From contig CAYFRV010000003.1 of NCBI GenBank assembly GCA_964345495.1, forward strand, positions 1-36,843: a DNA stretch of 36,843 nt, in the 5' to 3' direction. Below, one piece after another: positions 1-36,843 of the stretch. The position numbers and the translations under genes were made by a program. Positions within the stretch are counted from its first letter, which is position 1. Each line of letters begins with the position of its first letter. The notes beneath the pieces were generated by a model, which saw nothing but the letters and a program-made list of their open reading frames with translations, ran no database searches and was not told the origin of the DNA. This stretch comes from an uncultured Bacteroidales bacterium. GTDB taxonomy: Bacteria; Bacteroidota; Bacteroidia; Bacteroidales; UBA12077.

Positions 1-178
1 ATTATTGATATCTAAATTAAGACCTAAAAGATCATCTGATTGGTCAAATACGAATCCCTTAAAATAATTTACTCATCCTTTACATGCCGAATATTACCGC
101 TGCCACTGCCGACTGCCTTCTGCTTACTTATTGGCAAATTGATGATCATTTTAAAATTTACCTCTACTTCTGAATTTG
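1..178 (-). repeat. Intergenic repeat element, copy D (inverted orientation, cut by the window edge)
   Basis: The reverse complement of 1-178 aligns with copy B. Shared blocks are GGCAAATTCAGAAGTAGAGGTAAATT at the end (161-180), a GGCAG-type micro-array, and AAGGAT.A.TAAAT.ATTTTAAGG.ATTCG.ATTTGACCAATCA. Confidence 0.7.
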
Positions 179-206
179 CCTAGAAATCAATTTCAATATT
201 GCGTCT

Positions 207-1304
207 TTACTTCACGAAATCTACATGATAAAGTTTGCTCCAACGTTTTCCCGTTAAAAATATACGGTCATTCTCCTTATCGTAGGCGATTCCATTTAAA
301 ACCTTGTCTCTGTGGTTCTTGTATTTATCAGGAACCAGATTGCTGCAGTCAATTCTCTCCAACACTTTTCCACTCTCAGGGTCAAAGCTTATGATATAGG
401 ATTCCTGCCAAACGTTAGCATACACTTTTCCGTTGATATACTCAAGTTCATTCAGATTATTAATAGACCCCTGATGATCATACACTTGTATTCTGTCTAA
501 CTCTGAGAACGTTTCCGGGTCAAGAAAGTAGATATTAGGTGAACCGTCGCTCATGATCAGCTTATCGCCATCGGTAGTCAAACCCCATCCCTGAGTGGGA
601 TACCTGACTTTACTGATTAGCTTAAATTTTTCCTTGTCGTATACAAAACCTGTTCTGGAAGTCCAGGTTAGCTGAATGATCTTATCTTTATAGGAAGTAA
701 TTCCTTCCCCAAAGTATTGATTTGGCAAACCATAAGCATTAATCAATTCTCCGGTCTCAAGTTTTACTTTCCGCAAAGACGACCTTCCACGCTGGCCTGT
801 ACCTTCATACAAAAAGCCGTCTTCGTAGAACAATCCCTGTGTATACGCGTCTTCACTATGTGGATAGGTTTTAACAATTTGCGCATTATATTTTTCCGGT
901 TGAATATCCGATTTGAAATTAAGCGTCCGGTAATGGGTTTCTTTATGTCCATTATTTAGAAAAATATCTATCCTGAATTGATTTTCACCAACTGACAATT
1001 CATCTGTGGTAACCGTGGACTGTTGCTTTTGTTCTCCCAGTCGAACTTTCAGATTGTTTTCTGCATATACAAGAGCGGAATCGCTTTTCAATGAATCAGG
1101 ATAAGAAAAAGAGATATTAACCTCATCGCCAATGGTGTATGTTTTATTATCTTTGGGTTCTGAAACATTGGTTACTTCTTTATACACCTCCTTTTTTTCA
1201 GAAGCCCCGTTCGCCTTATCTTGTCCTTTTTCTTTGGATTGCGAACATGAAAAAAGCACTAAATTGCTTATTATCAATATATTAATCAAACCACGAAAAT
1301 TCAT
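207..1304 (-). CDS. Glutaminyl-peptide cyclotransferase (beta-propeller plant/bacterial type), probable lipoprotein
   Basis: 365 aa ORF. The N-terminus has a signal peptide with a lipobox-like LVLFSCSQ. The core AYTQGLFYEDGFLYEGTGQRGRSSLRKVKLETGE is typical of the glutamine cyclotransferase family. Confidence 0.8.
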   Translation of the reverse strand: MNFRGLINILIISNLVLFSCSQSKEKGQDKANGASEKKEVYKEVTNVSEPKDNKTYTIGDEVNISFSYPDSLKSDSALVYAENNLKVRLGEQKQQSTVTTDELSVGENQFRIDIFLNNGHKETHYRTLNFKSDIQPEKYNAQIVKTYPHSEDAYTQGLFYEDGFLYEGTGQRGRSSLRKVKLETGELINAYGLPNQYFGEGITSYKDKIIQLTWTSRTGFVYDKEKFKLISKVRYPTQGWGLTTDGDKLIMSDGSPNIYFLDPETFSELDRIQVYDHQGSINNLNELEYINGKVYANVWQESYIISFDPESGKVLERIDCSNLVPDKYKNHRDKVLNGIAYDKENDRIFLTGKRWSKLYHVDFVK

Positions 1305-1355
1305 GTTTTATTTTTTTTTGCTGAATATATAACATTTAATGAATTGTTTACTTAG

Positions 1356-1793
1356 TTATCTTTTGCCAAAGATTTTCTTTAAAAAATTGCTCTTCCCGTC
1401 AGTTCCTTTTTTGAAATCCGGTTTTCCATAGATTTCAGGATGAAGAGCAGACCAAACTTCGCTCCATCCCGGGAAACCCCCAAGGTTTTTATCATCTATA
1501 AATAAATCCACGTCAATTTTACGGCTCATGGAAGGATCAAATTTTTCTTCCGGAAAACTCTTATTGACAGCATAAAACTCAATTCCGTTTTTACGGCAAA
1601 ATTCCACAGCCTCTTCCAGGTATTCTCCCCAGCGATATGTCCATAAAATAAGCTGATGCCCATTCTTTTGTAACTGCAACAAAGTTTCAAAAGCAAATAA
1701 TTTGGGTTTTCCAATTTTGGGGTAGCGATTCTCCACTATAGTCCCGTCAAAATCTACGGCTATCTTCATTTGGAAATCGTTTTTTTGAACCAT
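1356..1793 (-). CDS. Small HAD-superfamily-like hydrolase, function unknown
   Basis: 145 aa ORF with the HAD motif I MKIAVDFDGTIV near the N-terminus. An alternative ATG at 1769 would give MKIAV as the start. Confidence 0.5.
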   Translation of the reverse strand: MVQKNDFQMKIAVDFDGTIVENRYPKIGKPKLFAFETLLQLQKNGHQLILWTYRWGEYLEEAVEFCRKNGIEFYAVNKSFPEEKFDPSMSRKIDVDLFIDDKNLGGFPGWSEVWSALHPEIYGKPDFKKGTDGKSNFLKKIFGKR

Positions 1794-1942
1794 AAAGGCA
1801 TTTAAGTATCTTATAAGCTTATTTTAAAACCACTATCTTTTTCTTATCGGAATATATCATAACTACTTTTATCAATTACAAATATAATGATTTACCAGAA
1901 GCAATTGAAACGACAATGATTTTCAAAAAAGATTCTTTAATT

Positions 1943-3031
1943 CTATTTATTTCCTGCACTAAAGGCATATCGCAAAGTAAATATGTTAGAATATAAGGCC
2001 ACCGATTGGTCTCCGATATCCGTCAGTGCGTAATCGATGGAAAGGCCTTCATAATGAAGTCCTATACCTAAATTAGGCTGAAAAGAAAGTTCTTCATTCC
2101 GATCAATGTTTTCGATCATTTGGAAGTTTCCTACTCCCATACGCAAATAGGCCAGTTCTCTGTACCTGAATTGCACACCAATATGTGGATCAACACTAAA
2201 AACTTCTGAAGAAATCAGTGAATGCCTCATTCCATCTGTAAAAACATCAGCATCGACTTCAATAAGGCCATGAAAATCTTTATAAATGTGAAAATGGCGG
2301 GCTGCTCCCAGTAGAACCTTCGGCATAGTGAGTTCAATATTGTTATCCGGAGCTTGGTTGAACAAGCTATCCTGCACTTCAATCTCCAATTCATCGTCAT
2401 TAAAAGTCCATGCATTAAAAGTGGTAGTCGCATCCCGGAGAACAGCTCCAAAGCTCCATTGATTTTTATGATACTGAGCGCTAAGGTCGAAACCAAACCC
2501 ATAAGCATTAGCAAACTTCCCTACATTCCGGTAAACTATTTTTGCATTCCCACCAATTTGCAATCCTTCAATGGCGGTTTTTTTAGCATAAGAGATCAAA
2601 AACGCATAGTCAGCAGCAGTAAAATAGCTAATCCTGTCATAATCAATGTTTCCCTCATTATCAATCAGCTCAGTAGTATTGGGAATATTATCAACTCCAA
2701 AACGAATCATTGAAGCTCCGATGCGTTGATTCGAATCTATCGCCATTACACCACCTAAATAATCATACTTTGCCACGCCGGCAAAATACTCAGCGTGCAT
2801 TGCACCAATCTCAAAATCCTGTTCAATATTCAACATCCCGGAAGGATTCCAGTAGCCAGAAGTGACATCGCCGACATGAGCTACTGTTGAATTAGCCATA
2901 CCAAGAGATTTTGCACCAACTCCTATTGAAAGGAATTCATTACTGTATTTAGCTGTTTGGGATAGAGAAACATAAGCAGAAAAACAAATCAACAGGCCAA
3001 ATATCAATAATTTACGCATTTTTTCAATCAA
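1943..3031 (-). CDS. PorV/PorQ-family outer-membrane beta-barrel protein (T9SS-associated family)
   Basis: 362 aa ORF with a signal peptide. EFLSIGVGAKSLGMANSTVAHVGDVTSGYWNPSGM resembles the PorV/PorQ N-terminal signature. The rest is aromatic-rich alternating beta-strand sequence ending in F-containing strands. Confidence 0.55.
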   Translation of the reverse strand: MIEKMRKLLIFGLLICFSAYVSLSQTAKYSNEFLSIGVGAKSLGMANSTVAHVGDVTSGYWNPSGMLNIEQDFEIGAMHAEYFAGVAKYDYLGGVMAIDSNQRIGASMIRFGVDNIPNTTELIDNEGNIDYDRISYFTAADYAFLISYAKKTAIEGLQIGGNAKIVYRNVGKFANAYGFGFDLSAQYHKNQWSFGAVLRDATTTFNAWTFNDDELEIEVQDSLFNQAPDNNIELTMPKVLLGAARHFHIYKDFHGLIEVDADVFTDGMRHSLISSEVFSVDPHIGVQFRYRELAYLRMGVGNFQMIENIDRNEELSFQPNLGIGLHYEGLSIDYALTDIGDQSVALYSNIFTLRYAFSAGNK

Positions 3032-3068
3032 TCTCTGGTTTAATAATACGAAACTATGTAAATTAACT

Positions 3069-3076
3069 TATTTTTG
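3069..3076 (+). promoter_or_regulatory. Candidate Bacteroidota -7 promoter box (TATTTTTG)
   Basis: Exact match to the TAnnTTTG consensus, 32 nt upstream of the pssA start. Confidence 0.35.
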
Positions 3077-3107
3077 TAGAAAATATTGCAAAAAATAAAC
3101 ATCAGCT

Positions 3108-3845
3108 TTGAGATACATTATTAGACATACACCCAATGGAATTTCTCTATTGAATTTACTTGCCGGAGCTACGGCTGTGGTATTTTCAATCAATGGAAAT
3201 TTTTACATTGCAGGAATATTTATTTTAATTGCAGGATTGCTGGACTTTTTGGACGGACTTGTAGCTCGCCTTCTAAAGGCTTATACCCAAATTGGTAAAG
3301 ACCTAGACTCTTTAGCCGACATTATCAGCTTTGGGTTTGCCCCTTCTATTATGCTGCATATTTACTTAAAAAAGATCTTGCTGCCAAACTATCTGACTGC
3401 CGACATACTATATATTCCTATTGAACAGATGCTTATCATCTTTTCACCATTTTTATTGCTGGTATTTGCAGCAATTCGTTTGGCCCGTTTTAACGTGATA
3501 AGCGAAACACAAAAAGATTTTACAGGCTTACCCACACCAGCCAGTGCAATATTCTTTGCATCAGCAATTTTAAGCTTTGGCACCTCCTGGTTCAATGAAA
3601 TTTCAGTGTATGCATGGCACTGGGTAATTCTGATCATTGTATTCTCTTTTTTAATGATTATGCCTTTTCGAATGTTTTCACTAAAGTTTAAGCACTGGCG
3701 CTGGAAAGGCAATGAAAATCGATATGTTATTATTGGTATTTCGGCCATATTATTGGTAACATTGCAGTCATTAGGAATAAGTTTGGCAATTGTAGCCTAT
3801 ATTTTTCTTTCAGGTTTAATAAATGTGTTAGATATAAATCAGTAA
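3108..3845 (+). CDS. pssA: CDP-alcohol phosphatidyltransferase, phosphatidylserine synthase-like
   Basis: 245 aa multi-TM ORF with the family motif DFLDGLVARLLKAYTQIGKDLDSLADIISFG (DGx2ARx8Gx3Dx3D). The start is TTG; there is no nearby in-frame ATG. Confidence 0.8.
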   Translation: MRYIIRHTPNGISLLNLLAGATAVVFSINGNFYIAGIFILIAGLLDFLDGLVARLLKAYTQIGKDLDSLADIISFGFAPSIMLHIYLKKILLPNYLTADILYIPIEQMLIIFSPFLLLVFAAIRLARFNVISETQKDFTGLPTPASAIFFASAILSFGTSWFNEISVYAWHWVILIIVFSFLMIMPFRMFSLKFKHWRWKGNENRYVIIGISAILLVTLQSLGISLAIVAYIFLSGLINVLDINQ

Positions 3846-3849
3846 AGCC

Positions 3850-4110
3850 ATGAAATTCAAAGCAGAAATAAATGTAATGCCCTTAAAAAATCTTCTGGAT
3901 CCTCAGGGAAAAACAGTTCAACACAGTATGGAAAACATTGGCTTGAATGAAGTTTCCAATGTGCGCATTGGAAAACATATTACCATGGAACTCGAAGCTG
4001 AGAGTAAAGAACAAGCCATGGAGCGTGTGAACGAAGCTTGTAATAAGATCCTTGCAAATCCGGTTATGGAAGGTTTTGAATACAAGGTGAAAGAAGCAGA
4101 CGAAGAATAA
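3850..4110 (+). CDS. purS: Phosphoribosylformylglycinamidine synthase subunit PurS
   Basis: 86 aa ORF. The size and MKFKAEINVMPLKNLLDPQGKTVQHSMENIGL...VRIGKHITMELEA are typical of PurS. Confidence 0.9.
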   Translation: MKFKAEINVMPLKNLLDPQGKTVQHSMENIGLNEVSNVRIGKHITMELEAESKEQAMERVNEACNKILANPVMEGFEYKVKEADEE

Positions 4111-4128
4111 AACCTCTATTCATCGCTA

Positions 4129-4480
4129 AATTCAGAAGTAGAGGCAAAAATTAGATTTAGCATCAGTTTTCTAATAAGCAGTAAGCTATTGGCTATTAGC
4201 TGTTGGCTTCTAGCACAAAAAATCGTACTCGTCTAAACAACTAAACTCCTAAACATCTAAACAATAGAACAATTGAATGACCATCGAATGACCAGTGAAT
4301 TAAACCGTAAGGTTAAAAGTGGCAGCAGGGAGTGAATGGTAAATAACAAGACCGAATGTTAGAAAATTCTCTGCCAAAAGCTAAAGGCTAAAAGCAAAAG
4401 GCATAACTTGCAATAAGCAGCTAGAATATGAGGCATATAGAGGATAAATCATTAATTTTAAGATTACCCTGCTTCTGAAT
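4129..4480 (+). repeat. Intergenic repeat element, copy A (long form, ~352 bp) with inverted ends and internal micro-tandem arrays
   Basis: The left end AATTCAGAAGTAGAGG (4129-4144) is an inverted match to the right end CCCTGCTTCTGAAT (4467-4480). The left and right modules align with copies B, C and D. The interior holds arrays GCTNTTR x4 (4185-4214), CTAAACNN x4 (4233-4264), GAATGACCA x2 (4275-4300) and AAARGC x4 (4376-4402). Confidence 0.75.
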
Positions 4481-4498
4481 CTGTCCATAAAAAAACTG

Positions 4499-5614
4499 TC
4501 AATCAACGTTCTTATTGTCAGACTGTTTGTTCATAACATCAGCCTGTTTTTGAATGGATTCCTTATGAACTAATTGCAACAGCTCTTTAACAAAATCCTC
4601 AGATAGTCCTAATTTTGCGCCCTGTTTGACTCTTGACGAAATGATTTTTTCCCATCGCCTCAGCTGGAAAATAGTTACTTTATTTTTACTCTTAAACTCA
4701 CCAATCTTTTCTACTGCAGACATCCTCTGTGCCAACAATTCAATAATCTGTTTGTCAATAGAATCAATTTGTTCCCTCAGGGATTCAAGAATACCCGAAA
4801 ATTCCTTATCATTTGTTTCAATTTTACGGAACACAAGCTGATTAAGCAAATCCAGCAACTCTTCCGGGCTAAGCTGTTGCGCTACATCACTTAAAGCTTC
4901 GTCAGGTTTAATATGAGATTCTATCATCAACCCATTCATATTCAGATCAATTGCTTTTTGGCTGATTTCCCGGATATACTCACTGACACCGGATATATGG
5001 CTTGGATCACAGAAGATAGGTAAATTATTAAATTTCGTTTTCAGTTCAATCGGAATTTCCCATTTCGGAATATTTCGTAATTTGGTTGCTTCAAACGGAT
5101 AAAATCCTCTGTGTACAGCTGCCAGTTTTCGAATTCCATTATTATAAAAACGCTCAAGAGCTCCTATCCACATCGCAATATCCGGATTTATAGGATTCTT
5201 AACCAAAACAGGAATATCCACCCCTTTTATAGATTCAGCCAATTCCTGCACAGAGAATGGATTGGAAACAGTTCGTGCACCCACCCAAAACAAGTCAATA
5301 TCATATTGCATTGCCTTTTCAGCATGAGCAGGACTCGCCACCTCAACAGCTGTTTTAAAACCAAATTCTTCTTTTATTTGTTTAAGCCATTCCAGGCCTT
5401 TTTCGCCTATTCCTTCAAAAGTGCCCGGGCGGGTACGTGGCTTCCAAATTCCTGCGCGAAATAGATGAACTCTTCCGCTATTTTTCAACGCCCTGGCGGT
5501 TTTAAGCATCTGTGATTCTGACTCTGCAGAACAGGGCCCGCCAATAATTAAGAAATCACTGTTTATATCACTAAACCAATCGGATACAGAAAAAAGATCA
5601 TTAAAATAGTCCAT
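4499..5614 (-). CDS. Bifunctional 3-deoxy-7-phosphoheptulonate (DAHP) synthase / chorismate mutase
   Basis: 371 aa ORF. The N-terminal part is a type I-beta DAHP/KDO8P-synthase-like barrel (IIGGPCSAESE...). The C-terminal part is an AroQ chorismate mutase helix (LREQIDSIDKQIIELLAQRMSAVEKIGEFK). Confidence 0.85.
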   Translation of the reverse strand: MDYFNDLFSVSDWFSDINSDFLIIGGPCSAESESQMLKTARALKNSGRVHLFRAGIWKPRTRPGTFEGIGEKGLEWLKQIKEEFGFKTAVEVASPAHAEKAMQYDIDLFWVGARTVSNPFSVQELAESIKGVDIPVLVKNPINPDIAMWIGALERFYNNGIRKLAAVHRGFYPFEATKLRNIPKWEIPIELKTKFNNLPIFCDPSHISGVSEYIREISQKAIDLNMNGLMIESHIKPDEALSDVAQQLSPEELLDLLNQLVFRKIETNDKEFSGILESLREQIDSIDKQIIELLAQRMSAVEKIGEFKSKNKVTIFQLRRWEKIISSRVKQGAKLGLSEDFVKELLQLVHKESIQKQADVMNKQSDNKNVD

Positions 5615-5810
5615 TAGTATGAATTAATTTTTTTGCTCATAACATTGAATATTAAAATCCACATTTTAATAAAAACCTATGGATACTTACAGATTTATAT
5701 GATGTAAAAATAATTAAAATCTTATGGACGTAACCTGATTTTTATAACGACTTAACATCAAACAATTTAAAAAGTATAAACCCGAAATTTCACCATTAAA
5801 TCTTTTTATA

Positions 5811-5818
5811 TAAATTTG
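5811..5818 (+). promoter_or_regulatory. Candidate Bacteroidota -7 promoter box (TAAATTTG)
   Basis: Exact TAnnTTTG match, 21 nt upstream of the ATG at 5839. Confidence 0.35.
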
Positions 5819-5838
5819 CCAGCTTAAAAAAAATAGCT

Positions 5839-6471
5839 ATGGATACATTAATTTTTAATTTGCCTCTTATCGAATGGATTGGCTATATAGCATCCTTGCT
5901 GGTGCTTATATCTTTAATGCTTTCTTCAATTTTAAAACTCAGATTAGTTAATTTAATCGGCGCTGTTATATTCTCCTTTTACGGTTTTTTTATTGGTTCA
6001 TTGCCGGTAGGAATAATGAATCTGGTCATTTCAATGGCCAATATATATTACCTGTATCACTTATATTCACACAAAGAAAGATTTGATATTATAGAGGTAA
6101 AATCAGACTCTGCCTACTTGCACAAATTTATAGACCACTATCATGAAGATATTCTGAAATTTTTCCCTGATTTTTCAAATCTGGAGAACTCAGATATCAT
6201 ATTACTGGTATTTCGCGACTTAAAACCGGCCGGCGCTTTTATTGGTGTATCAAAAGATGAAAAAGAACTGGAAATAAAACTGGATTATGTAACTCCGCAG
6301 TATCGCGACTGTAAGCTGGGAAGATACATATATACTAAATTTTCCGATTTCTTTAAAGACAAAGGATACAAATTATTAACGTGTCAAACAAACATTAAGA
6401 CACACCAAAAGTATCTGAAAAAAATGGGATTTGCTTCAGAAGGGAAAAACACCTTTTCCTTTAAATTATAA
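5839..6471 (+). CDS. Membrane-anchored protein with a C-terminal GNAT-like acetyltransferase fold
   Basis: 210 aa ORF. About 75 aa at the N-terminus form 2-3 TM helices (YgjV-like). The C-terminus carries a GNAT-like motif (VTPQYRDCKLGRYIY ... YLKKMGF). Confidence 0.5.
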   Translation: MDTLIFNLPLIEWIGYIASLLVLISLMLSSILKLRLVNLIGAVIFSFYGFFIGSLPVGIMNLVISMANIYYLYHLYSHKERFDIIEVKSDSAYLHKFIDHYHEDILKFFPDFSNLENSDIILLVFRDLKPAGAFIGVSKDEKELEIKLDYVTPQYRDCKLGRYIYTKFSDFFKDKGYKLLTCQTNIKTHQKYLKKMGFASEGKNTFSFKL

Positions 6472-6483
6472 GATAGTAAGGTG

Positions 6484-6751
6484 AATTCAGAAGTAGAGGT
6501 AAATTAGAAAATTGCCATCAATTTTCTAATAAGTAAGCATCAGGCAATCAATAGACTGCAGTGGCAGTAGCAGCAAGCAGCCGAAATATGCGACATATAA
6601 AGGATAAATAAATATTTTAAGGAATTCGCATTTGACCAATCAAACAATTTTTTAACCTCGTTTTTGGATAAACCTGAGTGATTTTAGTGCTTCAAATTAT
6701 TGAACCACCATTAAATGAACTAATAATGAAAGATTTTATGTTCTTCTGAAT
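6484..6751 (+). repeat. Intergenic repeat element, copy B (~268 bp)
   Basis: The left end AATTCAGAAGTAGAGG (6484-6499) is inverted relative to the right end TTCTTCTGAAT (6741-6751). A perfect 11-bp hairpin TTAGAAAATTG-CCAT-CAATTTTCTAA lies at 6504-6529. A GCAGNN x4 array lies at 6558-6582. The conserved right module is GAAATATGCGACATATAAAGGATAAATAAATATTTTAAGGAATTCGCATTTGACCAATCA. Confidence 0.8.
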
Positions 6752-6760
6752 GTGCCTAAA

Positions 6761-8179
6761 TTAAAATCTACGGTATCCGCCTCCTTTCTTTTTCCCGGCA
6801 TTTTCAACAATTTTTTGCGAAAGTTGCTGATGCTTTTTTATGAGCGCGTTCTCATCGATATGATCTACAGTACCGTTACGAACTATAATTCTGCCGTTAA
6901 CAATTACATAATCAAATGGTTCCATAGCAACAGAGAATACCAGTGCAGCAAGCGGATCATGCAAGGCTCCGGAAAACTCAACCCGATCCATAGAGATTAG
7001 ATTCAGATCTGCTTGCTTTCCTTCTTTAATCTGACCGATATCCGAACGATTTAACACATCGCTTCCACCCCTTGTAGCCATATAAAAAACATCCTCAGCA
7101 GTCAGCCACTTTTCCTGTTCGCGAAGACGTGAAAGAAGCATAGCGTTACGTAGCTCCATCAGCATGTTAGAAGAATCGTTAGATGCTGAACCGTCAACCC
7201 CTAAACTAACTTTTACACCGGCCTGCAATAATTCTTTAATTTTTGCAATACCTGAACCCAACCGCATATTTGAAGTAGGACAGTGAGTAATCCCCATTTT
7301 AGACTTACCCGCTAGTTCAATTTCTTCCTCACTCAAATGAATTGAATGTGCAAACCATGCATTTTCTCTAATCCAACCGAGAGACTGAAGATAAGCGAAG
7401 GGTCGCATGCCATATTTTTCAATACAAAACTCCTGCTCATCAAGAGTTTCTGCAAGGTGAGTATGAATCTGCAAATTATACTCCTTCCCCATTTCAACTG
7501 TTTGCTTCATTAACTCGGGGGTTACGGAGAAAGGAGAACAGGGGCCCAGCGCAATACTTGTCATGGCACCCGGAGCCTCATCGTGGTATTTATTTATAAG
7601 ACGAACCGTATCTTCTTTTATGGCTTCTTCCGATTGTATGACGTCATCCGGGGGTAATCCACCATCCGATTTTCCCAATGACATCGAACCACGAGTGGGC
7701 TGAAACCTCATTCCCAGTTCCTGGGCTGCTTTAATCTCTGCATCTATCAATTTGCCGGAAGTAGAGGAAGGAAACAGGTAGTGATGATCAGAAGTAGTGG
7801 TACAACCGGATTTTAACAATTCCATCATGGCAAGTTTTGCTGCGTTATAAACTGCTTCTTCGGAAATTTCCCGCCAGATTTCATAATGTGTGATTAACCA
7901 CTGAAATAAGCCCTCATTCTGAACATTAAAAATATTCCGTGTCAAAGTCTGGTAAAAATGATGATGTGTATTGACAAAACCGGGAACAACCACCATTCGG
8001 CTGGCATCTATCTCCTCATCTGCTTTTCCGGTATAAGTTTCAGGTCCGGCAGAGCGGATAATCCCATCTTCAATATATATATGTCCGCCTTCGAAAGCAT
8101 TCACAAAATCACCGGTACCATATTCACCATCCATACGGGCACAAAGCATCGGGTTCTTAATTAAAATTGATTTGCTCAT
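6761..8179 (-). CDS. Amidohydrolase-superfamily deaminase, 8-oxoguanine/guanine deaminase-like (COG0402 chlorohydrolase group)
   Basis: VVVPGFVNTHHHFYQTLTRN is the signature of the 8-oxoguanine deaminase / isoxanthopterin deaminase subgroup. HTHLAE and GVDGSASND metal and catalytic motifs are present. I prefer the ATG at 8179 (MSKSILIKNP) to the TTG at 8224 used in the ORF track. Confidence 0.75.
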   Translation of the reverse strand: MSKSILIKNPMLCARMDGEYGTGDFVNAFEGGHIYIEDGIIRSAGPETYTGKADEEIDASRMVVVPGFVNTHHHFYQTLTRNIFNVQNEGLFQWLITHYEIWREISEEAVYNAAKLAMMELLKSGCTTTSDHHYLFPSSTSGKLIDAEIKAAQELGMRFQPTRGSMSLGKSDGGLPPDDVIQSEEAIKEDTVRLINKYHDEAPGAMTSIALGPCSPFSVTPELMKQTVEMGKEYNLQIHTHLAETLDEQEFCIEKYGMRPFAYLQSLGWIRENAWFAHSIHLSEEEIELAGKSKMGITHCPTSNMRLGSGIAKIKELLQAGVKVSLGVDGSASNDSSNMLMELRNAMLLSRLREQEKWLTAEDVFYMATRGGSDVLNRSDIGQIKEGKQADLNLISMDRVEFSGALHDPLAALVFSVAMEPFDYVIVNGRIIVRNGTVDHIDENALIKKHQQLSQKIVENAGKKKGGGYRRF

Positions 8180-8219
8180 GATTTTTGGAGTATAGTTTTT
8201 ATAATTCCTTTGAATTACT

Positions 8220-8258
8220 CGCAACGACCGCAGCGAAAGCTCGCAGCGAACGCAACGA
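8220..8258. repeat. GC-rich array of four CGCARCGA octamers in an operon-internal spacer
   Basis: The units are CGCAACGA (8220), CGCAGCGA (8229), CGCAGCGA (8242) and CGCAACGA (8251), spaced 9/13/9 bp apart. They sit in the 105-bp gap between two minus-strand genes. Confidence 0.6.
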
Positions 8259-8284
8259 AAAAATAATGTACTTCTAATCTTTCT

Positions 8285-9739
8285 TTACTTTATCAAAGCA
8301 TTGAATTCATTGATCACTTTATCTATTTCAGGAACCATCTTGTGAATTTCTGCCCAGTAATCCCGATAATTATACCACTGATCATTCAGATCTTTCAATT
8401 CGCGCCCTTGTTGTTCAATCCAGGTATAATACTTCAGGTTATGCACCCGCTTTCTTTCGTAGTGACTCAATTCCAATGTATTATCAATGCCCAGGTTCAT
8501 TAAATGATCGTAATCTTTTGCTGCTTCTTCGCGATTATAAGGGCCATGTTCTTTATGCATTTCCTCCATCCGGGAATCATATAACTCCATAGAATCGGTA
8601 AAAACAGTCAACACAACATCTTCCTTTGTAAGCTCATAGTATTTTGCATATTTTATAGCAGACAAAACATTACCTATGGAAGAGATACCCATTAAATCAA
8701 GCTGATCAATAAGTTTTTGATCAATGCCCTGTTCAGCCAGATATTCTCTGCCTTTCTCTTCGTTAAACAAACGAGTTGTCCGCATAGTTGATTCATCGTC
8801 GACGGCTACAACCATATCCGTATTTCTAACGTTGTGAATCCAGGGTACATGTTTATCACCAATACCTTCAATACGATGCCCGCCAAATCCATTTTGCAAT
8901 AAGGTAGGGCATTGCAGAGCTTCACCTACAGCAATTTTTGAACCGGGGTACTTTTCTTTCAGGAAATCTCCTGTGCCAAGTGTTCCGGCAGAACCTGAAG
9001 TTAAGACAACTCCTGAGTAGTTATCGCGTGCGCCCATCTCCTTTTGCAGCACTTCCATCATTGCATTACCAGTAACATCATAATGCCACAAATGATTGCC
9101 AAACTCATCAAATTGGTTAAAGATCATCACGTCATCACGCGTTTCCCTTAACTCCCAGCATTTGTCAAAAATTTCTTTCACATTGCTTTCACAACCCGGG
9201 GTAGGTATTACTTCCCCAGCCACTTTTGCAAGCCAGTCGAAACGCTCTTTTGACATACCTTCCGGTAGTATAGCAATCGATTCGCAGGCAAGTAAAGCTG
9301 CATCATAAGCTCCTCCCCGACAATAATTGCCGGTGGAAGGCCAAACAGCTTTATGTTGCTTAGGATTAAACTGTCCGGTGATCAAACGCGGAACGAGGCA
9401 TCCAAAAGTCGCCCCAACTTTGTGGGCTCCGGTTGGGAACCATTTTCCGACAAGAGCTATAATTCGCGCATCCACTCCTGTAATTTCGGACGGGAGTTCA
9501 ATATAATTTACCCCGGAATAACCTCCTCCGCTTTGTACAGGTTCATTTTTCCAGGTTATTCTGAATAAATTACGCGGATGAATATCCCACAGGCCAATTC
9601 CTTCCAACTCTTTTTTAATATCATCCGGAATCAGAGAAGGATTTTTCATCTGCTCAAATGTGGGGATGATAATATCACGTTCCCTGCAAATTTCTGCATT
9701 ATTCTTTTGTGTTTCTTTATCTACCGTTAAATCAATCAT
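8285..9739 (-). CDS. Fold-type-II PLP-dependent enzyme (TrpB-like lyase/thiolase family), specificity unknown
   Basis: 484 aa ORF. FPTGAHKVGATF resembles the TrpB-type PLP-lysine motif (TGAHK). A glycine-rich phosphate loop is present (LTSGSAGTLGTG). A ~100 aa helical C-terminal extension is absent from cysteine synthases. Confidence 0.6.
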   Translation of the reverse strand: MIDLTVDKETQKNNAEICRERDIIIPTFEQMKNPSLIPDDIKKELEGIGLWDIHPRNLFRITWKNEPVQSGGGYSGVNYIELPSEITGVDARIIALVGKWFPTGAHKVGATFGCLVPRLITGQFNPKQHKAVWPSTGNYCRGGAYDAALLACESIAILPEGMSKERFDWLAKVAGEVIPTPGCESNVKEIFDKCWELRETRDDVMIFNQFDEFGNHLWHYDVTGNAMMEVLQKEMGARDNYSGVVLTSGSAGTLGTGDFLKEKYPGSKIAVGEALQCPTLLQNGFGGHRIEGIGDKHVPWIHNVRNTDMVVAVDDESTMRTTRLFNEEKGREYLAEQGIDQKLIDQLDLMGISSIGNVLSAIKYAKYYELTKEDVVLTVFTDSMELYDSRMEEMHKEHGPYNREEAAKDYDHLMNLGIDNTLELSHYERKRVHNLKYYTWIEQQGRELKDLNDQWYNYRDYWAEIHKMVPEIDKVINEFNALIK

Positions 9740-9766
9740 ATTTTTCTTTTGTTTTATTATGTATTA

Positions 9767-10597
9767 TCAATCTTTTTTAAGGTGCTTGTTCTTTTTATCT
9801 TTTAAATGAAAAGCCTCTTTCTGATAGCGTATTGTCTGTATTTCAGCGGCAATAGATAATGCAATTTCCCATGGATTATCGGTGCCTCCGATATCTAAAC
9901 CCACAGGGCAGTAAAGGTTTGACAGATCAGGATTTTCTTCCACTTCTTCCTTCAGGCTTTCAATTAACTCCGCACGAGTATTTGTTGAAGCGACAATGCC
10001 AATATATGGAGTCTGAATGTTTAACTTAAAAATCTTATTTAAAATTGTGCTGTCGTGCTTATGTTGATATGTGGCCAGTAAGAAATAAGGATGTTTGCTA
10101 AAACCGGTTTCGTCCATATAACGACTGAAACCGGAGTATACCTTTTCACCTTCCTGAGTTAATGCATCAATCATCTCCTTGCGGTCATCAATTATTGTTA
10201 CGTTTAAATCAAGCTTTGCCAGCAATTCAAAAAGTGCCTTGCCGATGTGTCCGGCGCCGAAAATGTAAACTTTTTTCTGTTGTATAAGAGCCTCAAAAAA
10301 TAACGTTGCCTTTCCGCCGCAAGCCATCCCGGTTTTTCTTCCTTCACCCTTCTCCTTTGATAAGTTAAATTGCTCGAGGGCATTTGTTCCGGTTTCTAAG
10401 ACCTCTTCGGCTTTTTTCACAGCAAGATATTCCAGATTTCCGCCACCCACTGTACCTGTAGAAGATCCATCTTCATAGAAAAGCATTTTATTGCCTGCCA
10501 AAGCAGGGCCTTCTCCCTCTTTTTTTACAACGGTTATCAAAACTCCATTGTGACCGTTACGTCTCAACTCCCATATCTTTTTATAAATATCTTCCAT
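9767..10597 (-). CDS. xdhC: XdhC/CoxI-family molybdenum hydroxylase maturation factor
   Basis: 276 aa ORF. The N-terminus has the XdhC_CoxI pattern (GVLITVVKKEGEGPALAGNKMLF...GTVGGGNLE). The C-terminus has a Rossmann motif (VYIFGAGHIGKAL). Confidence 0.8.
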   Translation of the reverse strand: MEDIYKKIWELRRNGHNGVLITVVKKEGEGPALAGNKMLFYEDGSSTGTVGGGNLEYLAVKKAEEVLETGTNALEQFNLSKEKGEGRKTGMACGGKATLFFEALIQQKKVYIFGAGHIGKALFELLAKLDLNVTIIDDRKEMIDALTQEGEKVYSGFSRYMDETGFSKHPYFLLATYQHKHDSTILNKIFKLNIQTPYIGIVASTNTRAELIESLKEEVEENPDLSNLYCPVGLDIGGTDNPWEIALSIAAEIQTIRYQKEAFHLKDKKNKHLKKD

Positions 10598-10614
10598 ACT
10601 TTTATCCTGTCATG

Positions 10615-11373
10615 TTATTCAACTAATTTGCTCCTCTTAGTAAATTCTGCATTACTTTTATTATCAGCCAGCCAGGTAACAAATTTTTTTCCTTTCAGGT
10701 ATTTTACAGGCACAGCTTCCATTACATGTCGTTTCAAAAGCTCATAGTCCTTTATAAGCGTTCCGCAAACGGCATTAATCCCATACTCAAATAAAGCAGG
10801 AGATAATGGAGTAGAAGGTCCCATTACAATCTTGTAAGCATCATCGCGTACATATTGCATGATCTCATCGAATGTATGATTTATCAAAGAAGTTCCCGTA
10901 ATAACAGCTACATCAGCTTCCGGCATATAAGTTTTTATATCTTCTTCTGTAAGATCTCCATTTAACGGGGCCTTTTCAAAAACAAGCAATTTTTCTACTC
11001 CTTCCAGGTTATCCAGAAAAGGGAAATGGCCAACCACACCAACGCTTTTATCTTTACCTTTTTCATAGATAAGTTCCTGGGCTTTGAGCCGTTGATAAGG
11101 CCGGTCAAAAACAGACATCCATGCATTAATTGCTGCCATTCCGATAGAAGCCTTTAAAGTATATTCCGAATAAATAAATTCCGCCAGCTGACGCAAAGAA
11201 AGACTCCTGAAATTCCCTGCCTCTGTAATATGTTCGTGTGGACTGCTGCCTTTCAGCGTACTTGCAATACCTTCCGCTTCGCCTGCTTTTACTAATGTTG
11301 AAAAAGCACCCACAACCACCTCATCAACAGTGATTTCAGGTATGTCTTGTATAAATTTATCTAAAATTTGCAT
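10615..11373 (-). CDS. DUF4213/DUF364 (putative heavy-metal chelation, Rossmann-like) protein
   Basis: 252 aa ORF. The pattern SIGMAAINAW ... VGVVGHFPFLDNL ... ADVAVITGTSLINHTFDEIM ... VMGPSTPLSP matches what I recall of DUF364-family proteins. Confidence 0.65.
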   Translation of the reverse strand: MQILDKFIQDIPEITVDEVVVGAFSTLVKAGEAEGIASTLKGSSPHEHITEAGNFRSLSLRQLAEFIYSEYTLKASIGMAAINAWMSVFDRPYQRLKAQELIYEKGKDKSVGVVGHFPFLDNLEGVEKLLVFEKAPLNGDLTEEDIKTYMPEADVAVITGTSLINHTFDEIMQYVRDDAYKIVMGPSTPLSPALFEYGINAVCGTLIKDYELLKRHVMEAVPVKYLKGKKFVTWLADNKSNAEFTKRSKLVE

Positions 11374-11464
11374 GAATTACTTTCCTCTAAAATTAAACTC
11401 TCAAATTACCAATTTTTAAACCACTTTAGCATACAAATATCCAAAAGCCGCATGTGTGGTTTTC

Positions 11465-12328
11465 TTATTTCAACTGTCCACCCTCTATAATTTTTTCTTC
11501 AATGAATGCCTGTATCATATCCAGACTAACAGTTTTTCTGTATTCTTTCGAAGAACGGGCATCGTTAATAGGCTGAATATACTTTTCATAACCCATCCGT
11601 ATTTCAGGAAGAATTTCCTCAATCTCTTTTTTTGATAAACCTTTCAATCGATTCTCCAGCTCTTTCCGTCTGACTATTGTCGGAGCCACAGCGCCCAGGC
11701 AAATACGGATGTCACTAAGATTGCCATCTGTAAATGATGCCATACCTGCAAAAGCGATTTTCGACAAAGCCATAGCTTTTCGCGTTCCCACTTTTCGGTA
11801 ATATTCCACATCAAAATTTTCCAACGGAATGCGGATTTCAACCAGCAATTCGTCAGATTTTCTACAGGTCTGCCCGGGGCCGGTTACAAAATTATCAATT
11901 GGCATTTCTCTGACATTATCAGCGCTTTGCAAAATAATTGATGCATCGGCTGCATATAAAAACGGAAGTGTATCAGCAGCGGGCGAAGCATTGCTTATGT
12001 TTCCACCAATCGTTGCAACATTGCGGGTAGTTACAGCTGCCATTTGTCTTGCTGTATCACTAAGTACATCCGGAATTCTTTTATCTTCAATCAAATCCCT
12101 CAGCAAAACACCAGAGCCAATTATAAGCTGTTTCGAATTAATTTCAATACGTTTCAGCGGGTCAATTTTGTTAAGAAAAAGCAAAGGGTTTTCAAACTGT
12201 GGTGAAATTCCTCCTTCTCTCCGATATTGCACCATCAAATCGGTTCCTCCGGCTATGGGAATAACCTTATTGGCTGTCATAATTTCCAGTGCTTCCTCTA
12301 ATGTTTGTGGAATAAAACCGTTGCTCAT
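11465..12328 (-). CDS. Molybdenum hydroxylase FAD-binding (medium) subunit, set 2
   Basis: 287 aa ORF with IPIAGGTDLMVQ and ATIGGNISNASPAADT FAD-binding motifs. It has a CO-dehydrogenase flavoprotein C-terminal domain. Its start overlaps the stop of the upstream Fe-S subunit gene (ATGA, 12325-12328). Confidence 0.85.
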   Translation of the reverse strand: MSNGFIPQTLEEALEIMTANKVIPIAGGTDLMVQYRREGGISPQFENPLLFLNKIDPLKRIEINSKQLIIGSGVLLRDLIEDKRIPDVLSDTARQMAAVTTRNVATIGGNISNASPAADTLPFLYAADASIILQSADNVREMPIDNFVTGPGQTCRKSDELLVEIRIPLENFDVEYYRKVGTRKAMALSKIAFAGMASFTDGNLSDIRICLGAVAPTIVRRKELENRLKGLSKKEIEEILPEIRMGYEKYIQPINDARSSKEYRKTVSLDMIQAFIEEKIIEGGQLK

Positions 12329-12792
12329 TTTTCCTCCCTTTTTTGAACTGCCAACCTGATTCCTTCAATTATCATGTTATAACCTGTACAACGGCAAAGA
12401 TTGCCGGTTATGGAATTTCTGATTTCTTCAGTGTCCGGACTTTTGTTCTCTCTAAGTAAAGCTTCTGTAGAAATAACCATACCGGGAGTACAAAAGCCAC
12501 ATTGCACGGCTCCGGATTTTTTAAAAGCTTCCTCTATGATTTTAAAATTATCGCTTTCACGAATCCCTTCTAATGTTTCTACAGAATGTCCATCGACATT
12601 ACCTACAGGCAAGATGCAAGATGTAACCACCTTTCCGTCAACCAAAACAGCGCAAGCACCACATTCTCCTTCACCACAACCTTCTTTTAAACTTCTTAGG
12701 CCAAACTCATCTCTCAGAACATCTAACAATCGATATTCTGGTGGCACATCCACCTTTACAACCCGGTTATTTAATGTAAATTCAATCTTCAT
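12325..12792 (-). CDS. Molybdenum hydroxylase [2Fe-2S] small subunit, set 2
   Basis: 155 aa ORF with CGEGECGACAVLVDGKVVTSC, CGFCTPGM and CRCTGY cluster motifs. Confidence 0.9.
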   Translation of the reverse strand: MKIEFTLNNRVVKVDVPPEYRLLDVLRDEFGLRSLKEGCGEGECGACAVLVDGKVVTSCILPVGNVDGHSVETLEGIRESDNFKIIEEAFKKSGAVQCGFCTPGMVISTEALLRENKSPDTEEIRNSITGNLCRCTGYNMIIEGIRLAVQKREEK

Positions 12793-14881
12793 TGTTTCTG
12801 TCTTTTAAATATTCTGGTGTCATTGGTATCTGGCCGACTTTCACCCCTAATGCTTGCTCCGTGGCTTCTGCCAGGGCAGGTGCCACACCGCTTAAAGGTA
12901 ATTCTCCGGCACATTTAGCTCCAAAAGGCCCGAATTCGTATGGATTCTCTACAAAATCACATTCAATTTCGGGTATATCAACGGAAGTGGGAATAGTATA
13001 ATCCGTAAGATTAAGCTGATCAAGTTTGCCCTTCCCGTGGGTCAATTTTTCAAGATAGGCATAACCAAGCCCCTGTATCATACCGCCATGTATTTGCCCC
13101 TTTATAATGTCTTCGTCCAGGGCTACTCCGATATCGTATACAGCCCATATTTTTTCCACTTTGAGCTCACATGTAACCGGATCAACTTCCACTTCTGCCA
13201 CATTAGCTCCCCATGAATAAACAGGATAAGCATCGCCCTGAAATTTGTCATTATCCCAGCTCACATAATCCGGATGTTTATATACCTCTTTCACTTCTGT
13301 TTCTTCTTCGTTCCATTTTTCCAATAGCCTATTACAAGCTTTTCTGACAAGCCCCCCGATAATCATAGCAGTTCGCGAAGCGGCAGTAGGGCCTGAATCA
13401 GGAACCCTATCCGTATCCTGAGTGACAAATTCTACATCGGCCTCAGGTATAGAAAGACTGTAAGCCACTATTTTTATAAGAGTGGTTAATGCTCCCTGTC
13501 CCATTTCAACGTTAGAAGTATAAATACCTACTTTATTTCCTTTCTTTTTCAAATAAACCTCTGCGTTTATATTAACTTCGCCTTTTCCGGTAAAACCACA
13601 GCCATGAAGGAAAAAGGAAATCCCCAACCCTTTATTTTTTCCCGGATCAGATTTTTTCCGCTCATAACCTGACATTGCATTGATCTTATCCAATACTTCC
13701 CGAATTTTAACATCCGACCACATCTTGCCACCTGTTGAAGTGGTATCTCCCTTTTTCAGAAAATAGTGCTTTTTAAAATCCAGAGATGGCTTTCCAACTT
13801 CATGAGCTACACGATTCATAAGCTGCTCTATTCCAAAAAGCACCTGCGGAGAACCAAATCCCCGAAAAGCGCCGGAAGGTACAGTATGGGTTTTAACAAC
13901 TCTTCCTCTCACTTGCAGATTTGGAAAAGCATAAACTCCTGTAGCTGTAAAAATACCACGTTGGAGCACTACAGGAGAGATCGTAGCATAAGCACCTCCA
14001 TCAAACGAAACATCGATGTCAAGTGCGGTAATTTCATTTTTTTCATTTAAAGCTACACGGTATTTCAGTGTTGATGGATGCCGTTTAGTTGTGGCTTCAA
14101 TATCTTCCTTTCTGTCAAGAATAAGCCTGACAGTTTTATTGGTTTTCAGCGCTGCAGTTGCTGCCTGTGCAGCCAACAGGGAAGGATATTCCTCCTTTCC
14201 GCCAAATGCCCCGCCGGTAACAGTTTGAATGATCTGTATTTTGTCTTCAGGAAACCCTGTAGCTTCAATTATCGCATTTTTAACAAAATAGGGGCATTGA
14301 ACAGATCCGTAAATAATAATTCTACCTTCATGATATTTAGCAACCACGCCATTGGTTTCCAGGTAAAGGTGTTCAGGACGGCCTGTATGGTATTCATCCT
14401 CAATAATTTTTGATGCATTAGCGAAAGCTTTATCAGGATCGCCTTTCGAATAATCATACTCTACATGAATCTCCTTTTTTCGTTCCGCTTCTTCAATGGA
14501 TGTAACCGGTGATAAATCGCTGTACTCAATCTCTACTTGTGATGCCAGTTCGGCAGTTTTTTCTTTAGAGGGGCCAACAATAAGCAAAATAGGCTGGCCG
14601 ATGTAATGCACTTCATCTTCAGCAAAAACAGGATGATCGGACACCACTGTCTGCATCCTGTTATTTCCCTGAATATCATCCTTATTGATTATTTCGTAGC
14701 CTTTTGGCAGTTCAGGCAAATGTATGGCTTCTATTTTTGCATAAGCTTTGCTGCTGCGCACGGTTCGGGCATGCACATAGTTTTCCAGGTTCATATCTGC
14801 AATATACTCTGCCTGCCCGGAAATTTTCTTTTCCGAATCCAATCTTGGTATGGAATCACTTATTGATTTATTCATCATCAT
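12782..14881 (-). CDS. Molybdopterin-binding large subunit of a xanthine dehydrogenase-family hydroxylase, set 2
   Basis: 699 aa ORF with GGAFGGKEE, AFRGFGSPQ and FGAKCAGELP motifs characteristic of the aldehyde oxidase/xanthine dehydrogenase family. It overlaps the Fe-S gene by 11 nt. Confidence 0.9.
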   Translation of the reverse strand: MMMNKSISDSIPRLDSEKKISGQAEYIADMNLENYVHARTVRSSKAYAKIEAIHLPELPKGYEIINKDDIQGNNRMQTVVSDHPVFAEDEVHYIGQPILLIVGPSKEKTAELASQVEIEYSDLSPVTSIEEAERKKEIHVEYDYSKGDPDKAFANASKIIEDEYHTGRPEHLYLETNGVVAKYHEGRIIIYGSVQCPYFVKNAIIEATGFPEDKIQIIQTVTGGAFGGKEEYPSLLAAQAATAALKTNKTVRLILDRKEDIEATTKRHPSTLKYRVALNEKNEITALDIDVSFDGGAYATISPVVLQRGIFTATGVYAFPNLQVRGRVVKTHTVPSGAFRGFGSPQVLFGIEQLMNRVAHEVGKPSLDFKKHYFLKKGDTTSTGGKMWSDVKIREVLDKINAMSGYERKKSDPGKNKGLGISFFLHGCGFTGKGEVNINAEVYLKKKGNKVGIYTSNVEMGQGALTTLIKIVAYSLSIPEADVEFVTQDTDRVPDSGPTAASRTAMIIGGLVRKACNRLLEKWNEEETEVKEVYKHPDYVSWDNDKFQGDAYPVYSWGANVAEVEVDPVTCELKVEKIWAVYDIGVALDEDIIKGQIHGGMIQGLGYAYLEKLTHGKGKLDQLNLTDYTIPTSVDIPEIECDFVENPYEFGPFGAKCAGELPLSGVAPALAEATEQALGVKVGQIPMTPEYLKDRNNED

Positions 14882-14883
14882 TA

Positions 14884-15453
14884 TTACTTTTCAAAAAACC
14901 TCTTCTTAATATACTCATAATCTTTATCCGTGTCAATATCCAGCAAAACCCCTTCATCATCAACTTCAACAATATTAGCTTCAAGGCTATGAATAAAATC
15001 CCTGAGAATACCATCTTCCGGCATTTCAAGAATCCCCTCACGGCAATCATTGCGAAACAATACAGGATGTCCTTTCTTTCCTTTGAAGGAAGGATTAACA
15101 ATATCCCCCTCAGTTTCCAGAAGCTTTGTCAGGGTTTGCCTTTTAATCATTGGCTGGTCGCCGGGGAGGACAAAAAACGTATCAGAACTCAATTCTTTTA
15201 CTCCACATTGCACAGAAGAAAACATCCCCTTGCGGAAATCCGTATTTTCAATTATTCTGACACCCTTGTGACTCTGCAGTATCTGTTCACATTCTTGTGC
15301 TTTATGGCCTGCAACAACAATCACATTATCACACACATCCAATAGTGTATCTGCTGTATGTTCTATTACAGACTTTTCACCAAGAGGCAAAGTCATTTTA
15401 TAGCGACTTGTCCGTGAAGACAAACCCGCTGCAAGAACTATGGCTTCAATCAT
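14884..15453 (-). CDS. mocA: Molybdenum cofactor cytidylyltransferase (MocA/YgfJ family)
   Basis: 189 aa ORF. The N-terminus AIVLAAGLSSRTSRYKMTLPLGEKSVIEH is the NTP_transf_3 signature. The stop lies 2 nt before the start of the Mo subunit gene. Confidence 0.8.
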   Translation of the reverse strand: MIEAIVLAAGLSSRTSRYKMTLPLGEKSVIEHTADTLLDVCDNVIVVAGHKAQECEQILQSHKGVRIIENTDFRKGMFSSVQCGVKELSSDTFFVLPGDQPMIKRQTLTKLLETEGDIVNPSFKGKKGHPVLFRNDCREGILEMPEDGILRDFIHSLEANIVEVDDEGVLLDIDTDKDYEYIKKRFFEK

Positions 15454-16627
15454 CGATATCCTCCAGTTTTTCTATAGATTTTTCCGGTATTTCCACTCCT
15501 TTACCTGCAGAATCAATATCCTTCATTCCACTACCAGTAGCCATAAGAACAGTTGTTGCATCCTCAGGCATTTGGTTCTTCATTTTAAGAAAACCCGCCA
15601 TCGAAGCTGCAGAAGAAGGTTCAACGAACAATCCTGTTGTAGATGAAAGCTCCCGTTGTGCCTTTAAAATTTCCTGATCGGAAACTCTTACACAGCTACC
15701 TCCGTGTGCTTTCAATTCACGTAAAACATAATAGCCATTAGCCGGCACATCTACACTGATAGAGTCGGCAAGGGTGTTAGCCTTAACTGGTTCTCCGAAA
15801 TCACCTTTTTCCATAGCCCTGGTTAAAGCATCGCTATTTTCAGCCTGAACAGCAATAATTTCAGGGAAGCTCTTAATCCAACCCAGCTTTTTCAAGTCCT
15901 TAAACCCTTTCAGAATACCACTAAGCACCACGGCATCGCCGGTTGGAACGAAAATATAATCCGGTACTTTCTTTAATTGATGATACAATTCGAAAGCTGC
16001 AGTTTTTTTCCCTTCAATGGTCAGAGGATTAAAACCGGTATTGCGATTAAGTGAATTGCCCGAACCTTTATATTGCATCGAAAGCTGGAAAGCATTATCA
16101 TAACTTCCCTTTACCAAAACCACTTTAGCTCCGTATTGCAATGACTGGATAAGTTTGGCTTTAGGGACATTTTCGGGTACAAATATCATTATTTTTAATC
16201 CCGCGGCAGCTCCAATGCCTGCCATAGATGAAGCTGCATTCCCTGTGGAAGCCACGGTAATGTTTGTTATACCCCACTTTTTAGCAAAAGCAGCTACCAG
16301 CCAGGATGCCCGGTCTTTATATGAACCGGTTGGATTCACCGTGTCATCCTTAATAAAAAGATTAGGCGTACCTATTTTTTCCCGCAAAATGTGTGGCGAC
16401 CATAGGGGCGTATTGCCTACCGGTAATTCCGAAAAATAATTTTTATCAACAGGTAAAACATCATAAATGGAGCTGTTTTCAGATAAAGAGCCTTTCATCT
16501 CTACTTCAAGGATACCTCGCAAAGGTCGCTTTTTTTCCTGCTTTTCCTGACAAACAGGACAAAGCATAACTTCCGGTTCAATTGGATATTCCTTTCCACA
16601 TTCGCTACATTTATAAACAAACTCCAT
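15446..16627 (-). CDS. Threonine synthase-family PLP enzyme with an N-terminal zinc ribbon
   Basis: 393 aa ORF. A CxxC...CxxC ribbon is present (YKCSECGKEY...LCPVCQE). The PLP-lysine motif NPTGSYKDRAS is followed by ASTGNAASSMA, as in ThrC. It overlaps mocA by 8 nt. Confidence 0.75.
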   Translation of the reverse strand: MEFVYKCSECGKEYPIEPEVMLCPVCQEKQEKKRPLRGILEVEMKGSLSENSSIYDVLPVDKNYFSELPVGNTPLWSPHILREKIGTPNLFIKDDTVNPTGSYKDRASWLVAAFAKKWGITNITVASTGNAASSMAGIGAAAGLKIMIFVPENVPKAKLIQSLQYGAKVVLVKGSYDNAFQLSMQYKGSGNSLNRNTGFNPLTIEGKKTAAFELYHQLKKVPDYIFVPTGDAVVLSGILKGFKDLKKLGWIKSFPEIIAVQAENSDALTRAMEKGDFGEPVKANTLADSISVDVPANGYYVLRELKAHGGSCVRVSDQEILKAQRELSSTTGLFVEPSSAASMAGFLKMKNQMPEDATTVLMATGSGMKDIDSAGKGVEIPEKSIEKLEDIDD

Positions 16628-16663
16628 AATATTAAATTTTTACTTTTTAGTCTAAGCATAATT

Positions 16664-16749
16664 ACCTGTAAATACTAATTGATTTTCTTCATTTGCCCCC
16701 ATGCCTTAAAGAGTGCAAAGAAAATCAATTAGTTCCTGAATTTACAGGT
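16664..16749. other. Long imperfect palindrome / RNA hairpin in the only large intra-cluster spacer
   Basis: ACCTGTAAAT..CTAATTGATTTTCTT..TTTGC pairs with GCAAA..AAGAAAATCAATTAG..ATTTACAGGT in 10 + 15 + 5 bp arms. There is a 7-nt bulge (TTCCTGA) and an 18-nt loop. Confidence 0.6.
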
Positions 16750-16819
16750 TTAAAAGGACATATCATTTTTATTTTCTCATTAATATTATTTTGGTAAACA
16801 GACGGATACCTTATTTTTC

Positions 16820-17812
16820 TTATCCCATTAATTCTTTTAAAAGCCCTCTTGCCGTATGCAATCTATTTTCGGCTTCATCGTAAATAATAGAATTCGGGGA
16901 GTCAAGCACCTCGTCAGTCACCTCTTTTCCTCTATCTGCGGGAAGCGCATGCATAATTTTTGCATCCTTATTCGCCATAGAATAAAGCGTTTCATCTAAA
17001 ATCCAGTCCGGGTGTTTTTCCAGGTTTTCTTTCATTATAGCTTTATTCTCATCGGTATCCTCCCATTTGTCAAAGTATCCAAAACCTCCCCAGTTTTTCG
17101 GGATTACAATATCTGCACCTTTCACTGCTTCCTCTTTGTCATGAGTGAATTCCAGTTTGGTACCGTTTTCTGCTGCATTTTTCTTTGCTTGTTCAACAAT
17201 ATCATCCTGCAGAGGAAATTCTTCGGGCATTCCTACCGTAACATCCATTCCGAAGCGTGGGAAAAAGAGCACTTGCGACTGAGGTACTGAAAGTGGTTTG
17301 GCATGTGAGGTTGCATAAGTCCACAAAATGGTAACTTTTAACTTTTGAGATTTTGGAAAATGCTCCTTAATTGTAAAGTAATCGGCAATAACCTGCAAGG
17401 GATGGTAAATATCATCCTGCATAGAAATCATTGGAACATCAGCATACTTTGCTATGTCTTTGAGATACTGGTTGCCCAACTCATGGAAACAGTTCCGAAT
17501 GGCAATCCCTTCACCCATTCGACCAAGAACATTGCCCGTATCTTTGACTGTTTCCCCGTGGGAAATCTGCATTTTTCCTTTTGTAAGATCGTGAGCGTGA
17601 CCACCAAGCTGAGTCATAGCAGCTTCCATCGAATTACGGGTACGAGTGGATTGCTCAAAAAATATCATAAACAAGGTTCTTTGTTTCAGATAGTCGAAAA
17701 CTTTACCTTTTTTATATCGCTTTTTTAAATCAGCGGTAGATTCCAGTAAATAATTAATCTCTTCTTTCGTCCAATCCTGAAATGTTATGAGGTCTTTTCC
17801 TTTTAAATTCAT
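16820..17812 (-). CDS. ygeW: YgeW-like carbamoyltransferase (ATCase/OTCase superfamily)
   Basis: 330 aa ORF with the STRTR carbamoyl-phosphate motif (EQSTRTRNS) and HPLQ. KMQISHGETVKDT, KPLSVPQ...PRFGMDVT and ADIVIPKNW match stretches I recall from E. coli YgeW. The OTCase DxxxSMG motif is absent. Confidence 0.75.
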   Translation of the reverse strand: MNLKGKDLITFQDWTKEEINYLLESTADLKKRYKKGKVFDYLKQRTLFMIFFEQSTRTRNSMEAAMTQLGGHAHDLTKGKMQISHGETVKDTGNVLGRMGEGIAIRNCFHELGNQYLKDIAKYADVPMISMQDDIYHPLQVIADYFTIKEHFPKSQKLKVTILWTYATSHAKPLSVPQSQVLFFPRFGMDVTVGMPEEFPLQDDIVEQAKKNAAENGTKLEFTHDKEEAVKGADIVIPKNWGGFGYFDKWEDTDENKAIMKENLEKHPDWILDETLYSMANKDAKIMHALPADRGKEVTDEVLDSPNSIIYDEAENRLHTARGLLKELMG

Positions 17813-17866
17813 ATTTGTTTTGTATTTAAGTTCGTAATTTAGTAATTATCCGTTTCATTGTTATTC

Positions 17867-19054
17867 TTAGCCTTCCAAAGTATAAGGCAATAATGCATAA
17901 AACGCGGCTGCTTTGTCCAGATGTTCTATGGGTGTTTTTTCGTTCGGGGCATGTGCCATTACCTCATTACCCGGACCAAAGCCCAGACATGGTATCTCAT
18001 AACGGCCGCAAACAGCAACAGCATTTGTTGAGAATGTCCACTTATCCACTACCGGATCATTTCCAAAAAGATTTTTAAAATTGGTTACTCCGGATTGTAT
18101 CAAAGGATGATCCTCTTCAACTTTCCATGTGGGGAAGTACTGCTCCTGTTTGAATACAGTACCTTTATAACTTGGTTTTTCATAAAGGGGTACTTCAACT
18201 TCAGCGTCCTCACCCAATAAATCAGAAACTTCTTTCACTGCAGACTCTTTTGTTTCTCCCCATGTCAGGCGTCTGTCAATATGGATATTTGCTTTGTCCG
18301 GTATAGCACAAAGAGAAGGTGCATCACTTTTAAACACAGTAGGAGCCAGTGTTCCTTTACCCAGTAATTCATCGGTTTTAAGGTTCTCATTCAATTCCTC
18401 TAACTGAACTGCAAAACGGGAAGCACTGTAAATGGTGTTTTTGCCCCTATCAGGTGCCGAAGCGTGTGCAGAAAGGCCTTTGAAATAAACTTCCATTTCC
18501 ATACGACCGCGATGTCCACGATAAATATTAAGATTCGTAGGTTCGGTGATTACGCAGTAATCCGGTTTCAATCCCTCTTTTTCAATCAGGTAAAGCCAGC
18601 ACAATCCATCGGCATCTTCCTCCATAATCGTAAATGTAAAATATATCGTCCAGTTGCCGTCGTAATTCATCTCCTGAAGAATACGGGCTGCAGTAATCAT
18701 AGAAGCAGCGCCTCCCTCCTGATCAACGGTGCCACGGCCATAAACGTAGCCGTCTTTGATTTCACCGGAAAACGGATCAAAGTCCCATTGGGAAACATCA
18801 CCGGTATCAACTGTATCAATATGTGCATCTATAGCCAGTACTTTTTCGCCCGATCCGATTTTGGCAATGACGTTTCCCAAACCATCCGTCCAGTGATTCT
18901 TTATTCCGGCTTTATCCAAAAGTTCAGTAACTTTTTCCATTACTTCCTTCTCTTCTCCGCTTATGGAAGGAATCTTTACCATTTCCGACAAGCATTCACT
19001 TGTAAACGAGGAGTATTGTTTCGTCTTATTCAGTATGTCTTCCTTCATATTCAT
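17867..19054 (-). CDS. ygeY: YgeY-family M20 metallopeptidase/amidohydrolase
   Basis: 395 aa ORF. YFPTWKVEEDH, VVDKWTFSTN and GFGPGNEVMAHAPNEKT are near-identical to E. coli YgeY segments. The M20 metal ligands are present (DAHIDTV, EEDADG). Confidence 0.85.
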   Translation of the reverse strand: MNMKEDILNKTKQYSSFTSECLSEMVKIPSISGEEKEVMEKVTELLDKAGIKNHWTDGLGNVIAKIGSGEKVLAIDAHIDTVDTGDVSQWDFDPFSGEIKDGYVYGRGTVDQEGGAASMITAARILQEMNYDGNWTIYFTFTIMEEDADGLCWLYLIEKEGLKPDYCVITEPTNLNIYRGHRGRMEMEVYFKGLSAHASAPDRGKNTIYSASRFAVQLEELNENLKTDELLGKGTLAPTVFKSDAPSLCAIPDKANIHIDRRLTWGETKESAVKEVSDLLGEDAEVEVPLYEKPSYKGTVFKQEQYFPTWKVEEDHPLIQSGVTNFKNLFGNDPVVDKWTFSTNAVAVCGRYEIPCLGFGPGNEVMAHAPNEKTPIEHLDKAAAFYALLPYTLEG

Positions 19055-19081
19055 TATTCTCCTTTCAAATTTTATAGTTTT

Positions 19082-22000
19082 TTATAAATTATTGCTTAGT
19101 GCTTTAGCGGCTTCATAAATCACACTCATTCTAATGGCCTCATCAAATTTTATTTGCCCGTCCTTATTAAACGTGACCTTCTCAGGGAAAAAATCCTTTA
19201 CCCGCAATTCAGCCTGAGCTTCCTCCGATTCAAAAAAGAATTTACTATTGTTCCTTTGAAGCGACTTCACCGCGCCTTCAGTTTTAAAGAAAAGCACATC
19301 ATTATCGAAGAAATAACCTTCTTCAGCTTCGGAAAAGCTTTTTTCTGTCAGGTGAAGTTGTGGTTTGTCCTTAAAAGGCGCACCTGAAGAGGGACAGAAT
19401 GTTTCACAATTTCCGCATTCATTACAAAAATCTTTTATATTGAGCACCTGGTAACGCTGCTGTAAACTAAAAATACCGTTCGTCCCTTTAGTAACTCTTC
19501 CATTTTCTGCACGAGCAAAGGGAATCTCTACAGAGAAAGGTTCTACCGCATAAGAATGATTTGCCCGGTTAGGGCACACATCCACGCAGATATTGCAGAG
19601 CTCATCGCAAAACATGCAACGCCCGGCCTCCTGTTGAATTTCGTCTTCAGAAAGTGGTTGATTTACCAACTCAAAATCAGTTCGTTCTTCCGGCGAAAGT
19701 TTTTTTATATGCTTTCCCCGTTCAGTCCGGGCTTTGTTATATTGCAACTCAGGAAGTGTCACATCCTTATCAACATGAACCCGACTAGTATCTTCAGGCT
19801 TCACTCCTGATCTTTCCATAATTTTCCAGGCAGTATATTTCCCATCTGCAATAGCCTTTATCAAAGTAGAAGCTCCTCTTTTGGCATCTCCCCCAATGAT
19901 AACCTTTTCAGACGAACCGGTTAAATCTCCTTGTTTATCAATTAATTCCCTGAATTCCGGTTCAACATCCTGTCCAAAAGCAGGAATAATAGTATTGCAA
20001 TCAATTGTAATTTGCTTATTATTATCAGGAACAGGTTTTGGACGGCCGCTATCATCTTTTCCTTCAATTTTCATTTTCTGAAACTTCATACCCTTTATTT
20101 GTCCCTGATTAGTTAATACCTGCAAAGGATTGGCAAGTTCGACCCATTCTATTCCTTCTTCCAATGCCTCTTGCAGTTCCTCATCATCGGCCGGCATTTC
20201 ATCCCTGGTTCGGCGGTAGGCGAGTGTAACAGTTCCCTGCGCTCCTGCCAGCCGTTTTGCAGCCCGAGCTACATCAAGGGCTACATTCCCGCCCCCAAGA
20301 ACGACAATATCTTTTCCAAGGTTCGTCTTTCTACTAAACTTAATATCAGAAAGCAATTTAAGCGGGGAAACCAAACCTTCCGAAACATCCTGCACTCCCT
20401 CTATTTTCAAATTTTTGCTCTTTTGAGCTCCAACAGCGATATAAATAAAGTCAGATTTTTCCTTTAGTTCCTTAAATTTTCCTCTGTTTACTTTTGTTTT
20501 ATAATGAATGGTAACTCCCATTCGCTTAATTCGCTGAACATCCTTTGCAAGAGCTTCATCAGACAGCCGGAAAGAAGGGATTGTTTCGGCCACCATGCCA
20601 CCCGCTTGCTCTTTAGATTCAAACATTTCTACATCAAATCCGGCAAGTGCCAAATAATAAGCACAGCTAAGCCCGGATGGTCCGGCACCAATTATAGACA
20701 CTTTTCCTTTACTATCATTTGAATTGTTGGCATGTTTGGAAAGATTTGCTTTTTCTGCAATAAATCGTTTAATTTCCCTGATAAGAAGCGGATCATCGTA
20801 TAGCACTCTTGTACATCTTGTCTGACATTCATGGTCACAAATCATTCCGGAAACGGAAGGAAAAGGATTGTCATGCATAATCACTTCAAAAGCTTTATCA
20901 TACTCTCCACGGCTCGCATAATAAAGATAACCGGGTACATTTTGTCCTGACGGACAAGTGCTTTCGCATGGCGCCTGAATGCAATCAAAATGATTCAAAG
21001 GCCTCTCCAAATGAATACTGGGGGATTGAGCGTTATAATCAGGATTTTCAAGAACAGAATCTGCATAGCGATTGAGATTCTTTCGGGCAGCTTCATGAAC
21101 ATCTTCCTCCTTAGCTTTCCACTTGCTATATTCTTCGAGGTTTTTGGCTCCGGCTGCATTACATTCCTGTTGCAAAATTTCTATATACTGACTAAGCTTT
21201 CCATAACCGCCGGGTCGCAACAAATCGGTACTAACGGTAACAGGGTTCAATCCACAAGAAATAGTATCGGCAATGTTAAAAGTATCAGCACCACCTGAAA
21301 ATGACACAGGAACTTCTTTCAAGGCATCTTCATTTTTGAGCTTTCGGGCAACATTAATACTTATCGGGTGCAACCCTTTGCCGCTCATAAACATAGCATC
21401 CCCCTCAAAAACATTTTTATGGTTGAGGGATTCCAATGTATTTGTAAGTTTCAGCCCGAAATTAAGATTTTCGTTTTCTGCAGTTTCCATCAATGAGGTG
21501 ATCACTTTAACGGCTTCATCATATTCAATATCATGTTCAAAAGCTTCATCAGGAACAACAGTAGAATATCCGTATTGATCAAGTATGTATCGGATTTTAT
21601 CTGGTCCCAGCAAGGTAGGATTGAATTTTATAAATGTATGCAATCCCTTTTCCTTAAGCAAAAATTCTCCAATCTGCCGGATTTCACCAGGAGGACATCC
21701 GTGCATTGTGGAAAGTGTAACATTATCCGAGATACAATCGGGAATATCAAGCTCTTTAGCTCGCGGATAAAGGTCTGCAATTGCTTCAATCTTTTCATTT
21801 TTTTCTTTGCTGCAGTCATTCATTTTACTCAGGAACCACTGCACATTGTCTTTCTTAATTCCTTCGAGGTCATAGCCAAGACTCATATTGAAGATTGTTC
21901 CAATATCGTCAGTCCATTGGAATTTATCTTTCAGAACATGGATCAGTATCCAGGCATTGAGATATTCATCATAGGATTGGTTTATTTTCAATTCCTGAGA

Positions 22001-22330
22001 AAATTCGCAGTTATATCCTTCAAAAGGCATGTCTATACATGGCCGGGGAATATCAAGTTCGTCATCGGTCTGGACAGTCTTCAATTCAATATAACGGGCA
22101 CCACACAGCCATGCGCTAACAATATTTTGTGCCATCTGAGAGTGAGGTCCGGCCGAAATACCTACGGGATTTTCCAATGGCTGATCAAACATCCGGGTTC
22201 TCAAAGGGTTATTTTTGCCCGGTTTATAAAAAAGGGTCTCAGGGATATCAAACACTTCCTTCTCCTCAACACCTTTCATAGTAAGTTCAAAAATATGCCG
22301 CCATGGGATCAACGAAAATTCACTATTCAT
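19082..22330 (-). CDS. ygfK: YgfK-family multidomain Fe-S flavoprotein oxidoreductase
   Basis: 1082 aa ORF. The N-terminal DHODH/DPD-like barrel carries VTLSTMHGCPPGEI...FIKFNPTLLG, as in E. coli YgfK. The middle has GltD-like dinucleotide folds (VSIIGAGPSGL, VVLGGGNVALD). The C-terminus has two ferredoxin motifs (CDELCNICVDVCP, CNECGNCETFCP). Confidence 0.9.
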   Translation of the reverse strand: MNSEFSLIPWRHIFELTMKGVEEKEVFDIPETLFYKPGKNNPLRTRMFDQPLENPVGISAGPHSQMAQNIVSAWLCGARYIELKTVQTDDELDIPRPCIDMPFEGYNCEFSQELKINQSYDEYLNAWILIHVLKDKFQWTDDIGTIFNMSLGYDLEGIKKDNVQWFLSKMNDCSKEKNEKIEAIADLYPRAKELDIPDCISDNVTLSTMHGCPPGEIRQIGEFLLKEKGLHTFIKFNPTLLGPDKIRYILDQYGYSTVVPDEAFEHDIEYDEAVKVITSLMETAENENLNFGLKLTNTLESLNHKNVFEGDAMFMSGKGLHPISINVARKLKNEDALKEVPVSFSGGADTFNIADTISCGLNPVTVSTDLLRPGGYGKLSQYIEILQQECNAAGAKNLEEYSKWKAKEEDVHEAARKNLNRYADSVLENPDYNAQSPSIHLERPLNHFDCIQAPCESTCPSGQNVPGYLYYASRGEYDKAFEVIMHDNPFPSVSGMICDHECQTRCTRVLYDDPLLIREIKRFIAEKANLSKHANNSNDSKGKVSIIGAGPSGLSCAYYLALAGFDVEMFESKEQAGGMVAETIPSFRLSDEALAKDVQRIKRMGVTIHYKTKVNRGKFKELKEKSDFIYIAVGAQKSKNLKIEGVQDVSEGLVSPLKLLSDIKFSRKTNLGKDIVVLGGGNVALDVARAAKRLAGAQGTVTLAYRRTRDEMPADDEELQEALEEGIEWVELANPLQVLTNQGQIKGMKFQKMKIEGKDDSGRPKPVPDNNKQITIDCNTIIPAFGQDVEPEFRELIDKQGDLTGSSEKVIIGGDAKRGASTLIKAIADGKYTAWKIMERSGVKPEDTSRVHVDKDVTLPELQYNKARTERGKHIKKLSPEERTDFELVNQPLSEDEIQQEAGRCMFCDELCNICVDVCPNRANHSYAVEPFSVEIPFARAENGRVTKGTNGIFSLQQRYQVLNIKDFCNECGNCETFCPSSGAPFKDKPQLHLTEKSFSEAEEGYFFDNDVLFFKTEGAVKSLQRNNSKFFFESEEAQAELRVKDFFPEKVTFNKDGQIKFDEAIRMSVIYEAAKALSNNL

Positions 22331-23606
22331 AAAACCTCCCCTGTAATTTTTTTGCTGCTTTCTTTAATTCTTTTTTTATTTCATCTTCATCCACAGTTTG
22401 TATCTTACCGTCTTTATAAATTATCTCTCCACCTGAAATGGTCATGTGGGTTTTCTGGGCTCCAAAGCCAAGTATAAGATGAAAGAAAAGATTGTCAATA
22501 TTTATGGGTGTTTCAGGCACATAATCCAATACAGCCAAATCGGCAGAACGGCCTAGCTGAAGGCCACCGCTTTGCGGAAAAACTGAATTAATTGCTTCTT
22601 CAGAACGCCGGAATAATTTATCCTGCGGATTTTCAACAGCGCCATTTCTCCTCAGAAAATGAGAGCGGTAGCTGCCTATAATATTTCCTGACATTCCATC
22701 TGTGCCAATGATGTAATCCCTGATCTTTTCGGTATCCATCATTCCCACATTATTATTGGCATTTGACTCAGGATTGGAAACTACCACCGGTTTATATTCA
22801 TTGATTAACCGTGCATCATTTTCAGAAATATGAACACAATGTATCAAAAGAGAAGAGTTCGATAATAAATTAAATTGATTTAGTCTGTCGATCGGGCCAT
22901 CAAACCCTTCATCCAAACAGAAATCTAAATCTTCCCTTCCTTCACCACAGTGAATATGAATCGGCATCTTATTCGGTTTGTTATGGCTGATAGCCTTAAG
23001 CGACTCACCACTTAATGTGAAGTTGGCATGTAACCCCATCATTCCTTTTGTATTAGGGGAATCAATGTGTTCATTATAGAATTTAAGATTTTCATCCAAC
23101 TGCTGCCGGAATACATCTTCTCCTTCTCTGTCTGAAATCTCAAAAGAAAGAGCACTTTTTAAACCAACTTCGTTAAAAGCTTTCTCAATCAAATTAAGGC
23201 TTCCTGTCACATAGTTGGAGGATGCATGATGGTCAAAAATGGTAGTCACTCCGTATTTTGCCGAATCAATAACACCGGAAAGCGCAGAATAATATATTGT
23301 TTCCTCATCCAAAACCCGGTCAAGCGGCCACCAAAGATTTTTAAGGATATTAGAAAGCTTATCAGTTGGTCCAAGGGGAACGATTCCAACGGCAAAACGC
23401 GAATACAAATGATGATGCGGATTTAATAAACCCGGAATAATTACCCGGCCACCAGCATCAAAATATTCATCATTTTTATTTTCCATTTTATCAATATTCC
23501 CAAGATCGGCAATCTTACCATTTTCAATCCTGACAAAACCCTTGTCGTATATAACTGAATATCCATCGGTTACAACTGCATTTCCTATTGTATAATTCGC
23601 TGACAT
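22323..23606 (-). CDS. ssnA: SsnA-family aminohydrolase
   Basis: 427 aa ORF. LLNPHHHLYS and LKNLWWPLDRVLDEETIYYSAL...IFDHHAS closely parallel E. coli SsnA. It overlaps ygfK by 8 nt. Confidence 0.85.
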   Translation of the reverse strand: MSANYTIGNAVVTDGYSVIYDKGFVRIENGKIADLGNIDKMENKNDEYFDAGGRVIIPGLLNPHHHLYSRFAVGIVPLGPTDKLSNILKNLWWPLDRVLDEETIYYSALSGVIDSAKYGVTTIFDHHASSNYVTGSLNLIEKAFNEVGLKSALSFEISDREGEDVFRQQLDENLKFYNEHIDSPNTKGMMGLHANFTLSGESLKAISHNKPNKMPIHIHCGEGREDLDFCLDEGFDGPIDRLNQFNLLSNSSLLIHCVHISENDARLINEYKPVVVSNPESNANNNVGMMDTEKIRDYIIGTDGMSGNIIGSYRSHFLRRNGAVENPQDKLFRRSEEAINSVFPQSGGLQLGRSADLAVLDYVPETPINIDNLFFHLILGFGAQKTHMTISGGEIIYKDGKIQTVDEDEIKKELKKAAKKLQGRFYE

Positions 23607-23665
23607 ATTATTTAAATTTTTCTTTCATTAGTGTATATCACCTGTAGATTTTGTTATTGTCAAAA

Positions 23666-23699
23666 TATAAAAAGCCCCTGCAATTTGATTAATCCGGGG
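23666..23699 (-). terminator. Weak candidate intrinsic terminator/attenuator between the cyclic amidohydrolase gene and ssnA
   Basis: The minus strand reads CCCCGG-ATTAATCAAATTG-CAGGGG followed by CTTTTTATATTTTG. The stem is short (4 GC pairs plus 1), so the call is tentative. Confidence 0.25.
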
Positions 23700-23719
23700 T
23701 TAAAATATAGCTTCGTAAT

Positions 23720-25084
23720 TTAAAAGGGAAAATAATTATTTCGTCCGATCATCTTTCCATACCCTGGTTCAGTGACAATTCCTTTATCTGCATCATAAAT
23801 CACCCTGCCTCTCAAAATTGTATTTTTGATACGTCCTTCCCACTCCATACCTTCAAAAGGAGTAATTTTGCCTTTAGAATAAAAGTCTTTTCCGCGCACC
23901 GTCCATTTGGCATCGGGATCAATTATGACAAGATCAGCATCTTTTCCAATGGTAATTGATCCTTTTCTTTCGTAGAACCCATATTTGCGGGCAGCATTTT
24001 CCGACACAAGCTTAAGAAAACGGCTGAGGGTCAATCTCTGCATAGCAAAGCCCTCGGAAAATAAAAAAGGAAGGAGTGTTGGATTGCCTGGTATTCCGGA
24101 GTAATCTGTCCACACCGAACCTGTTTGCTTTTGTTCGGCAGGTGCAGGGGCATGATCAGAGGCTATAAAATCTATTCCGCCCTTACGCAGAAATTTCCAC
24201 AATTCACTTTTATTTTCTTCCGACTTCACAACAGGTGCAGTTTTAAGGGCACTGCCATATTTCTTAAAATCATCTTTAGAAAAAGCCAGATAATGCGGGC
24301 AAGTTTCAGCGGTAACATATTTAAAATCTTTCAATAATTCTACCGCTTGTGCTGTTCCAACATGGACGATGTGTAAATTCGCCCCAACTTCTTTAGCGAT
24401 ACTCAAAGCCTCCTGCACAGCAAGTATTTCAGCAATTTCAGGACGGGAACGATAATAATTCTCCCATTTTTCACCTTTAGTCTTTTCAAACTGCGTTGCT
24501 TCATTAACAAACTCAGCGTCTTCGGCATGAAGGAGTACAGGAATGTTAAGTTCTTTTGCTTTCTGAAGCACATTCATAAACTGGTAGCGCGAAAGGCTTC
24601 TAAAGCTATCCATTCCAGAGAGAAAATAAGTTTTAAAACCCATTACGGTATTGGAAAGTTCCTCCATTTGGTCTGCATAGCCTTCCTGATAGGATTGTGA
24701 AGAAACTCCACCAAAAAATCCATAATCAACAATTGCCTTACTTTCAATCTGCTTGTGCTTTTCTTTCAAATTTTTCATGTTGGTTACCGGCGGCACAGAA
24801 GTACATGGCATATCGATCACGGTAGTTATACCACCTGATGCGGCGGCTGAACTTCCATGCAGAAAATCCTCCCTTTCTGTAAAGCCCGGATCATCAAAAT
24901 GGACATGTGGATCTATACCCCCGGGAATAACCATACAACCCGAAGCGTCAATAACATTTTCACCCTCCAGATTGCTGCCCAAAGCTGTGATTACACCATT
25001 CCGGGTTTCAATATCAAGAGATTTCGTTTGATCTTCCCCGGATAAAGCCACTTTTCCATTCTTAATAACCAACTTATCACTCAT
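23720..25084 (-). CDS. Cyclic amidohydrolase, allantoinase (AllB)-like rather than HyuA-like
   Basis: 454 aa ORF with GGIDPHVHFDDPGFTEREDF...GGITTVIDMP, ETCPHYL and ASDHAP. The C-terminal GKDADLVIIDP...ILRGRVIY follows the pattern of E. coli allantoinase. It overlaps the Mo subunit gene by 8 nt. Confidence 0.8.
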   Translation of the reverse strand: MSDKLVIKNGKVALSGEDQTKSLDIETRNGVITALGSNLEGENVIDASGCMVIPGGIDPHVHFDDPGFTEREDFLHGSSAAASGGITTVIDMPCTSVPPVTNMKNLKEKHKQIESKAIVDYGFFGGVSSQSYQEGYADQMEELSNTVMGFKTYFLSGMDSFRSLSRYQFMNVLQKAKELNIPVLLHAEDAEFVNEATQFEKTKGEKWENYYRSRPEIAEILAVQEALSIAKEVGANLHIVHVGTAQAVELLKDFKYVTAETCPHYLAFSKDDFKKYGSALKTAPVVKSEENKSELWKFLRKGGIDFIASDHAPAPAEQKQTGSVWTDYSGIPGNPTLLPFLFSEGFAMQRLTLSRFLKLVSENAARKYGFYERKGSITIGKDADLVIIDPDAKWTVRGKDFYSKGKITPFEGMEWEGRIKNTILRGRVIYDADKGIVTEPGYGKMIGRNNYFPF

Positions 25085-27392
25085 GGTTCAATTCCTTATA
25101 AATTTTTTCCGGTGTGAAAGGTGTTTCACGCAATCTAATTCCTACAGCATCATATATCGCATTAGCTATTGCTGGTGCCGGGCAATTTATACCAATTTCT
25201 CCAACAGATTTGGCACCAAAGGGGCCGGTTTTTTCTTCCGAATCAACTAGTAGGGTCTCCATTTCAGGGATATCATTACTTCGCCATATCTTATAATCCC
25301 AGAAAGAAGCATTAGTCATATTCCCCCCGGAAGTGAAATGGAAATTTTCAAACAATGCATAGGTCATTCCGTTAATTGCTGCACCTTCGACTTGTCCTTC
25401 AGCAAGTTTTGGATTAATCGCCTGACCACAATCTACGACAGAAACAAATTTTATCACATTCACTTTCCCGGTTTGTTTATCAACCTCTACTTCAGCAAAT
25501 TGTGCAATAAAAGGAGGAGGTGACTGGTCAACAAAACTGGAAGCTTCTGCCTGAATTTGCGAAAGCTGTCCGCCGTAAAGAGTTTCATTGGCAATTTCTT
25601 CAAAAGAACATTCTTTCTTGGTATCCGAATCGATTACTTTGCCATTCTCCAGGTTTAGTTTATCGGATTTTGCGTCCAGGATATTAGTTGCTGCACCCAG
25701 AATTTGTTCCTTTATTTTTGTTGCACATTTTTCAACTGCAGTTCCCGATACATAGGTGGTTGATGAAGCATAAGCCCCCACGTCAAAAGGAGTTCGGTCG
25801 GTATCAGAAGAAAGGACTATAATTTTTTCGGTGTCTACCTGTAACACTTCTGCTGCAATTTGTGCAAGAATCGTATCGGAACCGGTTCCGATATCAGTAG
25901 CTCCTATATCCAGATTAAAACTACCATCTTCATTCATTTTCATATATGCAGCACCAAGGTCGATCATCGGAATGCCTGAACCCTGCATTGCTACAGCAAC
26001 GCCCAAACCACGAACAAAGCCCGGTTTAGGTTCAGTCTTTTTTCCTCGCTTTTGATACCAGTCAATCATCCTGGCTCCGCGGTCAATGCATTCGTCAAGT
26101 TTGCAAGAATTAATAATTTGTTCCACGCCTTCTTTTCCTTCGCCAAGCGCCTTAAAGACATCAGAAGTTTCTCCTTCTTTTATGTGCCATTTCTTTATAA
26201 ATTCAAGGATATCCTGATTAGTCTTTCTTGCTATGATATCGATTTGTTGGTTCAGTGCAAAATAAGCCTGGGTAGCCCCATAACCACGGTAAGCTCCGCC
26301 CACAGGTAAATTTGTGTATGCAGACCTTGCCCGGAAATAAATATTCTTTATCTTATTAAATAACGGTAAACATTTTGATCCTGAATTGGAAGAAACAGTA
26401 AGCGCATGGCTGCCATAAGCTCCGGTATTCATAATATTATCCATGCTTAACGCAGTAATTTCACCATCTTTTTTAAACCCGGTTTTTAATTTTACCTGCA
26501 TCGGGTGGCGCTGGCGGCCGGACTGAAATTCTTCCTGGCGCGTATAAATCAGCCTTACCGGCCGTTTAGTTCGCAAAGTAAGTAGTGCTACATAAGGTTC
26601 AAGCAACACCTCCTGTTTGGCTCCAAACCCTCCGCCGATGCGGGGTTTTATTATGCGAATTTTCCTCAATGGATAATTAAGCACACGGGCAACTATGCGC
26701 CGGGCATGGAAAGGAACCTGTGTAGCTGTTACAATTACTAAGCGGCCGTTTTCATCAAAATAAGCCGCTGCAATATGTGGTTCCATTGTAGCATGCGAAG
26801 CGTAAGCACTTTGATAAGTCTCCTCTACCACATAATCTGCTTCTTCAAATCCTTTATCAACTTCTCCAACAGAGAAATCCACCTCTGAAGCCAGGTTTTC
26901 TTCAGGTTTATAAGGAACAGGTATCGGAAAATATTCTTCTTTATCATGTATTGCTATCGAACCCTTCAAAGCTTTCTCCGGATCAAAAACCGCATCCAGC
27001 AATTCATATTCCACTTTGATTTTTTTAACCGCTTCTTCAGCTATCTCCATAGTTTCAGCAGCCACCATTGCAACAAAATCTCCGGCGTATCTAACAACAT
27101 CATCAAATAATAATGTATCATAGGGAGATGGTTCAGGTGCACCCTGTCCAGCTGTAGTATAATAAATTTTATCTATATCCTTGTGTGAAATTATATCTAC
27201 TACGCCATCCATTTCCTTCGCTTCAGTGACATCAATCATTTTTATACGGGCATGCGCATGAGGGCTTCTAAGTATCCGAACCTTCAAATAATCATCAAGG
27301 CGATAATCTTCTGTAAACAAAGAACTGCCCGTTGCAAGTGCCATTGCATCTGTTTTTTCAACAGATTGGCCTATATTACGATATTTCTTCAT
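25077..27392 (-). CDS. Molybdopterin-binding large subunit of a xanthine dehydrogenase-family hydroxylase, set 1
   Basis: 771 aa ORF with GGGFGAKQE, GGAYRGYGATQ and FGAKSVGEIG motifs. It overlaps the Fe-S gene by 17 nt. Confidence 0.9.
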   Translation of the reverse strand: MKKYRNIGQSVEKTDAMALATGSSLFTEDYRLDDYLKVRILRSPHAHARIKMIDVTEAKEMDGVVDIISHKDIDKIYYTTAGQGAPEPSPYDTLLFDDVVRYAGDFVAMVAAETMEIAEEAVKKIKVEYELLDAVFDPEKALKGSIAIHDKEEYFPIPVPYKPEENLASEVDFSVGEVDKGFEEADYVVEETYQSAYASHATMEPHIAAAYFDENGRLVIVTATQVPFHARRIVARVLNYPLRKIRIIKPRIGGGFGAKQEVLLEPYVALLTLRTKRPVRLIYTRQEEFQSGRQRHPMQVKLKTGFKKDGEITALSMDNIMNTGAYGSHALTVSSNSGSKCLPLFNKIKNIYFRARSAYTNLPVGGAYRGYGATQAYFALNQQIDIIARKTNQDILEFIKKWHIKEGETSDVFKALGEGKEGVEQIINSCKLDECIDRGARMIDWYQKRGKKTEPKPGFVRGLGVAVAMQGSGIPMIDLGAAYMKMNEDGSFNLDIGATDIGTGSDTILAQIAAEVLQVDTEKIIVLSSDTDRTPFDVGAYASSTTYVSGTAVEKCATKIKEQILGAATNILDAKSDKLNLENGKVIDSDTKKECSFEEIANETLYGGQLSQIQAEASSFVDQSPPPFIAQFAEVEVDKQTGKVNVIKFVSVVDCGQAINPKLAEGQVEGAAINGMTYALFENFHFTSGGNMTNASFWDYKIWRSNDIPEMETLLVDSEEKTGPFGAKSVGEIGINCPAPAIANAIYDAVGIRLRETPFTPEKIYKELNHE

Positions 27393-27852
27393 AATCTTTC
27401 ATTTTTTGTGCGGCTAATTTAACCGCATCAATTATTTTAATATATCCCGTGCATCGACAAAGTACACCTTCCATTCCCGCTTCTATTTCTTCATCTGTCG
27501 GGTTGGAATTATTCTGTAATAAATAATAGGCAGACAAAACCATTGCAGGGGTACAAAAACCACATTGCACGGCTCCAGTTTCAACAAACGCCTTTTGAAT
27601 AACGTGAGGATGATGGATATCGCCTATTCCCTTTACCGTGGTTATTTTTTGCCCAATAACGGCAGCGGTGAACACACGACATGAATTTACAGGTTTTCCA
27701 TTCAGGAGTACCATGCAGGATCCGCACTCTCCTTCATCACATCCGCGCTTTACTTCACTATAACCATGATTTCTAAGGGTATCCAAGAGATATTCCTCTT
27801 CCCCATGAACCATCCGTTTTTCTTTGTTATTGATATAATAAATATTTTCCAT
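27376..27852 (-). CDS. Molybdenum hydroxylase [2Fe-2S] small subunit, set 1
   Basis: 158 aa ORF with CDEGECGSCMVLLNGKPVNSC, CGFCTPAM and CRCTGY. Confidence 0.9.
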   Translation of the reverse strand: MENIYYINNKEKRMVHGEEEYLLDTLRNHGYSEVKRGCDEGECGSCMVLLNGKPVNSCRVFTAAVIGQKITTVKGIGDIHHPHVIQKAFVETGAVQCGFCTPAMVLSAYYLLQNNSNPTDEEIEAGMEGVLCRCTGYIKIIDAVKLAAQKMKDYEEIS

Positions 27853-27855
27853 TAG

Positions 27856-28665
27856 TTATGACTTCAAAAGTTCAATTAATCCTCTTTCAATCTGATTTTC
27901 AGCGATATGTTTAACATAATCTGATGACATACCTTTTGCCGAAACAAATTTGATATCTAATCCTTTTGCAATATCTTTTAAATCCAATTTTTCAATATTT
28001 TTTCCCCTGATCTGATCTTCGATTTCAAAGAGCCTCCTAAATCTTTCCGTATGTCCGGTTAGAACAATTGCAATATCTTCAATTTCGTTTTTCTCACGCT
28101 TAGCCAAAATTGTAATTGTAAAACCAGGATGATCGTTCTTAGTAACTCCTTCCCTGTAATACCATGAATACCAGGAAATATAGGGAATAATGACTTCTGT
28201 AATTAATGTTTGGGATTTCAACTTCTTTTGGGTAAGATAATCTTTTACCGGATATATTCCTGATGTAGCGCCTTCTAATTTAACATCAGCCTCCAAAGCA
28301 ATTAGCGGACCAATTAAGTCGGACCAATTTGGCGCCAAACGGAGACTTCCTCCAATTGTAATTCTGTTTCGTAAAGGTATGGTTGCAGCTTGCCGTAATG
28401 ATTTAGACAGAATATGCCCGGGCTCTATCTCATTCAGGCGTTCAACAACAGAATTAAAATCCGCCAGACTACCAATATTTATGAATCCTTCCTCTTTTTT
28501 AACATAATTTAGCGGAAGCTTATCCAGAAAAACGATGCGATTTCCGTCTTTAAGCTTTATTCCGGTTAGATGAGTTCCCCCACCATGGAGAACAGCTTTT
28601 TCATCTTTTATTAAATCAAGAGCTTCTTCAATATGGTTAGGGTATTCCCATTTAATATTTTTCAT
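27856..28665 (-). CDS. Molybdenum hydroxylase FAD-binding subunit, set 1 (YgfM-like position)
   Basis: AVLHGGGTHL and ITIGGSLR are FAD-binding-5 motifs. I prefer the ATG at 28665 (MKNIKWEYPN) to the TTG at 28698 in the ORF track. This is the first gene of the cluster. Confidence 0.75.
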   Translation of the reverse strand: MKNIKWEYPNHIEEALDLIKDEKAVLHGGGTHLTGIKLKDGNRIVFLDKLPLNYVKKEEGFINIGSLADFNSVVERLNEIEPGHILSKSLRQAATIPLRNRITIGGSLRLAPNWSDLIGPLIALEADVKLEGATSGIYPVKDYLTQKKLKSQTLITEVIIPYISWYSWYYREGVTKNDHPGFTITILAKREKNEIEDIAIVLTGHTERFRRLFEIEDQIRGKNIEKLDLKDIAKGLDIKFVSAKGMSSDYVKHIAENQIERGLIELLKS

Positions 28666-28698
28666 TGACTTAGGGGTGTATTTAATATTTAGAACCAA

Positions 28699-28730
28699 CT
28701 AATATAGGAATTCAATTCTTTATTGTCAAA
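28699..28730 (-). promoter_or_regulatory. Candidate Bacteroidota promoter for the cluster (-33 TTTG / -7 TATATTAG)
   Basis: The minus strand reads TTTG-N20-TATATTAG. That is one mismatch to TAnnTTTG, at consensus spacing, about 35 nt upstream of the ATG at 28665. Confidence 0.3.
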
Positions 28731-28854
28731 TCACAGAGAGTGGTTTCTGATAAAGCTGAATTACCAGAAGATTAAAAAAAGCATTCTTATAAAAATTATT
28801 TTTTCCTGCCGTAATTGGATTATGTTATAGAAGCCATAATCTTCGGCAGGCATT

Positions 28855-28968
28855 TTCGAAGTAAAGGTAAATTATAAAATTAGCATCCATTTTCTAATGA
28901 GTCGGCAATGGCAGAAAGCACCAAGAATGTGCAGCATATAATGGGCAAACACATCAGTTTGCATAATT
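28855..28968 (+). repeat. Intergenic repeat element, copy C (short, degenerate)
   Basis: TTCGAAGTAAAGGTAAATTATAAAATTAGCATCCATTTTCTAATGAG aligns with the left module of copies A and B. GAATGTGCAGCATATAATGG aligns with the right module. The end ATCAGAAT is a degenerate inverted terminus. Confidence 0.55.
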
Positions 28969-28989
28969 TGCATCAGAATAATTTATTAG

Positions 28990-29820
28990 CTATTGCAGAC
29001 GGAAATAATAGGTAATTGTACCTTTTTGATATGCCGGTGCATTGGGATCCCGGTCAAACTTTGCATTTAAAGCAGCTTTTTTTGCAGCTTCAAGAAGATT
29101 ATCATTGAGGGTTGTTGAACCTTTTACCCCTGAAACGGCTTTGGTTACATTACCATACTTATCCACAGTAATTTCCACAACTACTTTTCCCTCAACCTGA
29201 TAATTGTATTCAGGTTTAGGCAATGATTCAGGATTTCTTCCTGAAAGACTGTAATTCATATTTCCCATACCTTTGCTATCCACATCAGCATGGTTATCTG
29301 AATAAGGGGTTCCGCTTTCTCTTCCCTGATTGCCTTCACCTTCGGTTTCTCCTTCACTTTCTCCTGATTCTTCACTGCTCTTTCCGGGATAAAGCGCATT
29401 CTCATTTACCTCTCTCTCTGGTTCTGTCTGTTCTTTAGTTTCTTCTTGTTTTTCCTGTGGGTCTGGCTTCGGTTCTGGTTGTTTTTCTTCTTTTTCCTGA
29501 GTTTCCTTTTTCTCTTCAACCGCAGGAGCCTCTTCATGATCCTGTGTTATAACATCTTCAGCTTCTTGTTGCTCCTGTTGTTTTGGCTCCGGCCTTGACT
29601 CCTCCTGTTGTTTTTGTACTTCAGCTCTTTCCGTGCTTCTTTCCAGTTCTGTTGCTCCGGCAGCATCCTGAGTATTCCCAAAATTTATCATGATTCCTTT
29701 TTCAGCGGGAAGAGGCAAAGGAGTAGAGAAGCCAAAACTTAATATAAGAATGGCCAATATTCCATGAAAGGCAATGGTGCCCAAGATTCCTTTTTTATGT
29801 TTTTTAAAAAATTCCAGCAT
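28990..29820 (-). CDS. tonB: TonB-family energy transducer
   Basis: 276 aa ORF with an N-terminal TM anchor and a long Glu/Pro/Lys/Gln-rich linker. The C-terminal TonB domain carries VEGKVVVEITVDKYGNV...GTITYYFRLQ. Confidence 0.8.
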   Translation of the reverse strand: MLEFFKKHKKGILGTIAFHGILAILILSFGFSTPLPLPAEKGIMINFGNTQDAAGATELERSTERAEVQKQQEESRPEPKQQEQQEAEDVITQDHEEAPAVEEKKETQEKEEKQPEPKPDPQEKQEETKEQTEPEREVNENALYPGKSSEESGESEGETEGEGNQGRESGTPYSDNHADVDSKGMGNMNYSLSGRNPESLPKPEYNYQVEGKVVVEITVDKYGNVTKAVSGVKGSTTLNDNLLEAAKKAALNAKFDRDPNAPAYQKGTITYYFRLQ

Positions 29821-29823
29821 AAT

Positions 29824-30222
29824 CTATTCCGCTGTTGTTGCTAAAATAAGCTTCCATTCATTTTTGTTGGCAATATTCATAACCTTTACAATATGCTCAA
29901 TGGGTACTCTTTTATCCGCATTAACTGAAATTGTAGGTTCTTCTACGCCTCTTCTGTTAAATTCTTCTTTTAAAACGTTTTCCATTTCAGAAAATTGCAC
30001 CTGATCTCTACCTACATAATAATTGATATCACTGGTTATTGATACACTTATTACGGGAGAAGCGGCAGTTTGATTAGAACTTTGAGGCAATAAAAGTTTC
30101 AGTGCGTTTGGGTTCACTAAAGTTGAAGTTACCATGAAGAAAATTAACAGCAGAAAAATTATATCTGTCATTCCCGACATGCTAAAAGTTGTACTGATTT
30201 TATTTCGAGGTTTTAACTCCAT
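29824..30222 (-). CDS. exbD: ExbD/TolR biopolymer transport protein
   Basis: 132 aa ORF with the N-terminal TM motif MTDIIFLLLIFFMVTS and a periplasmic domain. It is adjacent to exbB and tonB. Confidence 0.8.
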   Translation of the reverse strand: MELKPRNKISTTFSMSGMTDIIFLLLIFFMVTSTLVNPNALKLLLPQSSNQTAASPVISVSITSDINYYVGRDQVQFSEMENVLKEEFNRRGVEEPTISVNADKRVPIEHIVKVMNIANKNEWKLILATTAE

Positions 30223-30249
30223 AATTACTTAAATTAATATGCACATAAA

Positions 30250-30951
30250 TTACTCAACAGGTTCGTTCAGCAAGTCCATAAATTCCGTGGTATTCAATTC
30301 CAGTTGGTAAACTACCTTTTCAACCTTAGCCACCAGAATATTATATGCAATGTAGGAAATAATACCCACAATCAGACCTGCCACTGTAGTCACCATGGCT
30401 GTGTAGATTCCGTTAGATAAGAGGGTAATATCAATGTTGCTTCCTGCATTTGCCATGTCATAGAAAGCCCGGATCATACCCATAACAGTACCAAGGAAAC
30501 CAATCATCGGTGCAGCGCCTGCTGCTGTTGCCAGTGTAGGCAAACCTTTTTCGAGTTTTGAAATTTCCAGTTTTCCAACGTTTTCAATAGCTGCAGTGAT
30601 ATCATCTAACGGGCGACCGATTCGCTGTATGCCTTTATCGATCATTCGTGCAACCGGACTATCAATAGATTGACAAAGCGTTTGTGCTGACTCAATTTTA
30701 TCGTCATGAATATAGTCCTTTATCTTATTCATAAAATTAATATCCGTTTTTGAAGCCTTTGAAATAGCAAAGTATCGTTCAAAAAAAATGTACACTGCAA
30801 GAATAGACAATATTAGAATGGGTATCATTATCCACCCACCTTTTAGGACTAAATCCCAAAATTGCAATGTTGTTTCACCAGCCTGCCCGTTCTGAGCTGC
30901 TGCAGCTAAAGTATCCTGTGACGTAGATTGAAGTAATGCCAAATAATTCAT
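30250..30951 (-). CDS. exbB: ExbB (MotA/TolQ/ExbB proton channel family)
   Basis: 233 aa ORF with 3 TM helices and the conserved LATAAGAAPMIGFLGTVMGMIRAF channel motif. Confidence 0.85.
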   Translation of the reverse strand: MNYLALLQSTSQDTLAAAAQNGQAGETTLQFWDLVLKGGWIMIPILILSILAVYIFFERYFAISKASKTDINFMNKIKDYIHDDKIESAQTLCQSIDSPVARMIDKGIQRIGRPLDDITAAIENVGKLEISKLEKGLPTLATAAGAAPMIGFLGTVMGMIRAFYDMANAGSNIDITLLSNGIYTAMVTTVAGLIVGIISYIAYNILVAKVEKVVYQLELNTTEFMDLLNEPVE

Positions 30952-30992
30952 AGTGTTTTCTGATTTTAAACTTTTTCTACAAAAATAATAAA

Positions 30993-33900
30993 CTAATTTG
31001 TTTCCTTACGTTTCTTCTTTTTAGTAATATCTCTGAATAACTCTCCAAAGCTGTTAAAGTCTTCTCTGTAATACAATCCGGCTCCCTGAATATACCTGGT
31101 CTCTTCGTAAAGGAGTCTGTCGCTGTTGCGATTAAAAAACTTCAACCGTAATTTGCCGCTTTGTGTTAGTTTCCAGTCTATTCTTACATCTCCTACAATT
31201 TCACTCGCCTGAGCGTACCTTCCACCAGAGGCTACATTTCCGTTAATAATAAGTCGATCATTCAACAACTGGGTTGAAAGAGCCACCTCCATCTGATCTC
31301 TTGAAATATCATCTCCAGGCTGGTAATTCACACCAATATCCCAGTTGTTAGAAATTTGAGAAAGCCAATGGCTAAGCTGATTTGAAAGCAACTCACTTGT
31401 TGTAAAGGCCATGCCTGTGGCACCTAATTCATTTGGATCTGTCTGACCTGCCAAATATTGCTCAGCAGGCATAAAGGTATTTAAAACCAACAACGAAAGA
31501 AATTGTTTGTTCATCTCTTCCTCACTGGTTAAAACTGAATTCAACCTTGCTTTGGTGCTTTCATCAGCAGTGGGGAGGTCTATTTCAAAACTAATCTCAG
31601 GATTGTTAAGCTTTTCTCTTAAATTCACCTTGCATTCAACCGGAATTCTTTTTTGATAGGTTGATGTGGTGTCCAGGAATAAATTGTCCAGGGAAGTTCT
31701 CAAATTATAGACCGCGGTTACATCAATATCGGCATCCTGAGGATTTCCATTCCAAACTATCCGGCTTCCTTGTTGAATTTCAAATTTTTTATTTATGACA
31801 TTCTTAAGAGAAAACATATAGTCACCTTCTTCAATGATATATTCACCAAAAATTCTGAAGTTACCTGTTTGATTTACTTCCATATTTAAACTTCCCCTTC
31901 CGTTTGCCTTAATCATGTCACCAAGTTCCGGATTAAAGATCAAGCGGGTTTCCGCCTGTGGAGTAATGTCAAGATCAAAATTCATGTCAATTCCCGATAA
32001 ATCTACATTGTATCCATCTGCCTCATCGCTGATCTTCTCACCATCTTTACTGGTAAAAGTTACAAATTTTGTTTTTCTTTGTTCCTTAGTGCTGTTAATA
32101 GGCAGATTAATAATTGTGTTTTCGCTGGTAGTCAATGAAGCGTCAATCCCCAATATGTTAGCAGATGTATTTCCCTGAATATTTAAAAGACCGGATACAT
32201 AGCCATCGCCATAATAAATTGAATTATGGAAGCTATTCGTATTTAAACCCCGAAATTTTTCAGCGTCAATTCTAAGGTCATAGGAAACATTTTTAAACTT
32301 ATGAAGGTCAATATCCCCATCAAGAACAGCCTGATTGCCTTTACTGTCATAAACATTGACCTGATTGAATATGAGTTTATTATTTTGCACATCCAATTGA
32401 TGGGTGATGAAATAGCGGGTTTGAAGATAATCTACTGTAAGAGCAGATTTTTGCATCGTTAACTTACCATTAAGCAACGGTTCTTTTGTACTTCCATCAA
32501 GCTTCAAATTTCCGCTTAATGCTCCTTTTACGTCGGAGAGGCTATTTTGAAGAATTGGATTTAAGATGTTCATTCTTAATTTATCCATAGCAATATCGAA
32601 ATCCAATTGCTGCATTTCAGGTGTATATATTCCTTTAACGTCTAACGTTTTTAATTTTCCTCTTTTACTCTTAAGATTAATTAAGACATCTTTTGTCTTA
32701 CTTTCCCATCTACTTTCAATCGTGGTATTACCAATAGTCTGTCCATTCATCTGAAGTGTATCAATAGTCAGATTAGACTGAAAAACAGGGTTGCCATATA
32801 AATCTCTCACTTCAGCCTGTCCTTCAGCTAAACCGTCTAAATCAAATTTTCCCCCTGGTAAAAAAATATTCGTATAATCAAGATCTATATCCTGTAAACC
32901 GATAGTCAACAGATCATCGGGGTTTTTTGAAATTCTTCCATCTATAACCATTCTTTGTTTATTATGATGGAACTTAAGGTTATTGAATTGAATGCTTGAA
33001 CTATCGATATTTATGGAACTCCTTTCCAGATTCCAGATTTCTTCATTTAATCGTACTTTACCCGGCAAAACATGGATTTTTGAATGAATATTTTGAGTTT
33101 CAGGTGAGCGATCAAAATTTATAAGCGCAAGCATTTCCCCTTTAAGTTGATATGTAGCAGGATCTTTCCAGTCAACCATTAGTTTAGAAGTATTATCCCC
33201 GGTTATTGATTTTAGCTTAAAATTTTCAAAGTATGCTACTTGTTTATCCCCTATCGGGAAAAGTTTATCAAAGGTAGTGATTAAAGAGAATAAGGTATCC
33301 TGAGAAGCACTTGTTAGATGAAAATTATTCAGTAAATAATTGCTATATTTAAATGTATCCATTTTAGCTTCTAATAAAAAATCTTTTTTTGAACCATCAT
33401 ATTCCAAGGTCAGTTCAGAATTCTTTGCAACACCAAGTTTTGGTATGAACAGTTGAGTGATGGGATTAATATTTTTCAAATCGACATTAAGCTTAAAATT
33501 GTTTTTAATCTTTACATCTGAAGTATCATCAGCATCTTTGATCATAACCGGAAGATAAGAGTAGAATAAATTTTTCAATGATTGATAAACACTTGATGAT
33601 TGATATTTGCCTACAAGCGCTCCATCGATATAGTCCGAGTTTAAGAAAATTTTCTGAGTATCTTCAGTATGTGTGGCATTGATTTTAAAATCATCCAGTT
33701 TCAATTTTTTATTGTCTTTAATCAGCAAACCCTCTGTGAGGTGAATCTCTCCTGAAGCATTATCAATACTATTGCCTTTAAAATTTGAAACCAACTTAGC
33801 AGAAATAAAAGCCGTGGTGTCATTCTCTACAAAATTCAAAGCGTTTAATTTTGCTTCTTTTACTTTAGCGTTAAAATCGAAAACAGGGATTTCCTCAGAA

Positions 33901-35354
33901 AAATCAATTCCACCGCTAAAATTAAAATTCACATTCGGGTCTTCAACTGTTAAGGCACCATCGTACTTTCTTTCTGTAAGTAACCCGTGAAGTTCAATAT
34001 TTTGATAGTTGTATCCATTAATTTCCAGCTTTTTGATCACTCCATCAGTATTCGCAGTGAATCCTTGATTTCTCACCCCGGTGCCATTGATCTGAACATC
34101 CATACTTAAATCACCAAAATTTTCAGTGTTATTGATAAGTCCCCCAAGATCGAAGTTTTTTGTTTTTATATTTCCATTAATGTTAACTCGTTTGTTTTTT
34201 TGGGGTTTGATTGAAATGTCTGTGGAAATTTCACCCATTTCAGTCTTCAAATTTCCATAAGCCACAAAATCATCAAAAAAACCGGTGAAATTACCGCTAT
34301 AACTTACAAGCCCCAGGTTACTCAGGTTATCCGGCACACTTATAGCCTTTGAATTAGGTAGAAGCGAATTCAAAACTCCTAAATCATTCACCCCGGTGCG
34401 AAAACGTTCGATATCTACATACAGGTAGGTTTCAGAAAATTTCGGTAATCCATCTGTATTGAAGCTTGTTTGAATTTCAGTATGATTACCCATAGCTGCA
34501 TAAATATTGTTACCTCTCAGGCTGTTTACTGAACCTCTAATTGTTCCTGAAAAAACAAAATTCTTATTGGGAATACCATGAAATGGTTGCGCGAAATAAG
34601 CCAGGTCATGAAATCCAAGGTTTGATCTCTGAATAGCAACATTTAATCTGACCTTTTTAGTAAAATCGTCAAAGTGCTCATAACCACCATGATTCAATAT
34701 AACAGAATCAGCATTAATAAAAGAGTATGGAGTACGGATAACCAGATTCCGGAATCCTCCCTTTTCCTGATGGATAAACATTTCAGTGTCCATATCCAAC
34801 AATCTGAAGCCGCTTTTATCCTGAAAAGATATTTCAGAAAGATTGAAGTTAATCTTTCCACTGTCTGCATCAAAATTTTCTACATGAACGTTAAAACTAT
34901 CCAGCTTTATTCTGTTAAAATCTAATCCATAATGTTTTTGGGCTGGTTGATTTGAGGTAAAATTAAATTGTGAATCCTTAATTTTAATATCCCCAAATTT
35001 TATATGCATTCTGGCTTTAGTTGTATCTTTTCGTTTCAGTGCTTCCACTAAAAATTTAATATTGATGTTTTTGGAAGTATCGTTACGTAAATGTATTCGG
35101 GCATTTTCAAGCTCCAGATTTTTAAAGAACAATTCTCTGTCTCTCAAATTAAATAATCGTAAATGTCCGGTAGCTTTTTTTGAAGTAAGCAAACTATCTC
35201 CTTCCTGATCTTCAATATAAATTCCGTTTAAAGTCAGCTTGTTAAACAACTTATAATCAACAGTTTCAACCTTAAATTTTGTATCCAGGTCACGCGAAAA
35301 GATAGCTGTTAGCTTATCCGCCAGGTAATTTTGCACATTGGGATTTTTGAGCAA
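30993..35354 (-). CDS. tamB: Translocation and assembly module protein TamB (DUF490 family)
   Basis: More than 1450 aa of Asn/Ser/Thr-rich repetitive beta sequence with a DUF490-like C-terminus. The frame stays open to 35444 and encodes the expected N-terminal TM anchor upstream of the listed TTG (see finding). Confidence 0.8.
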   Translation of the reverse strand: MLKNPNVQNYLADKLTAIFSRDLDTKFKVETVDYKLFNKLTLNGIYIEDQEGDSLLTSKKATGHLRLFNLRDRELFFKNLELENARIHLRNDTSKNINIKFLVEALKRKDTTKARMHIKFGDIKIKDSQFNFTSNQPAQKHYGLDFNRIKLDSFNVHVENFDADSGKINFNLSEISFQDKSGFRLLDMDTEMFIHQEKGGFRNLVIRTPYSFINADSVILNHGGYEHFDDFTKKVRLNVAIQRSNLGFHDLAYFAQPFHGIPNKNFVFSGTIRGSVNSLRGNNIYAAMGNHTEIQTSFNTDGLPKFSETYLYVDIERFRTGVNDLGVLNSLLPNSKAISVPDNLSNLGLVSYSGNFTGFFDDFVAYGNLKTEMGEISTDISIKPQKNKRVNINGNIKTKNFDLGGLINNTENFGDLSMDVQINGTGVRNQGFTANTDGVIKKLEINGYNYQNIELHGLLTERKYDGALTVEDPNVNFNFSGGIDFSEEIPVFDFNAKVKEAKLNALNFVENDTTAFISAKLVSNFKGNSIDNASGEIHLTEGLLIKDNKKLKLDDFKINATHTEDTQKIFLNSDYIDGALVGKYQSSSVYQSLKNLFYSYLPVMIKDADDTSDVKIKNNFKLNVDLKNINPITQLFIPKLGVAKNSELTLEYDGSKKDFLLEAKMDTFKYSNYLLNNFHLTSASQDTLFSLITTFDKLFPIGDKQVAYFENFKLKSITGDNTSKLMVDWKDPATYQLKGEMLALINFDRSPETQNIHSKIHVLPGKVRLNEEIWNLERSSINIDSSSIQFNNLKFHHNKQRMVIDGRISKNPDDLLTIGLQDIDLDYTNIFLPGGKFDLDGLAEGQAEVRDLYGNPVFQSNLTIDTLQMNGQTIGNTTIESRWESKTKDVLINLKSKRGKLKTLDVKGIYTPEMQQLDFDIAMDKLRMNILNPILQNSLSDVKGALSGNLKLDGSTKEPLLNGKLTMQKSALTVDYLQTRYFITHQLDVQNNKLIFNQVNVYDSKGNQAVLDGDIDLHKFKNVSYDLRIDAEKFRGLNTNSFHNSIYYGDGYVSGLLNIQGNTSANILGIDASLTTSENTIINLPINSTKEQRKTKFVTFTSKDGEKISDEADGYNVDLSGIDMNFDLDITPQAETRLIFNPELGDMIKANGRGSLNMEVNQTGNFRIFGEYIIEEGDYMFSLKNVINKKFEIQQGSRIVWNGNPQDADIDVTAVYNLRTSLDNLFLDTTSTYQKRIPVECKVNLREKLNNPEISFEIDLPTADESTKARLNSVLTSEEEMNKQFLSLLVLNTFMPAEQYLAGQTDPNELGATGMAFTTSELLSNQLSHWLSQISNNWDIGVNYQPGDDISRDQMEVALSTQLLNDRLIINGNVASGGRYAQASEIVGDVRIDWKLTQSGKLRLKFFNRNSDRLLYEETRYIQGAGLYYREDFNSFGELFRDITKKKKRKETN

Positions 35355-35508
35355 AAAATAACTTGTTGTACTCAGGCTTATAATAACCAGCAGTAAAATG
35401 AGTAATATTTTATATAATTTTTTAATAGTTTTGCCCTTTCTATACTATAGAATAATAACGCAAATTAACAAAAAATAGTTTTATTAGAGAACATAAACCA
35501 TACCATTA

Positions 35509-36531
35509 ATGAGTATAACAATATTAGGAATAGAATCTTCTTGTGATGACACATCTGCCGCTATTATAAAAGATGGTTATCTTTTCTCAAATATCATCTC
35601 GGGTCAAAAAGTACATAAAAATTATGGGGGAGTAGTTCCAGAGCTTGCATCGCGTGCACATCAGCAGCACATTGTACCTGTGGTAGATCAAGCATTTGAA
35701 GAATCCGGAATAAACAAAAAAAATGTTGATGCAGTAGCTTTCACACAAGGACCGGGCTTGCTCGGATCGCTGATGGTCGGTTCTTCCTTTGCAAAAGCCT
35801 TTGCCGTAGCCAGGGACATACCAATTATTGGCGTAAATCATCTGCAGGCCCATATTCTGGCCCATTTTATTCGCGATCCAAATAAATCAGAAGAAGAAAT
35901 TCCGGAATTTCCCTTTCTATGCCTGTTAGTTAGCGGCGGACATACTCAATTAGTAAAAGTCAACAGTTATTTTGATATGGAAATCATTGGCCAGACAATT
36001 GATGACGCAGCAGGAGAAGCCTTCGATAAAACAGGTAAAATCTTAGGATTACCCTATCCTGCAGGACCCATTATTGACAAACATGCAAAGCAAGGGAATC
36101 CATATGCTTTTAAATTCACCAAACCAAAAATTGAAGCTTTGAATTATAGTTTTAGCGGGCTGAAAACTGCAATACTCTATTTTCTGAGAGATAAGGTAAA
36201 ACAAGATCCTGATTTTATCAAAAACAATTTCAATGATCTTTGTGCTTCAATCCAGGATACAATTGTTCAGATACTAATGGAAAAGCTCATATTAGCTGCC
36301 GATCAAACAGGGATTAAAGAAGTTGCCATTGCCGGAGGTGTTTCTGCTAACTCAGAGATGAAGAAAAAATTACAGCAAGAAGCTGACCAACACAACTGGA
36401 AAATCCATATTCCTCAGCTTCAATACACCATGGACAATGCAGGGATGATTGCGATTACAGGATATTACAAATATCAATACCAAAGCTTTGACTCATTAAA
36501 TGTTGTACCCGAAGCACGATTAAAATATTGA
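35509..36531 (+). CDS. tsaD: tRNA N6-adenosine threonylcarbamoyltransferase TsaD
   Basis: 340 aa ORF with ILGIESSCDDTSAAI, VNHLQAHILA (metal-binding HxxxH), LLVSGGHTQL and AIAGGVSAN. These motifs are diagnostic of Kae1/TsaD. Confidence 0.95.
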   Translation: MSITILGIESSCDDTSAAIIKDGYLFSNIISGQKVHKNYGGVVPELASRAHQQHIVPVVDQAFEESGINKKNVDAVAFTQGPGLLGSLMVGSSFAKAFAVARDIPIIGVNHLQAHILAHFIRDPNKSEEEIPEFPFLCLLVSGGHTQLVKVNSYFDMEIIGQTIDDAAGEAFDKTGKILGLPYPAGPIIDKHAKQGNPYAFKFTKPKIEALNYSFSGLKTAILYFLRDKVKQDPDFIKNNFNDLCASIQDTIVQILMEKLILAADQTGIKEVAIAGGVSANSEMKKKLQQEADQHNWKIHIPQLQYTMDNAGMIAITGYYKYQYQSFDSLNVVPEARLKY

Positions 36532-36574
36532 TTCTTTTCTCATTGTTGCTCAGTCTAATCAATGCTTATTTGTT

Positions 36575-36810
36575 TTTGGCTATTGGATTTTAGCCTTTGG
36601 CTGTTAGATTTTGATTTTTCGGCGAAAAATTGGTTTTCAACGCATCTTATAATCTTCTTAATGCTCAATCTGATGGTAACAAACGATTTTTGTTTATTTT
36701 CTAAGAGAAACGCAGGAACAAAAAACTACATGCCTAAATCCTGCATAAAAAGCGATTATATGAAGCTTATGTAACTATGTTCGAAAACATTGCTTTGATT
36801 CCTGAACCAT
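36575..36810 (-). repeat. Possible degenerate copy E of the intergenic repeat family
   Basis: CTCAATCTGATGGTAACAAACGATT compares with copy D ATCATCTGATTGGTCAAATACGAAT. CTACATGCCTAAAT compares with TTACATGCCGAATA. GGCTATTGG/GGCTGTTAG micro-repeats resemble those in copy A, and the end is TTCCTGAAC-like. Similarity is patchy. Confidence 0.35.
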
Positions 36811-36843
36811 AACAAAAATCATTTGTCATTCAATCCTGAAACG

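Follow-up and report, generated by a model that had tools for sequence, protein, structure and literature searches.

The 22-kb operon described here, located at positions 6761–28698 of the window (the whole 36,843-nucleotide stretch analysed, from an uncultured Bacteroidales bacterium), probably encodes (probability about 0.8) a variant of the 2,8-dioxopurine, or reductive urate, pathway for oxygen-free purine catabolism. Pyruvate is the end product that this pathway forms from uric acid and other purines, and several of the pathway steps would be carried out here by different, putative enzymes. The bacterial group carrying the operon has not previously been reported with the urate pathway; two screens saw no urate consumption by human-gut Bacteroidetes isolates, which are different organisms from the cluster carriers. 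From family identities, diagnostic residues, gene order and co-occurrence, we infer the substrates and the order of the steps. The roles of g09, g14, g16 and g17 are the most tentative parts of the scheme.

The original prediction had called such clusters genetically tied to urate consumption. This wording is outdated, because the pathway was reconstituted biochemically in 2025 (PMC12507026; bioRxiv 10.1101/2025.04.24.650524), and most genes can therefore be given steps. The enzyme-to-step assignments used below come from the in vitro reconstitution (PMC12507026) and from genetic and biochemical work (bioRxiv 10.1101/2025.04.24.650524). We propose the following scheme, with genes numbered g01 to g17 from the first gene of the operon. 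Molybdenum enzyme b (g11–g13), possibly with g17, would convert xanthine, hypoxanthine or guanine to urate, and the XdhD-type molybdenum enzyme a (g01–g03) would turn urate into 2,8-dioxopurine by taking away its oxygen at C6. YgfK (g06) would reduce the ring and the SsnA-like g05 would open it, yielding ureidomethyl-hydantoin, which the allantoinase-like g04, in the place of HyuA, may hydrolyse to 2,3-diureidopropionate. One ureido group would then be phosphorolysed by g08 to carbamoyl phosphate, with a putative ATP yield, and the other hydrolysed by YgeY (g07) to leave 2,3-diaminopropionate. Finally, g09 (ThrC-like), acting together with g16 (CysK-like) or alongside it, could take the place of YgeX and deaminate 2,3-diaminopropionate to pyruvate. 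MocA, XdhC and the DUF364 protein (g10, g15 and g14) are predicted to serve the maturation of both molybdenum enzymes.

Gene layout and the molybdenum enzymes

The operon consists of 17 co-directional ORFs, all on the minus strand, which tile the whole interval. Stop/start overlaps were found at 12325/12328 (4 nt), 12782/12792 (11 nt), 15446/15453 (8 nt, g09 and mocA), 22323/22330 (8 nt, g05 and ygfK), 25077/25084 (8 nt) and 27376/27392 (17 nt, g02 and g03). The ORF list thus agrees exactly with the predicted gene number, direction and overlaps, and the claim of a single spacer longer than 110 bp was almost right, since with the most-upstream start codons there are two, of 113 nt (23607–23719) and 192 nt (16628–16819). 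Families were assigned with profile HMMs using the Pfam and NCBIfam curated cut-offs, and comparisons with E. coli were made by tblastn. The curated NCBIfam equivalog cut-offs were passed by YgfK, YgeY and the 8-oxoguanine deaminase, and E. coli XdhD, YgfK, SsnA, YgeY and MocA each found their own counterpart as the best match in the window. The profile HMMs also bore out the two predicted FAD/2Fe-2S/molybdopterin heterotrimers, the MocA-like protein, XdhC, the cyclic amidohydrolase and the purine-type deaminase, as well as YgfK and YgeY.

Molybdenum enzyme a starts with the YgfM-like FAD-binding subunit g01 (27856–28698; 280 aa, TTG start; PF00941 at 3.5e-22; 26% identity to E. coli YgfM), which opens the operon in all relatives. 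It is followed by the 2Fe-2S subunit g02 (27376–27852; PF01799 and PF00111) and the XdhD/DOPDH-type molybdopterin subunit g03 (25077–27392). The latter shares 39.5% identity with E. coli XdhD (540 bits) vs. 33% with XdhA (417 bits), and its insertion "ALGEGK" matches the XdhD-only "AIGE606GK", in which Glu606 has been proposed to orient urate (PMC12507026). This insertion was kept in all six g03 orthologues found and is missing from XdhA and all g11-type proteins. Because the XdhD-specific, Glu-bearing insertion is present, enzyme a is likely the reductase that converts urate to 2,8-dioxopurine.

Molybdenum enzyme b comprises g11 (12782–14881), a molybdopterin subunit of the canonical xanthine dehydrogenase type, the 2Fe-2S subunit g12 (12325–12792; PF01799 and PF00111; 44% identity to XdhC, the Fe-S subunit in E. 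coli) and the FAD subunit g13 (11465–12328; PF00941 and PF03450; 30% identity to E. coli XdhB). The best models for g11 were xanthine_xdhB, pucD and Se_dep_XDH, all scoring under cut-off. It lacks the XdhD insertion and carries "FGGKEE", "AFRGFG" and "AGEL", whose positions we take to be the substrate Glu, the Arg and the catalytic Glu of bovine XDH; g11-type proteins retain this canonical residue pattern. The protein g11 may be a hydroxylase of (hypo)xanthine, or of guanine at C8, that supplies urate.

A second source of urate may be g17 (6761–8224), an 8-oxoguanine-deaminase-family amidohydrolase that scored 597.5 with NF006055 (cut-off 532) and is found directly after g16 in the Bacteroidales, Marinimicrobia and Salinispira loci. 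The alignment begins at residue 18 and the JGI gene call is 472 aa long; the true start is probably 15 codons downstream of the annotated one.

Three further genes belong to cofactor maturation families. The MocA-like molybdenum cofactor cytidylyltransferase g10 (14884–15453; PF12804; 28% identity to E. coli MocA) and the XdhC-type chaperone g15 (9767–10597; PF13478 and PF02625) score below their models (TIGR03310, 158 vs. 186; TIGR02964, 144 vs. 162). The DUF364/DUF4213 protein g14 (10615–11373; PF04016 at 2.9e-33, plus PF13938; no NCBIfam match) has relatives that adjoin XdhC in nine loci (L001, L003, L005, L010, L011, L015, L018, L021 and L022) and one in L016, where there is no XdhC. According to a structure paper on the DUF364 family, these proteins are connected with the handling of pterins and metals (PMC2954201), and g14 may be an accessory of molybdenum cofactor maturation. 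DUF364, XdhC and MocA occupy the place of E. coli YqeB/YqeC.

Tblastn at E ≤ 1e-3 gave no match in the window to yqeA, ygeX, yqeB, yqeC, ygeV or the permeases, barring two cross-hits, one between XdhC and YqeB (23% identity to g15) and one of 46 residues to a PLP enzyme. Domain searches of the window ORFs of at least 100 aa found no SelD, permease or regulator. Both results agree with the absences noted earlier for carbamate kinase, YgeX, SelD, YqeB/YqeC, a permease and a regulator.

Ring opening and the lower pathway

The Fe-S flavoenzyme g06 (19082–22330) passes TIGR03315 (867 vs. 835) and shares 35% identity with E. coli YgfK over 1034 aa; by family assignment, it is YgfK (DOPOR), which would dearomatise 2,8-dioxopurine. 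Its neighbour g05 (22323–23606) scores below both curated SsnA cut-offs (NF005540, 384 vs. 444; TIGR03314, 349 vs. 455). SsnA is nevertheless by far its best family, as the next one scores just 132 bits, and g05 is a reciprocal best hit of E. coli SsnA at 31% identity. In a neighbour-joining tree without support values, g05 falls in a sister clade to canonical SsnA. The predicted SsnA homologue therefore stands as a divergent relative and not as a member of the canonical clade, and it may open the ring of reduced 2,8-dioxopurine.

No orthologue of the HyuA family or of YgeX is present among the 17 genes, and other families stand in their places. The allantoinase/dihydroorotase-like cyclic amidohydrolase g04 (23720–25084) shares just 28% identity with E. 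coli HyuA and passes the allantoinase model TIGR03178 (373 vs. 358). A homologue (45% identity) is found in the Spirochaete cluster L007, which lacks HyuA and is otherwise canonical. Judging from the structures, an allantoinase-like enzyme would be a chemically close substitute, since allantoin (5-ureidohydantoin) resembles the 5-ureidomethyl-hydantoin formed in the pathway. Thus, g04 may be a ureidomethyl-hydantoin hydrolase standing in for HyuA.

For the ureido groups, g07 (17867–19054) is an M20 hydrolase with 48% identity to E. coli YgeY (NF009555, 493 vs. 321), and its putative role in ureido-group hydrolysis follows from this family. The carbamoyltransferase g08 (16820–17812, 330 aa) had been predicted as a YgeW homologue, an identity that did not hold: it fails both YgeW models (182 vs. 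453 bits; 174 vs. 500), lacks the YgeW insertion of about 20 aa and belongs instead to a short clade that is sister to YgeW in a neighbour-joining tree without support values. It narrowly misses the OTC model (266 vs. 281). STRTR and HPLQ, which are carbamoyl-phosphate motifs, are retained, KNWGGFG replaces the OTC motif D-x-x-x-SMG, HALP replaces HCLP, and K-[NS]-W is common to g08 and YgeW. In other phyla, relatives of g08 adjoin carbamate kinase, as in L008, where a homologue (45% identity) is followed by this gene; no carbamate kinase was found in any of the fetched copies of the 17-gene form. We suggest that g08 phosphorolyses a ureido group to carbamoyl phosphate.

The last step is assigned to two PLP enzymes which, like the DUF364 protein at 10615–11373, were unnamed in the earlier description: the ThrC-like g09 (15446–16627; PF00291, with an N-terminal Cys4 ribbon) and the CysK/CBS-like g16 (8285–9739, 484 aa; PF00291). 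That missing functions are replaced by other genes of the cluster was already proposed as one of two options, and this reading is kept, with the two PLP enzymes as the likely YgeX stand-ins. For g09, the only model passed is the broad TIGR00260 (190 vs. 167). Compared with three aligned threonine synthase structures in which all three motifs are invariant, its family has STGNA for STGNT, NPLT for NP[HY]R and GDAVV for GNAGN. A ThrC-like gene is present in L006, where no YgeX occurs within the 21 kb covered, and absent from L007, which has YgeX; this pattern is consistent with functional replacement of YgeX by g09.

CysK and CBS models score far under cut-off for g16, whose family contains more than 8000 clusters at 90% identity, with 65–75% identity between phyla and no functional name. 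Mean column identity was 79% in alignment A1. The closest folds to its AF2 model (pLDDT 74) are CBS and CysK, at 20–27% identity, and extra N- and C-terminal segments lie outside the CysK/CBS-aligned core (about residues 83–391). Of the 29 metagenome loci in which a g16-type gene is flanked by 3 kb or more in each direction, 26 contained pathway genes, 23 a ThrC-like gene and none YgeX. However, such a gene stands beside canonical YgeX in L007, and others occur in several loci without a recognisable pathway gene within 10 kb, so replacing YgeX does not fully describe g16, which may act more widely. It could perform a putative beta-elimination or beta-replacement at the end of the pathway. Public records label these two protein types "threonine synthase" and "cysteine synthase", and both names are probably wrong.

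Conserved gene order and alternative readings

The original prediction had named a lack of conserved co-localisation in relatives as evidence that would count against it. The gene order was found to be common to six Bacteroidales/Bacteroidota contigs, one Marinimicrobia genome and one 2.3-Mb contig. Five Bacteroidales/Bacteroidota MAGs have the same order and tight spacing with 48–97% protein identity, and a 505-kb scaffold also has this order. BLAST comparison of the Marinimicrobia genes from YgeY onwards gave 41–71% identity, and the rest of that cluster follows the same order by Pfam content; in the 2.3-Mb contig, the genes between the first FAD subunit and the second Fe-S subunit, both included, match in order by Pfam content. 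This arrangement is far beyond chance. Parts of the variant are also found in Spirochaetota, Halanaerobiales, Riflebacteria and numerous metagenome contigs, and its range extends beyond Bacteroidota. The core of the predicted rearranged, complete-looking purine-urate neighbourhood in a Bacteroidota background was upheld, without its YgeW.

The low scores of SsnA and MocA, the 31–35% identity of YgfK and SsnA to the E. coli enzymes, and the separate SsnA clade would also fit the same enzyme logic acting on an N-heterocycle other than urate and 2,8-dioxopurine, such as a pterin, a modified base or another oxopurine. The replacement of HyuA, YgeW and YgeX by other families points the same way, as does "AYRGYG" in g03, with an Arg retained in the position taken by Gln in E. 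coli XdhD ("AYQGYG"). We consider this unlikely, as the XdhD-specific insertion and its Glu are conserved, and the same operon encodes two enzymes that would make urate, an 8-oxoguanine-type deaminase and a canonical-looking xanthine dehydrogenase. Moreover, in other phyla (L006, L019 and L045), the lower-pathway genes of the variant are joined to upper-pathway enzymes 41–62% identical to those of E. coli.

The allantoinase match of g04 raises an anaerobic allantoin-type route (comparable to the AllB/AllC/oxamate or ureidoglycine carbamoyltransferase routes) to which the molybdenum enzymes merely supply urate; M20 hydrolases and carbamoyltransferases serve there too, with ureidoglycine carbamoyltransferase as a precedent (PMC4016543). 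Such a route is very improbable, since the window contains neither uricase nor another way from urate to allantoin, family models found no ureidoglycolate- or oxamate-handling genes in it, g07 is YgeY far over cut-off, and YgfK and SsnA have no role there yet are translationally coupled in the operon. A selenate reductase or "selenium metabolism" locus, suggested by the names of TIGR03315 ("putative selenate reductase subunit YgfK") and TIGR03314 ("putative selenium metabolism protein SsnA"), by the older naming of XdhD/YgfM and by the link that Haft and Self drew to SelD (PMC2276186), is scarcely credible, because both 2025 studies place these proteins in urate breakdown by direct assay, and SelD, YqeB and YqeC occur neither in the window nor in the retrieved copies of the cluster.

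Comparison with known systems

The reductive urate reading brings the operon closest to the uricolytic cluster of E. coli, xdhD-ygfM / ygfK / ssnA / hyuA / ygeW / yqeA / ygeY / ygeX (Li et al. 2025, PMC12507026). Both have an XdhD-type molybdenum enzyme with the Glu-bearing insertion, YgfK, an SsnA-type hydrolase, YgeY and MocA, together with a second enzyme of the xanthine dehydrogenase type and a nearby purine deaminase. In E. coli, the molybdenum enzyme is an Fe-S/Mo fusion, whereas here it is split into three subunits. Canonical SsnA, HyuA and YgeW correspond here to a sister-clade SsnA, an allantoinase-like enzyme and a short sister-clade carbamoyltransferase, and YgeX to two other PLP enzymes. 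YqeA, YqeB, YqeC, YgeV and the permeases of E. coli have no counterparts in this window, DUF364 and XdhC are added, and all genes lie in one co-directional operon.

The 2,8-dioxopurine clusters of Clostridium sporogenes and C. difficile (Liu et al. 2025) provide a precedent for the non-orthologous replacement of steps; in other lineages, UacX replaces YgfK, and UacY replaces YgeW and YqeA (PMC12507026). Clostridial clusters also have separate XDH and DOPDH enzymes, but these are SelD-dependent and the strains carry YqeB/YqeC (bioRxiv 10.1101/2025.04.24.650524), none of which accompany the present cluster type. The ThrC-like, CysK-like, short carbamoyltransferase and allantoinase-like replacements are not described in the searchable pathway papers and supplements.

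The ureidoglycine carbamoyltransferase of Rubrobacter xylanophilus, which has carbamate kinase as its partner (Barba et al. 2013, PMC4016543), resembles the proposed g08 in being catabolic and phosphorolysing a ureido intermediate of purine breakdown. It belongs to a pseudo-ATCase clade and its substrate is allantoate, whereas g08 is nearer to YgeW in the neighbour-joining tree. The fold-type II PLP fold, the Schiff-base lysine and the S-T-G-N loop that binds the carboxylate are common to g09, g16, ThrC and CysK/CBS. The two cluster proteins differ from the known enzymes in that g09 lacks the three motifs invariant in threonine synthase and has gained the Cys4 ribbon, while g16 is only 20–27% identical to CysK/CBS, bears terminal extensions and is found in catabolic operons.

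Operon layout and family assignments

The operon probably encodes the 2,8-dioxopurine pathway in a conserved variant form, found in uncultured Bacteroidales and in other anaerobic phyla. The original prediction of an anaerobic purine-urate neighbourhood stands in part: the pathway is probably right, and the identification of one gene product as YgeW is not. Seventeen co-directional minus-strand genes (g01 to g17) tile positions 6761-28698, as had been predicted, and the six stop/start overlaps (4, 11, 8, 8, 8 and 17 nt) were all borne out. Only one spacer longer than 110 bp had been counted; we found two, of 113 nt (23607-23719) and 192 nt (16628-16819), the rest being 105 nt or shorter. The latter, which is AT-rich, separates g08, a short carbamoyltransferase gene, from the ThrC-like g09 and could contain an internal promoter. 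Its counterpart in locus L005 is 216 nt long, and in L010 a PDDEXK_3 gene is inserted in the neighbouring spacer between the YgeY and carbamoyltransferase genes. Scans of the operon for promoters and terminators gave the counts expected from shuffled sequence, with a scan model not built for Bacteroidota promoters. Rfam gave no match anywhere in the window, the 291-nt leader and the 192-nt spacer included, and neither a Moco nor a purine riboswitch was found.

The cluster boundaries had been drawn correctly, since both flanks consist of ordinary Bacteroidota housekeeping genes. Immediately upstream, on the same (minus) strand, lie genes for TonB-like, ExbD, ExbB and TamB proteins (28990-35354). 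The downstream flank contains genes for DAHP synthase/chorismate mutase, a PorV-like protein and glutaminyl cyclase, together with a GNAT gene on the strand opposite to the operon. The GC content is even throughout the window.

Families were assigned by Pfam and NCBIfam profile searches with curated equivalog cut-offs and by comparison with the annotated E. coli K-12 locus. YgfK (g06) and YgeY (g07, 17867-19054) scored above their cut-offs (TIGR03315, 867 versus 835; NF009555, 493 versus 321). The g17 product (6761-8224) also passed (NF006055, 597.5 versus 532) and by this score is predicted to belong to the 8-oxoguanine-deaminase family. The cyclic amidohydrolase g04 narrowly passed the allantoinase model TIGR03178 (373 versus 358). 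The public gene call of 472 aa for g17, against 487 aa for the longest ORF, is consistent with a model alignment that starts at residue 18; for YgeY, the public calls are 371 or 393 aa against 395 aa.

The SsnA-like g05 fell below both SsnA cut-offs (384 versus 444 and 349 versus 455). The next non-SsnA family reached 132, far behind SsnA; the SsnA marker used by Li et al. is IPR017700/TIGR03314. The MocA-like g10 (158 versus 186), the XdhC-type g15 (144 versus 162) and both Mo subunits matched best-in-class models at scores below cut-off. The operon holds two complete FAD/2Fe-2S/Mo trimers. Three genes that had been left unnamed encode a ThrC-like PLP enzyme (g09), a DUF364/DUF4213 protein (g14) and a 484-aa CysK-like PLP enzyme (g16).

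Reciprocal counterparts in E. coli K-12 were found for XdhD (g03, 39.5% identity), YgfK (35%), SsnA (31%), YgeY (48%) and MocA (28%); the links of HyuA to g04 and of YgeW to g08 (33%) were weak. YqeA, YgeX, YqeC, YgeV and the three permeases of the E. coli locus had no counterpart in the window, and YqeB gave only an XdhC-domain cross-match. As to the expected SsnA, YgfK, YgeY and YgeW clades, YgfK and YgeY lie inside theirs by cut-off, while g05 and g08 occupy sister clades. In neighbour-joining trees without support values, g05 falls on the SsnA side, apart from GuaD and the 8-oxoguanine-deaminase clade, as sister to canonical SsnA, and g08 belongs to a clade sister to YgeW. NCBI labels the relatives of g05 only as "amidohydrolase family protein", which suggests that surveys by SsnA name or family signature could overlook them.

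Molybdenum enzymes and the ureido steps

The clusters of E. coli and Clostridium encode a reductive urate route (PMC12507026; bioRxiv 10.1101/2025.04.24.650524). XdhD (DOPDH) converts urate to 2,8-dioxopurine, which is dearomatised by YgfK (DOPOR); SsnA opens the ring to give ureidomethyl-hydantoin, and HyuA forms 2,3-diureidopropionate. YgeW, coupled to carbamate kinase, and YgeY then remove the two ureido groups, and YgeX converts 2,3-diaminopropionate to pyruvate; xanthine and hypoxanthine are brought to urate by a distinct XDH (same sources).

In an alignment of four Mo subunits, g03 (25077-27392) is nearest to XdhD and shares with it an 11-residue insertion that was not found in XdhA or in g11, the Mo-enzyme subunit of the second trimer. 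The insertion carries a Glu ("AIGE606GK" in XdhD, "ALGEGK" in g03). It is present in every g03-type protein (L001-3, L016, L100, L101) and in the XdhD-type protein of L045, and is absent from all 30 of the other proteins aligned. The g11-type proteins have "FGGKE", "AFRGFG" and "AGEL" instead, which we take to match, in bovine XDH, the Glu and Arg that bind the substrate and the Glu that acts in catalysis. The Glu of the insertion has been proposed to orient urate (Li et al., PMC12507026). It is on the basis of this insertion pattern and of the g11-type motifs that g01-03 is assigned, by sequence, as a putative urate reductase of the XdhD/DOPDH type, and that g11-13 is read as a probable conventional xanthine dehydrogenase. 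All g03-type proteins have Arg in the motif "AYRGYG", where E. coli XdhD (L009, 25317-28187) and the XdhD-type protein of L045 have Gln ("AYQGYG"). The urate-reducing enzyme may occur as two subtypes, Arg and Gln, with the Glu-bearing insertion common to both.

The g08 protein retains the carbamoyl-phosphate motifs STRTR and HPLQ. That it serves as the ornithine carbamoyltransferase (OTC) of the arginine pathway is ruled out by its motifs and context: KNWGGFG and HALP stand in place of the D-x-W-x-SMG and HCLP of OTCs, and its score with the OTC model is 266 against a cut-off of 281. It is also well below the YgeW models TIGR03316 and NF005538 (174 and 182 bits versus 500 and 453), measures 330 aa against about 396 aa for YgeW, and has no YgeW-specific insertion of about 20 residues; the motif K-[NS]-W is common to both clades. 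The operon accordingly does not contain the pairing of YgeW with the carbamate kinase YqeA (or UacY), and carbamate kinase is found neither in the window nor in the other copies of the full 17-gene order examined. In a Riflebacteria locus (L008), a 45%-identical relative of g08 is followed directly by a carbamate kinase gene, as in many metagenome relatives.

At 28% identity to HyuA, g04 is not assigned to that family and scores as allantoinase/dihydroorotase-like. We infer that it is a putative functional stand-in for HyuA. Its expected substrate, 5-ureidomethyl-hydantoin, equals allantoin plus one methylene, and an otherwise canonical Spirochaete cluster (L007) has a 45%-identical homologue of g04 in place of HyuA.

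Two further carbamoyltransferase clades were observed in tandem, adjoining carbamate kinase and HyuA-like genes (L028, L041, L056, L059, L054, L081, L026, L045). One clade has the motif "KAW...HCLPA" and a length of about 345 aa, the other "RNW...[HQ]xMPV" and about 341 aa; YgeY is often out of reach in these loci, which may represent a form of the pathway that removes both ureido groups by phosphorolysis. A fourth clade of about 317 aa, with "EPVVQ...HSLP" (L023, L030, L040, L051), branches apart from the OTC and YgeW-related groups in a PyrB-rooted tree and may be equivalent to the "pseudo-ATCase"/ureidoglycine carbamoyltransferase group described in PMC4016543.

Conservation of the locus and its two PLP enzymes

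A YgeY-based scan retrieved five Bacteroidales/Bacteroidota MAG contigs with the same gene order and 48-97% identity, as well as Spirochaete and Riflebacteria loci. The cluster is present on a 505-kb scaffold, adjoining the same DAHP synthase gene, and on a 2.3-Mb contig the order is kept, starting with the first FAD-subunit gene, as far as the second Fe-S gene, at which the stretch compared ends. A Marinimicrobia genome (GCA_016934035.1) contains all 17 genes in unchanged order plus two small extra ORFs. These lie in its maturation block (L011, 7247-7870 and 9504-9986) and encode a 207-aa protein without a Pfam match and, directly ahead of the CysK-like gene, a 160-aa NTPase_1 protein that recurs in four loci.

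A second scan, anchored on the CysK-like g16, gave 80 metagenome loci, and co-occurrence was counted on the 29 flanked by 3 kb or more on each side. At least one pathway gene was present in 26 of these 29, the ThrC-like gene in 23 and a g08-type carbamoyltransferase gene in 17; YgeX and canonical YgeW were found in none of them. YgeX is absent from the window and from all 80 g16-anchored loci, and two other PLP enzymes are present in the operon.

The first of them, g09, passes only the old, broad thrC model and has an N-terminal Cys4 ribbon. It has STGNA, NPLTIEGKKT and PTGDAVV where three aligned threonine synthase (ThrS) structures have invariant STGNT, NP[HY]R[IL]EGQKT and PVGNAGN, and these changes are common to 30 family members. 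From T. thermophilus structures, we take STGNT, NP[HY]R and PVGNAGN to be linked to phosphate binding. A role of g09 as the housekeeping threonine synthase is ruled out by the motifs and by its conserved operon position.

The second, g16, comes from a very large unnamed family, whose members share 65-75% identity between phyla and fall into at least 8000 clusters at the 90%-identity level. No other protein of the cluster is as well conserved: g16 shows 71% identity to the Marinimicrobia copy, and its neighbours 41-69%. The alignment of 12 sequences, including those from WOR-3, Marinimicrobia, Halanaerobiales, Spirochaeta and Hydrothermota, has a mean column identity of 79%. A fold search with its model (pLDDT 74) gave only generic CBS/CysK folds at 20-27% identity and no clue to the substrate.

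Two loci bear on the roles of the pair. The Salinispira locus (L006), in which SsnA and YgfK are about 50% identical to those of E. coli, has both the ThrC-like and CysK-like genes and no YgeX in the 21 kb covered. The Spirochaetaceae locus L007 has YgeX, YgeW and the CysK-like gene, with no ThrC-like gene in the 18 kb covered. That g16 is a plain replacement for YgeX is ruled out, since L007 has both. The pattern in these few loci suggests that the ThrC-like protein is the YgeX analogue and that the CysK-like protein does something additional.

We infer the reactions of g09, g16, g14 and g17 from genomic context. It is a tentative proposal, to which we would give about three chances in ten, that the ThrC-like and CysK-like proteins form an unrecognised, very widespread module for the last steps of anaerobic purine breakdown, replacing or extending YgeX by undescribed chemistry. 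Possibilities include the separate handling of D-/L-diaminopropionate or albizziin and the direct elimination of urea from a 3-ureido amino acid. If this proposal is true, the database names threonine synthase and cysteine synthase are mislabels for the two families.

In about 19 metagenome loci (e.g., L088, 3270-3836; L053, 4400-5338), the CysK-like gene stands among apparent housekeeping genes. The neighbours are a protein of about 189 aa without a Pfam match and, by eye, glycosyltransferase family-2-like and dihydropteroate synthase-like genes, often with just ThrC-like or HyuA-like genes nearby. Because of these housekeeping neighbours, the CysK-like family may not be confined to purine operons.

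ABC transporter genes recur beside the CysK-like/ThrC-like pair (L035, L058, L065 and others); the ATPase, permease and substrate-binding protein were seen near it in 17, 11 and 6 loci, and by eye look like a transporter of the BMP-family nucleoside type. The DUF364 gene adjoins XdhC in most checked loci of this cluster type, and a structural study of this family indicates a link with pterin and metal chemistry (PMC2954201). The absences predicted for the window (carbamate kinase, YgeX, SelD, YqeB/YqeC, a permease and a regulator) hold. SelD, YqeB (TIGR03309) and YqeC (TIGR03172) were likewise not found in any locus examined, nor a transporter or regulator in any examined copy of the 17-gene form.

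Comparison with the published pathway

Li et al. based their survey on the family signature of SsnA; every neighbour with PF00291 was scored as "YgeX" and every one with PF00185 as "YgeW", and Bacteroidota do not appear in their list of phyla with SsnA (PMC12507026). Liu et al. reported enrichment in Bacillota from BLASTp searches with C. sporogenes proteins (bioRxiv 10.1101/2025.04.24.650524); an earlier screen by that group described urate use as "notably absent in Bacteroidetes", and Kasahara et al. saw no growth of six Bacteroides strains on urate. No mention of Bacteroidota or Marinimicrobia was found in the supplement text of the two 2025 papers. A limited literature search, on which priority cannot be claimed, turned up neither this variant nor the two PLP families.

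A survey by SsnA signature would probably miss g05-type proteins, since g05 is below both NCBIfam SsnA cut-offs, including TIGR03314. The substitutions for YgeX and YgeW would be hidden in the survey of Li et al. because PF00291 and PF00185 neighbours were counted under those names. Given surveys that relied on the SsnA signature or on C. sporogenes queries, the environmental and taxonomic reach of the pathway is probably underestimated.

Candidate enzymes offered by the locus are the PLP pair, strongly conserved and at present annotated as biosynthetic, a short carbamoyltransferase resembling YgeW, a putative hydantoinase of allantoinase-like type and a DUF364 protein with a proposed part in Mo-enzyme maturation. 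Its main value lies in the unexplained PLP pair and in the wider known distribution of the pathway. According to one commentary (PMC12990295), it has yet to be settled in which order the ureido groups are cleaved and what stereochemistry the intermediates have; the variant enzymes provide a second system for both questions. Compared with the pathway worked out in 2025 in E. coli and clostridia, the variant carries two additional conserved genes and has non-orthologous enzymes in place of no fewer than three, and this alternative build is now seen in Bacteroidales, Marinimicrobia and other anaerobes.

Follow-up and report, generated by a model that had tools for sequence, protein, structure and literature searches.

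The window analyzed here, a stretch of 36,843 nucleotides from an uncultured Bacteroidales bacterium, contains at positions 15446 to 16627 a gene for a threonine synthase (ThrC)-like PLP enzyme of fold type II; this gene and all other features located below lie on the reverse strand. The open reading frame starts with ATG and encodes 393 residues, and its assignment draws on HMM and fold matches and on the Pfam PALP domain, which matches residues 68 to 365 with 252.7 bits. The first-pass annotation had recognized a ThrC-type lysine motif and an N-terminal CxxC...CxxC ribbon in this protein, and both are indeed present. Specifically, the PLP-binding lysine, K104 (16316 to 16318), lies in NPTGSYKDR, matches K61 of T. 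thermophilus ThrC (1UIM) in the alignment and is invariant in 120 of 120 homologues; the loop S127-TGNAASS-134 (16226 to 16249; ASTGNAASS spans residues 126 to 134) has A131 where ThrC has T88; and C7, C10, C23 and C26 (CSEC...CPVC, 16550 to 16609) form the four-cysteine zinc ribbon. The ribbon cysteines and the lysine are kept in 118 to 120 of the 120 homologues, so the ThrC-like features of the protein are not due to chance. Its AF2 model has a pLDDT of 88.6.

On the 3′ side, the gene overlaps that of a MocA-like Moco cytidylyltransferase (14884 to 15453) by 8 nucleotides, as had been noted at the outset; the overlap reads ...GATGATTGA / ATGATTGAA. On the 5′ side, a 192-nucleotide spacer separates it from a carbamoyltransferase gene (16820 to 17812). 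This neighbor had been called ygeW-like. A carbamoyltransferase does lie upstream; however, HMM matches place its product better with the ornithine/putrescine type (266 and 255 bits) than with knotted YgeW, whose model gives 182 bits and has a cut-off of 453. We propose this OTC/PTC-like protein as the YgeW counterpart, which would phosphorolyze a ureido group. In E. coli the gene order is ygeW-ygeX-ygeY. The spacer between the carbamoyltransferase and ThrC-like genes holds a hairpin-forming, strain-specific insertion of ∼177 to 179 nucleotides (16636 to 16814; folding z = −3.5): a 93%-identical relative (L002) has a spacer of only 15 nucleotides at the same junction, and positions 16635 to 16815 are missing from a relative's RNA contig. 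An Rfam scan of the whole window gave no match; thus, the long spacer is not a known riboswitch.

The surrounding genes show that the cluster encodes the reductive (2,8-dioxopurine) uric-acid pathway in a Bacteroidota version. This pathway was elucidated in 2025 in E. coli and Clostridium (Li et al.; Liu et al.). As defined in those studies, the gene set comprises an XdhD-type Mo hydroxylase, YgfK or an alternative reductase, SsnA, a hydantoinase, a carbamoyltransferase or UacY, and YgeY, and each is found in the window, with YgfK and the carbamoyltransferase as the variants present. Beyond the carbamoyltransferase, these are a YgeY-family M20 hydrolase (17867 to 19054; 493 bits versus a cut-off of 321), a member of the YgfK 2,8-dioxopurine reductase family (19082 to 22330; 867 bits versus a cut-off of 835), an SsnA-like amidohydrolase (22323 to 23606) and a cyclic amidohydrolase of the allantoinase/hydantoinase-like type (23720 to 25084), which we propose as the HyuA counterpart, together with a first set of Mo hydroxylase FAD, 2Fe-2S and Mo subunits that is closest to XdhD/XdhA (25077 to 28698). 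The SsnA-like protein falls below the NCBIfam cut-offs (383.7 versus 444 bits for PRK07203 and 348.6 versus 455.5 for Se_ssnA) and is 31% identical to E. coli SsnA over 392 residues. Also present are a second Mo hydroxylase set with Mo, 2Fe-2S and FAD subunits (11465 to 14881), a DUF4213/DUF364 protein with an XdhC-like maturation factor (9767 to 11373), a second PLP enzyme of 484 residues with a CysK/CBS fold (8285 to 9739), here termed PALP48x, which is a frequent partner of the ThrC-like gene, and an 8-oxoguanine-deaminase-family amidohydrolase (6761 to 8224; 597.5 bits versus a cut-off of 532). The window contains neither YgeX/DpaL nor a carbamate kinase. In the published pathway of eight enzymes, YgeY releases 2,3-diaminopropionate (DAP) and YgeX, the link to pyruvate, converts it to pyruvate (Li et al.; Liu et al.). 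The window thus holds the pathway set without DpaL, and the published route needs exactly one more enzyme, YgeX, which makes the ThrC-like enzyme a candidate for that step.

By sequence and fold, the nearest known proteins are threonine synthases (EC 4.2.3.1) of the short bacterial/archaeal type. ThrCs from A. aeolicus (2ZSJ), B. subtilis (6CGQ), T. thermophilus (1UIM) and M. tuberculosis (2D1F) were matched with a Foldseek probability of 1.0, target-normalized TM scores of 0.79 to 0.83 and 31 to 34% identity, and they share with the protein the PLP lysine, the STGN loop and the C-terminal TG(N/S)G motif. Databases name its homologues "threonine synthase," and the protein passes the broad thrC model TIGR00260 (189.7 bits versus a cut-off of 167.1). 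These matches are what speaks for an ordinary biosynthetic threonine synthase that lies in the operon by chance. The same protein, however, fails all five ThrC PRK equivalog cut-offs (for example, 215.7 versus 303 and 202.3 versus 421 bits), and its active site departs from ThrC at several positions. T88, S155, R160 and N188 of T. thermophilus ThrC are, we take it, the ligands of the O-phosphohomoserine phosphate. The three solved ThrCs that we aligned all have T, S, R and N there, whereas the corresponding positions read A131, T197, T203 and D231 in 120 of 120 homologues. In the ThrC motif NP(Y/H)R(I/L)EGQKT, R160 and the following glutamine are replaced by T203...K207 in the alignment (16007 to 16021), and neither residue varies among the 120 homologues or the 85 metagenomic members. 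Similarly, D231-A-V-V stands in place of N188-A-G-N (15926 to 15937; Asp in 120 of 120), and D288-S289, with an invariant aspartate, in place of the T-A of ATAIRIGNP (15761 to 15766). Overall, the changes T88 to A, R160 to T, N188 to D, G190/N191 to V/(I,V) and TA to DS hold without exception in the 120 homologues and the 85 metagenomic members, with the PLP ligands retained and the ThrC glutamine likewise replaced by lysine; because the metagenome scan patterns were the signature motifs themselves, A131 and D231 hold by construction in the 80 loci found that way, while T203, K207, D288 and S289 do not.

In a rough neighbor-joining tree, all 24 sequences lacking the signature, those with true-ThrC residues among them, group in a single clade; the tree was built from Kimura-corrected p-distances, rooted on the distant YgeX, and used only for this separation of signature-bearing from signature-free sequences. 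Some relatives that keep the true-ThrC residues (P0340) also have the N-terminal Cys4 ribbon, indicating that the ribbon is ancestral rather than specific to the subfamily. The zinc ribbon is thus an inherited structural feature of the ThrC branch. Genomic context separates the family from ThrC as well, being catabolic rather than that of a thr operon: thrA, thrB and hom are absent from the window and from every one of ∼100 loci, the haloarchaeal copies lie on megaplasmids within catabolic clusters, and a uricolytic context recurs in at least nine lineages. The first-pass annotation had doubted a biosynthetic role, and the replacement of the aligned phosphate-ligand positions in all family members examined makes such a role unlikely indeed. 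The sequence comparisons support the view that the ThrC-like protein would not be a working threonine synthase, and we regard its being an ordinary ThrC placed here by chance as extremely improbable.

YgeX/DpaL belongs to the same superfamily (PF00291) as the ThrC-like protein and occupies the same cluster slot, beside the carbamoyltransferase and YgeY. The two are nonetheless distant in sequence. BLASTP aligns the ThrC-like protein with E. coli YgeX at 23% identity over 167 residues only, and the DpaL models TIGR01747, TIGR03528 and PRK08206 are absent from its best 25 NCBIfam matches, whereas E. coli YgeX itself scores 697 bits on DpaL models. DpaL is likewise absent from the best 50 matches of the fold search, in which ThrC is the top match, and, unlike the ThrC-like protein, DpaL lacks a zinc ribbon. 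The potential catalytic residues reported for DpaL are Lys77 and Asp120, with K104 and D231 or D288 as conceivable equivalents. A precedent for reuse of the ThrC scaffold on C3 substrates that carry a beta leaving group is offered by cysteate synthase/CapA, ThrC-derived enzymes that take part in making coenzyme M and sulfonolipids. Among the fold matches is CapA2 (9K3C) from Alistipes finegoldii, a member of the Bacteroidota, at only 18% identity, and CapA/cysteate synthases differ from the family at the signature positions and in genomic context. The cysteate synthase model TIGR03844 does not appear in the best 25 matches of the protein and gives 103 bits against a cut-off of 324.9 for a Halanaerobiales member. 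The next-best sequence and fold matches are serine/threonine dehydratases and serine racemase (∼100 bits or fewer, 22 to 25% identity), which are ribbonless and whose chemistry, alpha,beta-elimination to aminoacrylate, is that proposed here for the ThrC-like enzyme.

Conservation of the gene in such clusters among relatives had been named as a point on which the first-pass reading could fail, and the gene proved to be widely conserved in them. Uricolytic genes surround the family in 56 of 57 metagenomic loci with a flank of at least 4 kb; one family member, from Opitutae, lies alone amid housekeeping genes. The upstream neighbor is YgeY in 27 of 63 loci and the carbamoyltransferase in 22 of 63. 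A salt-lake metatranscriptome contig from an ∼88%-identical relative spans YgeY and the carbamoyltransferase and runs into the ThrC-like gene. Deeper branches of the family retain this context: Halanaerobiales members, at 39% identity, show the same uricolytic association, and in Elusimicrobiota and Bdellovibrionota the gene occurs in "lower-pathway" operons that lack the Mo hydroxylase; the minimal module seen consists of carbamoyltransferase, carbamate kinase and ThrC-like genes. On the haloarchaeal plasmids pHH406 of Haloarcula hispanica and pHTUR01 of Haloterrigena turkmenica, the ThrC-like protein, HISP_RS18845 and HTUR_RS19450 respectively, is the sole annotated PLP enzyme in the stretches read; tblastn found neither DpaL nor PALP48x in ∼43 kb of pHH406, and the Haloarcula cluster also holds a gene for RidA, an enamine/imine deaminase. 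A haloarchaeal neighbor gene encodes an NAD kinase/IMPase fusion.

DpaL was found in none of the loci examined, and a tblastn search of 88 loci with E. coli YgeX returned 0 matches; the ThrC-like family and DpaL appear to be mutually exclusive in these loci. In many clusters YgeW, YgfK, SsnA and XdhD are 40 to 70% identical to their E. coli counterparts, which suggests that only YgeX has been swapped there. Our literature search found no paper tying a threonine synthase to the reductive uric-acid pathway.

The first-pass annotation had suggested a recruited paralogue that replaces YgeX, and the computational tests came out in its favor. On balance, we lean toward the reading that the ThrC-like protein is a neofunctionalized ThrC paralogue that consumes DAP and replaces YgeX, a reading built on sequence and gene context. 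The Mo hydroxylases, YgfK, SsnA and the hydantoinase-like enzyme would convert purine to 2,3-diureidopropionate, from which the carbamoyltransferase and YgeY would strip the two ureido groups to leave DAP. The ThrC-like enzyme, as a non-orthologous replacement of YgeX/DpaL, would then catalyze the final PLP-dependent step: DAP would be bound as an external aldimine on the K104-PLP, the beta-amino group would be eliminated, and the released aminoacrylate would hydrolyze to pyruvate and ammonia. D231 and D288 may stand in for the lost phosphate ligands, binding or protonating a cationic amino leaving group. We infer DAP as the substrate, beta-elimination rather than replacement as the reaction, and these roles of the aspartates.

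A function outside catabolism might be sought in the neighboring Mo hydroxylase, whose maturation the ThrC-like protein could aid, for example as a donor of sulfur or selenium to the cofactor. In the window, translation of the ThrC-like gene is coupled to that of mocA; MocA follows it immediately in 24 of 62 loci, and YqeB, YqeC and SelD are absent from these clusters. ThrC-like operons in four loci (L093, L094, L096 and L097), however, have no Mo hydroxylase within 8 to 10 kb, and in haloarchaea the gene coexists with the full SelD/YqeB/YqeC set. We know of no ThrC-type enzyme in cofactor sulfuration, and we consider a maturation role very unlikely.

The more substantial challenge to a DAP-consuming ThrC-like enzyme comes from PALP48x, a rival that the first-pass annotation had overlooked and that accompanies the ThrC-like gene in 46 of 57 loci and is its immediate downstream neighbor in 24 of 62. 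PALP48x is at least 70% identical across phyla, has the PLP lysine, the STGN loop and the glycine loop, and adopts the CysK/CBS fold of a family whose first half-reaction is a beta-elimination. Its homologues at 40% identity in Rhizobium and Bosea, both on plasmids, have a TauE/SafE sulfite exporter as neighbor, joined in Bosea by RidA, surroundings suggestive of lyases of beta-substituted alanines. PALP48x could accordingly be the real lyase of DAP (or of albizziin), with the ThrC-like enzyme performing another step, such as beta-replacement of the amino group by water to give serine, elimination from a mono-ureido intermediate or racemization. Against this division of labor, the haloarchaeal clusters and the carbamoyltransferase–carbamate kinase–ThrC-like module contain the ThrC-like gene but no PALP48x, the reverse holds in two loci (L091 and L092), several loci place PALP48x between MocA and XdhC or beside the 8-oxoguanine-deaminase-like gene rather than beside YgeY, and the published eight-enzyme pathway has no spare step for a second PLP enzyme. 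We hold PALP48x as the true lyase to be rather unlikely, although it deserves some weight.

The two proteins might instead replace YgeX jointly, one per enantiomer, as a hetero-oligomer or in consecutive reactions. The pair co-occurs in Bacteroidota, WOR-3, Acidobacteriota, Marinimicrobia, Elusimicrobiota, Bdellovibrionota and Halanaerobiales, its genes are adjacent in 24 of 62 loci and overlap in one locus (L093), and YgeX handles D- and L-DAP equally (Li et al.). Each gene is nevertheless also found without its partner, and no fused ThrC-like/PALP48x protein occurs among 150 representatives; we judge joint replacement to be quite improbable. The domain fusions that were seen among these representatives involve only an inositol-monophosphatase-family domain (P0265) and a LeuA dimerization domain (P0360). 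The LeuA fusion lacks the subfamily signature.

More broadly, and as a tentative, rather doubtful proposal, the ThrC-like enzyme and PALP48x may constitute a previously unrecognized two-enzyme end of the anaerobic purine pathway, with split streams of D- and L-DAP or with the C3 unit passing through a new intermediate or product, such as serine, or urea being eliminated directly from albizziin. If this were true, most environmental phyla would end the pathway with a chemistry unlike that of the E. coli/Clostridium model. If, as we favor, the ThrC-like subfamily replaces YgeX, the pathway reaches lineages absent from published surveys, including Bacteroidota, Acidobacteriota, Marinimicrobia, WOR-3, Cloacimonadota, Bdellovibrionota and haloarchaea, and surveys with YgeX as their marker would overlook these organisms. 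The sampled habitats are mats, salt lakes, sediments and sludge. The "threonine synthase" annotation of the subfamily may, moreover, wrongly credit genomes with threonine biosynthesis. In evolutionary terms, a gamma-replacement enzyme would have been turned to a C3 diamino acid, apparently by conversion of an anion pocket into two aspartates. The clusters are carried by cultured, genetically tractable haloarchaea. A scan of genome contigs retrieved just two close relatives, an archaeal ThrC and a Cloacimonadota locus.

The gene at 15446-16627 (minus strand) encodes a 393-residue protein that has the features ascribed to it by the first-pass annotation, those of a threonine synthase (ThrC)-family PLP enzyme with an N-terminal ribbon. 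Four cysteines (C7, C10, C23 and C26; CSEC...CPVC) are followed by a Pfam PALP domain (252.7 bits, residues 68-365) with the PLP lysine, K104, within NPTGSYKDR and a loop, ASTGNAASS, at residues 126-134. The closest solved relatives, with E-values from 1e-50 to 1e-45, are the ThrCs of A. aeolicus, B. subtilis, T. thermophilus and M. tuberculosis. The same enzymes were the best fold matches (31-34% identity) of the AlphaFold model of the protein (pLDDT 88.6), and DpaL, the E. coli-type 2,3-diaminopropionate ammonia-lyase (YgeX), was not among the 50 best. Judged by overall similarity, the protein belongs to the ThrC branch. It passed the broad TIGR00260 model and scored far below every ThrC PRK equivalog cut-off.

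Alignment to T. thermophilus ThrC, in which K61 corresponds to K104, revealed an altered active site. T88, S155, R160 and N188, which we take to be ligands of the substrate phosphate, correspond to A131, T197, T203 and D231, respectively, while G190-N191 is replaced by V-V and a T-A pair by D288-S289. At the first four positions the three solved ThrCs that we aligned have T, S, R and N, whereas the ThrC-like protein has A, T, T and D. These four residues, together with K207, D288 and S289, are present in 120 of 120 closest homologues and in 85 of 85 metagenomic members (A131 and D231 are given by construction in the 80 loci of our motif-based metagenome scan; T203, K207, D288 and S289 are not). 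Of the 150 sequences taken to represent clusters at 50% identity, ∼100 have the A...K...D...DS signature; the 24 that lack it, including those with true ThrC residues, group as a single clade in a rough neighbor-joining tree. The invariance of the signature and this split thus define a large, separate subfamily, which has lost an arginine and a threonine for anion binding and has acquired two aspartates that do not vary. The Cys4 ribbon is also found in relatives with true ThrC residues and was therefore inherited. A signature-bearing Halanaerobiales protein (L090 11508-12776) passes NCBIfam PRK08197, "threonine synthase" (311 versus 303 bits), and this model may be giving that name to subfamily members. 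One family representative (P0265, 718 aa) carries a fused inositol-monophosphatase-family domain, and the ThrC-like gene of Haloterrigena directly adjoins a gene for an NAD-kinase/IMPase fusion (L101 12753-14465).

The window derives from a microbial-mat metagenome, and its Bacteroidota/Bacteroidales placement is supported by PorV2 and BT0820-family genes and by 93%-identical MAG contigs. All genes from 28698 down to 6761 share the minus strand; their products are, in order, hydroxylase set 1 (FAD, 2Fe-2S and Mo subunits), an allantoinase/hydantoinase-like amidohydrolase (23720-25084), an SsnA-like amidohydrolase (383.7 bits, under the cut-off of 444), YgfK (867 bits), YgeY (493 bits), a 330-residue carbamoyltransferase of the ornithine/putrescine type (16820-17812), the ThrC-like protein, MocA, hydroxylase set 2 (Mo, 2Fe-2S and FAD subunits), a DUF4213/DUF364 protein and then XdhC (9767-11373), a 484-residue PLP enzyme that we call PALP48x (8285-9739), and an 8-oxoguanine-deaminase-family enzyme. 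DUF4213/DUF364, XdhC and MocA are the maturation genes of the window, with YqeB, YqeC and SelD absent among them; relatives (for example, locus L005, 15139-17968) also carry an uncharacterized protein of ∼205 aa and an NTPase_1 protein.

This gene set matches the reductive (2,8-dioxopurine) uric acid pathway published in 2025. There, XdhD converts urate to 2,8-dioxopurine, YgfK reduces it, ring openings by SsnA and HyuA yield 2,3-diureidopropionate, YgeW or UacY together with YgeY remove both ureido groups to give 2,3-diaminopropionate, and YgeX converts the latter to pyruvate and ammonia; diaminopropionate builds up in ygeX mutants. The window holds counterparts for each step but that of YgeX, and no DpaL homologue or carbamate kinase gene was found in it. 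The gene at 23720-25084 exceeds the NCBIfam allantoinase cut-off (373 versus 358 bits). Its context, however, argues for ureidomethyl-hydantoin as the substrate. Automatic annotation has probably misnamed it, and its stereospecificity may differ from that of E. coli HyuA. Other loci have two carbamoyltransferases and carbamate kinase without YgeY, suggesting that carbamoyl phosphate can be recovered from the two ureido groups alike.

The E. coli order is ygeW-ygeX-ygeY, and here the carbamoyltransferase gene lies upstream of the ThrC-like gene, 192 nt away; the YgeX-like position pointed out earlier therefore holds. The "ygeW-like" label given to that neighbor stands insofar as it is a carbamoyltransferase, but the protein is nearer to ornithine/putrescine carbamoyltransferases than to the knotted YgeW. 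As previously noted, the ThrC-like stop codon overlaps the start of the MocA-like gene by 8 nt. This coupling would fit a role in cofactor maturation, a reading that we consider very improbable, as it is contradicted by ThrC-like operons without any hydroxylase. A genuine threonine synthase is harder still to credit: the changed active-site positions and the catabolic context both contradict it, in agreement with the first-pass view that a biosynthetic ThrC would have no evident function here.

Conservation within such clusters, on which the earlier proposal had been made to depend, was borne out. The 80 loci of the metagenome scan were annotated by tblastn with window and E. coli proteins, and uricolytic genes were present in 56 of the 57 that had 4 kb or more of flanking sequence (YgeY in 44, SsnA in 43, carbamoyltransferase in 37, YgfK in 35, the Mo subunit in 34). 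The upstream neighbor of the ThrC-like gene is YgeY in 27 and carbamoyltransferase in 22 of 63 loci. Many clusters encode YgeW, YgfK, SsnA and XdhD with 40-70% identity to the E. coli proteins, and the E. coli YgeX query had no tblastn match in any locus; in such clusters, YgeX alone has thus been exchanged. Homologues from WOR-3, Acidobacteriota and Marinimicrobia (58-60% identity) have nearly the same gene order, and the Halanaerobiales member (39%) keeps the signature alongside HyuA, YgeY, carbamoyltransferase and a Mo hydroxylase. Members at ∼41% identity lie in "lower-pathway" operons lacking the hydroxylase. An Elusimicrobiota operon reads YgeY, carbamoyltransferase, carbamate kinase, ThrC-like, PALP48x, carbamoyltransferase; in Bdellovibrionota, a YgeW 69% identical to that of E. 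coli has carbamate kinase and YgeY close by; one contig carries SsnA-like, PALP48x, YgeY, two carbamoyltransferases, carbamate kinase and ThrC-like genes, and another only carbamoyltransferase, carbamate kinase and ThrC-like. The exception is one Opitutae member, alone amid housekeeping genes.

We lean, by a modest degree, toward the ThrC-like enzyme acting in YgeX's stead, where it would catalyze PLP-dependent α,β-elimination of ammonia from diaminopropionate (D or L) to aminoacrylate and thence pyruvate. The pathway needs one more enzyme, for diaminopropionate disposal; the ThrC-like gene adjoins those of the diaminopropionate-making enzymes, stays with them even when hydroxylases are elsewhere, and is present wherever DpaL is missing in the loci examined. 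In addition, the pocket has shifted from anion-binding to acidic, fitting a cationic amino leaving group, for which D231 and D288 would be candidate contacts. In ThrC, the freed phosphate is required for threonine, rather than oxobutyrate, as product; given this product-assisted mechanism, a ThrC scaffold unable to hold phosphate would be expected to favor elimination over hydration.

PALP48x, which the first-pass annotation missed, is the main rival candidate for the diaminopropionate step. It has a CysK/CBS fold with the lysine, STGN loop and glycine loop retained, is at least 70% identical across phyla (mean column identity 79%), and occurs in 46 of 57 loci; in 24 of 62 it is the gene directly downstream of the ThrC-like one. 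Copies include L005 17983-19446, L093 9263-10705 and L099 8959-10458; some lie between MocA and XdhC, and many adjoin an 8-oxoguanine-deaminase-like gene. On plasmids of Rhizobium and Bosea, genes for 40%-identical homologues have a TauE/SafE sulfite exporter and an M20 hydrolase as neighbors, with RidA and a DpaL-like gene also near the Bosea copy. We consider it unlikely that the lyase step belongs to PALP48x and another role to the ThrC-like enzyme, and a pairing of the two, for example one per enantiomer, less likely again; each gene is also found without the other.

Haloarchaeal clusters bear on this choice. Haloarcula hispanica pHH406 (about 323.5-353 kb; L098, L100) and Haloterrigena turkmenica pHTUR01 (L101), megaplasmids of cultured hosts, carry a 37%-identical, signature-bearing copy, annotated thrC, in a complete cluster with SsnA-like and HyuA-like amidohydrolases, an M20 hydrolase, two Mo hydroxylases, DsrE and YqeB. 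A luciferase-like (F420-type) reductase takes YgfK's place and a D-aminoacylase (UacY type) that of YgeW; Haloterrigena additionally has an NADPH-dependent F420 reductase and Haloarcula, over a longer stretch read, SelD, TusA, YqeC and RidA. Neither DpaL nor PALP48x was found in the stretches read, where no PLP enzyme other than the ThrC-like protein is annotated, which favors the latter for the diaminopropionate step. RidA clears the enamine/imine released by β-eliminating PLP enzymes, and in the Haloarcula cluster it could serve no PLP enzyme but the ThrC-like protein.

Neither of the two papers on the pathway refers to a threonine-synthase-like enzyme or to a second PLP enzyme. Li et al. 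tallied "YgeX" via Pfam PF00291, so the ThrC-like family would be silently included; the phyla that they list are without Bacteroidota, Acidobacteriota and archaea. A full-text literature search for "threonine synthase" with ssnA, ygeY or DpaL returned nothing relevant, although absence there is not proof. With fold and pathway already known, what we propose as new is an undescribed, widely misannotated subfamily that would take over a defined step.

A salt-lake metatranscriptome contained a 2978-nt contig, ∼88% identical to the window, that begins at the start of YgeY, spans the carbamoyltransferase gene and reaches into the ThrC-like one (19056 to 15921), consistent with cotranscription in a relative, DNA carry-over being possible. 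In run X10 (window 12000-20000), contigs ∼88% identical covered YgeY, carbamoyltransferase and ThrC-like genes at a depth of ∼20, with far lower or patchy coverage of MocA and hydroxylase set 2. The relative's RNA contig skips 16635-16815, and in the 93%-identical relative L002 the spacer is just 15 nt; the 192-nt spacer thus reflects a strain-specific insertion of ∼177-179 nt. This insertion (16636-16814), single-copy in the window, forms a long hairpin (MFE −40 kcal/mol, z = −3.5), is flanked on both sides by AAAAAT, and may be a small mobile element.
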